DNA of 64,000 bases from positions 559,331 through 623,330 of the forward strand of contig CAWHHI010000006.1 in assembly GCA_963829055.1 (NCBI GenBank). The letters are read 5' to 3'. The notes below the pieces were generated by a model. It did no database searches, was not told the DNA's origin, and was given only the letters and a program-made list of their open reading frames with translations. Position 1 is the first letter of the stretch. Every line of letters begins with the position of its first letter. Of the stretch, positions 1 to 64,000 are shown one piece after another. Both the position numbers and the translations under genes were made by a program. Source of the DNA: an uncultured Gemmatimonadaceae bacterium. Lineage in GTDB: Bacteria > Gemmatimonadota > Gemmatimonadetes > Gemmatimonadales > Gemmatimonadaceae.

Positions 1-80
1 GGTTCGTGGTGGTCAAGGCACAGGACGGTGTGCGTTGGTGACGTCTCGCCTCGAGCACCCAACCACAGGCGCAGCCGCGG

Positions 81-446
81 ATGCGCGCCGTCCGCGGCGC
101 TGTAACGGTGGACGCCGACACGCCGGCCGCGATTGACGCCGCCGTGCGTGAGCTGCTCGAACAGCTCACGGACGCCAATGCGATCGACTCGCGGGACATC
201 GTGAGCGCCATCTTCTCCGCGACGCCCGACCTCCGCAGTCGCAACCCGGCCACGTCGGCTCGCACGTTAGGCTGGACGGACGTGCCGCTGATGGGAGTGG
301 CCGAGTTCGAGACTGACGGTATGCTCGCGCGGTGCGTGCGCGTGATGCTGCACGTGAGCGTCGCCGACGGGCGGCGGCTGCAGGCCGTATATCTCGGCGG
401 TGCTGCGTGCCTTCGTCCGGATCTGGCGTCGTTCGCAGAGGCCTGA
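81..446 (+). CDS. aroH: Chorismate mutase, AroH type
   Basis: 121 aa with RAVRGAVTV, SAIFSATPDL...PATSAR...VPLM and CVRVMLH...VYLGGAACLRPDL, the AroH signature. Confidence 0.9.
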   Translation: MRAVRGAVTVDADTPAAIDAAVRELLEQLTDANAIDSRDIVSAIFSATPDLRSRNPATSARTLGWTDVPLMGVAEFETDGMLARCVRVMLHVSVADGRRLQAVYLGGAACLRPDLASFAEA

Positions 447-484
447 GGAAGGAGGCCATAGGAAGGAGGTTGTCATCCTGAGCG
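443..484 (+). repeat. Stop-anchored GGAAGGAGGCC repeat followed by a left end (TTGTCATCCTGAGCG) of the palindromic element family
   Basis: CTGAGGAAGGAGGCCATAGGAAGGAGG; near-identical copies at 19448-19508 and 29299-29324 on the minus strand. Confidence 0.7.
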
Positions 485-762
485 CCGGAAGCGACAGCGA
501 GGGACCTTCTCGAACGTTCTTGTGGCCGGGCTGGCTACAATGACGTTGACGGAATCGGGCCTCTCAGACGAAGGGTGCTACGGATGCCGCGTCAGCGACG
601 GATAGCCTCCGAGCCGGGACGAGGCACTGTCACGGGCTGTGAAGGGGAACCGCGTCGGATGCATTGTCATCCGCTGTCGCGACGCTTCTCGGACAGCGGA
701 GTCAATCCGCTCGATCCGACAGATCCGTTCTCTCCGTCAGTCCTGAGCCGTCCGACGGCGTC

Positions 763-2065
763 CTATGGACGCAGGTCGATGACCCGCACTGCAGTCCGCG
801 TTGGCGGTCGCGTTTGTGGAGCGAGCCGGCCGCTACGATCGTCGAGGCGCCCGTACTGGCTGTTCGCAATGTAGTAGAAGCGAGTTCCGACGAGGACTCC
901 CGTCGTCGGCTGCTGCACGACCGGTAGCCCGCGTTCGATCACCGCGCCCGACGTGATCCGGCTCCCGTCGGCAGACACACCGTACCTGACGACGCGCGCG
1001 AGCGTCGGGATTCCCTGGACGGCGATGAGGCCGTCGCCGTACCAGTACAACCCATCGACGGACGCGGTGCTCACCGAGTCGGGCGACGGCACAAGCGTGA
1101 GACTCTCGCGTCGTCAGGTCCAGCCGCGCGATGCCTTCGAGGAACGCCACGTAGAGCGCGCGTTCGTCGGGGTGCACCGTGATGCCGTTCGCACTCGTAT
1201 ACCGATCGAGCGGAGGCTGCACGAACAGCTCGAGCGTGTCGTCAGGAGAGCGCAGGCGGTAGATCGAGCCCTTTTCGGTGTCCGTGAGATAGAGACTTCC
1301 GTCGCGCATGACAACGAAGTCGTTCAGCAGGTGCCCGGGCCTGCCACCGTCCGGCGTCCACGACTTGATGATCCTGCCTGTCGCGAGCTCGGCGAGAAAC
1401 AGGCGCGTTATGCTCGGCGGCTCGGTGGAATCGCGATGCGTCGAGTCCGGCGCCCACGTCGCGAACCATAGGCGCCCGCGCGCGGCGTCGATGTGAATAC
1501 CGACGACGCGGAGCATGTTCGGCGCGTGAGCGATGTACGGCGTGACGGCGCCGTTAGGCGCGACGGCTGAAACGACACGCCTGGCGAGACTCCCGACGAG
1601 AAATCGGCCGCGCGTGCTGTCGAACGCGAGCGCCTCCGGGACGAAGTCAGGGTCCGCGATCTCGAACGCGACTTTCCCGTCGAGAATCGGCAGCCGGTTG
1701 GAGAGCAGCCGATTCCGCGCGCTCGCGTAGCCAGGACGCGCTCGCAACGGGGCGAACACGGAGTCCGCGTTAGGGTCGCGCGTGTCGCCCATGCGCCCGA
1801 GTCGCGCGAGCGCGGCGATAGCGGAATCTGGGGCGCCGGAGCGTGCGAAGGCGCGCGCCTGGGCGTAGACGACGCCCGGATGACTCGGCGCACGCGCCGC
1901 GACTTCCCGCACGTGCGCCGCGTACCCGGCGAAGTCGCCAGCCGCGGCTGCACGTTCTGCGAGCTGCGAGTGGCAGAAGACATCACACGCTGGCTGCTGT
2001 GCGCTGCCAGTCGCGGAAGCGAACGCGAGCGACGTGCAAGCAAGAAGCAGCCGCCGCGCCATCAC
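763..2065 (-). CDS. Secreted SMP-30/gluconolactonase-like beta-propeller protein with N-terminal TPR-like region (frameshift near 1100)
   Basis: Signal peptide; propeller motifs PEALAFD, LLNDFVV, ANGITV, VDGLYW, QQPTTG; ORFs 833-2065 and 763-1092 join. Confidence 0.7.
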
Positions 2066-2529
2066 GTCAGGTCGGCGTTCCCGTCGATGAACTTCGAGGT
2101 TGAAGCGGAACGCCGTGATGCGCCACGTTCGTTGGGTGAGCTCACGAGCGTGAAGTCGTACGTTCCGACGAACGTCCTCGTGTTCCGCCCTGACGGGGTA
2201 CGACGGTAGTGCATTGCGATACCGTAACAGGACGCGTCCGCCTCACGGCCACGTACGGTGATCTGAAAGTTTCCCGCCTGATGATGCAGGAACTCGATCG
2301 GGGCGAGGCCCTCCTTCCAGCCGGCAATGATCTGCTCGGCTGACACCGTCGCGGGCTCGCCGCCCGCGACCAATGTCATGTCGAAGTCCACGGTGTCCGT
2401 CAGACAGGTGCGTATGCCGTCCCAGTCGCGAGTATCCGTATACTCGAACAACCGGACGATGCAGTCGGTGATCTGCTGCCGGGCGACGAGATCGGCGAGG
2501 CCGCTCGGTACGCGCTGCACGTCGATCAT
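2062..2529 (-). CDS. NTF2/SnoaL-like family protein
   Basis: LFEYTDTRDWD...FDMT...LHHQAGNFQITV..EADASCY...FVGTYDF. Confidence 0.75.
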   Translation of the reverse strand: MIDVQRVPSGLADLVARQQITDCIVRLFEYTDTRDWDGIRTCLTDTVDFDMTLVAGGEPATVSAEQIIAGWKEGLAPIEFLHHQAGNFQITVRGREADASCYGIAMHYRRTPSGRNTRTFVGTYDFTLVSSPNERGASRRSASTSKFIDGNADLT

Positions 2530-2533
2530 CGCG

Positions 2534-2650
2534 TCAGACCGAAGCCAGGGCTTCGTGCTCGACGCGGGTGCCGAGTGCCGCCTGGAACGGGACCATGACT
2601 TCGTAATCCTCGACGAAGTCGCCGACGAGCATCAGAATCTTCTTCGACAT
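2534..2650 (-). pseudogene. DJ-1/PfpI family gene with a large internal deletion (38 aa remain)
   Basis: MSKKILMLVGDFVEDYEVMVPFQA (PfpI N-terminus) joined directly to a C-terminal-like tail ALGTRVEHEALASV; GGAGG RBS upstream. Confidence 0.7.
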
Positions 2651-2733
2651 CCGATACCTCCGCGAAACGGGGCTGCTGAGTTGAGTGACGCACCTGGATT
2701 TGCCGTGACGATCGCGCGGAGACAAGTCCTCCG

Positions 2734-2886
2734 TGTCATTCCGAGCAGGTTGTCATTCCGAGCGAGCGGCAGCGAGTCGAGGAATCGCGATTGTCCTCAT
2801 AGAGGGGCCGCTCTGCCCGTATGATCGCGATTCCTCATGCGCCCAGAGGGCACCCGCGGCCTGCGGCCTCCGCTCGGAATGACAAC
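2734..2886. repeat. Palindromic REP/MITE-like element, copy 1
   Basis: 16-bp terminal inverted repeat GTTGTCATTCCGAGCG (2749) / CGCTCGGAATGACAAC (2871-2886); internal hairpin GAGGAATCGCGAT...ATCGCGATTCCTC; extra left end at 2734; homologous copy at 27056. Confidence 0.85.
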
Positions 2887-2887
2887 G

Positions 2888-4131
2888 CTATCTTCGACGA
2901 GCAGTTATCAGAACCTGAATCTCGTCAGGGCGTGGATTGAGGAAGTCCAGCCGTATCCGCCCATCCGGCAACGTGCTGACCGTCGTGGTGAATCGAGCTG
3001 TTCGTCAGCACCCAGCCCGCCGGCAGCACGACGGCATTCGCCGGACGACCGAAGCCGCGATCCCACACGAGCTCGTCGCCCGACAGCTTGTAGCGTGCCG
3101 TGTCCGTGTACGTCTCGAACATTCGAAGCGAATCGACTCGCCCGCCTTCACCGCCGGGAAGCGAAACACCACGACTTCGGTCGTCGGCGTGACATTCTCG
3201 CACGTCGAGCTTCGCCTTCGTGATCGCGTCGCCGACCAGCACCTCATGTGGGAGCATCTCACCCGTGTCGAGGTTTCGCGCCGACGGCTTCGACACCGTG
3301 CTGCCCGCGCGCACGACATTGAGATACGTGCTCACGCCGGGCCGCGTCTCCGTGTAGTCGTGATACAGATCGAACGCGTGCGTCTCCGGCTGCTGCAGGA
3401 AGTACACGATCTCGCGGTTCTGATACGCGCGTTCGACCAGTCGTGCGGCATCAACACTCGACTTCGCGGGGCCGAGCTTCGGCGCCTTTCGCGCGCGGAG
3501 CACCAGCGGTGCTTCGGCCGGCGTGACGTTCCAGAACGTGACCTTGATCCGGCCGTCCGCTTCCTGAAGGATCTGCGACGGATAGTTGCAGGCCACGAGC
3601 TCGTAGCCGTTAGGCAGCACGACCGCGTTGCGCTTGATGCCGAGCGGTCGGTTGAAGACGATGTCGCTGCCGTCGAGGAAGTAGCTCTTCGCGTCCTCGT
3701 ACGTCTTGTCGATCAGGACGCGGGCCTCGCCGCCGTCGGCGGGAACCGGGCGCGCGAGCGCGACGCGGATGTAGTCCTGCGTCGAGTCGGCGCCGCGAAC
3801 GCCGCCGGCGCGTGCGACAGTGCCATTCACCACATCGAATCGGAGGGGCGCTCCGGTCGCACGATCGGTCACGCGCTCGTCGCTCGCGACGCTTCCTCGG
3901 CGAATGGGATTGAAGTAGTAGCGGGCGCCCGCCGTCGTCGCGGAGACCTCGTAGATGATCCGGAACTTGGCCGACCCTGGCGCCAGCAGCTCGTATCGGG
4001 TGTAGGCGTCGGCCTCGGTCTGCCTGGGCGGCTCGGCCGCAGTGCCTGGTGGCGCCGGTGTCTGCGCGCCGAGAGACCCGGATGCGATGATCAGAGCGAC
4101 AAGCGAAGCGCGCAGTGCGCAGTCGAGGCAT
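2888..4131 (-). CDS. Secreted hypothetical protein with an internal two-fold domain duplication (several frameshifts)
   Basis: NAVVLPNGYELV...DGRIKVTFWN matches NAVVLPAGWVLT...DGRIRLDFLN; the corrected frame ends ITARRR* at 2888. Confidence 0.65.
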
Positions 4132-4136
4132 GAGAG

Positions 4137-4682
4137 TCAGGGGCCGAGCGCTCCGGTGCAGCGCTGGAGGCACTTCACGGTGAAGAGGCCGGGGTCCGTC
4201 GTGAACCCGATGCCGCTGAGCTTCCGCGTGCCCGACATCGCGACGAAGGGGCTGTCGCTCGTCAGACGATTCGTGGACACGTCGTAGCGGACGGCGACGC
4301 CGTCGATACGACGGCGCGTCGTGTCTGACGTGATCGCCACGCGGCCATGTGCGTCGACCACCGCGCGGTTCACATGATAGGTGCCGCTCGGCGCGGTAAG
4401 ACTGCTCAGCGGCCTGCCTAACGTCGTCGTGAACTGCGCGCGGAAGCCACGGAACTCGAAGCGCGTCAAGGCGTCGAACGACATGACCGTGTCGCCGCCG
4501 ATCTCGCCGCGACGCAGGCCGTTCGAGGCGAGCACCGAGCGCGCACCGAACATCACCTGTTCGGCGGAGTCGCGCGCCGTGCCGGTGTTCGGAGCGGCCG
4601 AGCGCTGTGGCGAGTTGCACGCCCAGGCCAGGAAAACAACGCTGATTCCGAGGACGAGCCTCGTAACGCGCACGATGCTCAT
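4137..4682 (-). CDS. LptC-like lipoprotein (LPS export periplasmic protein-like)
   Basis: Lipobox-like AWAC; beta-jellyroll-like sequence ending RYDVSTNRLTSDSPF...LSGIGFTTDPGL. Confidence 0.55.
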   Translation of the reverse strand: MSIVRVTRLVLGISVVFLAWACNSPQRSAAPNTGTARDSAEQVMFGARSVLASNGLRRGEIGGDTVMSFDALTRFEFRGFRAQFTTTLGRPLSSLTAPSGTYHVNRAVVDAHGRVAITSDTTRRRIDGVAVRYDVSTNRLTSDSPFVAMSGTRKLSGIGFTTDPGLFTVKCLQRCTGALGP

Positions 4683-5207
4683 CGGTTCGACCCGCGGTTA
4701 CGACAGCGTTCCACCCTGGATCCTCGCGAACGGCGGGTCAATGTCCGGATATGTGAACTGCGCGACAGGATGGACAAGATGGGCAGGATGGGCGCGCCTG
4801 GATAGCGGGCGTGGGTGAGTCAAGATCGGGATCGACGTGGGACGTGCCGAGCGGTCCGACTGGGCGTGCGCGCGATTGCGGCCAGCGTCGGCGAGCTCCG
4901 TCACACGGCAGCGTCTGCTTCAAGCTTCTGGACGACGCGACGTTCTTCGCGGCGAGCTCGCTCGTCGACGACGTGGGTCGTCGCTGCACCGCGGTCGTTC
5001 AACATCGGCTTCCTGCGTCCGATGCTGCGTGCCGGGCACGGTGACCGCTCGCGGCACGTCGCATGCCGGCCACTCGCTGTCTGCTACCGACAGCGGCCGC
5101 GTGCTACGTGGAGCTGCATGTCGCACGCAGCCCATGCTGCATGTCGAGCCGAGCGGGTGGCAGCGCGCAGCGAGCCGCCTGGCGATACGCAAGCAGCAAG
5201 CTGCAGT

Positions 5208-5858
5208 TCAAGCAGCATGCTGCAGTTGATCCATGGTCTCCTGCACAATCTCGATCTCGTCGCCGCTGACGGTGTGTCCCATGCCCGGGTAGAGCTTTCG
5301 CGTCACCGCTGCACCGAGGCGGCGGAAGACCGTCTCGCTCTCGAGCACGCGCTCGCCGGGATGTGCGGGTCGACGTCGCTGCAGCCGAGGAACACCGGCG
5401 TGCCGTCGAGCGACGTCGTGACGTCGTCCCACGTCGTTCCTGGCGGGCCGATCAGACCCGCCGCTCAGCGCCATGACGCCGCCGTAGCGTCGCGGGTGGC
5501 GGATCGAGAATTCGGACGTTAGGCATGCGCCCTGGGAAAACCCGAGCAGCATGATCTGCTGCGGCGGGAATCCCGCGCTCGATGAGATCGCTCACGAGCG
5601 ACTCGATCACGAACAGGCCCGACGAGATGCCCGGCTCGTTCTGCTCGCGTGGCGCCATGAAGCTGAGCGGATACCACGTCCCGCCAGCGGCTGCCGGCGC
5701 CAGGTACACGAAGTCGGGCCGATCGAGGACCGCCGAACGAGCTCGAGGATGTTCGCCGGGGCCGGCGTTCCGGCCGTGAATCATGATCATGGCGGCACGT
5801 GCGGTCGTCGAGCGGCGGCGCCGGCGCGCAGGATCGGCTGACCGGCGTGTGGCTGCAT
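5208..5858 (-). CDS. Phospholipase/carboxylesterase, alpha/beta hydrolase (frameshifted)
   Basis: IMIHGRNA, GTWYPLSFMAP, nucleophile motif GFSQGAC, YPGMGHTV. Confidence 0.85.
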
Positions 5859-5876
5859 TGGTCGAGAATCTGCCGG

Positions 5877-6824
5877 TCAGTAGCGAACGTTAGGCAGCTG
5901 CGCTTCGATCTCGGTCCGGTGCGGCTCTTCCCACGGCGGCAGCTTGAGCGCCGCGTCCGAGCTCGGCCACCGGCTCGTCGACCGGGAAGCCGGGCCGCAT
6001 CGTCGCGATCTCGAACAACACGCCGCCCGGCTCGCGGAAGTAGATCGACTTGAAAGTACTGCCGGTCGCGCACGGCGGTGACCTGCGCGCGCCCGACCAG
6101 CTCCTCGCGCAGTCTTCAGCTGCTCGTCCTCGCTGCCGATGGCCATCGCGACGTGGTGCACGGTGCCGAGCCCGTTCTTCGCCCACGCCGCATCGCCGGC
6201 ATGGACAATGTCCATCACCTTGCCTGGGCCGTCGCCGTTGACGGCGACGCGAATGCGGCCCTCCATCTCGTTCACGACCTCGAAGCCGAGCATGTCGCGC
6301 ATGAACTCCACGGTCCGGCGCGGCTCGCGGACCTCGAGCGACACGCTGTGGAGGCCCGCGCACGGCAGACGTCGCGTCTACACCGCCGGCGGTCCACGGG
6401 GACACGCGTATCCTGCGTCGTTCGCCACGAGCTCGATGACGAGGCCCGATGGGTCGGTGATGACGATCGACTCTTCGCCGAATCGCGGCGGGCGCGTCGG
6501 TCACCGTGTAGCCGCGCTCGCGAAGGCGCGTCTTCCAGGCGTCGAGTGAACCGGCGGGAACGGAGAACGACGTGACGGTGATCTGTCCCGCGCCCTTGAT
6601 GCCCGAGCGGCACGCCTCGGCCCTTGTAGGGAAAGGTCGTCCAGATCGTTCCGGGATGGCCGACCTCGTCGCCGTAGTAGAAGTGGTAGACGAAGTGGTT
6701 GTCGAAGTTGACCGTCTTCTTCACGAGACGCATGCCGAGCGCGTCGACGCTGAAGTCGAGGTCGTCCTGGGCGTCCGTCGACCGTCGCCGTGACGTGATG
6801 CAGCCCGAGGATCGGAGAGCTCAT
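5877..6824 (-). CDS. Ring-cleaving dioxygenase, VOC family, MhqO-like (frameshifted)
   Basis: [62 protein letters not shown]. Confidence 0.9.
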
Positions 6825-6944
6825 GGGGTGATGTAAAGCCTCAGCGGCGCGTCCAGCAAGGTTCCCGCTGACACCGCAAGTAACATTGCGTGGTATGTTC
6901 GACCACGGCATTTCAGTCGACACCGCCTCTGCACGGGAACTCAT

Positions 6945-7475
6945 ATGACGACGTGCTGACTCGGCCCGACCGAACGGAAGCTGCCGAGTACTACTACACG
7001 TACATCGATCAGGTGCCGCCGGATGCCGACATGCTCCGCATGCTCGAAGACGCAGCTTCCCGAGACGGTGAGCTGCTCGAGGGGATCTCGGACGAACAAG
7101 TCGCTGCACCGGTACGCACCGGACAAGTGGAGCATTCGCGAGGTGGTGAGCCACATCAACGATACAGAGCGAGTGTTCGTGTTCCGCGCCTGTGGTTCGC
7201 CCGCGGCCTCGAGCCGGCGATTGCCGAGCTTCGATCAGGACGTCGCGACTGGCGGCGCGTACGCGGACGAGCGACCCTGGCGTCAACACATCGATGAGTT
7301 CCGCGCGGTTCGCGCGGCGTCGCTGCGCGTTCTTCAAGCATCTGCCCGACGACGCGTGGACGCGTCGTGGCGATTGCGAGCGGCAATCCGTTCACGGTGC
7401 GCGCGCTCGCGTACATCACGGCCGGGCACGTCAGCGCACCACATGCGGATCCTGCTCAGGGAGCGGTATCTGTAC
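6945..7475 (+). CDS. DinB family protein (frameshifted)
   Basis: YYYTYIDQV, RYAPDKWSIREVVSHINDTERVF, LPSFDQD, GH..HH..ILRERYL pieced across frames. Confidence 0.8.
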
Positions 7476-7494
7476 GCGCGCGCCGTCGCCCGCC

Positions 7495-9039
7495 GTGATA
7501 CGGCCGATCGACCACCTGTATCGCGGCGCGCGACCGCGTCGCCTAACGCGGTCGCGATCGCCGGGCCGGGTGAGCCGCTCACGTACGCCGAGTCTGGTAG
7601 CGTCGGTCGAGGCGCTCGCGGCCGCGCTCCAGTCGATCGATCCGATGGATCGGGAGCCGCGTCGGCATCTGCGCCCGGAACACGGTCGAGCACCTGTTCG
7701 CGTTGCTCGCGACGTACGCGGCCGGCAAGGTGTGGGTGCCGCTCAACCCGACGAACAGCGCGCGCCGACCTCGATCGAATGATCGCCGCGACGCGTCCGA
7801 CGCTGATCATCGCCGACGAATCGAGCGCTCGATCGCTTCACGCCGACCGACGCGCCAGTCGATCCTGGCGAAGACGAGCGTTCGCCGGGCGAGGAGTCGA
7901 CCGAGCGTTCGGCGGACTCATCGCCGACTGGCACGGCCGACGACCGACCGTGGTCGATCGCGCGGACGACGGCGACGCGCAGATCATCAAGTTCAGCGGC
8001 GGAAGCACCGGCGCGCCGAAGCCGGTCGTGCAGTCGGTCCGCTGCGTGAACGCGCAGGTCGACGGAATCCTCGGCGTGCTTCGAGCTCGACGCGGGCGAC
8101 GTCAATCTCATCGCCGCGCCGCTCACGCACGGGGCGTCGTGCTTCGTGCTGCCGATCCTCGCCGTGGGTGGACCGGCACGTGCTGGTCGAGGATCCGAAG
8201 CCGCCTCGCGTGCTCGACGCTATCGAGTCGCACGGCGTGACGACAATGTACGCGCCGCCGACGCTCATCTACGGTATGCTCGACGACGCCTCCGTCCACG
8301 GGCGGAACTACACGCAGCCTGCGTCACGTGATCTACTCGGCCGCGCCCATGCGACCGGAGCAGATCCGCGAGGCGCAGCGCGTGTTCGGGCCGGTGATCG
8401 AGACGGCCTACGGTCAGGTGGAAGCGCCGCAGATCGTGACGGCCATGCGCGCGACGGAGCTCGCGCGCGACGAGAATCTGGCGTCGATCGGGCGGCCGTC
8501 CCCGGTGGCGGAGGTGGCGATCATGAGCACCGACGGGCGAGCTGCTGCCTAACGGCGAGATCGGGCGAGATCGTGGTGCGTGGCCCACTCGTCATGAACG
8601 GCTATCTCGATCGGCCCGACATGACGGCCGAGACGATCGTGGACGGCTGGCTGCATACCGGCGACCTCGGGCTGATCGACGATCGCGGCTACGTGTTCAT
8701 TCGCGGCCGACTGCGCGAGGTGATCAACAGCGGTGGGTTCAAGGTCTTTCCGGGCGACGTCGAGGCTGCGCTCGCGAAGCATCCCGCGGTCGCCGAGTGC
8801 AGCGTGTTCGGCGTGCGCTGACGAGAAGTGGGGCGAGGCGGTGCACGCCGCCGTGCAGGCTGGTGCCCGGCGTGCGGTGAGCGCTGCGGAGCTGATCGCG
8901 TTCGTGAAGGCGGAGCTCGGGTCGGTGAAGGCGCCGAAGGCGATTCACTTCGTGACGCGAGCTTCCGAGGAATGCGGCGGGGAAGGTGAGTCGCGCTGCG
9001 GTACGTCGGCTGATCGAGGACGCACGCCCTAGCGCCTGA
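7495..9039 (+). CDS. AMP-binding acyl-CoA synthetase (frameshifted)
   Basis: KFSGGSTGAPK P-loop, YGQVE, DGWLHTGDLG..D..GY..IRGR, FKVFPGDVE, DEKWGEAV. Confidence 0.85.
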
Positions 9040-9344
9040 CTAGCTGCGGCACTGCAGGCTGCGCGCTGGGAACGATCTGCCGACGGCTGCATGCTGCGGC
9101 CGCACGCTGCCCGCTGCTGCTATTAGCGCCCGGCGACCTCCGCGCTGCCGCTCGCTGACGGTCTGCCTCGAACTCGCCAGTCACGCAGCGACTGACGCAG
9201 CGATGGCGGCTCGTAGCCGTTCGCCAGGCGGGACTGAAACCTGATGACCGACGACCGAGAACTCACGACGTGCTACCGGTGAGACCGGTCGCGATGCCGG
9301 CCTCTAAACCAGCCTCGAACCTTTTCGCCAATTCGCCTGTCTCA

Positions 9345-9363
9345 CCTTCAGACAATCTGAAGG
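9345..9363. promoter_or_regulatory. Palindromic operator candidate for PadR, overlapping the RBS
   Basis: Perfect 8-3-8 inverted repeat CCTTCAGA-CAA-TCTGAAGG just upstream of the padR-like start. Confidence 0.6.
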
Positions 9364-9375
9364 AGAGCCGGAACG

Positions 9376-9736
9376 ATGGCCGAACGAGCCGGGCGAACTG
9401 CTGCAGGGCACCCTCGAGATGATGGTGCTCAAGACGCTGTCCCTCGAGCCGATGCACGGGTGGGGGATCGCGCAGCGCATCCAGCAGATGTCCAAGGACG
9501 TCTTCCTCGTGACGCAGGGGTCGCTCTACCCCGCGCTCATCCGCATGAAGCGCCGCGGATGGCTCACGACGTCGTGGCGCGTCACCGAGAACAGCCGGCG
9601 CGCGCGGTACTACGAGCTCACCGCCGCGGGACGGCGACAGCTTGGCGTCGAGCAGGCGTCGTGGCAGCGCGCGTCCGCCGCCGTCGACTGGGTCATGAAC
9701 GCCCGTTGGGCTACCGATGGAGGAGGAAGCGCATGA
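9376..9736 (+). CDS. PadR family transcriptional regulator (5' frameshift)
   Basis: LLQGTLEMMVLKTL..EPMHGWGIAQRIQQ...QGSLYPAL...ENSRRARYYELT. Confidence 0.9.
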
Positions 9737-12402
9737 GCATGCGAGCATGTTCTCGGACATCGTCGAGCGCGTACGCTCGATCATCTTCCGGCGCCGCGAC
9801 GAGCGCGAGCTCGCCGAGGAGCTGCGACTTCCACGCGACATGGAAGCGGAGCAGCTCGAGCGTCGCGGACAGAGCCCGAGCGAGGCTCGCCGGCGGAGCG
9901 CACTGGCGCTCGGCGGCGTCGAGCGGGTGAAGGACGACGTCCGCGACGCGCGCGGCACGCGACTCCTCCACGACGGCGGGCGCGACTTCGGCTTCGCGCT
10001 GCGCACGCTCGCGCGCAATCCCGGCTTCGCGACGGTCGCCATCCTGACGCTCGCCGTCGGCATCGGCGGAACGACGGCCGTGTTCAGCGCCGTCGACGCG
10101 GTGCTGCTCCAGCCGCTGCCGTACCAGCAGCCCGGCCAGCTCGTTCGGCTCTATTACACGGACGCACGACGCAAGGAGGACCGTGGCGTCGTGACACCCG
10201 TGCACTTTCTCGACTACCGCGCAGAGCATGGCGTCGTTCGGGTCGATGGCGGCGCTCGTTCCTGTACAACGAGACCGGCGCCGACATCGGCACCGGCGAC
10301 GACGTCAGGCGCATCCGATTGCTCCCGGTCAGCGCCGACTACTTCGACGTCGTGCGCGTGCAGCCGGTCGATCGGGCAGCGCGTTCGGACGCGACGAGGA
10401 GAACGGCGGAGCGACGGTCGTCGTCCTCAGCCACGCGCTGTGGAAGGAACGGTTCGGCGCGAAGCCCGTCGGCCGTCGGCCAGTCACTGACGATGAACGG
10501 CCGATCGTACACGGTGGCCGGCGTGATGCCCGACGGATTCGTCGATCCGCTCGCCGGCGCGGTCGACGCGTGGGTGCCCGGGGACCTCGGCCCGGGTCGG
10601 GATCTCGACAACGTCGACAATCACTATCTCTCCGTCATCGCGCGGCTGCGCCCGGACGTGACGATCGCGCGGGCGCAGGGCGGAGCTCGACCGACTCAGC
10701 GCGACGCTGGCCGAGCGGTATCCGCGACGCGCGGTACGCGGGCGCGAGGCTCGACCCACTCAAGGAGGACATCGTCGGGGAATCGAGCGGCCGCTCCAGA
10801 TCATGCTCGGCGCCGTGGCGCTGGTGCTCGTGCTGATCTGCGTGAACCTCGCGAACCTGCTGCTCGTGCGCGGCATCGGACCGCGCGCGCGAGTTCGCGC
10901 TCCGTTCTGCGTTAGGCGCGGAGCGGCGGCGACTCGTCCGGCAGACACTCATCGAGAGCCTGACGCTGGCGCATCGCCGGCGACATCGCGGGTATCGTCG
11001 TGGCGCGGTTCGCGATGACGGCGATCGTCGCGACTCGGCGCCGGCTCGATCCCGCGACTCTCGTCGCTCACGCTCGAGCCGCGACTGCTCGCTGTTCTCG
11101 CTCGTCATCGCGTCGCTCAGCGCTCTCGGGTTCGGGCTCGCGCCGGCGCTACGAGCGGCGAGGACGCAGCCCGGCGACGTGCTTCGCGAGCAGAGCCGCT
11201 CGTCGACGAGCGGCGGCGTGCAGATGCGACTACGGCAGTGGCTCGTCGTGTCGCAGGTCGCGCTCGCGTTCGTGCTGCTCGTGGGCGCAGGGCTGCTGAT
11301 CGCGAGCTTCCAGCGAATCCGGCAGGTGCCGCTCGGCGTCAAGCCCGACGGGCGTGCTGACGTTCGAGCTGCACTTGCCGGACGCGCGCTACGATTCGAC
11401 GGCCCGCGCCCGCTTCTACGAGACGGTGGCCGAGCGGACTGGCCACGCTGCCGGGCGTCGTCGGCGGCGGGTGGCGTGATCGAAGCTGCCGGCGACGGGC
11501 GACTACAACATCTGGGGCACGCGAGCCTGTGACCGGTCCGCTCGCGAACACCGACGCGGTCGAACATAGCGGCGCAGAATCGCGTCGTCTCCGGGAGATA
11601 CTTCGACGTCGTCGGCATTCCCCTTGCTCGACGGTCGGCTGTTCGATGAGCACGACGACGCGTCGCGCGCCGCGCCGCGTGATCGTCAGTCGAGCGGTCG
11701 CTGAGCGACTGTTCCCGGGCGTGCGGGCGGTCGGACAGCGCCTGACGACCGGCGACGGCGACCGCGAGATCATCGGCGTCGTCGGCCGACGTCGCGCTCG
11801 ACCCGCAGGGCCGGGCAGGGCGGGTACGTCTATCATCCGCATCGGCAGTTCGCCGGCGACCGAAACTGGGCGCTCACGCAGGTCGTGCGCACGACGGGCT
11901 CGCTGGACGCGCTGCAGGGCAGTGCACGGCGCGTGATCGCGTCGCTCGACCCGCAGCTCGTGATGTACAAGCCCATGCGCGCTCACCGAGGCGATCGGGC
12001 GAGGCGAGGCGCAGCGCGTGTTCACGCTGCGACTGCTGACGACGTTCGCCGGCGTCGCGCTGGCGCTGGCCGCGCTCGGACTGTTCGGCGTGCTGTCCTA
12101 CGGCGTGCGGCTCCGCAGCCGCGAGTTCGGGATTCGCATGGCGCTCGGTGCCGATCGCGGGTCGATTCGCCGCATGGTCATGCGCGAGGGACTGATGGTG
12201 ACGGCGATCGGCACGCTCCTCGGCTTGTTAGGCGCGGTGGCACTGTCGCGGCTGCATGGCGTCACTGGTCTTCGGCGTGAGCGCGCTCGACCCGACGGTG
12301 ATCGTCGGCGCGGCGGTGTTCATGGCGGTCGTCGCGGCGTTTGCGGCCTACTTGCCGGCGCATCGGGCGACGTCGGTCGAGCCGAGCACGGTATTGCAGT
12401 AG
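9733..12402 (+). CDS. ADOP-type duplicated ABC transporter permease, MacB/FtsX domains (many frameshifts)
   Basis: RNPGFATVAILTLAVGIGGTTAVFS..DAVLL.PLPY; VLICVNLANLLL; LVVSQVALAFVLLVGAGL; REFGIRMALGA; ends EPSTVLQ*. Confidence 0.9.
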
Positions 12403-12473
12403 GGAAATCCGGCGGCAGTAGGGATATCCGGCGGCGGCATGGCCAGTATGAAGTGCGTCAGTTACTCAGGTTC

Positions 12474-12522
12474 AGGTTTCAGGTATCAGGTGCAAAAGCG
12501 TTCACCCTGATACCTGAAACCT
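12474..12522. terminator. Hairpin between convergent genes, built from 7-bp TCAGGTW units
   Basis: AGGTTTCAGGTATCAGG ... CCTGATACCTGAAACCT (17-bp inverted repeat). Confidence 0.5.
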
Positions 12523-12577
12523 CCTACTGACGGCTCACACGCTGATAACTGGCCAGGCTGCGAGATGATGCCGGCGA

Positions 12578-13021
12578 TCATTCCACCTCGACGTGGCCCT
12601 TCATACCTAACGCCGCGTGCGGGTCGCACTGGAAGTAGTACTTGCCGGGCGCCATGGTCACCAGAATGTCGTGCGTCTGCCCTGGCAGCTGCAGCATTTC
12701 CGAAGTCGCGGGGAGCCCCGTCTTGATCGTGTTCGAGTCGGGAAGGAAGTTCACGTTATGCACGCCGACCTTGAGCGTGTATCGGATCACGTCACCCTTG
12801 TGGACCTCGAACTCGCTCGGTGAGAAGCGGCTGCTGGTCTCGTCCGTGACCATCTCGACGACGACCACCTTGCCACCTGGAGCGGGCGTCACCTCGCCCG
12901 ACGGCCCCGCCGCTGACGGTGCGGCCGACGGGGAACTGTCCGCCGGCTTCGTCTGCTCGGCGCCCTTGCAACCGGCGAAGACGAACAGCGCGCCAAGCGC
13001 GAGGACTCTCATGCTGTGCAT
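12578..13021 (-). CDS. Plastocyanin/azurin-family blue copper lipoprotein
   Basis: Lipobox FAGC; type-1 Cu ligands HNV ... C-D-P-H-AALG-M; exact start uncertain (13012, 13021 or 13057). Confidence 0.85.
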   Translation of the reverse strand: MHSMRVLALGALFVFAGCKGAEQTKPADSSPSAAPSAAGPSGEVTPAPGGKVVVVEMVTDETSSRFSPSEFEVHKGDVIRYTLKVGVHNVNFLPDSNTIKTGLPATSEMLQLPGQTHDILVTMAPGKYYFQCDPHAALGMKGHVEVE

Positions 13022-13060
13022 TGGATTGTGATTCGGTTGGTGTGTGGAGTCGCGCATCGG

Positions 13061-13864
13061 TCAGAAATCCTTACGCGCGAACGCGCGAAGTCCGAAGGCG
13101 ATGGGAAGCGCTGCCCACAAGCTGAGAGCAGCGATGGCGGCGGCCGAACCGGCCGTCGTGCCGAAGAAGCGCGTGAACACGGCGCCGGTGTAGCCCATGA
13201 GCGCCGCAGTATCGGAGTGGAGCACGAGCAACACGCGCGCGAGGTCGATCGGGTTGGCGACGGTGAGCAGCAATAGCGGGCGCTCCACCGCGTGGTCGCC
13301 GAGGACGACCGTCGCGACCAGCACGACGCCGTCATACAACAGCGACGCCAGCAGCCAGATGGCCACGGCGGTCCCGAGCGCCTTCAGTCGATCCTCGACG
13401 CACGTCGCGACGAGGAACGCGAGCGCACCGAACACCACCGTCATCGCCACCGCGGTGCCGAGCAGCGACACCACAGCGCCGACATGCCGCGCTTCGACGA
13501 GGTCGCGATGCCAGAGCAATGGCGCCGCCACGCCGGCAATCACGGCGGCGCAGAGCGGCAGGGTGAATCCCAGATACAGCCCCGCGTACAGTCTGCCGCG
13601 GCGTACGGGCTGCGCGAGCAGGAGCTCGGTGTAGTCGCGCGAGTTGTAGACGTACACCGTGCCGAAGACGGCGGTGACGAGCGGCACGACGAACAGCACG
13701 ATGCTGCCGAGGCTGAGGAGTGCCTTGCTCTCGCCGCCGCCGTAGCGGAGGAGTCCCTCGCCGGTGAGCGCGAAGAAAAGAGTGTACGCGACCAGCCAGC
13801 GGCTGCGAATGAGATCGCGCGTCTGGTAGGCGATGACGCTGCGAACCGTCGACGCGGCGGTCAT
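13061..13864 (-). CDS. nosY: NosY, ABC permease for N2O reductase maturation
   Basis: Multi-TM; YNSRDYTELLLAQPV.R, NPIDLAR, AALMGYTGAVF, C-terminal RKDF; position in nos cluster. Confidence 0.85.
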   Translation of the reverse strand: MTAASTVRSVIAYQTRDLIRSRWLVAYTLFFALTGEGLLRYGGGESKALLSLGSIVLFVVPLVTAVFGTVYVYNSRDYTELLLAQPVRRGRLYAGLYLGFTLPLCAAVIAGVAAPLLWHRDLVEARHVGAVVSLLGTAVAMTVVFGALAFLVATCVEDRLKALGTAVAIWLLASLLYDGVVLVATVVLGDHAVERPLLLLTVANPIDLARVLLVLHSDTAALMGYTGAVFTRFFGTTAGSAAAIAALSLWAALPIAFGLRAFARKDF

Positions 13865-14574
13865 GCTGCCCTCCGGGTTCGCATCAACTCGGCGACCGCA
13901 CGCTCGAGATTGTTCTGCCGCGTCAGGCGCTTGAGGTCCCACACGGGCCCCGCGAAGCACACACGCCCGTCGGCGAGGAAGACGACGTCATCGGCGAGCT
14001 CCTCGAGGTCGCTCATGACGTGTGATGTCACGATGACTGTGCGCCCGGAATGGCGGTCGGCGAGAACCTTGTCCTTGAGTGTTGCGCTCGACACGGGGTC
14101 GAGGCCGGCGGTAGGCTCGTCGAGGATCAGCAGGTCCGGCGAGAACGCGAAGGCGAGCGCCGCGTTGATCTTTTGCCGAGTCCCGCCGGAGAGCGTGCGC
14201 ACCGGCTTGTTCAGTTGCTCGCCGAGGTCGAACGACTCGAACAGGGTCTCGTCGGCCGGTCGCGCGTCACCGCGCAGGTCGCGCAGCATAGCGTAGAGCT
14301 CCGCGCCAGTGAGGTTGCTGGGGAATCGCGGCGCCTGCGGCATGTAGCCGATGCGGGCGCGGAACGACTCGTCGTCACCTAACGTGTGGCCATCGAACAC
14401 GATGATTCCGGCGTCCGGCCGGGTGAGACCGAGCACCGACTTGAGGAGCGTCGTCTTGCCGGCGCCGTTAGGCCCGACGAGAGCCGTCACGCGGCCACGT
14501 CCGATTGTGAGGTCTACCGCCTGCAGCACATGAAGCGCGCCGAAGCGTTTGCTCAGCCCTCGCGTCTCGATCAT
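13861..14574 (-). CDS. nosF: NosF, ABC ATP-binding protein
   Basis: GPNGAGKTT, LSGGTRQK, LILDEPTAGLDP; lies between nosD and nosY. Confidence 0.9.
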   Translation of the reverse strand: MIETRGLSKRFGALHVLQAVDLTIGRGRVTALVGPNGAGKTTLLKSVLGLTRPDAGIIVFDGHTLGDDESFRARIGYMPQAPRFPSNLTGAELYAMLRDLRGDARPADETLFESFDLGEQLNKPVRTLSGGTRQKINAALAFAFSPDLLILDEPTAGLDPVSSATLKDKVLADRHSGRTVIVTSHVMSDLEELADDVVFLADGRVCFAGPVWDLKRLTRQNNLERAVAELMRTRRAA

Positions 14575-15985
14575 CGGTGTCTCCGGATGGCTGGGGCCGT
14601 GTCGGTGAGTGTTTCTGGCGTGAGCGACGGCAGCGCGCGCTCGGCGGCGTCGAGGACCTGCACGAAGGCACTGCGCAGGAGAATCAGCGCCGGACCGTGC
14701 CGCTCGACGATCATCGAGAAGAGGCGCACGGGATGATGCGGCAGATCGCCGACGCCATCGCGGTCGAGATCGTAGCCGCGGTACGCATCCCAGTAGTTCC
14801 CAGTGAACGTGCTGGCCGGTGTTCGTGAGTTCGTGGCGACGTCGAACGTGTTGCCGACGAAGTCGTTCGCGACGAACTCGCCGTCCACGGTGCTGCCATC
14901 GAGCTTGATGGCCCACCCGTTGTCGATGAACTGATTATCGTCGCGCGACAATGCGGTTCGCGCCGTCCGCGACGAGTGCGGTCGTGTTGTCGACGAAGGC
15001 GTTATGCTCGAGGTGTGGGTCGCTGATCTCCTTGAGCAGTAGCCCGTACGCCGCGGCGCCGCGGTTTCCCTCGAACCGGTTGCCCGCCATCGTCACGCGC
15101 TTCGTGTACATGACCGCGACACCAGAGCCATTCTCGCGGAACACATTCTCCGTGTAGACGCAGTCGTCGGAGTACATGAAGTGCAGCCCGTACCGCAGGT
15201 TCGACTCGCTGACGTTGTGGCGGACGTCGGTGTCGTGCACGAACTCGAAGTAGATGCCGTCGCGATACCCGCGAACGTCATTCCTTTCAATGACGATGTG
15301 TCGCGAAGACCAGAGGTGAATGCCGTTGCCTGACGATGCTTCGGTCTTCCCCGACGCGCGCAGCACATTGTCCGCGATGCGGCACCCTTCCACCTGGGCC
15401 AGGTAGATCCCGAAGAACCCGTCGTCGATACGGTTCCGTTCGATCGTGCATCCGTGTGCGCCGCTCACCTTGATGGCCGCGCGGTCATCCACGTTACTGG
15501 CGCCGACTCGGCGGAACGTGAGCCCGCGGATCGTCACGCTGTCGGCGGTCACGGCCATGATCGTCGTTCCCCAACCGCCATCGAGCACCGCCCCCGAATC
15601 GCCGACGAGCGTCACGCGCCGATCGACGACAATGGTCGGTTCGCGATAGACGCCGGCTCGCACTGTGATCACCGCTCCCGGCGCTGCCCGGCGTACAGCG
15701 TCGCGGATGCTCGAAACGGCGCCGTTAGGCGACACCTCGAGCTCCGCCAGCAGCGGACCGACGTACGGCGGGAGTCAGCAGGCACGTCGGCCGCGGTTTT
15801 GTCGTCGCGACGCATCGCCATATGCCCGGAGTGCACGGCCGCCTCCGCTGTCGCCGCGGACTCGGCGTGACTCATCGCGGCAGCGCCCGACGACCGCCAC
15901 GCAATCGCGCCGACGGCCGCTGAATGCCGTCGTGGCGGCAAGCACGGACGTCAGTGCGGCCGAGGATCGTCCGCCTGGGCGACAC
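14571..15985 (-). CDS. nosD: NosD, N2O reductase maturation protein (frameshifted)
   Basis: Beta-helix with GNGIHLW, RDGIYFEF, RYGLHFMYSDD, GVAVMY, GNYWD.Y.GYDLDRDGVGD.P; GTG start at 15985 is inferred after frame correction. Confidence 0.9.
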
Positions 15986-15986
15986 G

Positions 15987-16640
15987 TCAGGCACCCACTG
16001 TCCGGTGAGCGTCTGCGCCGGCGGCCGTCATGTGCTCGACGCCTAACGTCTTACTTTGCCTGCGGGGTGCTCGGGGCGCGGATACCACCAACGCGGCCGC
16101 GCCGAGAAGTATTGCGAGCCCGGCGGCGATTGCGCCGGTGGACGGCCACGACGTTGCCGTGAAGTTCAACAGCTGCTTCGTGCCGATCAGCGGTGGCTGG
16201 TACGTCATCCCCGGCACCTTGATGATGGCGTTCTCGAAGTCGAGGTCGTGACCGTAGTCGTATTCCCACCGCCAGAAATCGGCGATGCCCACCGCGCCGA
16301 ACAGCGCGAACGCGCCGAGCCATACCATCAGCCATCGTCGCCGTCCCGCCGCGGCGACGGCGAGGCCCGCGACCGCCAGCGCCGCGACGATCCACGGCAT
16401 CACCTTCAGCTCGGGAATCGCGTCAGGCGAGATCACCTTCATGCCGATGTAGTGATTGAGCTGGTTGATCTTCATCAGATCGAATTCGCTCGCGCCGCGA
16501 ACGGTGTTGATGTGGATCGTCATGCCGAGCCCCTCGGGGTACTGAGGGGCGCCGAGGTGCACCGTCCACAGCGGTGTCACCAGCATCGTGGCGACGGCGA
16601 GTGCCGCCGCCACGACGAGGGCTCTGGAGAGCCGATTCAT
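15987..16640 (-). CDS. nosB: NosB, clade II nos membrane protein
   Basis: PLW...APQYPEGL, INQLNHYIGM, WEYDYGHDLD, YQPPLIGTKQLLNF; directly downstream of nosZ. Confidence 0.8.
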   Translation of the reverse strand: MNRLSRALVVAAALAVATMLVTPLWTVHLGAPQYPEGLGMTIHINTVRGASEFDLMKINQLNHYIGMKVISPDAIPELKVMPWIVAALAVAGLAVAAAGRRRWLMVWLGAFALFGAVGIADFWRWEYDYGHDLDFENAIIKVPGMTYQPPLIGTKQLLNFTATSWPSTGAIAAGLAILLGAAALVVSAPRAPRRQSKTLGVEHMTAAGADAHRTVGA

Positions 16641-16671
16641 GATCCTGCTCGGTGAGAGATGCGTGCTCGCG

Positions 16672-18719
16672 TTACTTACTTCCGCCTGACTTGCTTGCGC
16701 CGGACTTGGCCGCCGCTTCCGCCGCCGCCGCGCTCAGTTGCGCCTGCGAGCGCTTGCTGATGTTCGCCACCAACGGAACGTTCGAGCCGGACGGCGACAC
16801 GCGGATGTAGCCCTGCATCTCCTGGTGGAGCGCCGAGCAGAAGTCCGTGCAGTAGAACGGATAGACGCCGGGCGCGGTCGGGGTCCACTTGAGCGTGCGC
16901 GTCTCACCCGGCGCCAGAATCAGCTCCGACGTATTCGCGCCGAGCACCGCGAACCCGTGCAGGATGTCCCAGTCCTGCTCGACGTTCGTGACGTGGAAGT
17001 AGACGGTATCGCCGACCTGCGCGCCCTCGAGGTTGTCCGGAGCGAAGTGGCTGCGGATCGCGAGCATCTTCACATCCACCCGCTTGCCCTTGCGGACGAT
17101 GCTGCCCTCGGACTCCGCCTTCGTCACCCAGGTGTGCGTGTTCTCGGCCAGCTTGCGGAACTTGACCGACTTGTCCTTGATGAGGCTCGCCGGAAGCGCC
17201 TGCGCGTAGTGCGGCTCGCCGATGGTCGGGAAGTCGAGCAGCAGCTTCATCTTGTCGCCGCTGATGTCGAACAGCTGCGCCGACTGCGCCATCTCGGGGC
17301 CGGTCGGGAGGTAGCGGTCCTTCGTGATCTTGTTCATGGCCACGAGGTACTTGCCCCACGGCTGCTTGCTGTCGCCGCCCGGAATCATCAGGTGGCCGAT
17401 CGAGTAGTACGTCGGAATGCGGTCGACGACTTCCCACGTGCCGAGCTTCCACTTCACGACCTCGCTCGAGATGAACATCGACGTGTAGGCGTAGCCCTTG
17501 CCGTCGAACTCCGTGTGCAACGGACCGAGACCGGGCTTCTGCACTTCGCCGGCGAGGCTCGCGTCGTACTTGAGCACCGGAATGCCGTCGATCGTCGTCT
17601 CGAATGCCTTGTCGGCGATCGCCTTCTGCGAACTTCGTGAAGGAGTGAACCGGGATGACGGAGGCGAGCTTGCCACCGGCGACGATGTACTCGCCGCTCG
17701 GATCGATGTCGACGCCGTGTGGCGACTTGGGCGTCGGCAGGTAGTACACGAGACCATCGCACGTCCTTCGGGTCGAGCATGCGGACGCTCGTTTTGAGCT
17801 CGCTCGTCGTCGTGCCTGACGATTCGTTGATGAAGTTGTGCTGGTAGCTCGCGGGCTGCGTCTTCGCCTTACCCTCCGCAACGCACGCTTCGGCGCGGCG
17901 GTAGTTCACAGCGGCGATGTAGTCCTTGTCGTTCTTCGACGCGTTCTCCTCGAGCTTGGTGTTCGCCTGCTCGGAGTTGTACGAGGTGAAGAAGAACCAT
18001 CCGTCCGACGGTCCCTTGCCCGCATGACCGAGGTCGTAGTTGTAGCCGGGCATGAGGATCTGGAACGCGATGTCCATCTTGCCGGGCTGGTCGGCCGTGA
18101 TGAAGGACAGCGTGCCCTTGAAGTTCTGCTTGTAGCTGTCGATCGCGACGTCCGTGTTAGGCACCGGCACGCTGAAGCGCGTGGCGGACACGATGTACTT
18201 CGTGTCGGGCGTCGAGAACGGCGACGCGTGACCACCGGCCGCGTTCGGGATCTGCAGGATCTCGCTCGTCTCGAAGGACGTCAGGTCGACGCGCGCGACA
18301 CGAGGCGTGTTGTTGCCGTTGATGAAGATCCAGCGCCCGTCGGGTACGCCGTTGGTCTGCGACAGCTCCGGGTGATGCGTGTCGTCCCAGGGCACGTTCC
18401 CGAACGTGGTCTTGAGCATGTCCTTCGTCTCTTCGTTGTAGCCGTATCCGTTTTCGGGATTCTGCGAGAAGACGGGGATGACCTTGAGGAGACGGCCCGA
18501 CGGCAGGCCATATACGGCGAGCTGGCCACTGAATCCGCCGGACAGGAAGGCGTAGAATTCGTCGTACGAGCCGGGCGCGACGTACACCTTCGACGCGACG
18601 TCGGTGGACACGAGATCGCTGGTGGCGGGGCGCTGGCTCGCGCAGGCGTATATCAGACTGGCGGCGGCTGCGAACGCGACTCCGGCGACCACTGAGGTGC
18701 GGGAGAGACGACTGGACAT
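16672..18719 (-). CDS. nosZ: Nitrous oxide reductase, clade II (Sec-dependent; frameshifts near 17630 and 17760)
   Basis: CuZ His motifs DTHH, GGH, SPHG, GPLH, IGH, EPHY; CuA site HGF...CTDFCSALHQEM; no twin-arginine, lipobox-like IYAC. Confidence 0.97.
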
Positions 18720-18916
18720 GGTGGATCCTCGAAGGCGAGGGTAGGAGAGACCTGGTGGCGTCTCCGCCACTTGCCCTCAATGTCGCCATTGCTTCGGGAC
18801 CGATGGATAGGGTAATGCCCGCGGCCTAACGTGGCGATTCCCGGTATCCGTGTCAGGGAACTCCGTACGTGTCGGCAAGGTTGGTGGGCTCACATTTCGA
18901 CCCATGAGGTAGAGGA

Positions 18917-19351
18917 ATGGCACCAACGGCGGTATGGCTCCCCTGGGCACTCGGCTCGGCGGTGTTCGCCGCGCTCACGGCGATCTTCGCGAAGATCGGC
19001 CTCGAGGGCATCGACTCCGACTTCGCGACGCTCGTGCGAACGTTCGTGATCGTCGGCGTCCTCGGCGCGTTCGTGGCGGCGACGGGGAAGTGGAGGAATC
19101 CGTTCGCGCTGCCGTCGCGGTCCCTCGCGTTCCTCGTGCTGTCGGCGTTCGCGACGGGCGCGTCGTGGGTGTGCTACTTCCGCGCGCTCAAGGTCGGCGA
19201 GGCGGCGAAGGTCGCGCCGGTCGACAAGCTGAGCGTCGTGCTCGTGGCGGTGTTCGCGGTGGCGTTTCTCGGCGAGCGGCCGGTGGCGCGGGAGTGGATG
19301 GGGATCGGGCTCGTCGCGTTAGGTGTGCTCGTTCTCAGCGTTCGTCGTAAA
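18917..19351 (+). CDS. EamA/DMT family transporter, single domain (stop probably shifted by an indel)
   Basis: FAALTAIFAKIG..IDSDFAT..RT, ATGASWVCYFRALKVG...VAPVDKLSVV. Confidence 0.85.
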
Positions 19352-19447
19352 GACGGCTCGGTCGGGAGTAGAGATCGCGATCGGTCTCACCGGTACCATG
19401 TCGTGAGTTCCACCGCCTCCGATGCCCGTCATGCGACGGATGACTGC

Positions 19448-19508
19448 GCTTCCGCCTTCCGCCATCCGCCTCCGCCTATGGCCTCCTTCCTACGGCCTCC
19501 TTCCTCAG
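19448..19508 (-). repeat. Stop-anchored GGAAGGAGGCC / GGCGGAW heptamer repeat tract
   Basis: Minus strand reads TGAGGAAGGAGGCCGTAGGAAGGAGGCCATAGGCGGAGGCGGATGGCGGAAGGCGGAAG. Confidence 0.7.
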
Positions 19509-19992
19509 TCTGGGCACCCACCTCGGCACCGCGCGTTTGTACTCCTCGTACGACTTGCCGAAGCGCTGCTCCAGGCCCGGCTCCTCGATCGACAGGAAGT
19601 AGAGGTGATTGACCGTGATGAACGCCGAGCGCCCACAGGCCAATGCTGCGGGAACCCGTGAGGAGTGCCTCGCCGATGAGGGTGGTGGCGACGCCGGTGA
19701 TCATCGGGTTCCGCGTGTAGCGGTACGGACCCACCGCCACCAGCTCGGATGTGGGATCCCACGGCGCGAGCGTTCCCTTGCCAACGCGCGCGAACAACAT
19801 GATGCACCACGCCGCCAGTCCGATGCCCGCCATCATCAGCACGACGCCTAACGTGCGCACCGGCACCACCGCCAGGGAGCGCGGCCACCGCGTATCGGTC
19901 GCCGCCTGATTCAGCAGGATCCAGCGCGGAATCACCACTGCCATCATCATGGGAAGCAGCAGGATCGACAGCAGATGCCGCAGCAGCTTCAC
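19505..19992 (-). CDS. Isoprenylcysteine carboxylmethyltransferase/PEMT family protein (frameshift)
   Basis: GKGTLAPWDPT.ELV..GPYRYTRNPMITG; EEP.L..RFG..Y..Y...VPRW after frame correction. Confidence 0.85.
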
Positions 19993-20025
19993 GGGCGCAC
20001 GTCGATCACGATGGTGGCGGTCGCA

Positions 20026-20412
20026 CTAGGCCGGTTTCATCGTGGTGCCGATCCACCACGTCGTTCCGCCGGCGTCCTTCACGCCGCCTCGCTTGTCGTC
20101 ATCACCCTTCTGCTCCGGCGGCCGCACCGGCGTCGCGCCGGCAGCGAGCGCTTTCTGGTACGTCGCATCGACATCAGCGACGTACACGTGCACGTGCGCC
20201 GGCACCGCTGGAAACCCAGGGCCGCTGTCACCCAGCATCAGCACCGTGTCATCGATGCGCACCTCGGCGTGCATGATACCGCCGTCGGGTGCGGGAAACC
20301 GTCGTAGCTCCGCTGCGCCGAACGCCTTCATCAGGAACTCGATCGTCCGATCCGCTCCATCGACGATCAGGTATGGCGCGACGCTGGTGTATCCTTCAGG
20401 CTTATAAGGCAC
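20026..20412 (-). CDS. VOC/glyoxalase family protein (PhnB-like)
   Basis: KPEGYTSVAPYL, IMHAEVRIDD, HVYVADVDA, RGGVKDAGGTTWWI. Confidence 0.85.
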   Translation of the reverse strand: MPYKPEGYTSVAPYLIVDGADRTIEFLMKAFGAAELRRFPAPDGGIMHAEVRIDDTVLMLGDSGPGFPAVPAHVHVYVADVDATYQKALAAGATPVRPPEQKGDDDKRGGVKDAGGTTWWIGTTMKPA

Positions 20413-20441
20413 GGTGCTCGTGATCAGGAGTGAGTCCCGAG

Positions 20442-22083
20442 ATGCTACTGGCAGACGCGCTGCAGCAAGGGCGCGCGTGCTTCGAGCGACAGGCGTGGCG
20501 CGAGGCACATGATCTGTTGTCGGACGCGGACCGCGAGGCGCCGCTCGCGCCCGAGGACATCGATCGCCTCGCGACGTGCGCCTTTCTCCTCGGCGACGAA
20601 TCCGGCAGCGCGGACCTCTGGGCGCGCGCGCACCAGGAATTTCAGAAACGCGGGGACGTCGAGCAAGCCGCCCTCTGTGCGTTCCGCATCGGCATTGGGC
20701 TGTTTCTGAAAGGCCAGGCGGCGCACGCGAATGGCTGGCTCGCGCGCGCGCGGCGTCTGCTCGACGATGCCGGCCGTGATTGCTCGGTGCGCGGGTACCT
20801 CCTCATGCCAGAGGGGATTGGGGCCGTGCGCGCGGGAAACCCGGCGCGGGCACACGAGCTGTTCTGCAAGGCCGCGGAGATCGGCCGACGCTTCGGCGAC
20901 GACGACCTCGTCGCGCTCGCTCGGCAAGGCACTGGTCGCGCGCTCATCCGCATGGGCCAGGTGGCCGAGGGACTGGCGTTGCTCGATGAGGTGATGGTGG
21001 CGGTGTTGGCGGGTGAGCTCGCGCCACTTCACGTCGGCGACATCTACTGCAGCGTGATAGACGCCTGCACGGAGATCTACGACCTGCGCCGCGCCCACGA
21101 GTGGACGGCGGCGCTCCAGCGCTGGTGCGAGCGGCAGCCTGACGGTCTTCCGTATCGCGGGAGCTGTCTCGTCCGACGCGCCGAGATCATGAAGCTGCAC
21201 GGGTCGTGGACCGATGCGATGGACGAGGCCGAGCGGGCGTGCGTGCGGTTGCTCGTGCCGCCACCGAAGCCGGCGGCCGGGCAGGCGTACTACCAGCGCG
21301 GTGAGCTGCACCGGCTGCGCGGCGAGCTGGAAAAAGCGGAGGAGGCGTACAGGCAGGCGGCCGAGCTGGGGTCGAGGCCGCAGCCGGGACTCGCGCTACT
21401 TCGGCTCGCGCAGGGTGACGTCGATGCGGCGGTGTCCTCGCTCCGGCGTGCGCTCGACGAGACCGGCGACAGGCTCGTAAGATCCCGTCTGCTTGGCGCT
21501 TACGTGGAGGTGCTGCTGGTGGCCGGTGACGTCGCCGGGGCACGTGCCGCGTCCGATGAGCTCACCGGAATCGCGACCAGCTTCGACGCGCCATTCCTCC
21601 GCGCGTTGTCAGCGCACTGCTCGGCCGCAATTTTCCTCACTGAAGAGGATGCAAATAGTGCGATGCCACTGCTGCGGACTGCGCTCGATCTCTGGCGTGA
21701 GATCGAGGCGCCCTACGAAGACGCGCGGACGCGCGAGCTGATCGCGGTCGCGGCGCGCATGCTCGGTGACGACGAGACGGCGGGGTTGGAGCTGGCTGCC
21801 TCGCGCCGCGCGTTCCAGAAACTCGGGGCGGTGACCGACGTCGCGCGCGTGGATGCTCGCACGCTCAAGAGCCGGAGGCAAGGGTCCGCGTCAGTTGACG
21901 GGCCGAGAGCTAGAGGTGCTGGCTCTGGTCGCGACGGGCAAAACCAATAAAGCGATCGCCGAAACGCTGGGTCTGAGCGAGAAAACGGTGGCTCGGCACC
22001 TGAGCAACATGTTCACGAAGCTCGATATCTCGTCACGTGCCGCGATGACGGCGTACGCGTACCGGAATCATTTGGTGGGATAG
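20442..22083 (+). CDS. LuxR family regulator with TPR-like N-terminal region (frameshift near 21870)
   Basis: Helical repeats, [10 protein letters not shown]-terminal [34 protein letters not shown]. Confidence 0.9.
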
Positions 22084-22100
22084 CCGCGGATCTGATGTCC

Positions 22101-22439
22101 GTTCATCGCGCCGGGGCCGGTGGGAACTACGATTTGGCGGATCACACGGAAAACGGCCGGATACGGCTTTGCATCGACGCTGGCTCTCGCCGGACGCCTG
22201 AATGAATGGGAACGGCCGCTCGGGACGCATGGTGTCCCGAGCGGCCGTTCCCAAGAATCCGGGCTCGTTGCGAGAGGAGCCGGATCACCGAGCGATATCC
22301 TGCTTCTTCCGTTTCATCCGCGAAATCGTAGTTCGCACCAAGCCGCGGCGCGATGATGCCTGAATGCAAAGCCGGATCCGGCAGTTTCGCAGTACAGATC
22401 CGCCCAATCGCAGTTCCCACCGGCCCCGGCGCGATGAAC
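22101..22439. repeat. Long nested inverted-repeat structure
   Basis: About 75-bp imperfect arms at 22101-22174 and 22364-22439; perfect 20-bp hairpin at 22207-22253; partial third arm copy at 22316-22356. Confidence 0.85.
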
Positions 22440-22594
22440 CGTACCCCGCGATGCAACCGAAATCGCCGTACATAGAAATACCCATCCTCCAATACTCATG
22501 CAGGTGCGCAGTTCGCCCGACGCGGAGATCCTGATCCCACCCTAATCTCTGGCTGTGATCCGACGTGATCACCAAACACACTGGAGGTCAGGCC

Positions 22595-23722
22595 ATGCAT
22601 CGCAACTATGAACCCGAGCGTGTCGAGACGGTCATCATCGGCGCCGGGCAAGCGGGATTATCGGTCGGTTATCATCTGGCGCGTCGGGGCAAGCGGTTCG
22701 TGATCCTCGAAGCCAACGCACGCGTCGGCGATAGCTGGCGTGCGCGCTGGGACTCGCTCCGCCTCTTCTCACCCGCGCGGTTCGACGGGTTGGACGGGAT
22801 GCCATTCCCGGCGTCGCCGCACTCCTTCCCGCTGAAGGACGAGATGGCCGATTACCTCGAGGCCTACGCCGCACGGTTCGAATTGCCCGTCCGCACCGGC
22901 ATGCAGGTGACGAGTCTTTCGCGAAGCGGCGACCGCTATCTCGTCGTCGCCGGCGACGCGAGCTTCGAGGCCGACAACGTCGTCGTCGCGATGGCCAACT
23001 ACCAGTGGCCGCGCATCCCCGAGTTCGCGACCGACCTCGATCCGTCGATCGTGCAACTGCACTCGAGCGAGTACCGCAACCTGACGCAGCTGCGACCGGG
23101 CGGCGTGCTCGTCGTCGGCGCTGGCAATTCCGGCGCGGACATCGCGCTCGAGGCCGCGCGCGGCGGCCACGAGACGGTGATCTCCGGCCGCGATGTGGGA
23201 CACGTTCCGTTCAAGATCGGGAGCCGCTTCGCCCGCTGGTTCGTGTTACGTCCGTTGTTTCGCGGCCTCTTCCATCGCGTGTTGACGATCGACACGCCAA
23301 TGGGTCGGAAGGCACGCCCCAAGGTGATCGGCAAGGGAGCGCCGCTCATCCGTGTGAAGCCTAACGATTTCGTCGCTGCAGGTGTGAAGCGCGTCGGCCG
23401 TACGGTGGGAGTACAGGACGGTCGCCCGGTGCTCGAGGACGGGCGAACGCTCGACGTCACGAACGTCGTCTGGTGCACCGGCTACCATCCGGGCTTCTCG
23501 TGGATCGAGCTGCCGGTATTCGACGCCGACGGAGAGCCGTTGCAGGATCGCGGAGTCGCACGCGGCGAGCCCGGGCTGTACTTCGTCGGGCTGCACTTCC
23601 TGTACGCGATGTCATCCGGGATGATCCACGGCGTGGGTCGCGACGCCGATCACGTAGCGGACACGATCGCTCGGCGACCGCGCACGGTAGCACCGGAGGT
23701 CGCACACGCCGTAGGCGCCTAA
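22595..23722 (+). CDS. Flavin-containing monooxygenase / NAD(P)/FAD oxidoreductase (CzcO-like)
   Basis: IIGAGQAGL, WDSLRLFSP, QLHSSEY, VVGAGNSG, VWCTGY; GGAGG RBS. Confidence 0.9.
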   Translation: MHRNYEPERVETVIIGAGQAGLSVGYHLARRGKRFVILEANARVGDSWRARWDSLRLFSPARFDGLDGMPFPASPHSFPLKDEMADYLEAYAARFELPVRTGMQVTSLSRSGDRYLVVAGDASFEADNVVVAMANYQWPRIPEFATDLDPSIVQLHSSEYRNLTQLRPGGVLVVGAGNSGADIALEAARGGHETVISGRDVGHVPFKIGSRFARWFVLRPLFRGLFHRVLTIDTPMGRKARPKVIGKGAPLIRVKPNDFVAAGVKRVGRTVGVQDGRPVLEDGRTLDVTNVVWCTGYHPGFSWIELPVFDADGEPLQDRGVARGEPGLYFVGLHFLYAMSSGMIHGVGRDADHVADTIARRPRTVAPEVAHAVGA

Positions 23723-23728
23723 CGTCGC

Positions 23729-25558
23729 TCAGAAGTCCGTCAAGCCGGCACTCAGCGTCGCGAGCTCGGTGGGCACGCTGGTCTGCCCCTCGTAGCCGGG
23801 AAAGCCGCCGAAGCGGAAGCAGAGACGGAGATAGTCCACGAAGAAGAGACCGTGGCGCTCGTTCAGGAGCTCTCCGTCCGCCCGCGGGTCAGGGATGGCC
23901 ATCTCGTACGGATCGCCACCGCTCGTGTCAGCTTTGTGAAGATCGTCCGGCGCGATTGTGATCGCCGCGGGGCCGTCTTCGTCCTCCTCGTCGTGCTCGA
24001 CCGCACCTTCGTCGAAGCCGTAGACGACCAGCGGGTCCGTCGCGACGCTGTTGTTCTGCGGGTCGAGCGTTGGATGTCGCCCGATGAGATCGACCTCGCC
24101 AACGACCTCGTAGAACGCTCGCAGGGAGAGCGGCATCGCGCCGACCCGTTTCTCGAAGTTGGCGATGTCCTTCCAAACGTTAGGCTCGGGCGGCACATGC
24201 GCCCGGCTCGTCGCGACACTCGGCGCTGCCTGCGCAGGCTTTTGTGCCTGACCCGCCATGAGGCCGATCGTTTTCGTCATCATGCTGACGAGGTCCGCGA
24301 GTGGCGACGGCACCGTAGTGCCCGTGGCGTCGGCCGAGAAGATGTAGCCCATCGCCGTGAGGCGCTCGACGAGCGTGCGGACGTTCGCGTCGACGCGCCG
24401 CATGGTCTCGTAGGCCACGGCGAGCGCGTCCGCCGCGTGCGGGTCACGACGTACGTCGGCACCTAACGCGATGAGCTCCGTCCAGACGTTCCGGTGATCG
24501 CCAGCGACGTAACGCTCATACAGCGGCAATGCGCCGCCCGCGTGCGCTCGCAGCTTCTCGAGCCGAGCGGCGGCCTCCGCGGGGAGCGCGGTTTTGAGAA
24601 TCGATCCCGGCTTCGCCGCCTTCTTCGCCGTGGGTGCCGATGTCCCGATCTTCGATTTCACGAACTTCTGAAATGTCGGATCGAACCCCTTGAAGTCGCG
24701 AGGCGGAACCGACGCTGGATCCATGATCCAGCGCTCCGGCACGGCTTTGCCGTTCCACGCGTACACGCGCCAGCCATCCCGATACACCGCGGCGGGACCA
24801 TCCCCGTTCTGGAGTACACGCTGCTCGTTGAGATGAATCTCTGACGGGCGATCGCTCAGAATTGCGACGTTCTGGAACGGCCACCACAGGCCCGCGGACC
24901 GCGCCACGTCCCACGCGGCGCTCATCAGCGCGGGAGCCTCGCGCTCGCCCACGAGGTGCTCGTCGAACGCCATTTGATAGAACGGGTACTCATCGAAGAA
25001 CGACTGACCTATCAACCTGTCGGTCGTGGGGCAGTGGATGACGCTTCTCAGTGCGCCGAGGTTCCCTCCCCAGAACGTTTGCTCTGCCCGAAAGAGATCG
25101 GTTTCGATGACGTCCGTGGCGAAGGACAGCGCGACGTTCTCATCCAGAGCGAACCGCTGCTCGAAGAACTTCATCTTGAACATCGTCGCGGGATTCGGCG
25201 GGAACGCCAGGTCCTCGCCGATCGGCACGCCGACCATCGCGGCTGCCTGGTCCCAGCCGGCGACGCCAAGCTTTGCGGCGAATGTCGATCGCGCGCGATC
25301 GATGCGCTCCTGGCCATCGCGTGACTTCGCGGCCGACGCCATGCTCTCTGCCCACGTGAAGTTGTGCGGCGCCGCCAGCAGCGCGACTGGCCACGATGCC
25401 TCGAACGGCGACTCGTACCACACGAAATGACGTGGCTCCGCGAATCCCGCCGCCTTGTAGAGTCGGCGGACGCCGTCCTCTGCGCGGGGGCGGTCCGCCG
25501 GTTCGGTCGAGAACAGCTGCGCCAGCCAGGCGGCGCGAATGTCGGATTCGGATCTCAT
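23729..25558 (-). CDS. DUF6745-like domain fused to an SMI1/KNR4(SUKH)-like C-terminal domain
   Basis: GLWWPFQNVAILSDRPSEIHL...DGPAAVYRDGWRVYAWNG; C-terminal FEKRVGAMPLSLRAFYEVVG...FVDYLR.CF..GGFPG; intact 609 aa. Confidence 0.6.
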   Translation of the reverse strand: MRSESDIRAAWLAQLFSTEPADRPRAEDGVRRLYKAAGFAEPRHFVWYESPFEASWPVALLAAPHNFTWAESMASAAKSRDGQERIDRARSTFAAKLGVAGWDQAAAMVGVPIGEDLAFPPNPATMFKMKFFEQRFALDENVALSFATDVIETDLFRAEQTFWGGNLGALRSVIHCPTTDRLIGQSFFDEYPFYQMAFDEHLVGEREAPALMSAAWDVARSAGLWWPFQNVAILSDRPSEIHLNEQRVLQNGDGPAAVYRDGWRVYAWNGKAVPERWIMDPASVPPRDFKGFDPTFQKFVKSKIGTSAPTAKKAAKPGSILKTALPAEAAARLEKLRAHAGGALPLYERYVAGDHRNVWTELIALGADVRRDPHAADALAVAYETMRRVDANVRTLVERLTAMGYIFSADATGTTVPSPLADLVSMMTKTIGLMAGQAQKPAQAAPSVATSRAHVPPEPNVWKDIANFEKRVGAMPLSLRAFYEVVGEVDLIGRHPTLDPQNNSVATDPLVVYGFDEGAVEHDEEDEDGPAAITIAPDDLHKADTSGGDPYEMAIPDPRADGELLNERHGLFFVDYLRLCFRFGGFPGYEGQTSVPTELATLSAGLTDF

Positions 25559-25802
25559 GATGCGCGAGCGACGTGAGTCTGCGACGTGGGTCCGGCGGAG
25601 CGACGTTGAAGGCGACGACTATCGCAACGGGGATCACCCGAGACTTGAACGATCCTGCGGTAGATGTCGTCGGGCAGCCGATCCGTCAACGGCCTCTCGG
25701 CGCCCGCTAGCGGCGACCCCTTCGTCCCAGCGATTCGTCAGGCTCGTTCCGCATCTGGACGATTGCGCGTATCGCGAGCGCGCAGGGCAGCGCTTCGTAG
25801 GC

Positions 25803-25897
25803 TCTTCGTGCAGTACAACTCGACGACGGACCGCCTCGATTTCAACGCGCGTCTGCGCTACGCTTTCACCGAAGGATCTTCTGCGAGATCATCGTAA
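25803..25897 (+). pseudogene. Possible remnant of an outer-membrane beta-barrel (DUF5916-like) C-terminus
   Basis: LFVQYNSTTDRLDFNARLRYAFTEGS, with no credible upstream coding sequence. Confidence 0.35.
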
Positions 25898-25964
25898 CTA
25901 GTCTGGCCACGACCCGTCCACGGAAGATCCCTCGTCGCCTTCGGCTCCTCGGGATGACACATCG

Positions 25965-27055
25965 ATGAAAACACGGATCATCCTCGGTGTCTGCGCCGTG
26001 TGGCTGCTGCTCGGCGCACTGTGGGGTGCGCAGACCGCGCTCGGGTCGAGTGTGATGGGTGGGCAACCCGTTCCGCTCGTGGCGGCCATCAAGAGCGCGC
26101 TGCAGCAGATTCTGCCGTGGGTGCCCGTCACGCTCGCGGTCATTGCGCTCACCGTGCGCTTCCCGCTCTCGCGCGACACGTGGCTGCGCTACGCGCCGAT
26201 GCATCTCGCCGCCGCGGCGCTGCTCGCGTTCGCCGCGAATGCGCTCGTCGTGCTCATGTACTGGGCGAGCGTCGGAAAGTTCGGTGGCCTCATCGAGCTC
26301 GCGCATCAGGGCGCGATCTGGGCGACGGTCCGCTTCCACATCGCGTTGCTCATCTACGCCTCCATCCTCGGCATCACGCAGGGCGTGCTCTCGTACCGCA
26401 GCATGAAGTCGCGCGAGCTGCAACTCGCGAGGGCGGAAGGACAGCTTGCCGAGGCGCGTCTCCAGGCGCTCAACGCGCAGATCCGGCCGCACTTCCTGTT
26501 CAACACGCTCCACACGATCGGCCAGCTCTGGCGCAGCGGCCGTAGCGACGACGCGGACGCCGTCCTCGATCATCTCGGCGCGCTCTTTCACAAGGTCTCG
26601 AGCTCCACGTCTCGCTTCGAAGTGCCGCTGGCCGAGGAGCTCGAGTTGGTGCGCGACTATCTGGCGATCGAGGAGGTGCGTTTCCGCGACCGCTTGCGAC
26701 CGACTGGTGGACGCGCCCGCTGACGCGCTGGACTGTCTCGTGCCGCCGCTCATCCTGCAGCCGCTCGTCGAGAACGCGGTGCGCCACGGCATTTCTGCCG
26801 TGTCCACCGCTGGCGTGCTGGAAGTGTCTGCATCGCGACAGGGATCGCGCCTGCGTCTCACGGTGCGCGATGACGGGCCCGGAATCTCGGTCGCGTCGAA
26901 GTCGCCGGGCACCGGCACGGGGCTCCGCAATACGCGGGAGCGCCTCGCGCAACTCTACGGCGAGCGTGGGCTCATGAGCATCGCGGACGCGCCGGGCGGC
27001 GGCACGATCGTGACGGTGGACATCCCCATCGCGCCTAACGGGAGCAGCGGCGAAC
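25965..27055 (+). CDS. LytS/YehU-type sensor histidine kinase (frameshift near 26700; 3' end runs into a repeat)
   Basis: TM N-terminus; LQALNAQIRPHFLFNTLH, VPLAEEL....YLAIEEVRF.DRL, LQPLVENAVRHG, DDGPG, GTGLRN. Confidence 0.9.
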
Positions 27056-27230
27056 GGTCATTCCGAGCGGAGCGCCCGATCGGGCCGCGCAGTCGAGGAA
27101 TCGCGATCGTCCCGATAGAGGGGCCCCTCTGCCCGGATGATCGCGATTCCTCGTGCGCCAGAGGGCACCCGCGCGCTTCCGGCGGCTCCGCTCGGAATGA
27201 CCGAGCTCGGCTTCCGCTCGGAATGACAAC
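27056..27230. repeat. Palindromic REP/MITE-like element, copy 2, with a duplicated right end
   Basis: GGTCATTCCGAGCGGAGC (27056) / GCTCCGCTCGGAATGACC (27185-27202); same internal GAGGAATCGCGAT hairpin as copy 1; second right end at 27214-27230. Confidence 0.85.
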
Positions 27231-28092
27231 GGATCCTGACGCCTCGGCGCGTCCATCCACCGTCGTGCGCGCCGTGGTGGTGGACGACGAGCCCACCTCG
27301 CGCGAGGTCGTCCGCACGCTGCTCACCGAGCATCCGACGGTACAGGTCGTGGGCGAAGCGACGAACGGCAAGGAGGCCGTTCTACTCGTCAGGCAGCTCC
27401 GGCCCGATCTGCTGTTCCTCGACATCCAGATGCCCGACCAGGACGGCTTCCGCGTGCTCGAGTCGCTCGGCGACGACGTCCCGCGCGGCATCGTGTTCGT
27501 GACCGCACACGACGAGCACGCGATCCGCGCGTTCGACGTTCACGCGCTGGACTACGTGCTCAAGCCGTTCGGCCGCCCGCGGTTCAAGGCGGCAGTCACG
27601 CGCGCGCTCGAGGGACTGCGCGCCATGGAGGCGCTCACGCTGCAACGTACGCTCGCGAGCATGGCCGCTGATCGTCACGCCGACTTGCGTCCCGCCGGCG
27701 AGCTCACGACCGCGGATTCGCCGCCTGACGACGATGGCAAGACGCGGGCGACACCGCCTCGGCGCATCGGTGTGCGGAACGGCTCGAAGATCACGGTCGT
27801 GGACGTGGACGCGATCGATTGGGTGGAGGCGTCAGGCGACTATGCGCGCATTCACGCCGGCAAGCACACGTACCTCGTGTCGCAACGCATGCACGCGCTC
27901 GAGCGCCTGCTCGAGGCACGCGAGTTCGTGCGCGTGCATCGGTCGCTCATTGTGAACGTGAAGCGCGTGCGCGAGCTGCACCGCGACGCCGACGGTGGCG
28001 GCACGCTCGTGCTCTCGGATGGCGTTAGGCTCCGCGTCGCGCGCGGACGCTGGGAGGCGATGGAGCGGGCGCTCGAGATGGAGGAGTTCTAG
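27223..28092 (+). CDS. LytTR family response regulator
   Basis: VVVDDE, FLDIQMP, FVTAHDEHAIRAF..ALDYVLKP; LytTR IDWVEA.GDY...FVRVHRS.IVN. Confidence 0.92.
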   Translation: MTTDPDASARPSTVVRAVVVDDEPTSREVVRTLLTEHPTVQVVGEATNGKEAVLLVRQLRPDLLFLDIQMPDQDGFRVLESLGDDVPRGIVFVTAHDEHAIRAFDVHALDYVLKPFGRPRFKAAVTRALEGLRAMEALTLQRTLASMAADRHADLRPAGELTTADSPPDDDGKTRATPPRRIGVRNGSKITVVDVDAIDWVEASGDYARIHAGKHTYLVSQRMHALERLLEAREFVRVHRSLIVNVKRVRELHRDADGGGTLVLSDGVRLRVARGRWEAMERALEMEEF

Positions 28093-28312
28093 CTTGGCCG
28101 GCGGTCAGGCAGCGGGTGGTTATGCCTGGCGATGTGCGCCGTTAGGCGCGCCGACGCGATGTCGCGGCCACAGACGGGCATTGCACGCAGCACGGCGCCT
28201 TGTGCAGCACGGCGAGCGGGGCCAGGTGACACGGGCAGTCGCACGCGTCACCGGGAGGTGGCGTGGGAACGAACTTCAGGAAGCTCCGATCTCGGTTCGG
28301 CATTCCGCGCAT
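28089..28312 (-). CDS. Small Cys/His-rich, zinc-finger-like protein (absent from the ORF track; probable 1-nt deletion)
   Basis: MPNRDRSFLKFVPTPPPGDACDCPCHLAPLAVLHKAPCCVQCP, then xCGRDIASARLTAHIARHNH in the shifted frame. Confidence 0.55.
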
Positions 28313-28421
28313 GCTTCAGATCTACGCCCGGGAGCCGCTGGGCGGAAGCGGCAAACGAACTGATAGTTGGCGACGGTCATCCGCTCGGGTTCCCCGACCA
28401 TCTTCCCAGCACGGACTGACA

Positions 28422-29216
28422 ATGCCTCAGGTCTCGGCTCTCTATATCTATCCGGTCAAGTCGTGCGCCGGTATCGCGGTCGCGAGTGCGACGCTCGACA
28501 CAAGAGGATTCGTCGGTGATCGCCGCTTCATGATCGTGGACGACGCCGGCTCGTTTCTCACCCAGCGTGAGCTCCCGAGACTCGCGCTGATCTCGCCGCG
28601 CACGGACGATGACGTGCTCTCCCTCGACGCACCCGGCATGGCCCCGATCGAGACGCCCGTCCGCCGCGGTCGTGGCGATGGGACGGTGACCATCTGGGAC
28701 GACACGTGCTCCGCGATTGACCAGGGCGACGAGGTCAGCGCGTGGCTCGGTCGGTATCTCGGCACACGGTGTCGACTCGTAAGGCAGGCCGATGACGATG
28801 TGCGCCGCATCGATCCGACGTACGCCACGAGCGCCGCTGACGAAGTGAGCTTTGCCGACGCCTATCCGTTGCTGTTGATCAGCGAAGCGTCGCTCGCCGA
28901 CCTGAACTCACGGCTGGAAGTGCCGCTTCCAATGGATCGCTTCCGGCCCAACGTCGTGTTGAGTGGCACCGAGCCGTACGCCGAAGATGCGTGGCGGTCG
29001 ATCGAGATCGGTGCCGTGCGGGCGCAAGTGGTCAAGCCCTGCGTCCGGTGCGTGACGACCACGGTCGATCAGCGCACAGCGGAAGCGGGCAAGGAGCCGC
29101 TCCGCACACTCGCCACCTACCGCAAGGGTCCACGAGGCGTGATGTTCGGCCAGAACGTCATCCACGGTCATCCGGGCACCATCAACGTCGGGGACCGCGT
29201 GCGCGTCAGAGAGTAG
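28422..29216 (+). CDS. MOSC domain protein (MOSC_N + MOSC, mARC/YcbX-like)
   Basis: LYIYPVKSC, DRRFM, FADAYPLL, RFRPNVV, AEDAW, PCVRC. Confidence 0.92.
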   Translation: MPQVSALYIYPVKSCAGIAVASATLDTRGFVGDRRFMIVDDAGSFLTQRELPRLALISPRTDDDVLSLDAPGMAPIETPVRRGRGDGTVTIWDDTCSAIDQGDEVSAWLGRYLGTRCRLVRQADDDVRRIDPTYATSAADEVSFADAYPLLLISEASLADLNSRLEVPLPMDRFRPNVVLSGTEPYAEDAWRSIEIGAVRAQVVKPCVRCVTTTVDQRTAEAGKEPLRTLATYRKGPRGVMFGQNVIHGHPGTINVGDRVRVRE

Positions 29217-29324
29217 GAAGGAGGCGGACGGCGGATGGCGGATGGCGGAGAAAAAGCGTGTCACCCCGAGCGGCAGCGGCTGACACCGCTCTTACCTGCT
29301 CCTTCCTACGGCCTCCTTCCTCAG
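29214..29324. repeat. Convergent GGAAGGAGG/GGCGGAT repeat tracts flanking a partial palindromic-element end
   Basis: TAGGAAGGAGGCGGACGGCGGATGGCGGATGGCGG; TGTCACCCCGAGCG at 29259; CTCCTTCCTACGGCCTCCTTCCTCAG at 29299-29324. Confidence 0.65.
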
Positions 29325-30049
29325 GCCTCGTTGAGAAACCCCCTCGCCCAGTCCGGCCGACCGTTTCGCTCCGCCTGCGCCGCTACCGCCGCCCAGTCGT
29401 ACTCGAGCGCGATCAGGTCGACGCTCCACCTCGCAGCGCGCCGAGTCGCGATCGCATAACGCGCGTGTGGGGAGCCCGCCTCGTTGATGAGCCGGTCCGC
29501 ATTGTCCGCGTAGCGCGGACAGCCGACGCTGCCCGGATTGAGCACCAGCCGTCCCGCGCGGTCCGACGCCAGGTGCTGGTGATGACTGTGACCGCAGAGC
29601 ACCAAGTTCGCCTGCACGTCGCCGAGCCGGGTGCCTAACGCATCAGCCTTCACCAGCGCCAGGCGACCGTCGACCTTCTCCTCGAGCAGGTAGTCCGCGT
29701 CGCTCGTCGGCGTCCCGTGTACGGCGAGCACTCCGTCGTCGATCGCGAGCGTCGCGGGAAGCGCGCCGAGCGCCGCACGCTGGGCGTCACTCAACGCGTC
29801 ACACGAGAACGCAATGCTCGGTGACGGTGGTCCCGAGTCTGGTTGCGCGATCCAACGATCGTGATTGCCGCGGACCGTAGGCATGCTGACGGTTTCGAGT
29901 AGCTCGAACGTCTCGCGCGGCCACAGGGGACTGGTCACGCAGTCCCCGAGGTTCACCATTGCGTCCACGCCCCGAGCACGGATGTCGGCGAGCACGATCT
30001 CGAGCGCACGGAGGTTCCCATGCACGTCCGAGATCACCGCGAGTCTCAT
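29321..30049 (-). CDS. Metallophosphoesterase (YfcE-like)
   Basis: SDVHGN, LGD, RGNHD, HG, GHSH, NPGSVG. Confidence 0.92.
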   Translation of the reverse strand: MRLAVISDVHGNLRALEIVLADIRARGVDAMVNLGDCVTSPLWPRETFELLETVSMPTVRGNHDRWIAQPDSGPPSPSIAFSCDALSDAQRAALGALPATLAIDDGVLAVHGTPTSDADYLLEEKVDGRLALVKADALGTRLGDVQANLVLCGHSHHQHLASDRAGRLVLNPGSVGCPRYADNADRLINEAGSPHARYAIATRRAARWSVDLIALEYDWAAVAAQAERNGRPDWARGFLNEA

Positions 30050-30064
30050 CGACCAGCCATCGCG

Positions 30065-30718
30065 TCAGGCTCGAGCGGCTGGTGCGTGGACCCGCGCGTC
30101 GCGGCTCAGCATCCAGTTCTGGAGAAGGCTGACCAGCGAGCCCGCCCCCATCGAGAGCGCCACCGCGCTCGACGCCGACCAGAGGAAGAACGTCGTGACG
30201 AGCACGGTCGCGACGATCATTGCGGTTGGTGGGCTGGCTTGGCCGGGGGCCGTTGATGTCACGGCGACTCCCAGTGCGGTCGCGGCGACGACGCCGAGGA
30301 CGAGAAGGGCGTCCGGCCGCGCGAGATCAGGCACCCAGAGAAAGCGAACCTTGGATCCCAGGCCGCGACGCACCGCGGCGAACAGTCCGCTCAGCAATGG
30401 GAATTGAACCGCGAGACCCGCCAGTCCCGAAGGGGTCAGGAGCTTGATGCCATTTGCCGCATAGAGTGCCTGCGTCTCCCGCATGAGCGCTCGAGGGTCG
30501 TTCGCGAAGCGGCGTTGCAGCGCCTCGACCTGCGGGCGAAGCGCGGCGATGCTGGCCTGTTGCTGTCGAGCGCGTCGCGCCATCCGCAGCGTCAGCGGCA
30601 GCAGCGCAAGCCGCAGCCCGGCCGAGACGAGAAGAACTCCGCCACCGAGACTCCCTCCGCAGAGGTGAGCGGCGCTGAAGATCGAGGCGCGAAGTAGCTC
30701 GACGAAGCTGTCCCACAT
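30065..30718 (-). CDS. yidC: Short YidC/Oxa1 family membrane insertase (no periplasmic domain)
   Basis: RLALLPL, coiled coil LRPQVEALQRRF...ETQALY..NGI, QFPLL.GLF, FLWVPDL.RPD, SLLQNW. Confidence 0.75.
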   Translation of the reverse strand: MWDSFVELLRASIFSAAHLCGGSLGGGVLLVSAGLRLALLPLTLRMARRARQQQASIAALRPQVEALQRRFANDPRALMRETQALYAANGIKLLTPSGLAGLAVQFPLLSGLFAAVRRGLGSKVRFLWVPDLARPDALLVLGVVAATALGVAVTSTAPGQASPPTAMIVATVLVTTFFLWSASSAVALSMGAGSLVSLLQNWMLSRDARVHAPAARA

Positions 30719-30985
30719 GAAGCCCTCGCAGGAAAACGGTTCCCACCATACGGCGGCACTTCCCAGGATGCTTCACTGGAGATGAACCTGCTGGGCGCTG
30801 ACCTGCCAGGTGACCGGTTCGGGTCGTGGATGGGCTCGGTCGGCGTCGGACTGGTCGGCGAGCGGGTGGGAGCCGGCGTCTGGCGTGTGAGGGAGAGGCA
30901 CAACACAGATAGTCGAAGGAAGCCCGACCGTCTTACAGCCGCCGCTCGCTATGGATTCGGTGCTCGCGACCCGTGAGCCGCGTCG

Positions 30986-31147
30986 TTAGGCGCCGATGTT
31001 CTCTGGCGGATGCGACGGCCGTACACATTCCCGACACCGGTCCCAATCATACTCACCACGAACGCGCTGAACGTCCCGATCGGCGCGCCCAGCGCCCATC
31101 GCGTAGCCCCCGATGGTGGCGCCTACGAATCCGAGCAGCTTGGTCAT
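30986..31147 (-). CDS. Small glycine-rich two-TM membrane protein, about 53 aa (frameshifted, absent from the ORF track)
   Basis: MTKLLGFVGATIGGYA-WALGAPIGTFSAFVVSMIGTGVG-YGRRI-NIGA* read across indels. Confidence 0.55.
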   Translation of the reverse strand: MTKLLGFVGATIGGYAMGAGRADRDVQRVRGEYDWDRCRECVRPSHPPENIGA

Positions 31148-31260
31148 AGCGAGGAAGTGTCCTGGTTGAGCGATGCGTCCCGGGAGAGGACGATTACGGC
31201 CGGCACCGGCTACGTCCGATCCCGCGCGATGTGAGGGGCGTCACCCGTTGCTCGTGTGTG

Positions 31261-31419
31261 TTCGTCCAATCACAGAAGATGGAAGCCGTCGGGCGCCTTG
31301 CGGGCGGAATCGCGCACGACTTCAACAACAAGAAGGCGGATCCGAACCAGCTCGAGCAGGTGTTGGTGAATCTCGTCGTCAACGCGTGCGACGCGATGCT
31401 AGCGCCTGGCCGAGCCTAA
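31261..31419 (+). pseudogene. Hybrid histidine kinase remnant (H-box fused to N-box)
   Basis: [21 protein letters not shown] directly followed by [22 protein letters not shown], then a stop. Confidence 0.7.
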
Positions 31420-31805
31420 CGACTCGCAGTCACGCTCGCACTGGTCCTGCGTTCGAGGCCAGCGCGCGTTCGCGAAACCAGAAGAACAACGGCAGCGTTC
31501 CGCCGATCCCGAACAGCAGCGTGATGACGATGAAGCGCCACGCGCCGGCCAGCCCGATGCGTCGCGATTCGTGGCACCATCGACACGCAGCCGGCGAGTG
31601 CCGCTGCGAAGCGCATCGAGCCGAACGCCTGGCACCGGTTCGTGTCGCGAACAGTTCCGCGGTCTGTGCGCGCCGGATCCGTCCAGAAGAGGATGTTGCC
31701 CGTTCTCACGGACTCCATGATCATCGGAATTCCTGGCGCGAGAAAGCCGACAACGGCCAGAATGAGATAGACCGGGGCGATTGAGCTGCTTTGGGTTGCG
31801 GGCAT
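31416..31805 (-). CDS. DUF2834-like membrane protein (frameshifted)
   Basis: [13 protein letters not shown]-terminal [18 protein letters not shown] in the shifted frame. Confidence 0.55.
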
Positions 31806-31855
31806 GGTGAGCGTGCGTTGGTGGTGATGTGCGATCTGTTAGGCGAGTGTGTCGG

Positions 31856-32346
31856 TCACGGAAATGGCGAGCGGACGACTGCAGCCCGCACCCGCGCATC
31901 GAGCGCGACGAAGACCTCCGAGCGGATGAGCCAGTGTCCGTCTCGCTTGATCCATTGCGCTCCGTAGCGCCCGCGGATGAGCAGGTGCCCAGTGCGTGGA
32001 TCTCGCCCGGTCCAGGTGCCTGACGATGCGTGAGCGGCCAGCGATTGTTGCTCACATTTACGCGGTCGGGATCGCGTCGGTAGAGCGTGGCCGAGTCGGC
32101 GCCTAGCACACGCCTGATACGCGTCGCGCCCCTGGATCACACGCCCGAGCGCCGACCGGATGACGACGTCGTCGGTCCAGATGACGCGACACGATCGAGA
32201 TCGTGTTGGGCGATGGCGGTGTTCTGTGCGGTTCGGGTCGTGCGCACGGCGGCAGCCTCGCGCGACCGCCCACCAGTGGTCTGCACGAGCGCGAGGCTGC
32301 CCACAGCAACGGCGGCCACAATCGATAGACGAGCCGTAGCGTTCAT
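31856..32346 (-). CDS. Secreted NTF2/DUF4440 family protein (frameshifted)
   Basis: Signal peptide; QNTAIAQHDLDRV, WTDDVV, YRRDPDRV.VS, GTWTG, GRYGAQWIKRDGHWLIRSEVFVAL. Confidence 0.65.
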
Positions 32347-32544
32347 TCGAGTCCTGGTCAGTGCGATGGATCCACCATTCAGTCACGCCAAATGTGCCGG
32401 GCGGCTACGGCTACCCCACGCTACCGCTCGCCACGCAGCTCGGCAACTACGTCCGAGGTACACTCAGCCGCACGGAGCCGTTAGGCAGGCAACCTTGGCG
32501 ACCGCTGGAGCTGATCGCAACCCTCCGTCCGATTGTGCTGTCCA

Positions 32545-32555
32545 GTATCTGAGGG
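32545..32555. other. Probable junction between two unrelated sequences
   Basis: Minus-strand membrane gene breaks at ...GGLLFTL; GTTAGGC motif and repeat families stop here; GC content and gene style change. Confidence 0.7.
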
Positions 32556-32673
32556 TGAACAGCAGGCCGCCGAGGGTGCTGTGGATGTAGGCGGTGCCCA
32601 GGGCCAGGGCGACGATGCCGAAGCGGAGCGCGACGCCGGCGACGGTGAGGTCGCCCTTGGACTGGTCGTTCAC
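32551..32673 (-). CDS. Small membrane protein, 3'-truncated at the junction
   Basis: GGAGG RBS, GTG start; NDQSKGDLTVAGVALRFGIVALALGTAYIHSTLGGLLFTL, after which coding character is lost. Confidence 0.55.
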
Positions 32674-32929
32674 GGTGATGGAACCTCCGGGTGGACGAAC
32701 GGGGGTTGACGGGTGATCGCTGCTTGCCGCCGGGGTGGTCCTGACGACGAGGTGAACCGTATGGCGGGCCACATGTGGCCGACGCCCGACGGCCGTGGCC
32801 AGCCCGTGACGACGAACGCCGCCGGTCCGAGGTCGTCACGCGACCGGTCCGGGATGGTCGCCCGACGACCCCCCGACGGGACAGATGACGCACGCCCGAA
32901 CGGGGAGGGCCGATTAGACTCGTCCGGTC

Positions 32930-35900
32930 GTGGCCACCAGATCCCGCCCCTCCACGCCGGCCGCGAAGCCGGCCCCGAGAACGCCCCGAAGCCGAAGCCG
33001 GCAGGCGCGTCGAACGGCGCGTCGAAGGCCGTCCGAAAGACCGCCGCCCCGACGCGAGGCCGCGCCGCGGGCACCAACGGCTCAGGCGCCGCCGCCGTGG
33101 TCGAGACCGACGCCCTGCCCCGACACCCACGGCGACCGTCGGTGCCGAGAGCGAGCGCGACCGGCTCCTCCACGGAGCGGCGGAGGAGGCGGCCCGGCTG
33201 CTCGACGCCGACGGCGCGTTCGTCTACCTGCTGAACCCCGACACCGGGTTCCTCCAGTTCGTCCATTCCGCCGGCATCGCCGACCCGCCGTCCGGCCACT
33301 GGATCCGCCAGCTCGAGCTGCCGGTCGGCAGCGGGATGTTCGGCAAGGCCGTGGCCGAGCGCCGGATGGTCGTCACGGCGGACTACGTCGCCGATCGTTC
33401 GTTCAACCACGCGCAGGGCCCGGACCGGTTCGTCGACGAGGTCGGGCTGCGGTCGCTCGTCGTCGCGCCCCTCGTCGCCGGGACGGAGGTCTTCGGGGCA
33501 CTGGGCACGTTCTCGCGCCGCCCCGACGCGTTCACCGCGCCCCAGATCGCGCTCGTCCGCTCCCTCGCCGAGCACGCCGCGTTCGCGATGGCCAACGCCC
33601 GGCTCATCGCCGAGCTCGACCGCTCACGCCAGGCCGGCGAGCGTCAGGCAGTGGTCGAACGGTCGCTGCGCGAGCTCGGCACCCGTATCTCCGGCGCTCG
33701 AGATCCCGAGGCGGTGGTCCAGTTCACGATCGACGAGGCCCTCCGCCTGCTCGACGGCGACGGCGCCCGGATCGACATCGTCGACCCAGAGGCGCGGCTG
33801 CTCAAGGGCATGTTCTCGTCGGGCGACGAGCAGATCCTGGAGACCGAGTGGCCGCGGGACCCGGACGACACGCTCGAGGTCGGGGCGTCGGGGCGCGCCG
33901 TGGTGACCGGCGAGACGTACATCTCGCGCGACTACCTCGAGGACCCGAACCTCGTCCACGGGCACGGGCCGGACACGTACGTGCGATCAAAGGGGATCCA
34001 CGGCGTGATCGCGACGCCGCTCCACGGCGACCAGGGGCCGTTCGGGGCGATCACGGTCTGGTCGACCCGCGTGGACGCCTTCGGGCCCGACGACGCCGCC
34101 CTGCTCGAGACCATCGCGGGCCAGTCGGCCGTCGCGCTCGGGCGCGCGCGCCTGATCGAGGAGCTGGGCCGGTCCCGCGAGGCCCTCGCCCGGCGGGCCG
34201 AGGAGGAGCGGACGCTGCGCGAGATCGGCGGCCGGCTCGCGACCATCGGCAGCGACCCCGGCGACCTCCTCCTGCGCATCGTCCACGAGGCGGCCCGGCT
34301 GCTGGGCGCCGAGCGCGCCCGCCTCGACCTGGTCGAGCCGGTCCAGGGCAAGGTGATCTGGACCTACCCCGAGGACAGCCTGTTCACCGACGCGCCGGTG
34401 ATCGACACGCCCGACGACGAGGAGCCGATCGGACTGGCCGGGCTGTCCGTCCGCGAGGGCCGGCCCGTGGCGACCGGTGACTACATCGCCGACCGGCGGT
34501 TCAAGCACTACAAGGAAGGCGACGAAGGCGTGCAGGAGATCGACCTGCACTCGGTCATCACGGCGCCCGTGATCGGCGAGGACGGCCTCGTCGGCGTGTT
34601 CCAGGCGGGCCACCGCGACCGCGACGCGTTCGGGGAGGACGCGCTCCGGCTGCTCGACGCGCTGGCCGGCCAGGCCTCGGTCGCGCTCGCCAACGCCCGC
34701 CTCGTCGACCGCCTCGCCACGTCGCAGGGCGCCCTCGAGCGGACGGCCGACGCGGAGCGCGCGTTGCGCGAGATCGCGCGGCGGATGATGACGATCCAGG
34801 ACCCGGCCGAGCTGCTCCAGGACGTCGTCGACGAGGCCGCCCGGCTGCTCGGCTCGTCGGGCGCGGTCATCGACCTCCTCGACCCGGCCACGGGCGAGGT
34901 CCACTGGGCGCACGACGCGGGCATGGACGAGGCGACCCGGTCCGAGTGGAAGGCGCTGGGCGTCGGCGGATCGGGGGTCCACCTCGCGATCCGCGAGCGG
35001 CGCGTCGTCGTCACCGCCGAGTACGCCGCCGACGACCGCTTCCCCGATGGCGCGCCGCACCGCGAGTTCTTCGACCGCGTCGGCATCCGGTCGATCGCGT
35101 TCGCGCCGCTGATCGGCGAGGCCGTGGTGCTGGGCACGCTCGCGGTGTTCTCGGGCGATGTGGGCCGGTTCAGCGAGCAGGACGGCGCGCTCCTCGCGGC
35201 CCTCGCGGACCTCGCGACGATCGCCATCCACAACGCGGAGCTGATCCGGGAGCTCGGCCGGTCGCGCGAGGAGACCTCGCGCCGCGCCGAGACCGAGCGC
35301 ACCCTGCGCGAGATCGCCGCGCGCGTCACCGCGATCCGCGACGCAGACGCGATCCTGGGGCTGATCGTCGACGAGACCCGGCGCGTCCTGGCCTCGGACG
35401 GCGCCCATCTCACGCGGATCTCCGACGACCGGACACACCTCACCCCGGTGGTCCTCGCGGGCGGCATGGACGACGAGACCCGCAGCTGGCTGCGCACCCA
35501 GGAGTTCCCGATCGACGGCGGCATCAACGGGCTCGCGGCCGGCCAGGGCCGGGTCGTCTGGACGCCCGCCTACACGACGGACCCGCGGATCCCGCGCGAT
35601 CCTGGCGACCTCGAGACCGCCGAGCGGATGGGCCTCGGGGCGATGGCGGCCGCGCCGCTGCGCGCCCCCGGTGGCGAGGTCATGGGCACGCTCGCCGTCA
35701 GCTACCGCCAGTCGGGCACGATCGCGCCCGACCGCCTGGCCACCCTGCAGGCCCTCGCCGACCACGCCGCCATCGCCCTGTCGAACTCGGACCTCCTCGA
35801 GCGGCTCGAGGCGTCGGAGGCGAACTACCGCGGCCTCGTGCAGACGACGCCGGACGTGATCTGGCGCAACGACGCCGACGGCCGGTTCACGTTCCTCGCC

Positions 35901-37976
35901 GACACCGCCGAGGTCCTGTTCGGCTGGACGGCACCCGAGATGACCGGCATGCACTTCTCGGCCATCGTCGCCGAGGAGTCGATGGGCACGGCGCTGCAGT
36001 CGTGGGGTGACCTCCACGATCCCGGGACCAACTCCCTGCGCCTCCGTTTCGTCGTGCGCCGCAAGGACGGCAGCACCTTCCCGACCGAGCTGTCCGCCGT
36101 CGGGATCTTCGAGGACGGCGAGTTCAAGGGGGCCCAGGGCACGGTCCGCGACGTCAGCGAGCGCGAGCGCCTCGAGCGCATCGTGCACGAGTCCGAGGAG
36201 CGGTACCGCTCGCTCGTCCAGTCGTCGCCCGACCTCATCTTCGAGATGGACGGCCGCGGCGTGTACACCTTCTACTCCGACCGCACCGAGGACGTCATCG
36301 GCTGGCTGCCGGGCGAGCTGATCGGCCACTCGTTCACCGAGTTCATCGACATCGAGGCGTTCCCGCAGGCCCGCGAGCGCCTGGCCGAGATCGCGGCCAA
36401 CCCCGGGCGCCCGTCGACCGACCGGCTGCTGATCCGCCACAAGGACGGGCGCAAGATGCCGTTCGAGGTCAGCGTCGTCGGCCAGGTCGACGACGCGGGG
36501 CAGCTCGTCGCGATCCGCGGCGTGGCGCGCGACATCAGCGAGCGCGAGCGCCTCGAGCTCGAGCTGCGGTCATCCGAGGAGCGCTACCGCTTCCTCGTCG
36601 AGAACGCGCCCGACATCGTGTTCAGCGCGGATGCCGAGACGCGCTTCCTGTTCATCTCGGACACGATCGAGCGGCTCACGGGCTTCCGGCCGGAGGACGT
36701 GGTCGGCCAGACGTTCGACCGTGTCGTCGCCCCCTCGTCGATGCAGGTCGCGGCCGAGCGCTGGGAGCGGGTCGCTGCCGATCCCACCGAGCCGCAGGTC
36801 CTGCGCCTCGACCTGATGCGCAAGGACGGCGGCGTGGTCCCGGTGGAGATCCACTCCGTGGCCCAGCTCGACGCCAACGGCGACTTCGCCGGCGTCCACG
36901 GGTCCGCGCGCGACATCAGCGAGCGGGAGCGCCTCGAGCGCGAGCTGCGCGAGAGCGAGGTCCGCTATCGATACCTCGTCCAGTCCTCGCCCGACCTCGT
37001 GTGGATGACCGACGACGTCGGCCGGCTGACGTTCGTGTCCGACCAGTCCGGCACGATCCTCGGCTGGGAGCCGGAGGAGCTGATCGGACGCTCGTTCAGC
37101 GAGCTGGCGCCGCCCGAGGAGCGGCGCGGCGCCCTGGCCCGGTTCCGCGCCCTGCGGACGCGCCCGCACGAGGTGCATCGCACGCGCCTGAAGGTGCAGA
37201 GCCGCGACGGCCGCGAGCTCGCGATGGAGATCACCAGCATCGGGATGGTCCAGGACGACGAGTTCATCGGCGCCCACGGCGCGGCCCGCGACGTCAGCGA
37301 GCGCGACCGGCTCGAGCAGGACATCCGGCGCCAGGCGGTGGAGCTCGCGTCGTCGGAGGAGCGGTCGCACCTCGCCCGGGAGCTGCACGACTCGGTGACC
37401 CAGGCGCTGTTCTCGATGACGCTGCTCTCGCGCAGCATCGAGCTGCTGCTGGTCAAGGACCCGACCCAGGTCCCGGGCAAGCTCGCCTCGCTGCGCGAGC
37501 TGCAGCGCGAGGCCCTGGCCGAGATGCGGGCATTGATCTTCGAGCTCCGCCCCGGCAACGTCGAGGAGAACGGGCTCATCCAGGCGCTGCGCACGCACAG
37601 CGCGGCGCTGTCGGGCCGGATCGGCCTGCCGGTCGTGGTCGAGGGCGACCTCGCGGTCCGGCCGTCGCTCGACTGCGAGGAGGGCCTGTACCGGATCGCG
37701 CAGGAGGCGCTCCACAACGTCGTCAAGCACGCGGGCGCGAAGCAGGTGCGGGTCGAGGTCGGGCGGGTGCCCGATGGCGTCCACCTGCGCGTGATCGACG
37801 ATGGCCGCGGCTTCGACCCGACCACCGTCCCCGACGGCCATCTCGGCCTGGCCGGGATGCAGGCCCGCGCCGAGCGCCTCGGCGGCACGCTCACCGTGGC
37901 CTCGGTCCGCGATGGCGGCACGACGATCGACGTCGTCATTCCCGACGCGCGGCCGGTGGAGGCCGCCACGGCCTGA
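32930..37976 (+). CDS. Cytoplasmic sensor histidine kinase: 5 GAF + 4 PAS + HisKA_3 + HATPase_c (5' frameshifts)
   Basis: Repeated LREI/LREL...ALANA GAF units; four SE.RYR.LV..PD...RD(V/I)SER PAS units; ARELHDSVTQ, QEALHNVVKHA, DDGRGF, GLAGM..RA. Confidence 0.92.
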
Positions 37977-38113
37977 CGAGGCAGGGGTTCAGCGTGCCTC
38001 GCCGATGCCGCGCCGCTACGTCGAATGTCGCGCATCGACCGGGCATTTGCCGGATTGCCTTGTCGGGCGCCCGTCCCTGACCCGCACCGGGGCCGTGCCC
38101 CACCATCGAGGTC

Positions 38114-38599
38114 ATGTCAGACCACGTCATCGCCCCCGCCGCTGCTGCCGCGTCACCGGTCGCCGGCGGGCTTCGCCTGCTCGTCGTCGACGCCGATGAC
38201 CGCACGCGCGAGAGCCTGGTCGGGATCCTCGGCATCCGACACCGCTTCACCGTCATCGGCAGCACCGGCCAGGTCGCCGAAGCCATCGCCCTTGTCCGCG
38301 ACCAGCGGCCCGACGTCGTGATCGTCGACCCACGGCTGCCGGACGCGTCCGGCGGCGTGGCGCTCATCCGGCGCATCCGCGCGATCGATCCGACGGTCCA
38401 CATCCTCGCCCTCGGCTGGTCGCCGGACCTCGAGAACGCGAGCCTCACCGCCGGCGCCCACGGCTTCATGCGCAAGACCCTCAAGCCGGGCGAGCTCGAC
38501 GACGCCGTCTGCCGATGCCTCGGTGACGAGTCGAAGCGCGCCTCGTCCGACCAGCCCCAGGCGCCCGCCCCGGTCCGCGGACCGGGCCTGATCCTGTAG
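38114..38599 (+). CDS. Single-domain response regulator (receiver only)
   Basis: LRLLVVDAD, PDVVIVDPRLP, AGAHGFMRK. Confidence 0.8.
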   Translation: MSDHVIAPAAAAASPVAGGLRLLVVDADDRTRESLVGILGIRHRFTVIGSTGQVAEAIALVRDQRPDVVIVDPRLPDASGGVALIRRIRAIDPTVHILALGWSPDLENASLTAGAHGFMRKTLKPGELDDAVCRCLGDESKRASSDQPQAPAPVRGPGLIL

Positions 38600-38603
38600 T
38601 AGG

Positions 38604-39326
38604 ATGCCAATGCGTTCGATTACCGCCGCGTCAGCGCCAATCGCCGCGATTCCCGGAGTGAAGCTCGTGGACGAAGCCCCTCGCATCCGCGTGCTCCTTG
38701 TCGACGACCACGCCGTCGTCCGCATGGGCCTGCGAGCCTTCTTCGACCTCCTGCCCGACATCGAGGTCGTGGGCGAGGCCGCCGACGGCAGCGAGGGCGT
38801 CGCGATGGCGCGCCGGCTGACCCCCGACGTCGTCCTCATGGACCTGCTCATGCCGAACATGGACGGCGTGACCGCAATCGGCCGGATCAAGGCCGAGCTC
38901 CCCGAGACCGAGATCGTCACGATGACGAGCTTCATCGAGGAGGAGAAGGTCACCGCCGCCCTCGAGGCCGGTGCCTCGGGCTACGTGCTCAAGGACGCGG
39001 AGGCCGAGGAGGTCGCCCAGGCGATCCGGGCCGCCTACGCCGGCGAGGTCCACCTCGATCCCCAGGTCGCGCGGCTGCTCGCGCAGCGGATGCGCGCCAA
39101 GAAGGATCCGGAGCCGGTCGAGCCCCTCACCGATCGCGAGAAGGACGTCCTGCGCCTGCTCGGCCAGGGCATGTCGAACAAGGAGATCGGCGCGACGCTG
39201 TTCATCACCGAGCGGACCGCGCGGACGTACGTCAGCAACATCCTGGGCAAGCTCGGCCTCGCGTCGCGCACGCAGGCGGCCCTGTGGGCCGTCGAGCACA
39301 AGCTCGTCGAGGCGCCGGGCGCCTGA
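38604..39326 (+). CDS. NarL/LuxR family DNA-binding response regulator (start may be the GTG at 38668)
   Basis: VLLVDDHAVVR, LMDLLMP, GYVLKD, LTDREKDVL..G.SNKEI...TARTYVSNILGKL. Confidence 0.95.
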   Translation: MPMRSITAASAPIAAIPGVKLVDEAPRIRVLLVDDHAVVRMGLRAFFDLLPDIEVVGEAADGSEGVAMARRLTPDVVLMDLLMPNMDGVTAIGRIKAELPETEIVTMTSFIEEEKVTAALEAGASGYVLKDAEAEEVAQAIRAAYAGEVHLDPQVARLLAQRMRAKKDPEPVEPLTDREKDVLRLLGQGMSNKEIGATLFITERTARTYVSNILGKLGLASRTQAALWAVEHKLVEAPGA

Positions 39327-39370
39327 CCCGCGCACCCCACCCGCTGTCCGGCGGGCGAGGGAGGATCGCC

Positions 39371-40147
39371 GTGACCACACCGGATCCGAACGAACCACCG
39401 AAGGCCGAGCCGCCGCCGGCGATTCCGCCGTCGCCGGCCGCCGCGCCACCGCCGGCCCCCGACCCGGCGACGGCCGCCGCTGGGTCGGCCTCGCCCCCGC
39501 CTGATGGCCCGCCGCCGGCTCCCGATGCCGCCGCGGGGAGCCGCAGGTCCAGCATCGCCACCTCCGGGCGAGAGCCGCCGCGAGCGCCGCCTGGGCGACA
39601 GCGGCCCGTCGTCGGCGGGCGTGGTGTTCGGGATCATCCTCGTCGTCGGCGGCGCGCTCCTCCTGGTCGGGCGGCTGACGGACATCTCGCTGGACCATCC
39701 GCCTGGCCCCTGTGGCTGATCGTCCCGGGCGTGGCGATGGTCATCGGCTCCTTCGCGATCCCGCCGCGTGGCGGCCTCGGGCTCGCGATCCCTGGCGCCA
39801 TCCTGACCATGCTCGGCAGCGTCCTGTGGGTCCAGGCGGCGACGGGGTTGTACTCGACCTGGGCCTACGCCTGGGCCCTGATCGTGCCCACCGGACCGGG
39901 CCTCGGCATGCTGCTCTACGGGCTCGTGCGGCGGGACGGCGAGCTGGCCCGGAACGGCCTCCGCACGACGCTGGCCGGCCTCGCGCTGTTCATCGGCCTC
40001 GGCCTGATCTTCGAGGGCTTGCTCAGCCTGTCGGGCTTCGAGCTCGCGAACGTGCGCGAGGTCCTGCCCTACGCGGCGATCGGCCTCGGCGTCGTGCTGG
40101 TGGTTGGGTCGTTCGCGGGCCGCCGGGAGAAGACCGCCGGGACCTGA
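39371..40147 (+). CDS. Membrane protein with Pro-rich N-terminus (LiaI/LiaF-like; frameshifted)
   Basis: GVVFGIILVVGGALLL, WPLWLIVPG, WAYAWALI; multiple TM segments. Confidence 0.6.
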   Translation: MTTPDPNEPPKAEPPPAIPPSPAAAPPPAPDPATAAAGSASPPPDGPPPAPDAAAGSRRSSIATSGREPPRAPPGRQRPVVGGRGVRDHPRRRRRAPPGRAADGHLAGPSAWPLWLIVPGVAMVIGSFAIPPRGGLGLAIPGAILTMLGSVLWVQAATGLYSTWAYAWALIVPTGPGLGMLLYGLVRRDGELARNGLRTTLAGLALFIGLGLIFEGLLSLSGFELANVREVLPYAAIGLGVVLVVGSFAGRREKTAGT

Positions 40148-40175
40148 CGGCTCGGCCGGGCCCCGGCCGCGCCCG

Positions 40176-41414
40176 TCACTCGATCTCGAGGACCCGGTAG
40201 TGGATCTGGCCGCCCGGCGTGACGATCGTGACCTCGTCGCCGACGCGGCGGCCCATGAGCGCGGCGCCGACCGGCGAGATGCTCGAGATCCGGCCCTCGC
40301 GGCTGTTCGCCTCGGCCGAGCCGACGACCTGCAGCTCCACGGTCTCCTCGCCGTCCTCGTCGAGCTTGACGCGCGACCCGATCTCCACCCGGGCGCCCCG
40401 CTCGGTGGGCGCGACCACCTGGGCGACCTTGAGCTTGGCCTCGAGCGCCTTGATCCGGCCCTCGAGGAAGCCCTGCTCCTCGCGAGCGGCGTGGTACTCG
40501 GCGTTCTCCTTGAGATCCCCGTGCTCGCGCGCCGTCGCGATGCGCTTGATGACGCCCGGCCGCTCGGCGAGCAGCCCGGCGAGCTCGGCCTGCAGCCGCT
40601 CGAGGCCCTCTGCCGACACGAGTACCGGTTCCGGCGGCGGCTTGCGCGGCGATCCCTGCGCGGCGTAGGCGGCCGCGGACGCCACGCGACCGGCTCCCCG
40701 TCCGGGCGCCGGCCGTCGGGCGCGCTTGGCCTCGTCCCTCGCGCCGTCGGCGTCGCCCGGCGGGAACTTGACGATGCGCTTGACCGGCTTCGGCTCGGGC
40801 GCCTTGACCTCGGGCAGCAGCGGGTTCGTGATGCCCGTCTCCTTGCGGATCCCCGACGGTGACCGCAGGACCGCCCACGGCAGGAGGCTGGCGGCGACGC
40901 CGGCAGCGCTCTTCACGACGGCCGCGCGGTCCGCGTCGCTGATCCCGGCCGCGAAGGCTTCGAGCAGTGCGTCCTCGTACTCCTCGAGCGCGTCGGTGCC
41001 GGCCCACCAGACCCGCAGGTCGCCCGGGTTGCGCAGGAAGTGCAGCCACAGGCCCGAGGCGGCCGGCTTGGCGTCGCCCGGCACCGTCTTCACGATCGCG
41101 GCGACGCGACCTGCGACGGAGCCCTGCGTGCTGCCGATGTACAGGACGGGCTGATCGGGCAGCCAGAACGATGACAGCCGCTGCGACAGCTCGCGGGACG
41201 CCGGGCGGACGCCGTCGAGGTGCAGCTCCGGCACCCGCTCGAGCCACTTGCCGACCAGCGCGAGATCGAGGCCCGGCGCCGGTTGCGGCGCGGCGAGCTC
41301 GACGACGAACACGCCGGGTGCGGAGTGGCGGATCGGGCGGCCCCAGATGGCGGGTCCGTCGGCGATCAGCCCGACCTCGCGCAACAGGTCGGCGGCGGTG
41401 CGAGCAGTGGGCAT
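40176..41414 (-). CDS. greA: Transcription elongation factor GreA with a ~250-aa N-terminal extension (GIY-YIG-like)
   Basis: C-terminal EGLERLQAEL...AREHGDLKENAEYHAAREEQ...IVGS-like VVGSAEA...ISSISPVGAALMG; single uninterrupted 412-aa ORF. Confidence 0.9.
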   Translation of the reverse strand: MPTARTAADLLREVGLIADGPAIWGRPIRHSAPGVFVVELAAPQPAPGLDLALVGKWLERVPELHLDGVRPASRELSQRLSSFWLPDQPVLYIGSTQGSVAGRVAAIVKTVPGDAKPAASGLWLHFLRNPGDLRVWWAGTDALEEYEDALLEAFAAGISDADRAAVVKSAAGVAASLLPWAVLRSPSGIRKETGITNPLLPEVKAPEPKPVKRIVKFPPGDADGARDEAKRARRPAPGRGAGRVASAAAYAAQGSPRKPPPEPVLVSAEGLERLQAELAGLLAERPGVIKRIATAREHGDLKENAEYHAAREEQGFLEGRIKALEAKLKVAQVVAPTERGARVEIGSRVKLDEDGEETVELQVVGSAEANSREGRISSISPVGAALMGRRVGDEVTIVTPGGQIHYRVLEIE

Positions 41415-41513
41415 GTTCGATCGTGTCCCCGGGAGCCTGGGGTTCTGGGCCGGACGGCGCGGACGGGCTCGCGGCGGCGCGCCTGTGGCCTCTCAGCGTA
41501 TCGTCTCACCGTC

Positions 41514-42989
41514 ATGCCCACCGAGCCGACCCCGCGCCGACCGTCGACCGGCGCAAGCGCCGCTCGTCCGATCGCCGGCCCAGACGCCCGCCGCTCGTCC
41601 GTCACGCCCGTCCGCCTCGGTGTGGCGACCGTGCTGGTCATCGCCGTGCTGGTCGCGGGCTTCGGCCTGCTGGGCGGGTCGGGAAACCGGCCGTCCGGCG
41701 TCGCGGCAGCCGCGACCTCGGCCCTGACGGGATCGCCGTCGGCGACCCTTGCGGTCACCGCCGCCGGCTCCGCCTCGCCTGACGCGTCGGCCACCGAGGC
41801 CCCCGCGACCGAGCGGGCGACCCCCGACTCCTCGACCGAGCCCACCGCCACACCGACCCCCGATCCAACACCGACGCCGACCGCAACCCCACCGGCCACG
41901 GCCACCCCGGAACCCCCCGGCAACGGCGGTTCGACCGCCGTCGTCGGCCACAAGGCCCTCCAGCGCCGCCTCGACGCCTGGCGTGCGAAGCACTTCGTGC
42001 CCGGCGTCTCGGTCGCGATGCTGTGGGACGACGGCCGCACCTGGCTCGGCACCTCGGGCGACGCCGACATCGCGTCCGGTCGAGCAGTGACGCCCGAGAC
42101 CGGTTTCGCCCTCGCGTCGATCTCGAAGACCTTCACGGCGGCGGTCGTCCTGGATCTCGTCGACGAGGGCAAGCTGCGACTGGACGAGCGGGTCGCGCCG
42201 CTGCTGCCAGAGCTCGGCATCGATCGGCGGGTGACGGTGCGGATGCTGCTCGACCACACGAGCGACCTGAACGACTTCTTCTTCAACCCGAAGATCGACC
42301 ATGCGCTGCAGTCCAACCCGGACGCCACGTGGAACGCCAAGCGAACGTGGCGCTACGTGCCGCCGGGCCGGATCCGGCCGGGCAAGGTCTGGGCCTACTC
42401 GAACACGAACTACCTCGCCCTTGGCGAGCTCGTCCGGGCGGTCGATGACCGGCCCCTGGCCAAGGAGATCCGGGCGAGGCTGCTGGATCCACTGGGCCTC
42501 GAGCACGCGTGGTACCAGGCGGCCGAGAAGCCGCGGACCGAGCTCAGCACCGGCTACCGGCTGGTGCCCGGACCGACAGGGGGCGCGCGCGCCGTCCCGG
42601 TCGCGCCGGCGAGCGAGGTCATGCCGTTCCGGTCCGTGGTCACCGCCGCGGGGGGCGCGGGCTCGATCGCGGCAACGGCCGAGGACACCGCGCGCTGGAT
42701 GCAGGCGTTCGCCGGCGGGAGGGTGCTCTCGCCCGCGATGCAGACGGCGATGCTGGGCGACGTCGCCTACACCCGGGCGCTCCACGCGCGGATCCCGTAC
42801 GGCCTGGGGATCCAGCAACTGTCGATCGCCGGGCGGCCCGCGCTCGGCCATTCCGGTCGCTACCTCGGCTACCGCAACGTGGTCCGCTACCTGCCGGCGG
42901 ATGGGGTAACGATCGCGGTGCTCACCAACCAGGGGGTCGTCGACCCCGCGGTGGTCGCGGCGCAGCTGCTGAAGATCGCCCTTCGGTAG
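41514..42989 (+). CDS. Membrane-anchored serine hydrolase (beta-lactamase class C / D-Ala-D-Ala carboxypeptidase-like)
   Basis: TM segment plus PT-rich linker; SxxK (SISK), YSN, GHSG; LLDHTS. Confidence 0.88.
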
Positions 42990-43031
42990 GGACCGCGTGA
43001 GGCGTCAGCCCGCCGCTGACGGGACCGGCGG

Positions 43032-44318
43032 TCAGGCGACCCCGGAGCGGCGGCGGCTGGATCGAGCGGGCGGCGCGCCCCGGCGTGCACCGGCGCCGGC
43101 ATAGCTGCTGGCCCCTCGCGGTGTCCGGAGCGGCTGCGGCTCGGCGTCGCGCCGCGGCACGAACCCGGGCTCGGTGGTCCACGGGATCGCGACCCGAATG
43201 AGCCGCTGGACGCCGCGCAGGAGGTCTGCCTCGTCGATGCACACGAGGCTGACCGCGTCGCCCGTCGCGCCCGCCCGGCCCGTGCGGCCGATGCGGTGGA
43301 CGTAGTCCTCGGGGTTCCACGGCAGCTCGAAGTTCACGACATGCGGCAGGTCCTCGATGTCGAGGCCGCGGGCGGCGACGTCGGTGGCCACGAGGACGCG
43401 GATCTCGCCCGCCTTGAACGCCTCGAGCGCCTTGGTCCGGTCGGACTGCGCGCGGTCGGAGTGGATCGCGGTCGCGGCGACGCCGTGCCGGTCCAGCCAC
43501 GAGGCCAGGCGCGAGGCCGCGATCTTGGTCCGGCGTGAACACGAGCACCTGGTGCCAGTCGCCTTCGACGATCAGGTGGGCGAGCAGCTCCTCCTTGCGA
43601 TCGCGGTCGACCGGGTAGACGAGCTGGCGCACGTTCTCGGCGGCCGTGCCGTGGCGGGCGACCTCGATCGTGACCGGATTGCGCAGGATCGAGCCCGCGA
43701 GGCGCTTGATGTCGTCCGAGAACGTCGCCGAGAACAGCAGCGTCTGCTGGCGCGACGGCAGGAGCTTCGAGGATCCGCTGGATGTCGGGCATGAAGCCCA
43801 TGTCCAGCATGCGGTCGGCCTCGTCGAGCACGAGGATCTCGACCTGGCCGAGGTTTGCCGCGCGCTGGCCGACGAGGTCGAGGAGGCGGCCGGGCGTCGC
43901 GACGAGGATCTCGATGCCGGCGCGCAGCTCCTTGATCTGGGGATCGAGGGGCACGCCGCCGTACACCACCGCCGACCGCAGGGGCGACGTTCCGGCTGTA
44001 CGTCTTGACGCTCTCGGCGACCTGGACGGCGAGCTCGCGCGTCGGCGTCAGGACGAGGCACCGGACGGGGTGCCGCGCCGGCGAGAACGAGGTGTTCGAC
44101 TGCGGTCGCAGACGGTCGAGGATCGGGAGGGTGAACGCCGCGGTCTTGCCGGTGCCGGTCTGCGCGGCGGCGAGCACGTCCGTGCCCTGGAGGACGAGAG
44201 GGATCGCCCGTTCCTGCACCGGCGTCGGCTCGGTGTACCCCTCTTCCGTAACGGTCCGCAACAGGATGTCGGACAGGCCTAGTTCATCAAAGCGCAAGGT
44301 TGGTCTGCTTCTCTGCAT
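43032..44318 (-). CDS. DEAD-box RNA helicase, RhlE-like (frameshifted)
   Basis: Q-motif [58 protein letters not shown]. Confidence 0.95.
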
Positions 44319-44437
44319 CTCGGTCGCATGGGCAGCGACCCTGTGGTCGAAATCTCATTTCCGGCGCGGCGCCCACCCGGCTGCGCGGGGGCGGCGGCTA
44401 CCGCCGGTTCGCGCGGAGCATACCCGACAATGGGCCG

Positions 44438-44938
44438 ATGGGCGCACAGGGAACGCGCGCGATCGAGGCGGCGAGCCGCGCCGGCGTCCCGTATTCAGTG
44501 CATGAATATGCGCACGACGAGCGGGCGACGCTGCGTGAAGGTGGTCGCGGCTATGCGCTCGAGGCCGTGGCGGCGCTCGGCCTGGAGCCTGCCCGGGTGT
44601 TCAAGACGCTGGTCGTCTCGGTCGACGGCCGGCTCGGGATCGCGGTCGTGCCGGCGGACGCCGAGGTGGATCTGAAGGCGGTCGCCGATGCGCTCGGCGG
44701 CCGCAAGGCGTCGATGGCCGCCCCTGCCGATGCCGAGCGGGCGACGGGGTACGTGCTGGGCGGGATCAGCCCCCTCGGGACGCGCCGGCCGCTGCCGACG
44801 GTGCTCGACGCCTCGGCCACCGACTGGTCGACGATCCACGTCTCCGCCGGGCGGCGCGGCCTGGAGATCGAGCTGGCGGCCACGGACCTTGCGCGGCTCA
44901 CGGGTGGGGTGACGGCGCCGATCGCCCGGCGCGGCTGA
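44438..44938 (+). CDS. ybaK: Cys-tRNA(Pro) deacylase
   Basis: VFKTLVV, AERATGYVLGGISPLG, VSAGRRGLEIEL. Confidence 0.92.
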   Translation: MGAQGTRAIEAASRAGVPYSVHEYAHDERATLREGGRGYALEAVAALGLEPARVFKTLVVSVDGRLGIAVVPADAEVDLKAVADALGGRKASMAAPADAERATGYVLGGISPLGTRRPLPTVLDASATDWSTIHVSAGRRGLEIELAATDLARLTGGVTAPIARRG

Positions 44939-44963
44939 GCGGGCCACCCTCCATCCGCCGGCC

Positions 44964-45614
44964 TTGCGCACCGGTCGTCGACGTCGCATCCTGCCGCGCA
45001 TGGCGCGGGGCCTCGGTCTGGCGGTCGACCTGGCGATCAAGGTCGCGGTGATCGGGCTGTCGCTCTACCCGCTCGTGAACCCCGAGTCCTCGCACTTCGC
45101 GGGCAAGGCGATGGGCGTGCGAGCCCTGATCTACCCGGTGTTCGTCCTGCTCATCCCCGTGGTGTGGCTGGCCGCCGGGCGGCCACGGCCGTATCCGGTT
45201 CTCGCCGACATTGCGCTCGGGCTGCCGTTCGTGATCGACGCCGGGTCGAACGTGCTCGGGCTGTTCGCGATCCCCGGCTTCGACGCGCTGCCACACGCGA
45301 TCGGCTGGTTCTGCCTCTCGATCGCCTTCGGCCTTGCCGTCGCGCCTCTCGTCGGGGCGAGGTGGGTGGCCTTCCTCCTCGTCGTCGGGTTCGGGGCGTC
45401 GATCGACATCCTGTGGGAGATCGGCGAGTACCTGTTGATGCGGAGCGGGTCATCCGGCCTCGCCCTCACCTACGACAACACCATCCAGGACCTGGCGATG
45501 TCGTTCATCGGCGCGGTCGCGGCCGCCGCCGTCGTCGTGACCGTGCTGTGGCCGCGCGACGGGACGCCCAGGGCGCCGTTCGGCTGGAGCGTCGCCAGCG
45601 GGTCCGAGCCCTAG
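44964..45614 (+). CDS. Integral membrane hypothetical protein (DUF2238-like)
   Basis: About 6 TM segments; FDALPH, LWEIGEY, DNTIQDL. Confidence 0.55.
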   Translation: MRTGRRRRILPRMARGLGLAVDLAIKVAVIGLSLYPLVNPESSHFAGKAMGVRALIYPVFVLLIPVVWLAAGRPRPYPVLADIALGLPFVIDAGSNVLGLFAIPGFDALPHAIGWFCLSIAFGLAVAPLVGARWVAFLLVVGFGASIDILWEIGEYLLMRSGSSGLALTYDNTIQDLAMSFIGAVAAAAVVVTVLWPRDGTPRAPFGWSVASGSEP

Positions 45615-46420
45615 CCGGCGATCTCCGCTCGTTCCGTCCACAGGGCGGCGAGCACGAGCGCCCCGATCAGCCACAGCGCCACCACGACGACCGCCACGTC
45701 CGGGCCGAGGCTCACCGTGGGTCCGCCGCCGCCGCCACCACCGCCCCCGCCTTCGGCGATCACCGCCGAGGCCGCGGAGAACGGGAACCACTTGAAGACG
45801 TTGGGCAGGAAGATCCCGGCGATGTTCTGGACCACCAGCAGCCCGATGCCCACGCCGATGCCCGCGAGCTGGCTGCGGGCGACAGTCGCGATCGCGAACC
45901 CGATCGCCGCCTCCATCGACAGGGCGAGCGATGCGCGGCCGATGAGCTCGGGCAGGGTGAGGATGGCGGACTGCTGCCCGGCGCCGTCGAGCGGCACGCC
46001 GAGGATGGCCGAGCCGATCGCGGCACCGACGAGCGCGAGCGCGTAGGCGGCCAGGAACCCGATCACCACGGCCACGACCACGCCCAGATACCCGACGAGC
46101 GTGTAGCGGCTCCGGCTCTCGCCCCGGGCAATGGCCGCCTTGAGCGTGCCCCACGGCCACTCGGAGCCGGCGATCGCCGCCCCGAACGTCAACGCCAGGA
46201 TGCCGCCCAGGCCCAGGACGAGCGACGCCGCGTTCGCGTAGGCGCCCGGGAACGTCACGACCAGCTGCGCCGCGAGCTTCGCCTGCGGGTTCTCGGCTTG
46301 CTGCGAGCTGGCGATCAGCGCGAGGTACAGCAGCCCGACGAGCGCGACGAGGAGCAGGAACGTCACCCAGGTCGCGGGTCGCCGGACGAGCTTGCGGAGG
46401 TTGGCACGCAGCAGCCTCAT
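45611..46420 (-). CDS. ABC-2 type transporter permease
   Basis: GSEWPWGTLK.....SR motif; about 6 TM segments. Confidence 0.85.
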   Translation of the reverse strand: MRLLRANLRKLVRRPATWVTFLLLVALVGLLYLALIASSQQAENPQAKLAAQLVVTFPGAYANAASLVLGLGGILALTFGAAIAGSEWPWGTLKAAIARGESRSRYTLVGYLGVVVAVVIGFLAAYALALVGAAIGSAILGVPLDGAGQQSAILTLPELIGRASLALSMEAAIGFAIATVARSQLAGIGVGIGLLVVQNIAGIFLPNVFKWFPFSAASAVIAEGGGGGGGGGGPTVSLGPDVAVVVVALWLIGALVLAALWTERAEIAG

Positions 46421-47454
46421 TGCTTCCACCCGGTCGGCTCGGGCTTGGTGCCTGGGTCGTTGGCCCACACCGTGGGCGGCGCGCCCGGTCCGCCCGCCGG
46501 GTCGCCCGGGCCGCCGCCGACGTCGGGACGCGACGCGGTCAGCTCCAGGAACAGCGATTCGAGGTTGGAGCCGCCCTCGATCCGCGACGCGAACACGCCC
46601 GCGCCCGCCAGCGCGCGGTTCAGCTCCGCCGATCGGTCGGGGTCGATCTTGACGCTCAGCCAGCCGCCTTCCGGGCCGTCCTCGGGGGTCACCGTGCCGT
46701 CCCCGGCGATGCGGGTCAGCAGCTCGGCCGCCGTGGGGACCTCCGCCGGCGCCACCCGGATCCGGATCGAGCCCTCCTCGCGCAGCAGCGTCTCGACCGA
46801 GCCCTCGCGGATGAGCCGCCCGTGCCCGATGATCCCGACGACGTCGGCCAGCTGCTGGACCTCGGACAGGATGTGGCTCGAGACGAACACGGTCTTGCCC
46901 GACGCGGCGAGGGCGCGCAGCGAATCGCGCATGCCGACGATCCCGGCGGGGTCGAGACCGTTGGCCGGCTCGTCGAGCAGCAGCAGCTTCGGGTCGTTGA
47001 GGAGGGCCGCGGCGATCCCCAGCCGCTGCTTCATGCCGAGGGAGTAGCCCGAGACCTTGTCCCGGCCGCGCTCGCCGAGGTTCACGAGCTCGAGGACCTC
47101 GTCGATCCGGGCGCGCGTGACCGTCGCCCCGGTCGCAGCCAGGGCGCGCAGGTTCTCGCGGCCCGACAGGAACGGGTAGAACGACGGCGACTCGATCAGC
47201 GCGCCGACCTCGAACAGGCGCTTGCGGTCGCCCCGCCCGAACGGCCGCCCGAGCAGCTCGACCCGCCCGCTGTCCGGCCGGATCAGGCCGGTGAGGATCC
47301 GCATCGTCGTGGTCTTGCCGGCCCCGTTGGGCCCGAGGAACCCGTACACGACGCCGGTCGGCACGCGCAGGTCGAGCCCGTCGAGGGCCACCTGGGACCC
47401 GTACTTCTTGGCCAGCCGCTCGGTCGCCAGCGCCACCCCGGGATCAGCCGTCAC
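46417..47454 (-). CDS. ABC transporter ATP-binding protein (BcrA-like)
   Basis: GPNGAGKTT, YSLGMKQRLGIA, LDEPANGLDP, SSHILSE. Confidence 0.93.
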   Translation of the reverse strand: MTADPGVALATERLAKKYGSQVALDGLDLRVPTGVVYGFLGPNGAGKTTTMRILTGLIRPDSGRVELLGRPFGRGDRKRLFEVGALIESPSFYPFLSGRENLRALAATGATVTRARIDEVLELVNLGERGRDKVSGYSLGMKQRLGIAAALLNDPKLLLLDEPANGLDPAGIVGMRDSLRALAASGKTVFVSSHILSEVQQLADVVGIIGHGRLIREGSVETLLREEGSIRIRVAPAEVPTAAELLTRIAGDGTVTPEDGPEGGWLSVKIDPDRSAELNRALAGAGVFASRIEGGSNLESLFLELTASRPDVGGGPGDPAGGPGAPPTVWANDPGTKPEPTGWKQ

Positions 47455-47568
47455 CCTCGCCCTCCCCGCGAACTCTCTTCGCACCTGGTCGGGGTGCGGC
47501 TACGCACCAAACGATAGCCCAGGGGTTGATGACCTTTTCGGCGGATGGTGGTTCCGGGATTGGTGGGG

Positions 47569-47597
47569 TTCACTACAAACCCATCGCGTGGCATACT
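47569..47597 (+). promoter_or_regulatory. Sigma70-like promoter candidate
   Basis: TTCACT-17 bp-CATACT with an extended TG, about 250 nt before the RBS AGAGGAGG. Confidence 0.4.
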
Positions 47598-47853
47598 TCC
47601 CCGGTCCACGGGGGATGCCCACCCGAACGCAGACAGGCCAACAACCGAAGAGCCGTCGTCACGGACAGGCACCTGTCGCGCCCCCTCGGGTGGTCCGCCG
47701 CCCGGTCCCGGATCGTCTCGTCGATCCACGTCGCCCCGCCCAGCGGTTTCCGACGCGCCGCCCCCCGCCGCCCCATGCCTGCCACCGACGGCCACCACTC
47801 CCACCGTCGCCCTGCCCCATGCATGGCGTTCCGGCAGAGAGGAGGCAAGACGA

Positions 47854-48700
47854 TTGCCCGATAGCGAACAAGGCGCCCAGCGGGCGTCTGCCAGGAAGCT
47901 CCGGTCCGCGCTGATCGGCGTCTTCGCCGCCCTCGTCATCGTGACCGCGATGAGCGCCACGGCGCCGCCCGCGCAGGCGGCGTCCCAGAAGGTCGTCATC
48001 GTCGTCGGTCCCGTCGGCTCCGCCACCGCCGATTACAAGCACGGCGCCCGCAAGCTCGCCGACAAGGCTCGCAGGCTACGGCGCCCGCGTGGTGGAGATC
48101 TTCAGCCCCTACGCGACGTGGTCACGCGTCCACGACGCCGCCCAGGGCGCGAACATCCTGATCTACCTCGGCCACGGCAACGGCTGGCCCAGCCCGTATC
48201 GCCCGTTCATGGACACGTCGAAGGACGGCATGGGCCTCAACGCCAGCTCGGGCCACGGCAACTCGAACACGAAGTATTACGGCGAGTACTACATGGAGCG
48301 GCTGGGCCTCGCGTCGCACGCCGTGGTCCTGCTCAACCGGCTGTGCTACGCCTCGGGCAACAACGAGTGGGGCGCCGGCAACCCGACCCTCAAGACCGCC
48401 AAGAAGCGGGTCGACAACTACGGGTACGGGTTCATCAAGGGCGGTGCCCAGGCCGTGTTCGCCAGCGGCATCACCGACGTGGGCTACGTCCTCAAGGGCC
48501 TGTTCACGGGCTCGAAGGCGATGTCGATGTCGGACCTGTTCTGGACCGACCCGACCCGGACCGTCCGGTACAAGGTCAGCTTCGACTCGCGGCGGATCAA
48601 CGGGGTGTCGGCGCGCATGGACCCGTACAAGGCGCATCGCTACTACCGATCCGTGGTCGGACGGCTCAACACGACGGTGGGGGACTGGCGCAGCGGCTGA
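47854..48700 (+). CDS. Secreted protein with clan CD (gingipain/caspase-like) His-Cys motifs (frameshift near 48075)
   Basis: AGAGGAGG RBS, TTG start, signal peptide ending AQA; LIYLGHGNG and VVLLNRLCYASG. Confidence 0.6.
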
Positions 48701-48727
48701 TCGCCAACGGCCCTGGCGGAACCACGC

Positions 48728-48757
48728 GACGGCGCCGGTCAGCGTACCGGCGCCGTC
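48728..48757. terminator. Hairpin between convergent genes
   Basis: GACGGCGCCGGT-cagcgt-ACCGGCGCCGTC, 12-bp perfect stem. Confidence 0.55.
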
Positions 48758-48793
48758 TCGATTCCCGCTGGGTCCGCCTCCGGCGGGCGGCGA

Positions 48794-50068
48794 TCAGACG
48801 GGCGAGGCGACGGCGGTCGGCACCGCGTCCCGCTCGCCGCGGAACAGGGACCAGGCGACGACCGCCGCGAGCAGCGCCACCGCGCCGCCGACCGCGAACA
48901 CCACGCGGATCCCGGTGATGTCGGCGAGGATGCCGGCCGCCGCCATGGACACGATCGACGCGGTCTGGATGGCGGCGTTGAGCGCCCCCGCGACGCGGCC
49001 GCGCGTCTCGTTCGTGGTCGCGCGCTGGACGATCGTCATGGTCGTCGCCTGCACCGGCATCACGAACCAGCCGACCGCGAACATCACGATGAGGAGGGCC
49101 CACGGCCCGGGCGCGATCGACAGCAGGCCGACGCACAGGGCCAGGCCGGCGATGCCGCCGACGAACAGGCGCGGGATGCTGAACCGGGTCGACAGGCCGC
49201 CCATCAGGCCGCCGGCGAGGATCATCGACAGCGGTCTGGGCGCCCTCGAGGGGACCGGCCCACGCCGGGCTCGCGCCGAGGTCGTTGACCAGGAACGGGA
49301 TGAACAGGACGTTGATGGCGCCGACGCCGAGCATCACGACCGACACGCCGCTCGAGCGCGGCGACCAGCCACCGCGAGCGGCCGATGATCCGCAGCCCGT
49401 CGGCGACGGCACCGCCGAGGCCCTGCGTCTTCGCCTTGGCGACCGCGAGCGCGTCCGGCCGCCCGAGCTCGCGGGTCACGCCGTAGACGAGCACGACCGA
49501 CACGAGGAACGATGCCGCGTCGACGACGAGGACCGGCCACACGACCCCGGCCAGGCCCGCGATCAGCCCGGTCACCCCGGCGCCGATGACGCCGGCGACC
49601 ATGCGCGTCGCCTGCCCGATGGAGTTCGCGACCAGGAGGCCCTCGGCGGGGACGACGCGCGGCAGCATCGCCATCCGCGCAGGGCGAGAAGAAGGTGCCG
49701 ATGATCGCCTGGATGCACGCGAGCGCGAACAGGAGCGCAACGGCCTCGCGGGTCGCGGCGAACACCATCGCCAGCACGACGATCGAGCGCAGGCTGTCGG
49801 ACGCGAGCATGATCCGCCGCCGGTCGTGCCGGTCGGCCCACGCCCCGGCGAACAGGCCGACGGTGACCGGCGGCAGCGCCACCAGGATCGACATCAGGGC
49901 GATCGCCGCCGTGGAGCCGGTGAGGTCGAGGACGAGCAGGAACAGCGCGAGATAGGTCATCCCGTCGCCGACGTCGGAGATCGCCTGGGCGAGGTAGAGC
50001 CGCCGGAAGTCGGGGATTCGGAGCAGGTCGCGGACGCCGATCGCGGCCGCGGCGGGCTGGTCAGTCAT
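48794..50068 (-). CDS. MFS transporter (frameshifted)
   Basis: [36 protein letters not shown]. Confidence 0.88.
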
Positions 50069-50762
50069 CGTTCGCTCCGTCGCTGTTGGGTTCGGGTGAC
50101 TCGTGGTCCTCGCCGCCGCCGGCGGCGGCTTCGGCGGGCCTCGGCATCGGGTAGACCGCGAACACGACGCCGTACGCCTCGGCGCCGGGGTCGGGCTCCT
50201 CGCCGAACTCGTCCTCGAGCGCCTTGATGCGCTCGCGGAGCTCGGCGGCCCTGGCGGGCGAGAGCCGGGCGATGCCGCGCGACAGGACGACGCGCCGCTC
50301 GGCCGGGGCGTCGTCGGCGGTGTCGATGACGCCGCTCCGGATGGACTCCTCGATCTCGTTCCGTGCCGTGTCGAACACCGTCACGAGGGTGTCGTGGAGG
50401 ACCTGGCGCTGGGCCTCGGAGTCGCCGGCGAGGAGCCGGCGGTCGAGCTGGAACGACTTGGCGACGACGCGGTACCGGGTCTCGATGATCCCGGACACGA
50501 TCCGGCGCTCGACGGGACGGATGAGGTCGCGCTCGAGCAGCTGCTCGACGTGGTGGTACAGGCGCGTCGGGGGGACGCCGATCTCGGTCGCCAGCTCCTT
50601 GACCGACCAGGCGGGGTCCTGGCGCTGGACCATCGTCTCGAGGATCCGGAGGCGGGTCGGGTCCGAGATCGCGCGCAGGCTCTCGATGTCGCCGATCATC
50701 CGGACGTCCTGGGGCAGGAAGTCGGGATCGAGCGGGGCCTGGTCACGCGGGTCGCTTGACAT
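50061..50762 (-). CDS. ArsR-like winged-helix transcriptional regulator
   Basis: LRAISDPTRLRIL...SVKELA......RLYHHV..L...GIIETRYR. Confidence 0.85.
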   Translation of the reverse strand: MSSDPRDQAPLDPDFLPQDVRMIGDIESLRAISDPTRLRILETMVQRQDPAWSVKELATEIGVPPTRLYHHVEQLLERDLIRPVERRIVSGIIETRYRVVAKSFQLDRRLLAGDSEAQRQVLHDTLVTVFDTARNEIEESIRSGVIDTADDAPAERRVVLSRGIARLSPARAAELRERIKALEDEFGEEPDPGAEAYGVVFAVYPMPRPAEAAAGGGEDHESPEPNSDGANDD

Positions 50763-50779
50763 TCGCTCTCCATAGATCA

Positions 50780-50827
50780 TTCAACCGATGTTGAACGATA
50801 GGATGCACGCTGAATGGCGGTTGTCAA
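50780..50827 (-). promoter_or_regulatory. Promoter with a palindromic operator for the regulator-MFS operon
   Basis: Minus strand TTGACA (50822-50827), 16 bp, CATCCT; inverted repeat TTCAAC-cgat-GTTGAA at 50780-50795. Confidence 0.55.
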
Positions 50828-50878
50828 GGGTGTTTCTTCGCGCGCCTCGGGCCGAGCCGGATGCGGCACCATGGGCGG

Positions 50879-51721
50879 ATGCCCGACCGGACCGCGAACG
50901 TCGACGAGGGGTGGCGCGCCGTGCGCGCGGCCTCGCCGGCCGTCGATGGCGGCGCGCGCCGCGGGCGGCTCACGTTCCTCGGCCACTCGACGGTGCTGAT
51001 CGAGGTCGACGACCTGCGGATCCTCACCGACCCGGTGCTGCGCGAGGGGTTCGGCCCGGTGCGACGCCAGGTGCAGGCGGTGCTGCCCGAGCTGTTCGAG
51101 GACCTCGACGCCGTGTTCATCAGCCATGGCCATCACGACCATCTCGACCCGCCGTCCCTGCGCCGTATCCCGGGCAAGCCGACGGTCATCGTCCCGCGCG
51201 GCTTCCGGCGCTTCGGGGAGCGGGCGGGCCTCGGCCCGGTCGAGGAGGTCGAGCCCGGCGACAGGCTGACGATCGACCGCGTCCGGTTCGAGGTGCTGTA
51301 CGCCGAGCACTCGGGACGCCGTGAGCCGCTCGGGCCGACCGGCCCGGCGATCGGCTGCCTGATCGCGGGATCGCGCACCGTCTACTTCCCCGGCGACACC
51401 GACCTGTTCCCCGCGATGGGCGAGCTCGCAGGGCGGCTCGACGTCGCCATGCTCCCGGTCTGGGGTTGGGGCCCGACGATCGGCGAGGGCCACCTGAACC
51501 CGGTGCGCGCCGCGGCGGTCGCGGCCATCCTCCGGGCGCGCCTGACCATCCCGATCCACTGGGGCACCTTCTACCCGGCAGGGATGCGGCGGGTCGCCCC
51601 CGGGCCGTTCGACGAGCCGGGCCGCCAGTTCGCCGACGCGCTGGCCGGGTTCGCGCCGGACCTCGAGGCTCGCGTCCTGGCGCCCGGCGAGAGCCTCGAC
51701 CTGCCGGAACCCGAGGGCTAG
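50879..51721 (+). CDS. MBL-fold metallo-hydrolase (UlaG/NAPE-PLD-like)
   Basis: FLGHSTVL, LTDPVL, SHGHHDHLD, YFPGDT, IPIHWGT. Confidence 0.92.
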   Translation: MPDRTANVDEGWRAVRAASPAVDGGARRGRLTFLGHSTVLIEVDDLRILTDPVLREGFGPVRRQVQAVLPELFEDLDAVFISHGHHDHLDPPSLRRIPGKPTVIVPRGFRRFGERAGLGPVEEVEPGDRLTIDRVRFEVLYAEHSGRREPLGPTGPAIGCLIAGSRTVYFPGDTDLFPAMGELAGRLDVAMLPVWGWGPTIGEGHLNPVRAAAVAAILRARLTIPIHWGTFYPAGMRRVAPGPFDEPGRQFADALAGFAPDLEARVLAPGESLDLPEPEG

Positions 51722-51767
51722 CCCACCTCGCTCGGGTCCCGCCGCGCCACGCGGGCGCGAGACGCGA

Positions 51768-51794
51768 AGAACCCCGCCGTTGCCGGCGGGGTTC
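51768..51794. terminator. Bidirectional hairpin
   Basis: GAACCCCGCCG-ttgc-CGGCGGGGTTC between convergent genes. Confidence 0.65.
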
Positions 51795-51816
51795 ACGCAT
51801 GGGAGCGAGGAGGGGA

Positions 51817-51936
51817 TCAGCCGAACGCGACGTGGGCGACGATCCCGAGGGCGGTGAGGAAGATCACGAGGAGGAGCAGGAGGGCGGGGAAGACGCCAAC
51901 CGCGTCGACCTCGAGGTACTGGCTCTGTGCGGACAC
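51817..51936 (-). CDS. 39-aa single-TM peptide
   Basis: Strong RBS GAAAGGAG, GTG start; SAQSQYLEVDAVGVFPALLLLLVIFLTALGIVAHVAFG; terminator follows. Confidence 0.6.
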   Translation of the reverse strand: MSAQSQYLEVDAVGVFPALLLLLVIFLTALGIVAHVAFG

Positions 51937-52178
51937 CTGGCGTCTCCTTTCTGGTCTTTGATCGAGTGGCCGTGGGTGGTGGCGGCCGATGACCAGAGAT
52001 TGCCGCACGGGCTCGCCGGGACCCACGGACGCGTGCCGCGACCGCGCGGCCACGAACGACCGCTTCGGCGATGGACGGATGACGATGTCGGGTGCCCGAC
52101 GGGGCGGACCCGGCTAGCCTCGTTCGAGCCGGTCGCTGCGAGCGTCGGCGAGCGCCCCGTCCCGGTTGAGGCGCGAGG

Positions 52179-52631
52179 TCAGGGCTTGCGCCCCTCCAGG
52201 AGCATCTCGAGCGCCTTGGCCACGCGCCGCCGGCGCGTCTCCTCGTTCTTCGTGCCTTCGACGTTGAGCACGATCGAGCGGCGATTGCTGTAGGACAGCC
52301 CGTCGAAGAACGCCCCCGCCTCGGGCTCGTCGGCGAGGGCCGCCGCGAGGTCGGCGGGGACCTCGACCTCGCGGGGCGCCGTGTCCAGCGCGAGGTCCAC
52401 CTCGATCTCGTCGCCTGCCTCGACCCCGGCGCCGGCACGATTCTCGGCCGCCAACGGGAGCATGAACACGTCCCCGTAGGCGGCGATGGTGCTGCGGTAG
52501 GTGTACCCGTTGATGGTGACGGTGACCGCAGGACGCTTCTTGCCCTGGCCCAGCTCCTCGACGACCTCGGGCGGGACCCGGAACCCCGTCGCCGTTCGCC
52601 CTTCGAGCTGGAGTGTCGTGGTGAATCGCAT
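52179..52631 (-). CDS. DUF1905 + YdeI/OmpD-associated domain protein
   Basis: ATGFRVP.EVVE.LG.GKKRP.V.VTINGYTYRST; VEVPADLAAAL...LSYS.R...K.EETR.RR. Confidence 0.85.
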   Translation of the reverse strand: MRFTTTLQLEGRTATGFRVPPEVVEELGQGKKRPAVTVTINGYTYRSTIAAYGDVFMLPLAAENRAGAGVEAGDEIEVDLALDTAPREVEVPADLAAALADEPEAGAFFDGLSYSNRRSIVLNVEGTKNEETRRRRVAKALEMLLEGRKP

Positions 52632-52674
52632 CTCGGGCAGTGTAGCGCCGAGCCCCGCCGATCGTTCCGACGCA

Positions 52675-52720
52675 AATATGGACTTGACAATATGGAAAGC
52701 GGACATTAGAAAAGAGAAAG
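52675..52720 (+). promoter_or_regulatory. AT-rich promoter with direct repeats
   Basis: TTGACA at 52684 flanked by AATATGGA at 52675 and 52689. Confidence 0.45.
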
Positions 52721-52749
52721 ACACATTCACACACGACGAGGAACGCCAC

Positions 52750-53211
52750 GTGCCGCATGACGTCATCGCCACCTGCCCCGTCTGCTCCGGCGAGCTCGCC
52801 GTCACGCGCCTCCGGTGCGGCGACTGCGGGACCGTCATCGAGGGCGAGTTCGGGGTCGGACGGTTCGCCCGCCTCACCCGCGAGCAGACGCTGGTGCTCG
52901 AGAGCTTCCTCCGCAGCCGCGGCAACCTCCGCGACATGGAGCGCGAGCTCGGCATCAGCTACCCCACCGTCCGGGCGCGCGTCGAGGCGCTGATCCGCGC
53001 GCTCGGCTTCGGGCCCCGCGACGAAGGGGATGTCCCGGCCACCGTGGCCGGCGACGTCGACACCGCACCGGCGGACGCGGCACAGGCCGCCGCCTCCGCC
53101 GCCGAGACCATCCAGGCCGGACGGCGCGAGATCCTCGAGCAGCTGTCCCGCCATGAGCTGAGCGCCGAGGAGGCCGCCGAGGCCATCCGGGCGCTGGGGA
53201 GGACCCGATGA
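52750..53211 (+). CDS. DUF2089 family protein (Zn ribbon + HTH + SHOCT-like tail)
   Basis: CPVC...L.C.DC.T.IEGEF; RGNLRDMERELGISYPTVR.R. Confidence 0.88.
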   Translation: MPHDVIATCPVCSGELAVTRLRCGDCGTVIEGEFGVGRFARLTREQTLVLESFLRSRGNLRDMERELGISYPTVRARVEALIRALGFGPRDEGDVPATVAGDVDTAPADAAQAAASAAETIQAGRREILEQLSRHELSAEEAAEAIRALGRTR

Positions 53212-54331
53212 CCGAGCTGACGTCCCAGCCCACCGCCAGCCGCGAGCTCGCGATGGAGCCACACGACGAGGTCGAGATCCTCGTCACGTCCAGCAGCGTC
53301 GTGCTGCGCGGCGTCGACAGCGACGTGTTCCGCGTGCAGAGCCTCGGCGGCGAGCATGTCGCAGACGACTTCGAGATCGAGCGCCTGGCGGGCAAGGTCC
53401 GGCTGCGCGAGATCACGACCGGCTTCAAGATCGGGTCGCTCCGGATCCGCACCGGTCACGCGCCGGACCTCGAGATCGAGGTGCCGCGGGCGGCCGCGCT
53501 GTCGTTCCGCAGCCTGAGCGGCGACGTGGAGGCGAAGGGGACGGCCGGGGAGAGCCGGTGGGCGACGGCGTCGGGCGACATCCGCGTCCAGGTGGACGGT
53601 GGTCCGGTCGCGGTCGAGTCGATGTCGGGCGACGTCGAGGTGGTCGCCACGGCGCCGATCGAGCTGCGCGCCCGCTCCGTGTCCGGCGACCTCGAGGTCC
53701 GGGGCTCCACGGTTCGACGCCCTCGCCGCCTCGTCGACGAGCGGCGACATCCGGGTCGAGGCCGCCCTGGGCGCGGGCCAGGACCACGTGATCAGCTCGG
53801 TCAGCGGCGACGTGGAGCTCACGACGTCGAGCGACGTTCGCGTCGACACGCAGTCGGTGACCGGCGACGTCCACGCCACCGGGACCCGGTTCGCCGAGGG
53901 TGGCCGCGGCCGCCGGACGCTGGTGGTCGGCGCGGGCACGGTCGGCGTGTCGGTCCGGACGACCTCGGGCGACATCCGGCTGCGCGGCGTCGCCGCCGAC
54001 GCGAGGCGTCGGCGCCCACGCCACCTGTGCCGCCCCGTCCCGCCGGCCCGCCGCCTGACGCACCGGCGGCCCCGGTCCCGCCCGAACGCGCCGGTCGCCG
54101 CCGGTCATCGTGGTCGCCGAGGCCGAGGCGGCCCCGAACCTGGTCCGCCCGGCCGCCGGCGACGCCGACGACGCGCCGTTCGGCGCCGCGAGCCCGACGG
54201 ATCGCCGCGAGGCCGCCCGGCTCGAGATCCTCCGGGCGCTCGAGCGCGGCGACCTCGACATCGAGTCCGCATCGCACAAGCTCGAGATCCTCGAGGACGC
54301 GGGCCCGCGGTTCTTCCGGGGCTGGTGCTGA
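53208..54331 (+). CDS. DUF4097 beta-strand repeat protein with C-terminal SHOCT-like helix (frameshifted)
   Basis: Many S.SGD(V/I) repeats; RLEILRALERGDLDIESA. Confidence 0.8.
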
Positions 54332-54332
54332 G

Positions 54333-54789
54333 ATGGGCGTCGACCCGCTCGACGAGGTCCTCCGGCTGGTGTCGGAGGGCCGGCTGACGGCCGAGGAGGC
54401 CGCACCGATCCTCGCCGCCCTCGACGACCGCTGCCGGCTTCGACCGGGAGGACGCGCCGGACGCGACACCGCCGCCGTCGGCCGGTCCCGGCTCGGAGCC
54501 GCCGGGTGGCTTCGGCTCGAACCCGCCGCCCAGCTTCGCGCCCGGCGACGCGTCGCGTGCCGAGCGCGGGGGCGGCCCGAGCATCCTGCGGATCGAGGTC
54601 ACCGACGCCGGCCGCCAGGTGGTCAACCTGCGCCTGCCGATCGCCGTCGGAAAGTTCGCACTCGACCGCATCCCGGGCCTGCCCGCCGAGCAGGTCTCGC
54701 GCGTCCGCGAGGCGCTGCGCTCCGGGTACCGCGGGTCGGTGCTCGAGGTCGACGACGACGGCGACGGCGTGCGGATCGTCCTCGAATGA
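54333..54789 (+). CDS. Hypothetical protein with N-terminal SHOCT-like motif (frameshifted)
   Basis: VLRLVSEGRLTAEEAA.IL; LRIEVTD.GRQVVNLRLP...LEVDDDGDGVRIVLE*. Confidence 0.7.
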
Positions 54790-56124
54790 CCGCGCTGCCC
54801 ATCGGGCGGGTCCGCTCGCTGCCGTTCCTGCGCGCGCTGGACGCGCGGGACTTCCGGCTTCTGTGGGCCAGCGAGGCGATCTCCGTGGTCGGCGACCAGT
54901 TCCACTTCGTCGCCTTGTCCTGGCTCGTGATCTCGCTGACCGGCTCGGGCCTTGCGCTGGGCGCCGTGCTCATCGCGATCGCCGTGCCACGCGCGGTGCT
55001 CCTCGTGCCGTTCGGCGTCCTCGCCGACCGCCGGCCCTCGCGGACGCTGATGCTCACCGCGCACCTGGTCCGCGGCGCGGTCGTCGGCGCGATCGCGGCG
55101 CTGGTGCTGACCGGAGCCGCGTCGATCCCCCTGCTCGCGCTGCTGGGCGCGGTCTTCGGCGCGGCGGACGCCCTGTACATGCCGGCGCAGCAGGCGTTCC
55201 TGCCGCGGACGCTCGAGGTCGAGCGGCTGCCGTCGGCGAACGCGATGCTCCAGGGCACCTACCAGCTCGCCTCGATCGTGGGACCGCCGATCGCCGGCGC
55301 GGTGATCGCCGTGTCCACGACGGGCGTGGCGTTCGCCGTCGACGCGACGTCGTTCGTCCTGGCGGCCATCGTGATCGCGATGATCGGCCGGCCGGGTGCG
55401 GGCGTCCGGGCGGCGATGGCTCGACCGGCGAGGCGCCGGAAACGGCCGCGGCCAAGGCGCCGGCCGAGGCGCACGAGCCGTTCCTGGCCGCGATCGGCGG
55501 CGGGATCCGGTACGTCCTGGCGCGATCGCGCGCTGGCGGTGACGATGGTGCATCTCGCTGGTGCTGAACTTCGCGCTCAACGGGCCCGTGCTGGTCGGCA
55601 TGCCGTGGCTGGCGGACCAGCGGTTCGCGGCTGGCCCGGCCGGGCTCGGCCTGCTGGCGGCCTCGTGGGCCGCGGGGGCGCTCATCGGGGTGGTCGTCGC
55701 GGGCAGCATCAGGCTCGAGCGGCAGGGGCGCATCCTGCTCGGCGCCGTGGTGGTCTGCGGCGTCAGCGAGGTGCTGGTGGGCGTGCTGCCGTCGCTGCTC
55801 GGGGTCTGGATCGTGCTCGCGCTGATGGGCGTGGCGATCGGCTACGCCAACATCGTCGCGATCTCGTGGATCCAGGGCCGCGTCGACCACGCGATGATCG
55901 GGCGCGTGATGAGCCTGGTGATGCTGATGGGCGTCGGGATCACGCCGCTGTCGCTCGCCGTGTCGGGCGTCCTGATCGACCTCGACGCGACCGCCCTGTT
56001 CGTCGGCGCCGGGCTCCTGATCCTGCTGACCGCCGTCGTGTCGGCAGCGGTCGGGTTCGTGCAGCTGTTCGACGCCGCGCGGGCGATGCCGGCAGCGGCG
56101 TCCGACCCCGCTGCCGGCCGCTGA
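54786..56124 (+). CDS. MFS transporter (frameshifted)
   Basis: FRLLWASEAISVVGD, GVLADRRP.R.LM, IGRVMSL. Confidence 0.88.
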
Positions 56125-56185
56125 CCGAGGGAAAGGGCGCCGCCTCGACGCCACGGCTCGCGATGCGCCGGCGACCAGGTGGCGG

Positions 56186-56476
56186 TCAGGCCACGGGGGC
56201 CAGCTCGTCGACAATGGCTCGCGCGGCATCTGGATCGGCGAACCATATGGCGTCGACCCAGGCGAAGTCCTGCCACTCGGGTCGCAGATCGCCGGCCGGG
56301 ACGATCGCGTCGTTGGGGCAGACCGGGCGGCATGCCCCGCACTCGATGCAGCTCTCTGGGTCCACGTACATCTTGCGGTCGACGTTCAGGTCTCCCCAGA
56401 TGCAGTCCACGGGGCACACGGCCACGCACGACTGGTCGGAATGGTCGACGCACGGCGCGGCGATGACATAGGCCAT
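56186..56476 (-). CDS. Ferredoxin, [3Fe-4S]/[4Fe-4S] FdxA-type
   Basis: YVIAAPC....DQSCVAVCPVDCI; CIECGACRPVCP. Confidence 0.9.
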   Translation of the reverse strand: MAYVIAAPCVDHSDQSCVAVCPVDCIWGDLNVDRKMYVDPESCIECGACRPVCPNDAIVPAGDLRPEWQDFAWVDAIWFADPDAARAIVDELAPVA

Positions 56477-56557
56477 GTGACGGCTCCCGCTGTCGGCCGC
56501 CCACCACGTCGGCGGGCGACCCTGAGACTGAAGCGGGGCGAACCTGTCCCGCGAGCC

Positions 56558-57960
56558 TCAGGATCCCTTGCCGGCCCCGGCCCCTCGTGTGACCACGCTG
56601 TGGCTTCGCTCATCCGCGGCTCCGCCGGCCGAGCCGGTGTTGGCCAACGCCCGCAGGACCACCGTGAAGCGGGCGCCGCCGCCGTCAGGCGAGCCCGCCT
56701 CGATGCTGCCGCCGTGCGCCTCCACGATCCGACGGGCGATGGCGAGCCCCAGCCCTGTGCCGCCCGAGCCATGGCGCGTGGTGCCCGGCAGACGGGTGAA
56801 CGGCTGGAAGATCCGGTCAAGGTCCGCGGCCGGGATACCTGGTCCACCATCGTCGACGTCGATGGTCACGTCGCGCTCCGAGGACCGGACGCGGACCGTG
56901 ACCGGCGCGCCGGCGGGCGAGTGGTCCACCGCGTTGTCGATGAGGACGAGCAGGACCTGGACGATGCGGTCGGGATCGGCCATCGACCAGGCGGGGCCAT
57001 CACCCGCGTCCACCGCGAGCGGCACGCCTCGTTCGGCAGCCATGGCCGCGGCGCCGCGAACCGTGTCGCGGGCAACCGCCGCGACGTCGACGGGCGCCGG
57101 CGTGATCGTCGTGCGCATCTCGTCCCACGCCGAGAGCTGCAGCAGGTCACCGACCAGGCCGCTGAGCCGGTCAGACTCGCCGATGATGTCGGTGAGGAGC
57201 GGACCCCCGCCGGCCACGACCAGCCCCTCCCGCTGCAGCACCTCGGCATTGGCGCGGATCAGCGCGGCTGGTGTCCGAAGCTCGTGGGACGCGTCCGCGA
57301 CGAACCGTCGTTGGGCGGCGAATCCCTCCGGATCGGTCCGAGCGCACCGCCCGTGACGAGCAACGTGATCAGGGCGGCGGCGGCCAGGCCCATCACCCCG
57401 ACGGTCACGATGGCGACCACGAGGCTCTGCGACTGGCTGTCGTGCAGGTCGAGGACGAATCCGCCCTGCACGAAGCCAACGATCGTGCCGCTTCGGATCA
57501 CCGGAACGGTGAGCAGCCGGAGGCTGTGGCTCCCTGCCGCGATCGTCCGCAGGTCCTCGCCGGTGGTCCTCGCCGCGGCGAGGACCGTCGCATCCGGCAG
57601 GCCGGCGATCGTCCGGCCGGACGCGGTTCTGGAGGACCTTGCCCGACGGCGTCGAGCACGAGCATGAAGGTGTCCGCCGCAGCCGGCGGGCGGTCGTCGA
57701 GCTCAGCGGTCTGGGCGCCATCGTCGCCATTCGTCGCCTCCCCGCCGTCGCCGCCCAGGGTCTCCTGCGTGACGCGTCGCCGCCTGGGCTGCGACCGCCG
57801 CCAGGAGCGCGTGGTCGACGTCGGCATCGAGGGCCGCAAGACCCATGATCGCCGTCGCCGAGCCGACCCCCACGACGAGCAGCGCCAGCAGGCCGAGCGT
57901 GACTGCGAACAGGCGGCGCCGGGTCCGCCGGACAAGCCGCTCGGAGTGGCCGATCGGCAT
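56558..57960 (-). CDS. Membrane sensor histidine kinase, HisKA (frameshifted)
   Basis: FVADASHELRTP, LIDNAV, DGGPGIP, IFQPF, GTGLGLAIA. Confidence 0.92.
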
Positions 57961-57964
57961 GGCG

Positions 57965-58639
57965 TCAGCCCTCGGCCTTGAGCGTGTACCCGACCCCGCG
58001 GACGGTCCGCAGGCGGGACGCCCGGCCGAGCGCGCCGAGCTTGCGCCGGAGGTACGAGACGTAGAGGTCGACCACGTTCGAATAGACATCGGGCTCGGCG
58101 CCCCAGACCTGGTCGAGGATCTGCTGGCGGGTCATCACTTGGCCGGCATGCCGGATGAAGAAGCCGAGCAGGGCGAACTCGCGCGCCGACAGGTCCACGG
58201 TCCGGTCGCCGACGACGGCGACGTGGCGGAGGTCGTCGAGGGCGAGGTCGCCGGCGGCGAGGCGGCCACTGGTGGCGGGGCTGGGGCGACGGCCCAGCGC
58301 ACGCACCCGTGCCAGGAGCTCGGTGAACGCGAACGGCTTGGCGAGGTAGTCGTCGGCGCCGGCGTCGAGGCCGGCGACACGATCATCGACCGCACCCAGC
58401 GCTGTCAGCATCAGCACTGGAGCGGCGACCCCCTTGGCTCGCAGGAGCCGCAGCACGGTGACGCCGTCGATGTCCGGCAGGAGCCGGTCGAGGACGATGA
58501 CATCGGGCTCGCCGTGCGTGGCCAGCGCGATGGCGCCGACTCCGTCCGGCGCGACGTCGACCACGTGGCGCTCGGCCACCAGGACGCGCTTGATCAGCGC
58601 GGCCATCTTCGGTTCGTCTTCCACCACGAGCACGTGCAT
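57965..58639 (-). CDS. OmpR family response regulator
   Basis: VLVVEDE, LDRLLP, GADDYLAKPF, NVVDLYVSYLRRKL, TVRGVGY. Confidence 0.95.
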   Translation of the reverse strand: MHVLVVEDEPKMAALIKRVLVAERHVVDVAPDGVGAIALATHGEPDVIVLDRLLPDIDGVTVLRLLRAKGVAAPVLMLTALGAVDDRVAGLDAGADDYLAKPFAFTELLARVRALGRRPSPATSGRLAAGDLALDDLRHVAVVGDRTVDLSAREFALLGFFIRHAGQVMTRQQILDQVWGAEPDVYSNVVDLYVSYLRRKLGALGRASRLRTVRGVGYTLKAEG

Positions 58640-58781
58640 CGGCTGCAGTCTGCGGGCCTGTCACGGCTGGGTCGAGGGCCATTGGCCCTGTCTGTGGAAC
58701 TTCTCATCCGGGCCATACGGGTCGCGTCCGACGCCTGCACGAGGATCTGTGGCGTCGTCACCAGTACGGAGCCCGTCACCG

Positions 58782-59069
58782 ATGGTCCAGCGCATCGCCC
58801 TGTTCATCGCCTCGCTCACGGCCGCCCTCGTCCTCACGGCGGGCCTCGCCCTCAACGGCCTCGCGCCCGCTGCCGACCCGGGTCCGGTCGTTGCCGACGT
58901 GGCGCCCGCCGCCACGGACCCCGCGCCCACGCCGACCGTGAAGGTCGACACCGTCTACGTCACGCCGAAGGTCAAGCCCAGGCACGTCACCGTGACGCGA
59001 ACCGTTGGGACCACCCGGAGGTCCGGCGAGCATGAGCACGAGCGCGAGGGCGGGGGCGGGGACGACTGA
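58782..59069 (+). CDS. Small exported or membrane-anchored protein with His/Glu-rich tail
   Basis: N-terminal hydrophobic helix, Pro/Thr linker, ends GEHEHEREGGGGDD. Confidence 0.6.
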   Translation: MVQRIALFIASLTAALVLTAGLALNGLAPAADPGPVVADVAPAATDPAPTPTVKVDTVYVTPKVKPRHVTVTRTVGTTRRSGEHEHEREGGGGDD

Positions 59070-59512
59070 TGACCGTGCGCCGATCGATTCGCGACGAGCC
59101 CGCGGGCCCGATGCGGCGGCTCGACTCACGGCCGCCGGCACCGGGTCGCGGCCGCCCCTCCGCCGCATCGGGGTCGGTCCCGTTCCCAGGACCGTTCCCG
59201 AGCGGCGCCGGCCGGACGCGGGATCCCTCCGCATGCTGGCCCTGTTCACCGGCATCGCGTCCGCCTCCGCGCTGGCAGCGGCCATGCTCCCGTCCGTCGC
59301 CCCGGCCAGCGATGCCGGCGTCGGATCTCCGCCTACGACCGATCCGGCGGGCATCGCGGATGCGCCTGCCCCATCGGTCCGGCATGTCAAGCGGTACGTC
59401 GTCCTGAAGCCGGGCCAGACGCCGCCGCCCAACGCCCGCGTCCTCGTGCCGGCCGACCCCGACGCCTCGCGTCACCGTCGTCACCCGGACACGCCAGTCG
59501 GGGAAGCCGTGA
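59069..59512 (+). CDS. Small membrane-anchored protein ending TRTRQSGKP (frameshifted)
   Basis: TM segment LALFTGIASASALAAAML; RYVVLKPGQT; TGATG overlaps with both neighbours. Confidence 0.55.
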
Positions 59513-60439
59513 TGGTCGCCCTGGAGCTGAGCCGCTTGGCGTCCGCGGAGCGCGCGATGATGGGGGGCCGGGTCTCCGTGCACCTGCGCGACGTCCCGGG
59601 CAGCGCCGCCGCGGGAGACACGGCGACGCGGGTGCTCGACCGGATCGCGGTGTGGGCGGAGCGCCTCACGCGCTTCGAACCAACGTCGGAGCTGATGCGC
59701 CTCAACGCGGCCGGCGTGGGAGCCGTGCGCGTCGGCCCGACGCTGACCGCGGTCCTCGACTGGGCGCGCGAGCTGGAGGGCCGGACGGACGGACGCATCG
59801 ACGTCTCGATGCTCGAGGCTCGTCTCTCGCGCTCGAGGCCGGCGAGCCGATCGACCCTCCGTCGGCCGCCGCGCGACGCTGGTCGCTTCGGCGGTTGCCT
59901 CGCGGCTCGGTCGTCGAGCGGCCGCCGCACCGTGCGGTTCGACCTCGACGGCGTCGCGAAGGGCTGGCTCGCCGATCGCGCCCTGGCCCTCGCACCCGGG
60001 CCGTCGGCGATGATCGATGCCGACGGCGACATCGCGGCGCGGATCGCCGGCGGCGACTCGTGGATGGTCGGTGTGGCGGATCCCGTCGATCAACCGGATG
60101 GACTGCTGGCGGTCGTCCGGCTTGCCTCGAGCGGGACGTGCCGCACGATCGGGCTGGCGACGTCGGGGACGAGCGTGCATCGCTGGGATCGGGCGACTGG
60201 TGTCGCCCACCACCTGATCGATCCGGCGACGTGGCGATCCGCCACGACGGACGTCGTCCAGGCGACGGTCCTCGCGGACAGTGCGCGCCTCGCGGAGGGG
60301 TTCGCCAAGGTCGCCGTGCTCGCCGGCGCCACCGATGCCTTCGAGTTCGCGAGCCGTCCGGGCATCCACGGACTCCTGGTGCTCACGGCGGCGGGCGAGG
60401 TCCGTCGCGAGCGAGGGGATGGCCCGATGGCTGGCATGA
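59512..60439 (+). CDS. apbE: FAD:protein FMN transferase
   Basis: MMGG, LTRF.P.SEL.RLN, TDGRID, DLDGVAKGW.AD, DADGD, ATSG, HHLIDP.T, AEGFAK. Confidence 0.9.
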
Positions 60440-61134
60440 CCTACCGCGGCTTCGACTCGCGGACGTCGCTCGCGCGCTGGGGCCTCGCGGCCGTCGCCAT
60501 CGGGATCGTCGTCGGGGCCACGCTCCCGGCCGCCCTCGGTGGGATCGCCGCGGTCGTGGACACCAACCGCGCGAGCCTGCCGTGGCTGTTCGAGCGCCTG
60601 TTCGCGTTCCTCGCCTATCTGGCGATCACCGGGTCCGTGGTGTACGGGCTGCTGCTTTCGACCAAGGTGCTGGACCACCTCGCCCACCGGCCGGTGTCAT
60701 TTCTCCTGCACAAGGACCTCGCCGCCATCGGCGTCGGGCTGGCCGCGGTCCACGGGATGCTCCTCGGGCTCGACCACACCGTGCCGTTCTCGATGGCGCA
60801 GATCCTCGTGCCGGGCCTCGCACCCCACGCGACCGTCGGAGTGGCATTCGGCCAGGTCGCCCTCTACCTCGCCCTCATCGTGATCGGCAGCTTCTACGTC
60901 CGACGCCGGATCGGTCACCGGGCCTGGCGGGCGATCCACTACCTCACGTTCGTTGCCTTCATCGGCGCGACCGTTCACGGGATCGCTGCCGGCACCGACG
61001 GCGGCTCGCCGTGGGCGCAGGCGATCTACGTGACCGCGGCAACGGCGGTCGCGTTCCTCCTGGTCTATCGCATCGTCATGTCGACCGGAACGCGACTCGC
61101 AGGCAGGCAGTCGGCGATCGACGTCGCCCGGTAG
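60436..61134 (+). CDS. Ferric reductase-like / MsrQ-like heme b membrane protein
   Basis: PW..ER....AY, LHKDL, AVHGMLL.LD, SFYVRRRIG.RAWRAIHYL, VHGI.AGTD. Confidence 0.85.
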   Translation: MTYRGFDSRTSLARWGLAAVAIGIVVGATLPAALGGIAAVVDTNRASLPWLFERLFAFLAYLAITGSVVYGLLLSTKVLDHLAHRPVSFLLHKDLAAIGVGLAAVHGMLLGLDHTVPFSMAQILVPGLAPHATVGVAFGQVALYLALIVIGSFYVRRRIGHRAWRAIHYLTFVAFIGATVHGIAAGTDGGSPWAQAIYVTAATAVAFLLVYRIVMSTGTRLAGRQSAIDVAR

Positions 61135-61153
61135 CGGCCATCGGACGGCGTGC

Positions 61154-61754
61154 CTATCGGACGTTGAGGGTTGCCGTTTCGAGGACGGCCCCGCCTGCAT
61201 CGACGATGTCGACCGTGACCGTTTGGACAGTGGGCGGGATCGCCGCCACGTAGTACCGCCCACCGATCGTGCTGATGTCGCCGGGCACGATGAGGGGTGC
61301 CTTCGTCGCAGTGCCGTCGGCGAAGCGGATGACCGCGCCGACCGCCGTTGCTTCCGTCGGTGCCACCGGAGACGAAGCCATCCCGCTCCGAGGTCGACGT
61401 CGTCGGCTTGAGCATGGACACCTCGGGACCGCACGCCGCACCGCCGCTGTCGCCGCCGACGAACTCGAGGCACATCGAGCCGTCCTTCAGGCGGTATGCC
61501 CATGCGCCCCAGCCTCCGGTCGCGGCGCTACCGGCGCCGATCGGGACGGCGGCGCCCACCCGGTCGGGGTTGATCGCAGGGGTCGGACCGACCGGACCTG
61601 CCGCGGCCGGCGGCCCGGAGATGTCAGGCCCGCCCGGGACCGGCGTCGGTACGGCGGGCACGTCCGGGCCGCCGCTGTCGACCGACCGGTCGACGGCACC
61701 GCAACCGATCACGACCAGGGCTATGACCAGGACGGTGCCGGTCAGGCCGCGCAT
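61154..61754 (-). CDS. Putative lipoprotein (frameshifted)
   Basis: Lipobox VIGC; Pro-rich linker; ORFs 61065-61799 and 61154-61441 join. Confidence 0.55.
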
Positions 61755-62502
61755 CGCCACCGGATCCCGTGGCGCACGACGTCGAGCCGTTCGGACCATC
61801 CGTCGCCCAGGAGGTCGACGACCGGCCGCCCATTGCCGTCGCCGGAAAGTCGGACCACCTGGGATCGCAATCGCGCTTCGTCTCCGCCGTCGTCCGATGA
61901 CACGAAGGCGAGCCCGACGGTCGCCTTATGTGCGTTCGCCACCGTCTCTTGATGCGCAGGGGAGCGCGAGTCGCGCGAGCCGGACCCGACCGCCGATCGG
62001 GTGCCGGAACGCGGCGCGCGCCGCTCGCGCCTCGTCGCCCCACTCGGCACCGGCGTCCTCGTGCTCGATCAGGAACGGCGGCTCGCACGGGCCGAGGTGC
62101 CCCGCCGCCGCCGTCCGCCAGCGCACGACCTCGCCGTCGGAACGAGTCCGCGACCCGTCCACCGGCGACGCGATCGACGACCCCGCGGCCCGAACGTCCG
62201 ACGTCGCCGTCGATGTCGTCAGTGGCGAGCGCGAACGTCGCGAGGCCCTCGCGCCCCGCGTCGAGGAGGGCGAGCGTCGCCCGGCCCACCGCGGACCCCG
62301 TCGGCGATGCCACGAGCGCCCGATCGAACACGCCGATGAGCTCGATGTAGGTGTCGCCGAGGAACGCGAGCCGGTTGAACGTCCCCCACGCGTCGTGCCG
62401 GCCGCCGCCGGTGAACCCGATGCCGAGGTCGCGCTCGATCGCCGCCGCCGCCGCATCCGGGTCGCGGACGGCGATCACGAGGTGGTCGATGCCGAGGAGC
62501 AT
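61742..62502 (-). CDS. VOC/Glyoxalase_3 family protein (frameshifted)
   Basis: IDHLVIAV.D, GGGRH..WGT.N.L..LGD.YIEL, R.DG..VRW, PFLIEH. Confidence 0.85.
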
Positions 62503-62519
62503 GGACCGCGGCACTGCTT

Positions 62520-63779
62520 TCAGCCGGCCCGACTATCGACCACCACGCGGCCGCCCTTCATGACGACCACAGGCCGCTCGAGCACCGTGACGTCGTCGAG
62601 CGGATCGCCGTCGACGGCCACCAGGTCGGCAAACCGCCCCGGCGAGAGCGTCCCGACGCGATCCGACCAGCCCAGGCACTCGGCCGCAGCGACGGTAGCC
62701 GACCGGATCGCGGCCAGCGGCGTCATCCCGCACCGCACGTACCAGGCGAATTGCTTCGCCACGAGGTGGTGCGGGTATACGCCGCTGTCGGTCCCGTAGA
62801 CGATGCGGACCTCCCGCTCGACGGCCTTGCGCATGACCTCGATGCCCGTCTCCAGCGACGACGCGAGCTTGGCCATCACCTCGGCCGGCCATCGCTCCGC
62901 CTCGCCGTTCTCGAGCGCCCACTCCCCGTCGTACAGGTCGACCGAGTAGAAGGTGCCCGTATCGGCCAGCATCGCGATCGTGTCGTCGTCGATCATCGAC
63001 CCGTGCTCGACGGAGCGGGCCCCGGCCCGGATCGCCCGCTGGGCGCCCTCGGACGAGTGCGCGTGCACGGCGACGAACTTCGCGTAGTAGCCGGCCTCCT
63101 CGACCGCCGTCCGCAGCTCGTCCTCGGACAGCTCGGGCGCGCCGGGAACGCCGCCGCGCGTGAGGACCGCGCCGGTCCCGATGCACTTGATGACGTCGGC
63201 ACCGCCGATCAGCAGCCGTCGCACGCGCTCGCGCACGTCGGCGGCCGAGGTGACGACGCCGAAGCGGAGGTCCTCCGGCAGCTGGATGTCGTGGGCGAGG
63301 CCGACGACGGCGCCGCCGCCCCATGGCGCGGTGATGAACGCGCCGGCACCCTGCATCCGCGGGCCCTCGACGTCGCCCGCGTTGATCGCGTCGCGGAGCG
63401 CGAGGTCGACGAACGCGCGGAACGGGCCGAGGTCGCGCACGCTGGTGAACCCGGCCTCGACCGTTCGGCGCGCGTGGACGACGCCGAGCAGCGCGTCCTG
63501 GGCCGCCGACGTCGTCGTCGCCGGGACGCCGGCCGTCTGGACCTCGCCGATCAGGTGGCTGTGGGTGTCGATGAGGCCGGGGAGGACCGTCAGCCCTTTG
63601 AGGTCGATCCGCCGCGCGCCGTCCGGCACGCCGTCGTCGGGCCCGGCGATCGCCGCGATGCGGCCATCGCGGATGTGGACGGTCCGTTCGGGGACCAGCG
63701 AACCGGATTCGACGTCGAGCAGGCGCCCGACGCGGACCGCGATCGTGCCATCGGCGTCGGCGAAGGGGGGTGTCGGCAT
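62520..63779 (-). CDS. Amidohydrolase family protein (Xaa-Pro dipeptidase-like)
   Basis: LPGLIDTHSH, GFTSVRD, GADVIK, VHAH, SVEHG, YGTDSG, GRFADLVAV.GDPL.D. Confidence 0.92.
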   Translation of the reverse strand: MPTPPFADADGTIAVRVGRLLDVESGSLVPERTVHIRDGRIAAIAGPDDGVPDGARRIDLKGLTVLPGLIDTHSHLIGEVQTAGVPATTTSAAQDALLGVVHARRTVEAGFTSVRDLGPFRAFVDLALRDAINAGDVEGPRMQGAGAFITAPWGGGAVVGLAHDIQLPEDLRFGVVTSAADVRERVRRLLIGGADVIKCIGTGAVLTRGGVPGAPELSEDELRTAVEEAGYYAKFVAVHAHSSEGAQRAIRAGARSVEHGSMIDDDTIAMLADTGTFYSVDLYDGEWALENGEAERWPAEVMAKLASSLETGIEVMRKAVEREVRIVYGTDSGVYPHHLVAKQFAWYVRCGMTPLAAIRSATVAAAECLGWSDRVGTLSPGRFADLVAVDGDPLDDVTVLERPVVVMKGGRVVVDSRAG

Positions 63780-63811
63780 CCCGCCATGCTAGCCCCGCGT
63801 AGGATGGGTCC

Positions 63812-64000
63812 ATGACCTCCCCGTCCCGCCCGACCACCTCCCGTTCACCGGCGACCCGGACGCCGACGCCCTGATCGCGACCAACCCGCTTGCGCTGCTG
63901 ATCGGCTTCGCGCTCGACCAGCAGGTCTGGACGGTGAAGAAGGCCCTCTCGGGCCCGCTCGAGATCCAGACGCCCGCGGTCCCTTTGGATGCCGCCGCGA
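63812..64000 (+). CDS. HhH-GPD-type DNA repair protein, 5' fragment
   Basis: LPFTGDPDADALIA.NPLALLIGFALDQQV...A.SGP; runs off the window end. Confidence 0.7.

What the first reader, a model, noticed from the sequence alone, without database searches (positions are those of the whole stretch)
266..32486. Heptamer GTTAGGC/GCCTAAC strongly over-represented, left fragment only
Seen: 27 exact copies counted by eye at 266, 1553, 3609, 4416, 5518, 5889, 7541, 8547, 10911, 12227, 14467, 15724, 16041, 18156, 18824, 19846, 23359, 23717, 24179, 27033, 28024, 28141, 29633, 30985, 31414, 31838 and 32480. Most extend to CGTTAGGC. Last-base variants lie at 1769, 12605, 14377, 19318 and 24461. Copies occur on both strands, mostly inside genes, where they force codons rare at this GC (TTA, CTA, CCT) or supply TAA stops (23720, 30986, 31417). 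A rough mononucleotide estimate at ~68% GC gives only 3-4 copies. I saw none after 32,550. Inference: a selected, non-palindromic genome-wide signal comparable to Chi, DNA uptake sequences, HIP1 or a nucleoid/methylation site. The lack of strand polarity argues against a Chi/KOPS role.
Basis: partly seen in the sequence, partly recalled or inferred. Interest (0 to 1): 0.7.

Follow-up and report, generated by a model that had tools for sequence, protein, structure and literature searches.

The report
Cross-phylum DNA tag in soil bacteria
This soil bacterium has the eight-letter DNA word CGTTAGGC written about 5,000 times through its genes, spaced out and conserved against its codon habits, as do some relatives, a group of soil Verrucomicrobia and a phage, so an unidentified protein likely reads it as a tag, most likely when DNA is taken up from outside.

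Summary
Confirmed: 27 exact copies at the stated places (shuffles: mean 1.5), none after 32,486. The word is genome-wide: 5,630 GTTAGGC, 5,004 CGTTAGGC (49x order-2 expectation), on both strands, surviving codon-aware tests. The empty right half is foreign DNA (Ca. Limnocylindrales-like) joined at ~32,556, most likely an assembly chimera. Sites repel each other: where amino acids allow the word, it is written 6% of the time within 50 bp of another copy and about 50% at 500-1,000 bp. About half of the sites are kept between congeners at near-saturated silent divergence, and losses are offset by nearby gains. It is non-polar, not among the methylated motifs published for a cultured carrier, and no C5 methylase, RecC or ComP was found. 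The same octamer fills 49 of 81 Chthoniobacterales relatives (dialect TCGTTAGGC), and two phage strains keep 26 of 27 copies. Best reading (0.5): a DNA-uptake-type tag; main rival (0.27): an intracellular 'self' licence that phages mimic. This scan noted the word before, on this genome and others; I found no paper.

The parts
266..272 (+). GTTAGGC copy, read ACG TTA GGC (Thr-Leu-Gly) in gene 81-446
1553..1559 (+). copy, CCT AAC (Pro-Asn) in minus-strand gene 833-1912
3609..3615 (+). copy, CCT AAC in minus-strand gene 2925-3872
4416..4422 (-). copy, TTA GGC in minus-strand gene 4137-4682
5518..5524 (+). copy (gene call here is weak)
5889..5895 (+). copy outside my gene calls; not part of an attC hairpin
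7541..7547 (-). copy outside my gene calls
8547..8553 (-). copy supplying the TAA stop of call 8328-8552
10911..10917 (+). copy outside my gene calls
12227..12233 (+). TGTTAGGC variant copy, TTA GGC in call 12018-12530
14467..14473 (+). copy, CCT AAC in minus-strand gene 13861-14574
15724..15730 (+). copy outside my gene calls
16041..16047 (-). copy, TTA GGC in minus-strand gene 15987-16640
18156..18162 (+). TGTTAGGC variant copy outside my gene calls
18824..18830 (-). copy outside my gene calls
19846..19852 (-). copy, TTA GGC in minus-strand gene 19429-19992
23359..23365 (-). copy, CCT AAC in gene 22595-23722
23717..23723 (-). copy supplying the TAA stop of gene 22595-23722
24179..24185 (+). 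copy, CCT AAC in minus-strand DUF6745 gene 23729-25558
27033..27039 (-). copy, CCT AAC in gene 26707-28092
28024..28030 (+). copy, GTT AGG (Val-Arg) in gene 26707-28092
28141..28147 (+). copy outside my gene calls
29633..29639 (-). copy, TTA GGC in minus-strand gene 29321-30049
30985..30991 (+). copy outside my gene calls (claimed stop not confirmed)
31414..31420 (-). copy supplying the TAA of a short, weak call 31279-31419
31838..31844 (+). TGTTAGGC variant copy outside my gene calls
32480..32486 (+). last copy, 70 bases before the join
1769..1775 (.). GTTAGG core with other last base
12605..12611 (.). GTTAGG core with other last base
14377..14383 (.). GTTAGG core with other last base
19318..19324 (.). 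GTTAGG core with other last base
24461..24467 (.). GTTAGG core with other last base
1..32556 (.). host (Gemmatimonadaceae-like) DNA carrying the word at about 1 core per kb, GC about 0.66
32557..64000 (.). foreign block without the word, GC about 0.73, GC3 mostly 0.88-0.97, running to the contig end; GreA-fusion gene 40176-41414 has its nearest named relative in Ca. Limnocylindrales (83%); most likely a chimeric join

Best explanation
The word (C)GTTAGG(C) is a dispersed DNA tag kept by selection or drive at about one copy per kilobase, and it is likely read on unmodified double-stranded DNA, in either orientation, by an unidentified sequence-specific protein that most likely acts when DNA is imported by natural transformation. 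Shown: abundance against codon preference, no strand polarity, saturation (a second copy within about 400 bp is rarely written), positional conservation with compensating gains, lineage dialects, absence from foreign blocks, intact ComEC/DprA/type IV pilus genes. Inferred: fragments carrying one copy are taken up and recombined more often, so point mutations that create the word spread and those that destroy it are replaced; a second copy on the same short fragment adds little, which would set the 0.4-0.5 kb exclusion length. Inferred: the same reader, or readers with the same specificity, operate in scattered Gemmatimonadales and in a Chthoniobacterales clade. The receptor was not found.
For: Abundance: 5,630 GTTAGGC, 5,004 CGTTAGGC vs 102 expected at order 2. 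Codon-aware: GTT-AGG 14.9x, TTA-GGC 12.0x, CCT-AAC 6.3x, CTA-ACG 6.0x given the dipeptide; Pro-AAC-G uses CCT 1,086 of 1,624 times, CCT before AAG 3 times. Pro-Asn-X tripeptides O/E 1.66-2.05 vs 1.05-1.33 reversed, as reported for USS/DUS (PMC2817400, passages). Saturation: pair correlation 0.16 below 50 bp rising to about 1 by 400-600 bp, all four orientations; variants TGTTAGGC, CGTTATGC, CGTTAGGT/G are also excluded near perfect sites, control words are not; P(written | amino acids allow) 22/377 at <50 bp, 497/984 at 500-700 bp. An even spread is the expected result of uptake drive (PMC7811141, passage). Conservation in 345 gene pairs with six congeners: 119 shared, 108 G000-only, 89 other-only, at fourfold identity about 0.50 and A/T retention 0.16-0.25; word codon pairs kept 0.53-0.80 vs 0.00-0.41 for controls. 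Lost sites have a gain within 500 bp in 41 of 109 cases vs 0.19 at random and 13 of 119 for shared sites. Density rises with gene GC3, 0.61 to 1.12 per kb; 0 copies in 2 of 2 16S genes; near-absent from three foreign-looking blocks. Dialects: CGTTAGG(C>T>G) here, strict GTTAGGC in Gemmatirosa plasmids (111 of 113), TCGTTAGGC in G327 (T in 95%). G327 also has tandem copies and close inverted pairs, one a perfect hairpin, as DUS has in terminators (PMC2397512, passages). ComEC 54 of 54 and 52 of 54, DprA 74 of 75; type IV pilus operon in G000.
Against: Uptake was not measured. ComEC, DprA and pilin classes are equally present in word-poor genomes, ComEC does not group by word status on its tree, no word-specific pilin was seen and ComP_DUS is under its cut-off in 5 of 5. 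A phage carries the word at 3.3-3.8 per kb, about four times this host, under purifying selection; uptake drive does not obviously predict that, and its host is unknown. A tag shared by two phyla is a poor species-level 'self' mark. G000 lacks the close inverted pairs typical of DUS/USS. The long exclusion zone is strong in G000 but weak or confined to <100-250 bp in G305, G327 and the phage. The word forces rare codons, whereas USS/DUS frames follow preferred codons (PMC2817400). G000's comEA-like frame is short (81 aa), probably an assembly frameshift but unproven.
Confidence: 0.5

Rival explanations
1. The word is an intracellular 'self' licence: a cytoplasmic surveillance or repair system would degrade, silence or fail to process DNA that has no copy within a few hundred bases, and phages of these hosts mimic it densely to escape.
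For: Two strains of a podovirus-like phage (L115, L620; 90.5% nucleotide identity) keep 26 of 27 copies, with 0 of 33 third-position differences inside words against 212 of 754 outside; 78 relatives at about 42% protein identity have 0-0.5 per kb. In phage record G324, 23 of 35 copies lie in the first 10.5 of 44.6 kb. Saturation and orientation independence fit a licence with a range. Patchy spread over the host tree is typical of mobile defence genes (general knowledge). AddAB-type nuclease hits are rarer in word-rich genomes of both phyla (5 of 28 vs 27 of 52; 5 of 28 vs 20 of 26).
Against: Native-looking host stretches of 9-16 kb have no copy, so a strict requirement is excluded. No unmethylated licence other than Chi is known to me. 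The AddAB trend is threshold-dependent: word-rich Verrucomicrobia have a divergent AddAB-like pair that scores weakly and has no homologue in G000. No phage was tied to a word-rich host.
Confidence: 0.27
2. The word is the binding site of a nucleoid-organising or topology protein, spaced for chromosome structure, as proposed for HIP1.
For: Under-dispersed, non-polar spacing; present on the megaplasmids of a named carrier at chromosome-like density (815 GTTAGG in 1.04 Mb). HIP1's quasi-periodic spacing led to this proposal (PMC13756078, introduction).
Against: No periodic peak, only a short-range hole. Density differs about tenfold among carriers and close relatives lack the word (G294 111 vs G241 4,172 and G298 4,454 in one genus), which is odd for an architectural need. 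Does not explain selection in a phage.
Confidence: 0.08
3. The word is a by-product of integron activity: the integrase would use or rewrite chromosomal GTT sites into attC-core copies.
For: CGTTAGGC and TGTTAGGC are the commonest attC ends in word-poor relatives; full-length IntI in 5 of 5 tested carriers and G000 has an integron.
Against: IntI is just as common in word-poor genomes (24 of 41 over cut-off) and its tree does not group carriers. G305's own attC cores are degenerate (GTTAGAC, GTTAGCC, GTTAGCT) and GTTAGAC is common in attC sites, yet CGTTAGAC has only 24 copies in G000. One-step neighbours are not selectively depleted. Window copies are not in attC hairpins. A by-product would not show compensating gains or purifying selection in a phage.
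Confidence: 0.07
4. The word is a methyltransferase site enriched by a methyl-directed repair ratchet or needed for strand discrimination (HIP1/Dam-like).
For: CCTAAC has the shape of non-palindromic m6A motifs (A in the fifth place; recalled, not tested). Even spacing is expected for repair entry sites.
Against: Gemmatirosa kalamazoonensis KBS708 carries the word (NZ_CP007130.1: 388+/427- vs control 33/47) but its SMRT methylome lists only RGATCY, ATGCAC and CCAGN7TCA (PMC3974934, whole text). No PF00145 hit in 5 of 5 carriers, one of them 100% complete. No ratchet signature; no lower silent divergence beyond 15 bp from shared sites.
Confidence: 0.05
5. The word is a Chi- or KOPS-type polar signal.
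For: Weak correlation of strand bias with GC skew (rho 0.36 over 68 windows). Phage mimicry of Chi is known (recalled; one search returned no paper).
Against: 52.1% on the G-rich strand, within the range of control words (49-56%), against 78.7% for GGGNAGGG. Opposite-orientation pairs are excluded as strongly as same-orientation pairs. No RecC in 5 of 5 carriers; no AddAB-sized PDDEXK_1 hit in the complete G305.
Confidence: 0.03

Closest known systems
DNA uptake sequences: DUS of Neisseriaceae (read by minor pilin ComP) and USS of Pasteurellaceae
   Same: Short non-palindromic word about once per kb on both strands; mostly in genes; conserved at orthologous places; tripeptide enrichment; scarce in foreign DNA and rRNA; lineage dialects; inverted pairs and clusters in G327; hosts have competence genes.
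   Different: Unrelated sequence, 7-9 bases; no ComP over cut-off; written through the rarest codons; same octamer in two phyla and patchy within a family and even a genus; strong mutual exclusion and few close pairs in G000; denser in a phage than in any host measured; identical to the attC core; uptake untested.
HIP1 (GCGATCGC) of cyanobacteria
   Same: Hyper-abundant octamer made by point substitution, conserved, evenly spread, polyphyletic; recently linked to transformation (PMC13756078).
   Different: Not palindromic; not among the methylated motifs of a cultured carrier; no C5 methylase in five carriers.
Integron attC core site (GTTRRRY) and inverse core (RYYYAAC)
   Same: Letter-for-letter the commonest attC ends in this phylum (CGTTAGGC, TGTTAGGC).
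   Different: Genomic copies are single, inside genes, without L boxes or hairpin; degeneracy differs from attC; IntI does not co-vary.
Chi (RecBCD/AddAB) and KOPS (FtsK)
   Same: Over-represented non-palindromic 7-8-mer; diminishing value of neighbours; phage enrichment.
   Different: No replichore polarity; no RecC; no AddAB-sized nuclease hit in a complete carrier.

Membership tests
DUS/USS uptake sequences | hyper-abundant short word, about 1 per kb, both strands, beyond codon-aware expectation | tested here: met
DUS/USS uptake sequences | conserved at orthologous positions above silent background | tested here: met
   119 shared of 227 G000 sites at fourfold identity about 0.5
DUS/USS uptake sequences | scarce in foreign DNA and rRNA, richer in core-like genes | tested here: met
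   core was approximated by GC3, and the rRNA count (0 in 2 genes) is small
DUS/USS uptake sequences | enrichment of encoded tripeptides | tested here: met
   Pro-Asn-X O/E 1.66-2.05 vs 1.05-1.33; weaker for Leu-Gly, Val-Arg, Leu-Thr frames
DUS/USS uptake sequences | close inverted pairs forming terminators | tested here: inconclusive
   depleted in G000, present in G327
DUS/USS uptake sequences | competence machinery present | tested here: met
   ComEC, DprA, type IV pilus; also in word-poor genomes
DUS/USS uptake sequences | cognate receptor (ComP) | tested here: not met
   PF16732 over cut-off in 0 of 5; no word-specific pilin
DUS/USS uptake sequences | sequence-specific DNA uptake | not testable with these tools
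   needs an uptake assay
HIP1 | palindrome | tested here: not met
   sequence
HIP1 | site of resident methyltransferases | tested here: not met
HIP1 | more even than random spacing | tested here: met
   (short-range hole, no period)
Chi / KOPS | replichore polarity | tested here: not met
   52.1% vs 78.7% control
Chi / KOPS | RecBCD or AddAB in carriers | tested here: not met
   RecC 0 of 5; PF12705 5 of 28, none in complete G305; a very divergent enzyme could be missed
attC site | core spelled GTTRRRY | tested here: met
attC site | paired R''/R' with L boxes in a 57-141 base hairpin | tested here: not met
   no window copy qualifies; 21 loose candidates genome-wide against 7,103 cores

The most novel reading that the evidence does not exclude
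A sequence-specific reader of the integron core word CGTTAGGC has spread between two of the commonest soil phyla. It imports or spares DNA that carries the word, including integron cassettes, which have it at their ends. This would be a shared, unmethylated, cross-phylum DNA password rather than a species self-tag.
Probability: 0.25. Interest if true: 0.93.

Novelty: new variant of a known kind. Interest (0 to 1): 0.78.

Why it matters
Proven sequence-specific uptake words are known from two families (Neisseriaceae, Pasteurellaceae), with HIP1 a likely third case. An independent word in abundant soil bacteria, identical across two phyla and selected in a phage, would extend that short list and make the old question of why uptake words exist (sex, food, repair or drive) testable outside pathogens. 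A cultured, harmless carrier with a closed genome exists (Gemmatirosa kalamazoonensis KBS708), so the decisive assay is simple. The saturation curve gives a physical range (about 0.4-0.5 kb) for the unknown reader. In practice the word also flags chimeric joins and foreign DNA in these genomes.

Tried and rejected
Codon or dipeptide artefact: rejected. Repeat element: rejected, flanks carry only codon periodicity. Biological boundary at 32.5 kb: rejected in favour of a chimeric join; laying four public contig sets on 26,000-39,000 gave near-identical pieces on both sides, and no listed piece bridged 32,490-33,370, but 3,849 pieces were not shown, so this is no evidence either way. Reader candidates that failed: C5 methylase, N6 motifs by regex (uninformative), ComEC, DprA, ComEA-like (the strong HHH_3 hits lie in 750-860 aa frames that I take for Tex, from recall), pilins, ComP, IntI, RecC, AddAB. 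Cross-phylum best-hit screen of about 0.8 of 3.2 Mb of G327 plus seven other loci against my G000 proteins showed no obvious transferred DNA-binding gene; coverage was too low to exclude one. GC at silent sites near the word, within genes: +0.010 at 12-50 bp, not clearly above controls (up to +0.007). First two attC finders were too strict (on relatives); a folding-based one worked. Phage host: not found by tblastn, spacer-like search or named phages. Most viral hits were chance pairs; one-strand bacterial hits are CRISPR-like repeats and the Acidobacteriota hit tested is an attC array. Maughan et al. 2010 was not held.

Full report
Observation. The 27 copies are at the stated coordinates, 16 on + and 11 on -; shuffles give mean 1.5, maximum 6. 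The window is G000 C6:559,331-623,330, the end of a contig of a 7.78 Mb, 20-contig, 86% complete genome.

Why only the left part. GC rises from about 0.66 to 0.73 and GC3 from about 0.82 to mostly 0.88-0.97; an order-3 likelihood ratio switches at 32,556. The GreA-fusion protein at 40176-41414 has its nearest named relative in Ca. Limnocylindrales at 83%. The block runs to the contig end, and two more word-free blocks of housekeeping genes sit near contig starts. I infer chimeric joins; a read-level check was inconclusive.

The word. Genome-wide there are 5,630 GTTAGGC (2,878/2,752), 7,103 GTTAGG and 5,004 CGTTAGGC, 49 times the order-2 expectation; flanks show only codon periodicity. With my own gene caller (7,661 calls, 74% coding, many frameshifts), the four open frames are among the six most enriched codon pairs given the dipeptide. 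After an xCG codon, Leu-Gly uses TTA in 1,378 of 3,691 cases, after xTG in 10%, otherwise in 3% or less. 192 of 536 TAA and 144 of 1,120 TAG stops overlap the word. Density is 0.89 per kb in called genes and 0.99 outside, and rises with GC3 from 0.61 to 1.12.

Spacing. Gaps under 50, 100 and 200 bp number 92, 122 and 334 against 319, 304 and 568 for a random process, in all four orientations. The pair correlation of CGTTAGGC is 0.16 below 50 bp and about 1 by 400-600 bp, with no period; six control words show no hole, and one (CGGATTG) is too noisy to judge. TGTTAGGC, CGTTATGC, CGTTAGGT and CGTTAGGG avoid perfect sites, whereas CGTCAGGC and CGTTCGGC do not, which defines the functional set. 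Where the amino acids allow the word, it is written in 22 of 377 places within 50 bp of another copy, 337 of 903 at 200-300 bp, 497 of 984 at 500-700 bp and 16 of 81 beyond 2.5 kb. A site-by-site mutation bias cannot do this; one copy serves a neighbourhood (inference). The hole is weaker elsewhere: 0.61 at 100-200 bp in G305 samples, 0.12-0.6 at 100-400 bp in three Gemmatirosa plasmid stretches, below 100 bp in the phage, and slight in G327.

Selection. In 345 gene pairs with six congeners (amino-acid identity 0.81-0.86, fourfold identity 0.50-0.54), 119 sites are shared, 108 are G000-only and 89 other-only. Word codon pairs are retained at 0.53-0.80; ten informative control pairs at 0.00-0.27 and one at 0.41. 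Lost sites have a gain within 500 bp in 41 of 109 cases, against 0.19 for random positions and 13 of 119 for shared sites. Across genera positions are mostly not shared while density persists.

Not polar, not methylated. The word is 52.1% on the G-rich strand; a KOPS-like control (recalled motif) is 78.7%. The named record NZ_CP007130.1 of Gemmatirosa kalamazoonensis KBS708 has 388/427 GTTAGG against 33/47 for the control, and that strain's SMRT methylome lists only RGATCY, ATGCAC and CCAGN7TCA (PMC3974934, whole text; raw data not seen; SMRT is weak for m5C, recalled). No C5 methylase was found in 5 of 5 carriers and no RecC in 5 of 5.

Distribution. Of 41 near relatives, 13 have more than 500 GTTAGGC: all 7 of the genus and 6 others. 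Of 301 genomes across the phylum, 14 have 400 or more CGTTAGG, 10 of 70 in the own family and 4 of 125 in a sister family; none of 103 outside the order exceeds 182. Carriers are scattered on a ComEC tree (35 rows, quick search) and on an eight-gene tree (39 rows, G019 and G036 dropped, deep nodes weak); G241/G298 (over 4,000 copies) are sister to G294 (111). G327's dialect is TCGTTAGGC. Udaeobacter; my homologue search gave only order- and class-level names.

Phages. Among 80 viral loci most were chance pairs, but L115 (endolysin, virion protein) has 29 cores in 7.8 kb, 15/14 by strand; L203 and L620 are strains of it. Seventy-eight relatives at about 42% identity have 0-0.5 per kb. L115 and L620 differ at 9.5% of bases, yet share 26 of 27 copies, with 0 of 33 third-position differences inside words against 212 of 754 outside. 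L133 (21 in 7.6 kb) and G323 (48 in 44 kb) are also rich. No host could be assigned. This is the main result that the uptake reading does not explain well.

attC. The commonest attC ends in word-poor relatives are CGTTAGGC and TGTTAGGC. But IntI is common in rich and poor genomes alike, does not cluster by status, and G305's own attC cores are degenerate while its genomic word is strict. The identity of spelling is real and unexplained.

Mechanism. Shown: a short unmodified word, read in either orientation, whose value saturates over a few hundred bases, kept at the cost of rare codons and some amino-acid choice, with dialects. Inferred: a sequence-specific protein reads it. I put uptake first (0.5) because the profile matches DUS/USS in abundance, conservation, tripeptide effect, scarcity in foreign DNA, dialects and, in G327, terminator-like pairs (PMC2397512, PMC7811141, PMC2817400, passages only), and the hosts have ComEC, DprA and type IV pili. 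An intracellular licence is second (0.27) because of the phage. No candidate reader passed.

Known or new. It works like an uptake sequence but is not a DUS or USS member: different word, no ComP, uptake untested. It is not HIP1, Chi, KOPS or attC. Searches of the held library for the word with Gemmatimonad, for uptake or HIP1 terms with the two phyla and for competence in them gave no paper describing it, judged from listings and abstract starts; subscription journals and supplements were not seen. PMC13756078 (part 1 of 6) and PMC12614218 (three passages) were read for context. This scan has noted the word many times on this genome, on other Gemmatimonadaceae and on Chthoniobacterales; those notes are not independent support. 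Measured here, and not seen in the short note listings: the saturation curve, compensating turnover, the methylome contrast, purifying selection in the phage and the chimeric boundary.

Verdict. Real, selected, undescribed in what I could search; new variant of a known kind; interest 0.78.

Noticed in passing
G000 C6:6,855-55,038 and C11:7,378-44,055: Two more word-free blocks of housekeeping genes (trp/aroC/FtsK-like; glyoxylate and sugar genes) near contig starts; likely further chimeric joins. Donors not identified by a tool.
   Followed up: partly
window 13,061-17,577: Nitrous-oxide reductase cluster; the 16672-17577 frame matches only the C-terminal half of Sec-dependent (clade II) NosZ (TIGR04246, 407 bits, under cut-off), so the gene looks split by a frameshift, as many genes in this assembly do.
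   Followed up: no
G000 genome-wide: A second repeat family dominates the 8-10-mer lists (TCGGAATGAC, GTCATCCCGA and relatives, hundreds of copies), REP-like; CTAG is the most avoided 4-mer (z -111).
   Followed up: no
L440, L436, L454, L432: CRISPR-like arrays (period 70-74) in Haliangium, a Nitrosopumilaceae MAG, Microcoleus and Baaleninema have repeats containing CCGTTAGGC.
   Followed up: no
G331 C1:131,669-188,373 (L464): Very long attC cassette array in an Acidobacteriota MAG: about 95 same-strand CGTTAGGC in 57 kb.
   Followed up: partly
G327 C2 (L550, L569-L583): Tandem runs of CGTTAGG (up to four) and close inverted pairs, one a perfect hairpin, in AT-richer, intergenic-looking DNA.
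   Followed up: partly
L603:1317-7575 (G327 C21) and L605: Divergent AddAB-like helicase-nuclease pair of word-rich Verrucomicrobia, 71-72% identical between G327 and G336, about 24% to others, B subunit unknown to NCBIfam.
   Followed up: partly
L112 / G324: Phage record with 23 of 35 copies in its first 10.5 kb of 44.6 kb (ATPase and HNH nuclease region).
   Followed up: no
G000 C15:9,162-16,049: AddAB-like pair in an accessory-looking region; the two congeners with the lowest word density (G003, G004) are among those that have such a pair.
   Followed up: no
L381 (G305 C4, 21 kb replicon): The small replicon carries 20 GTTAGG in 20 kb, as dense as the chromosome.
   Followed up: no
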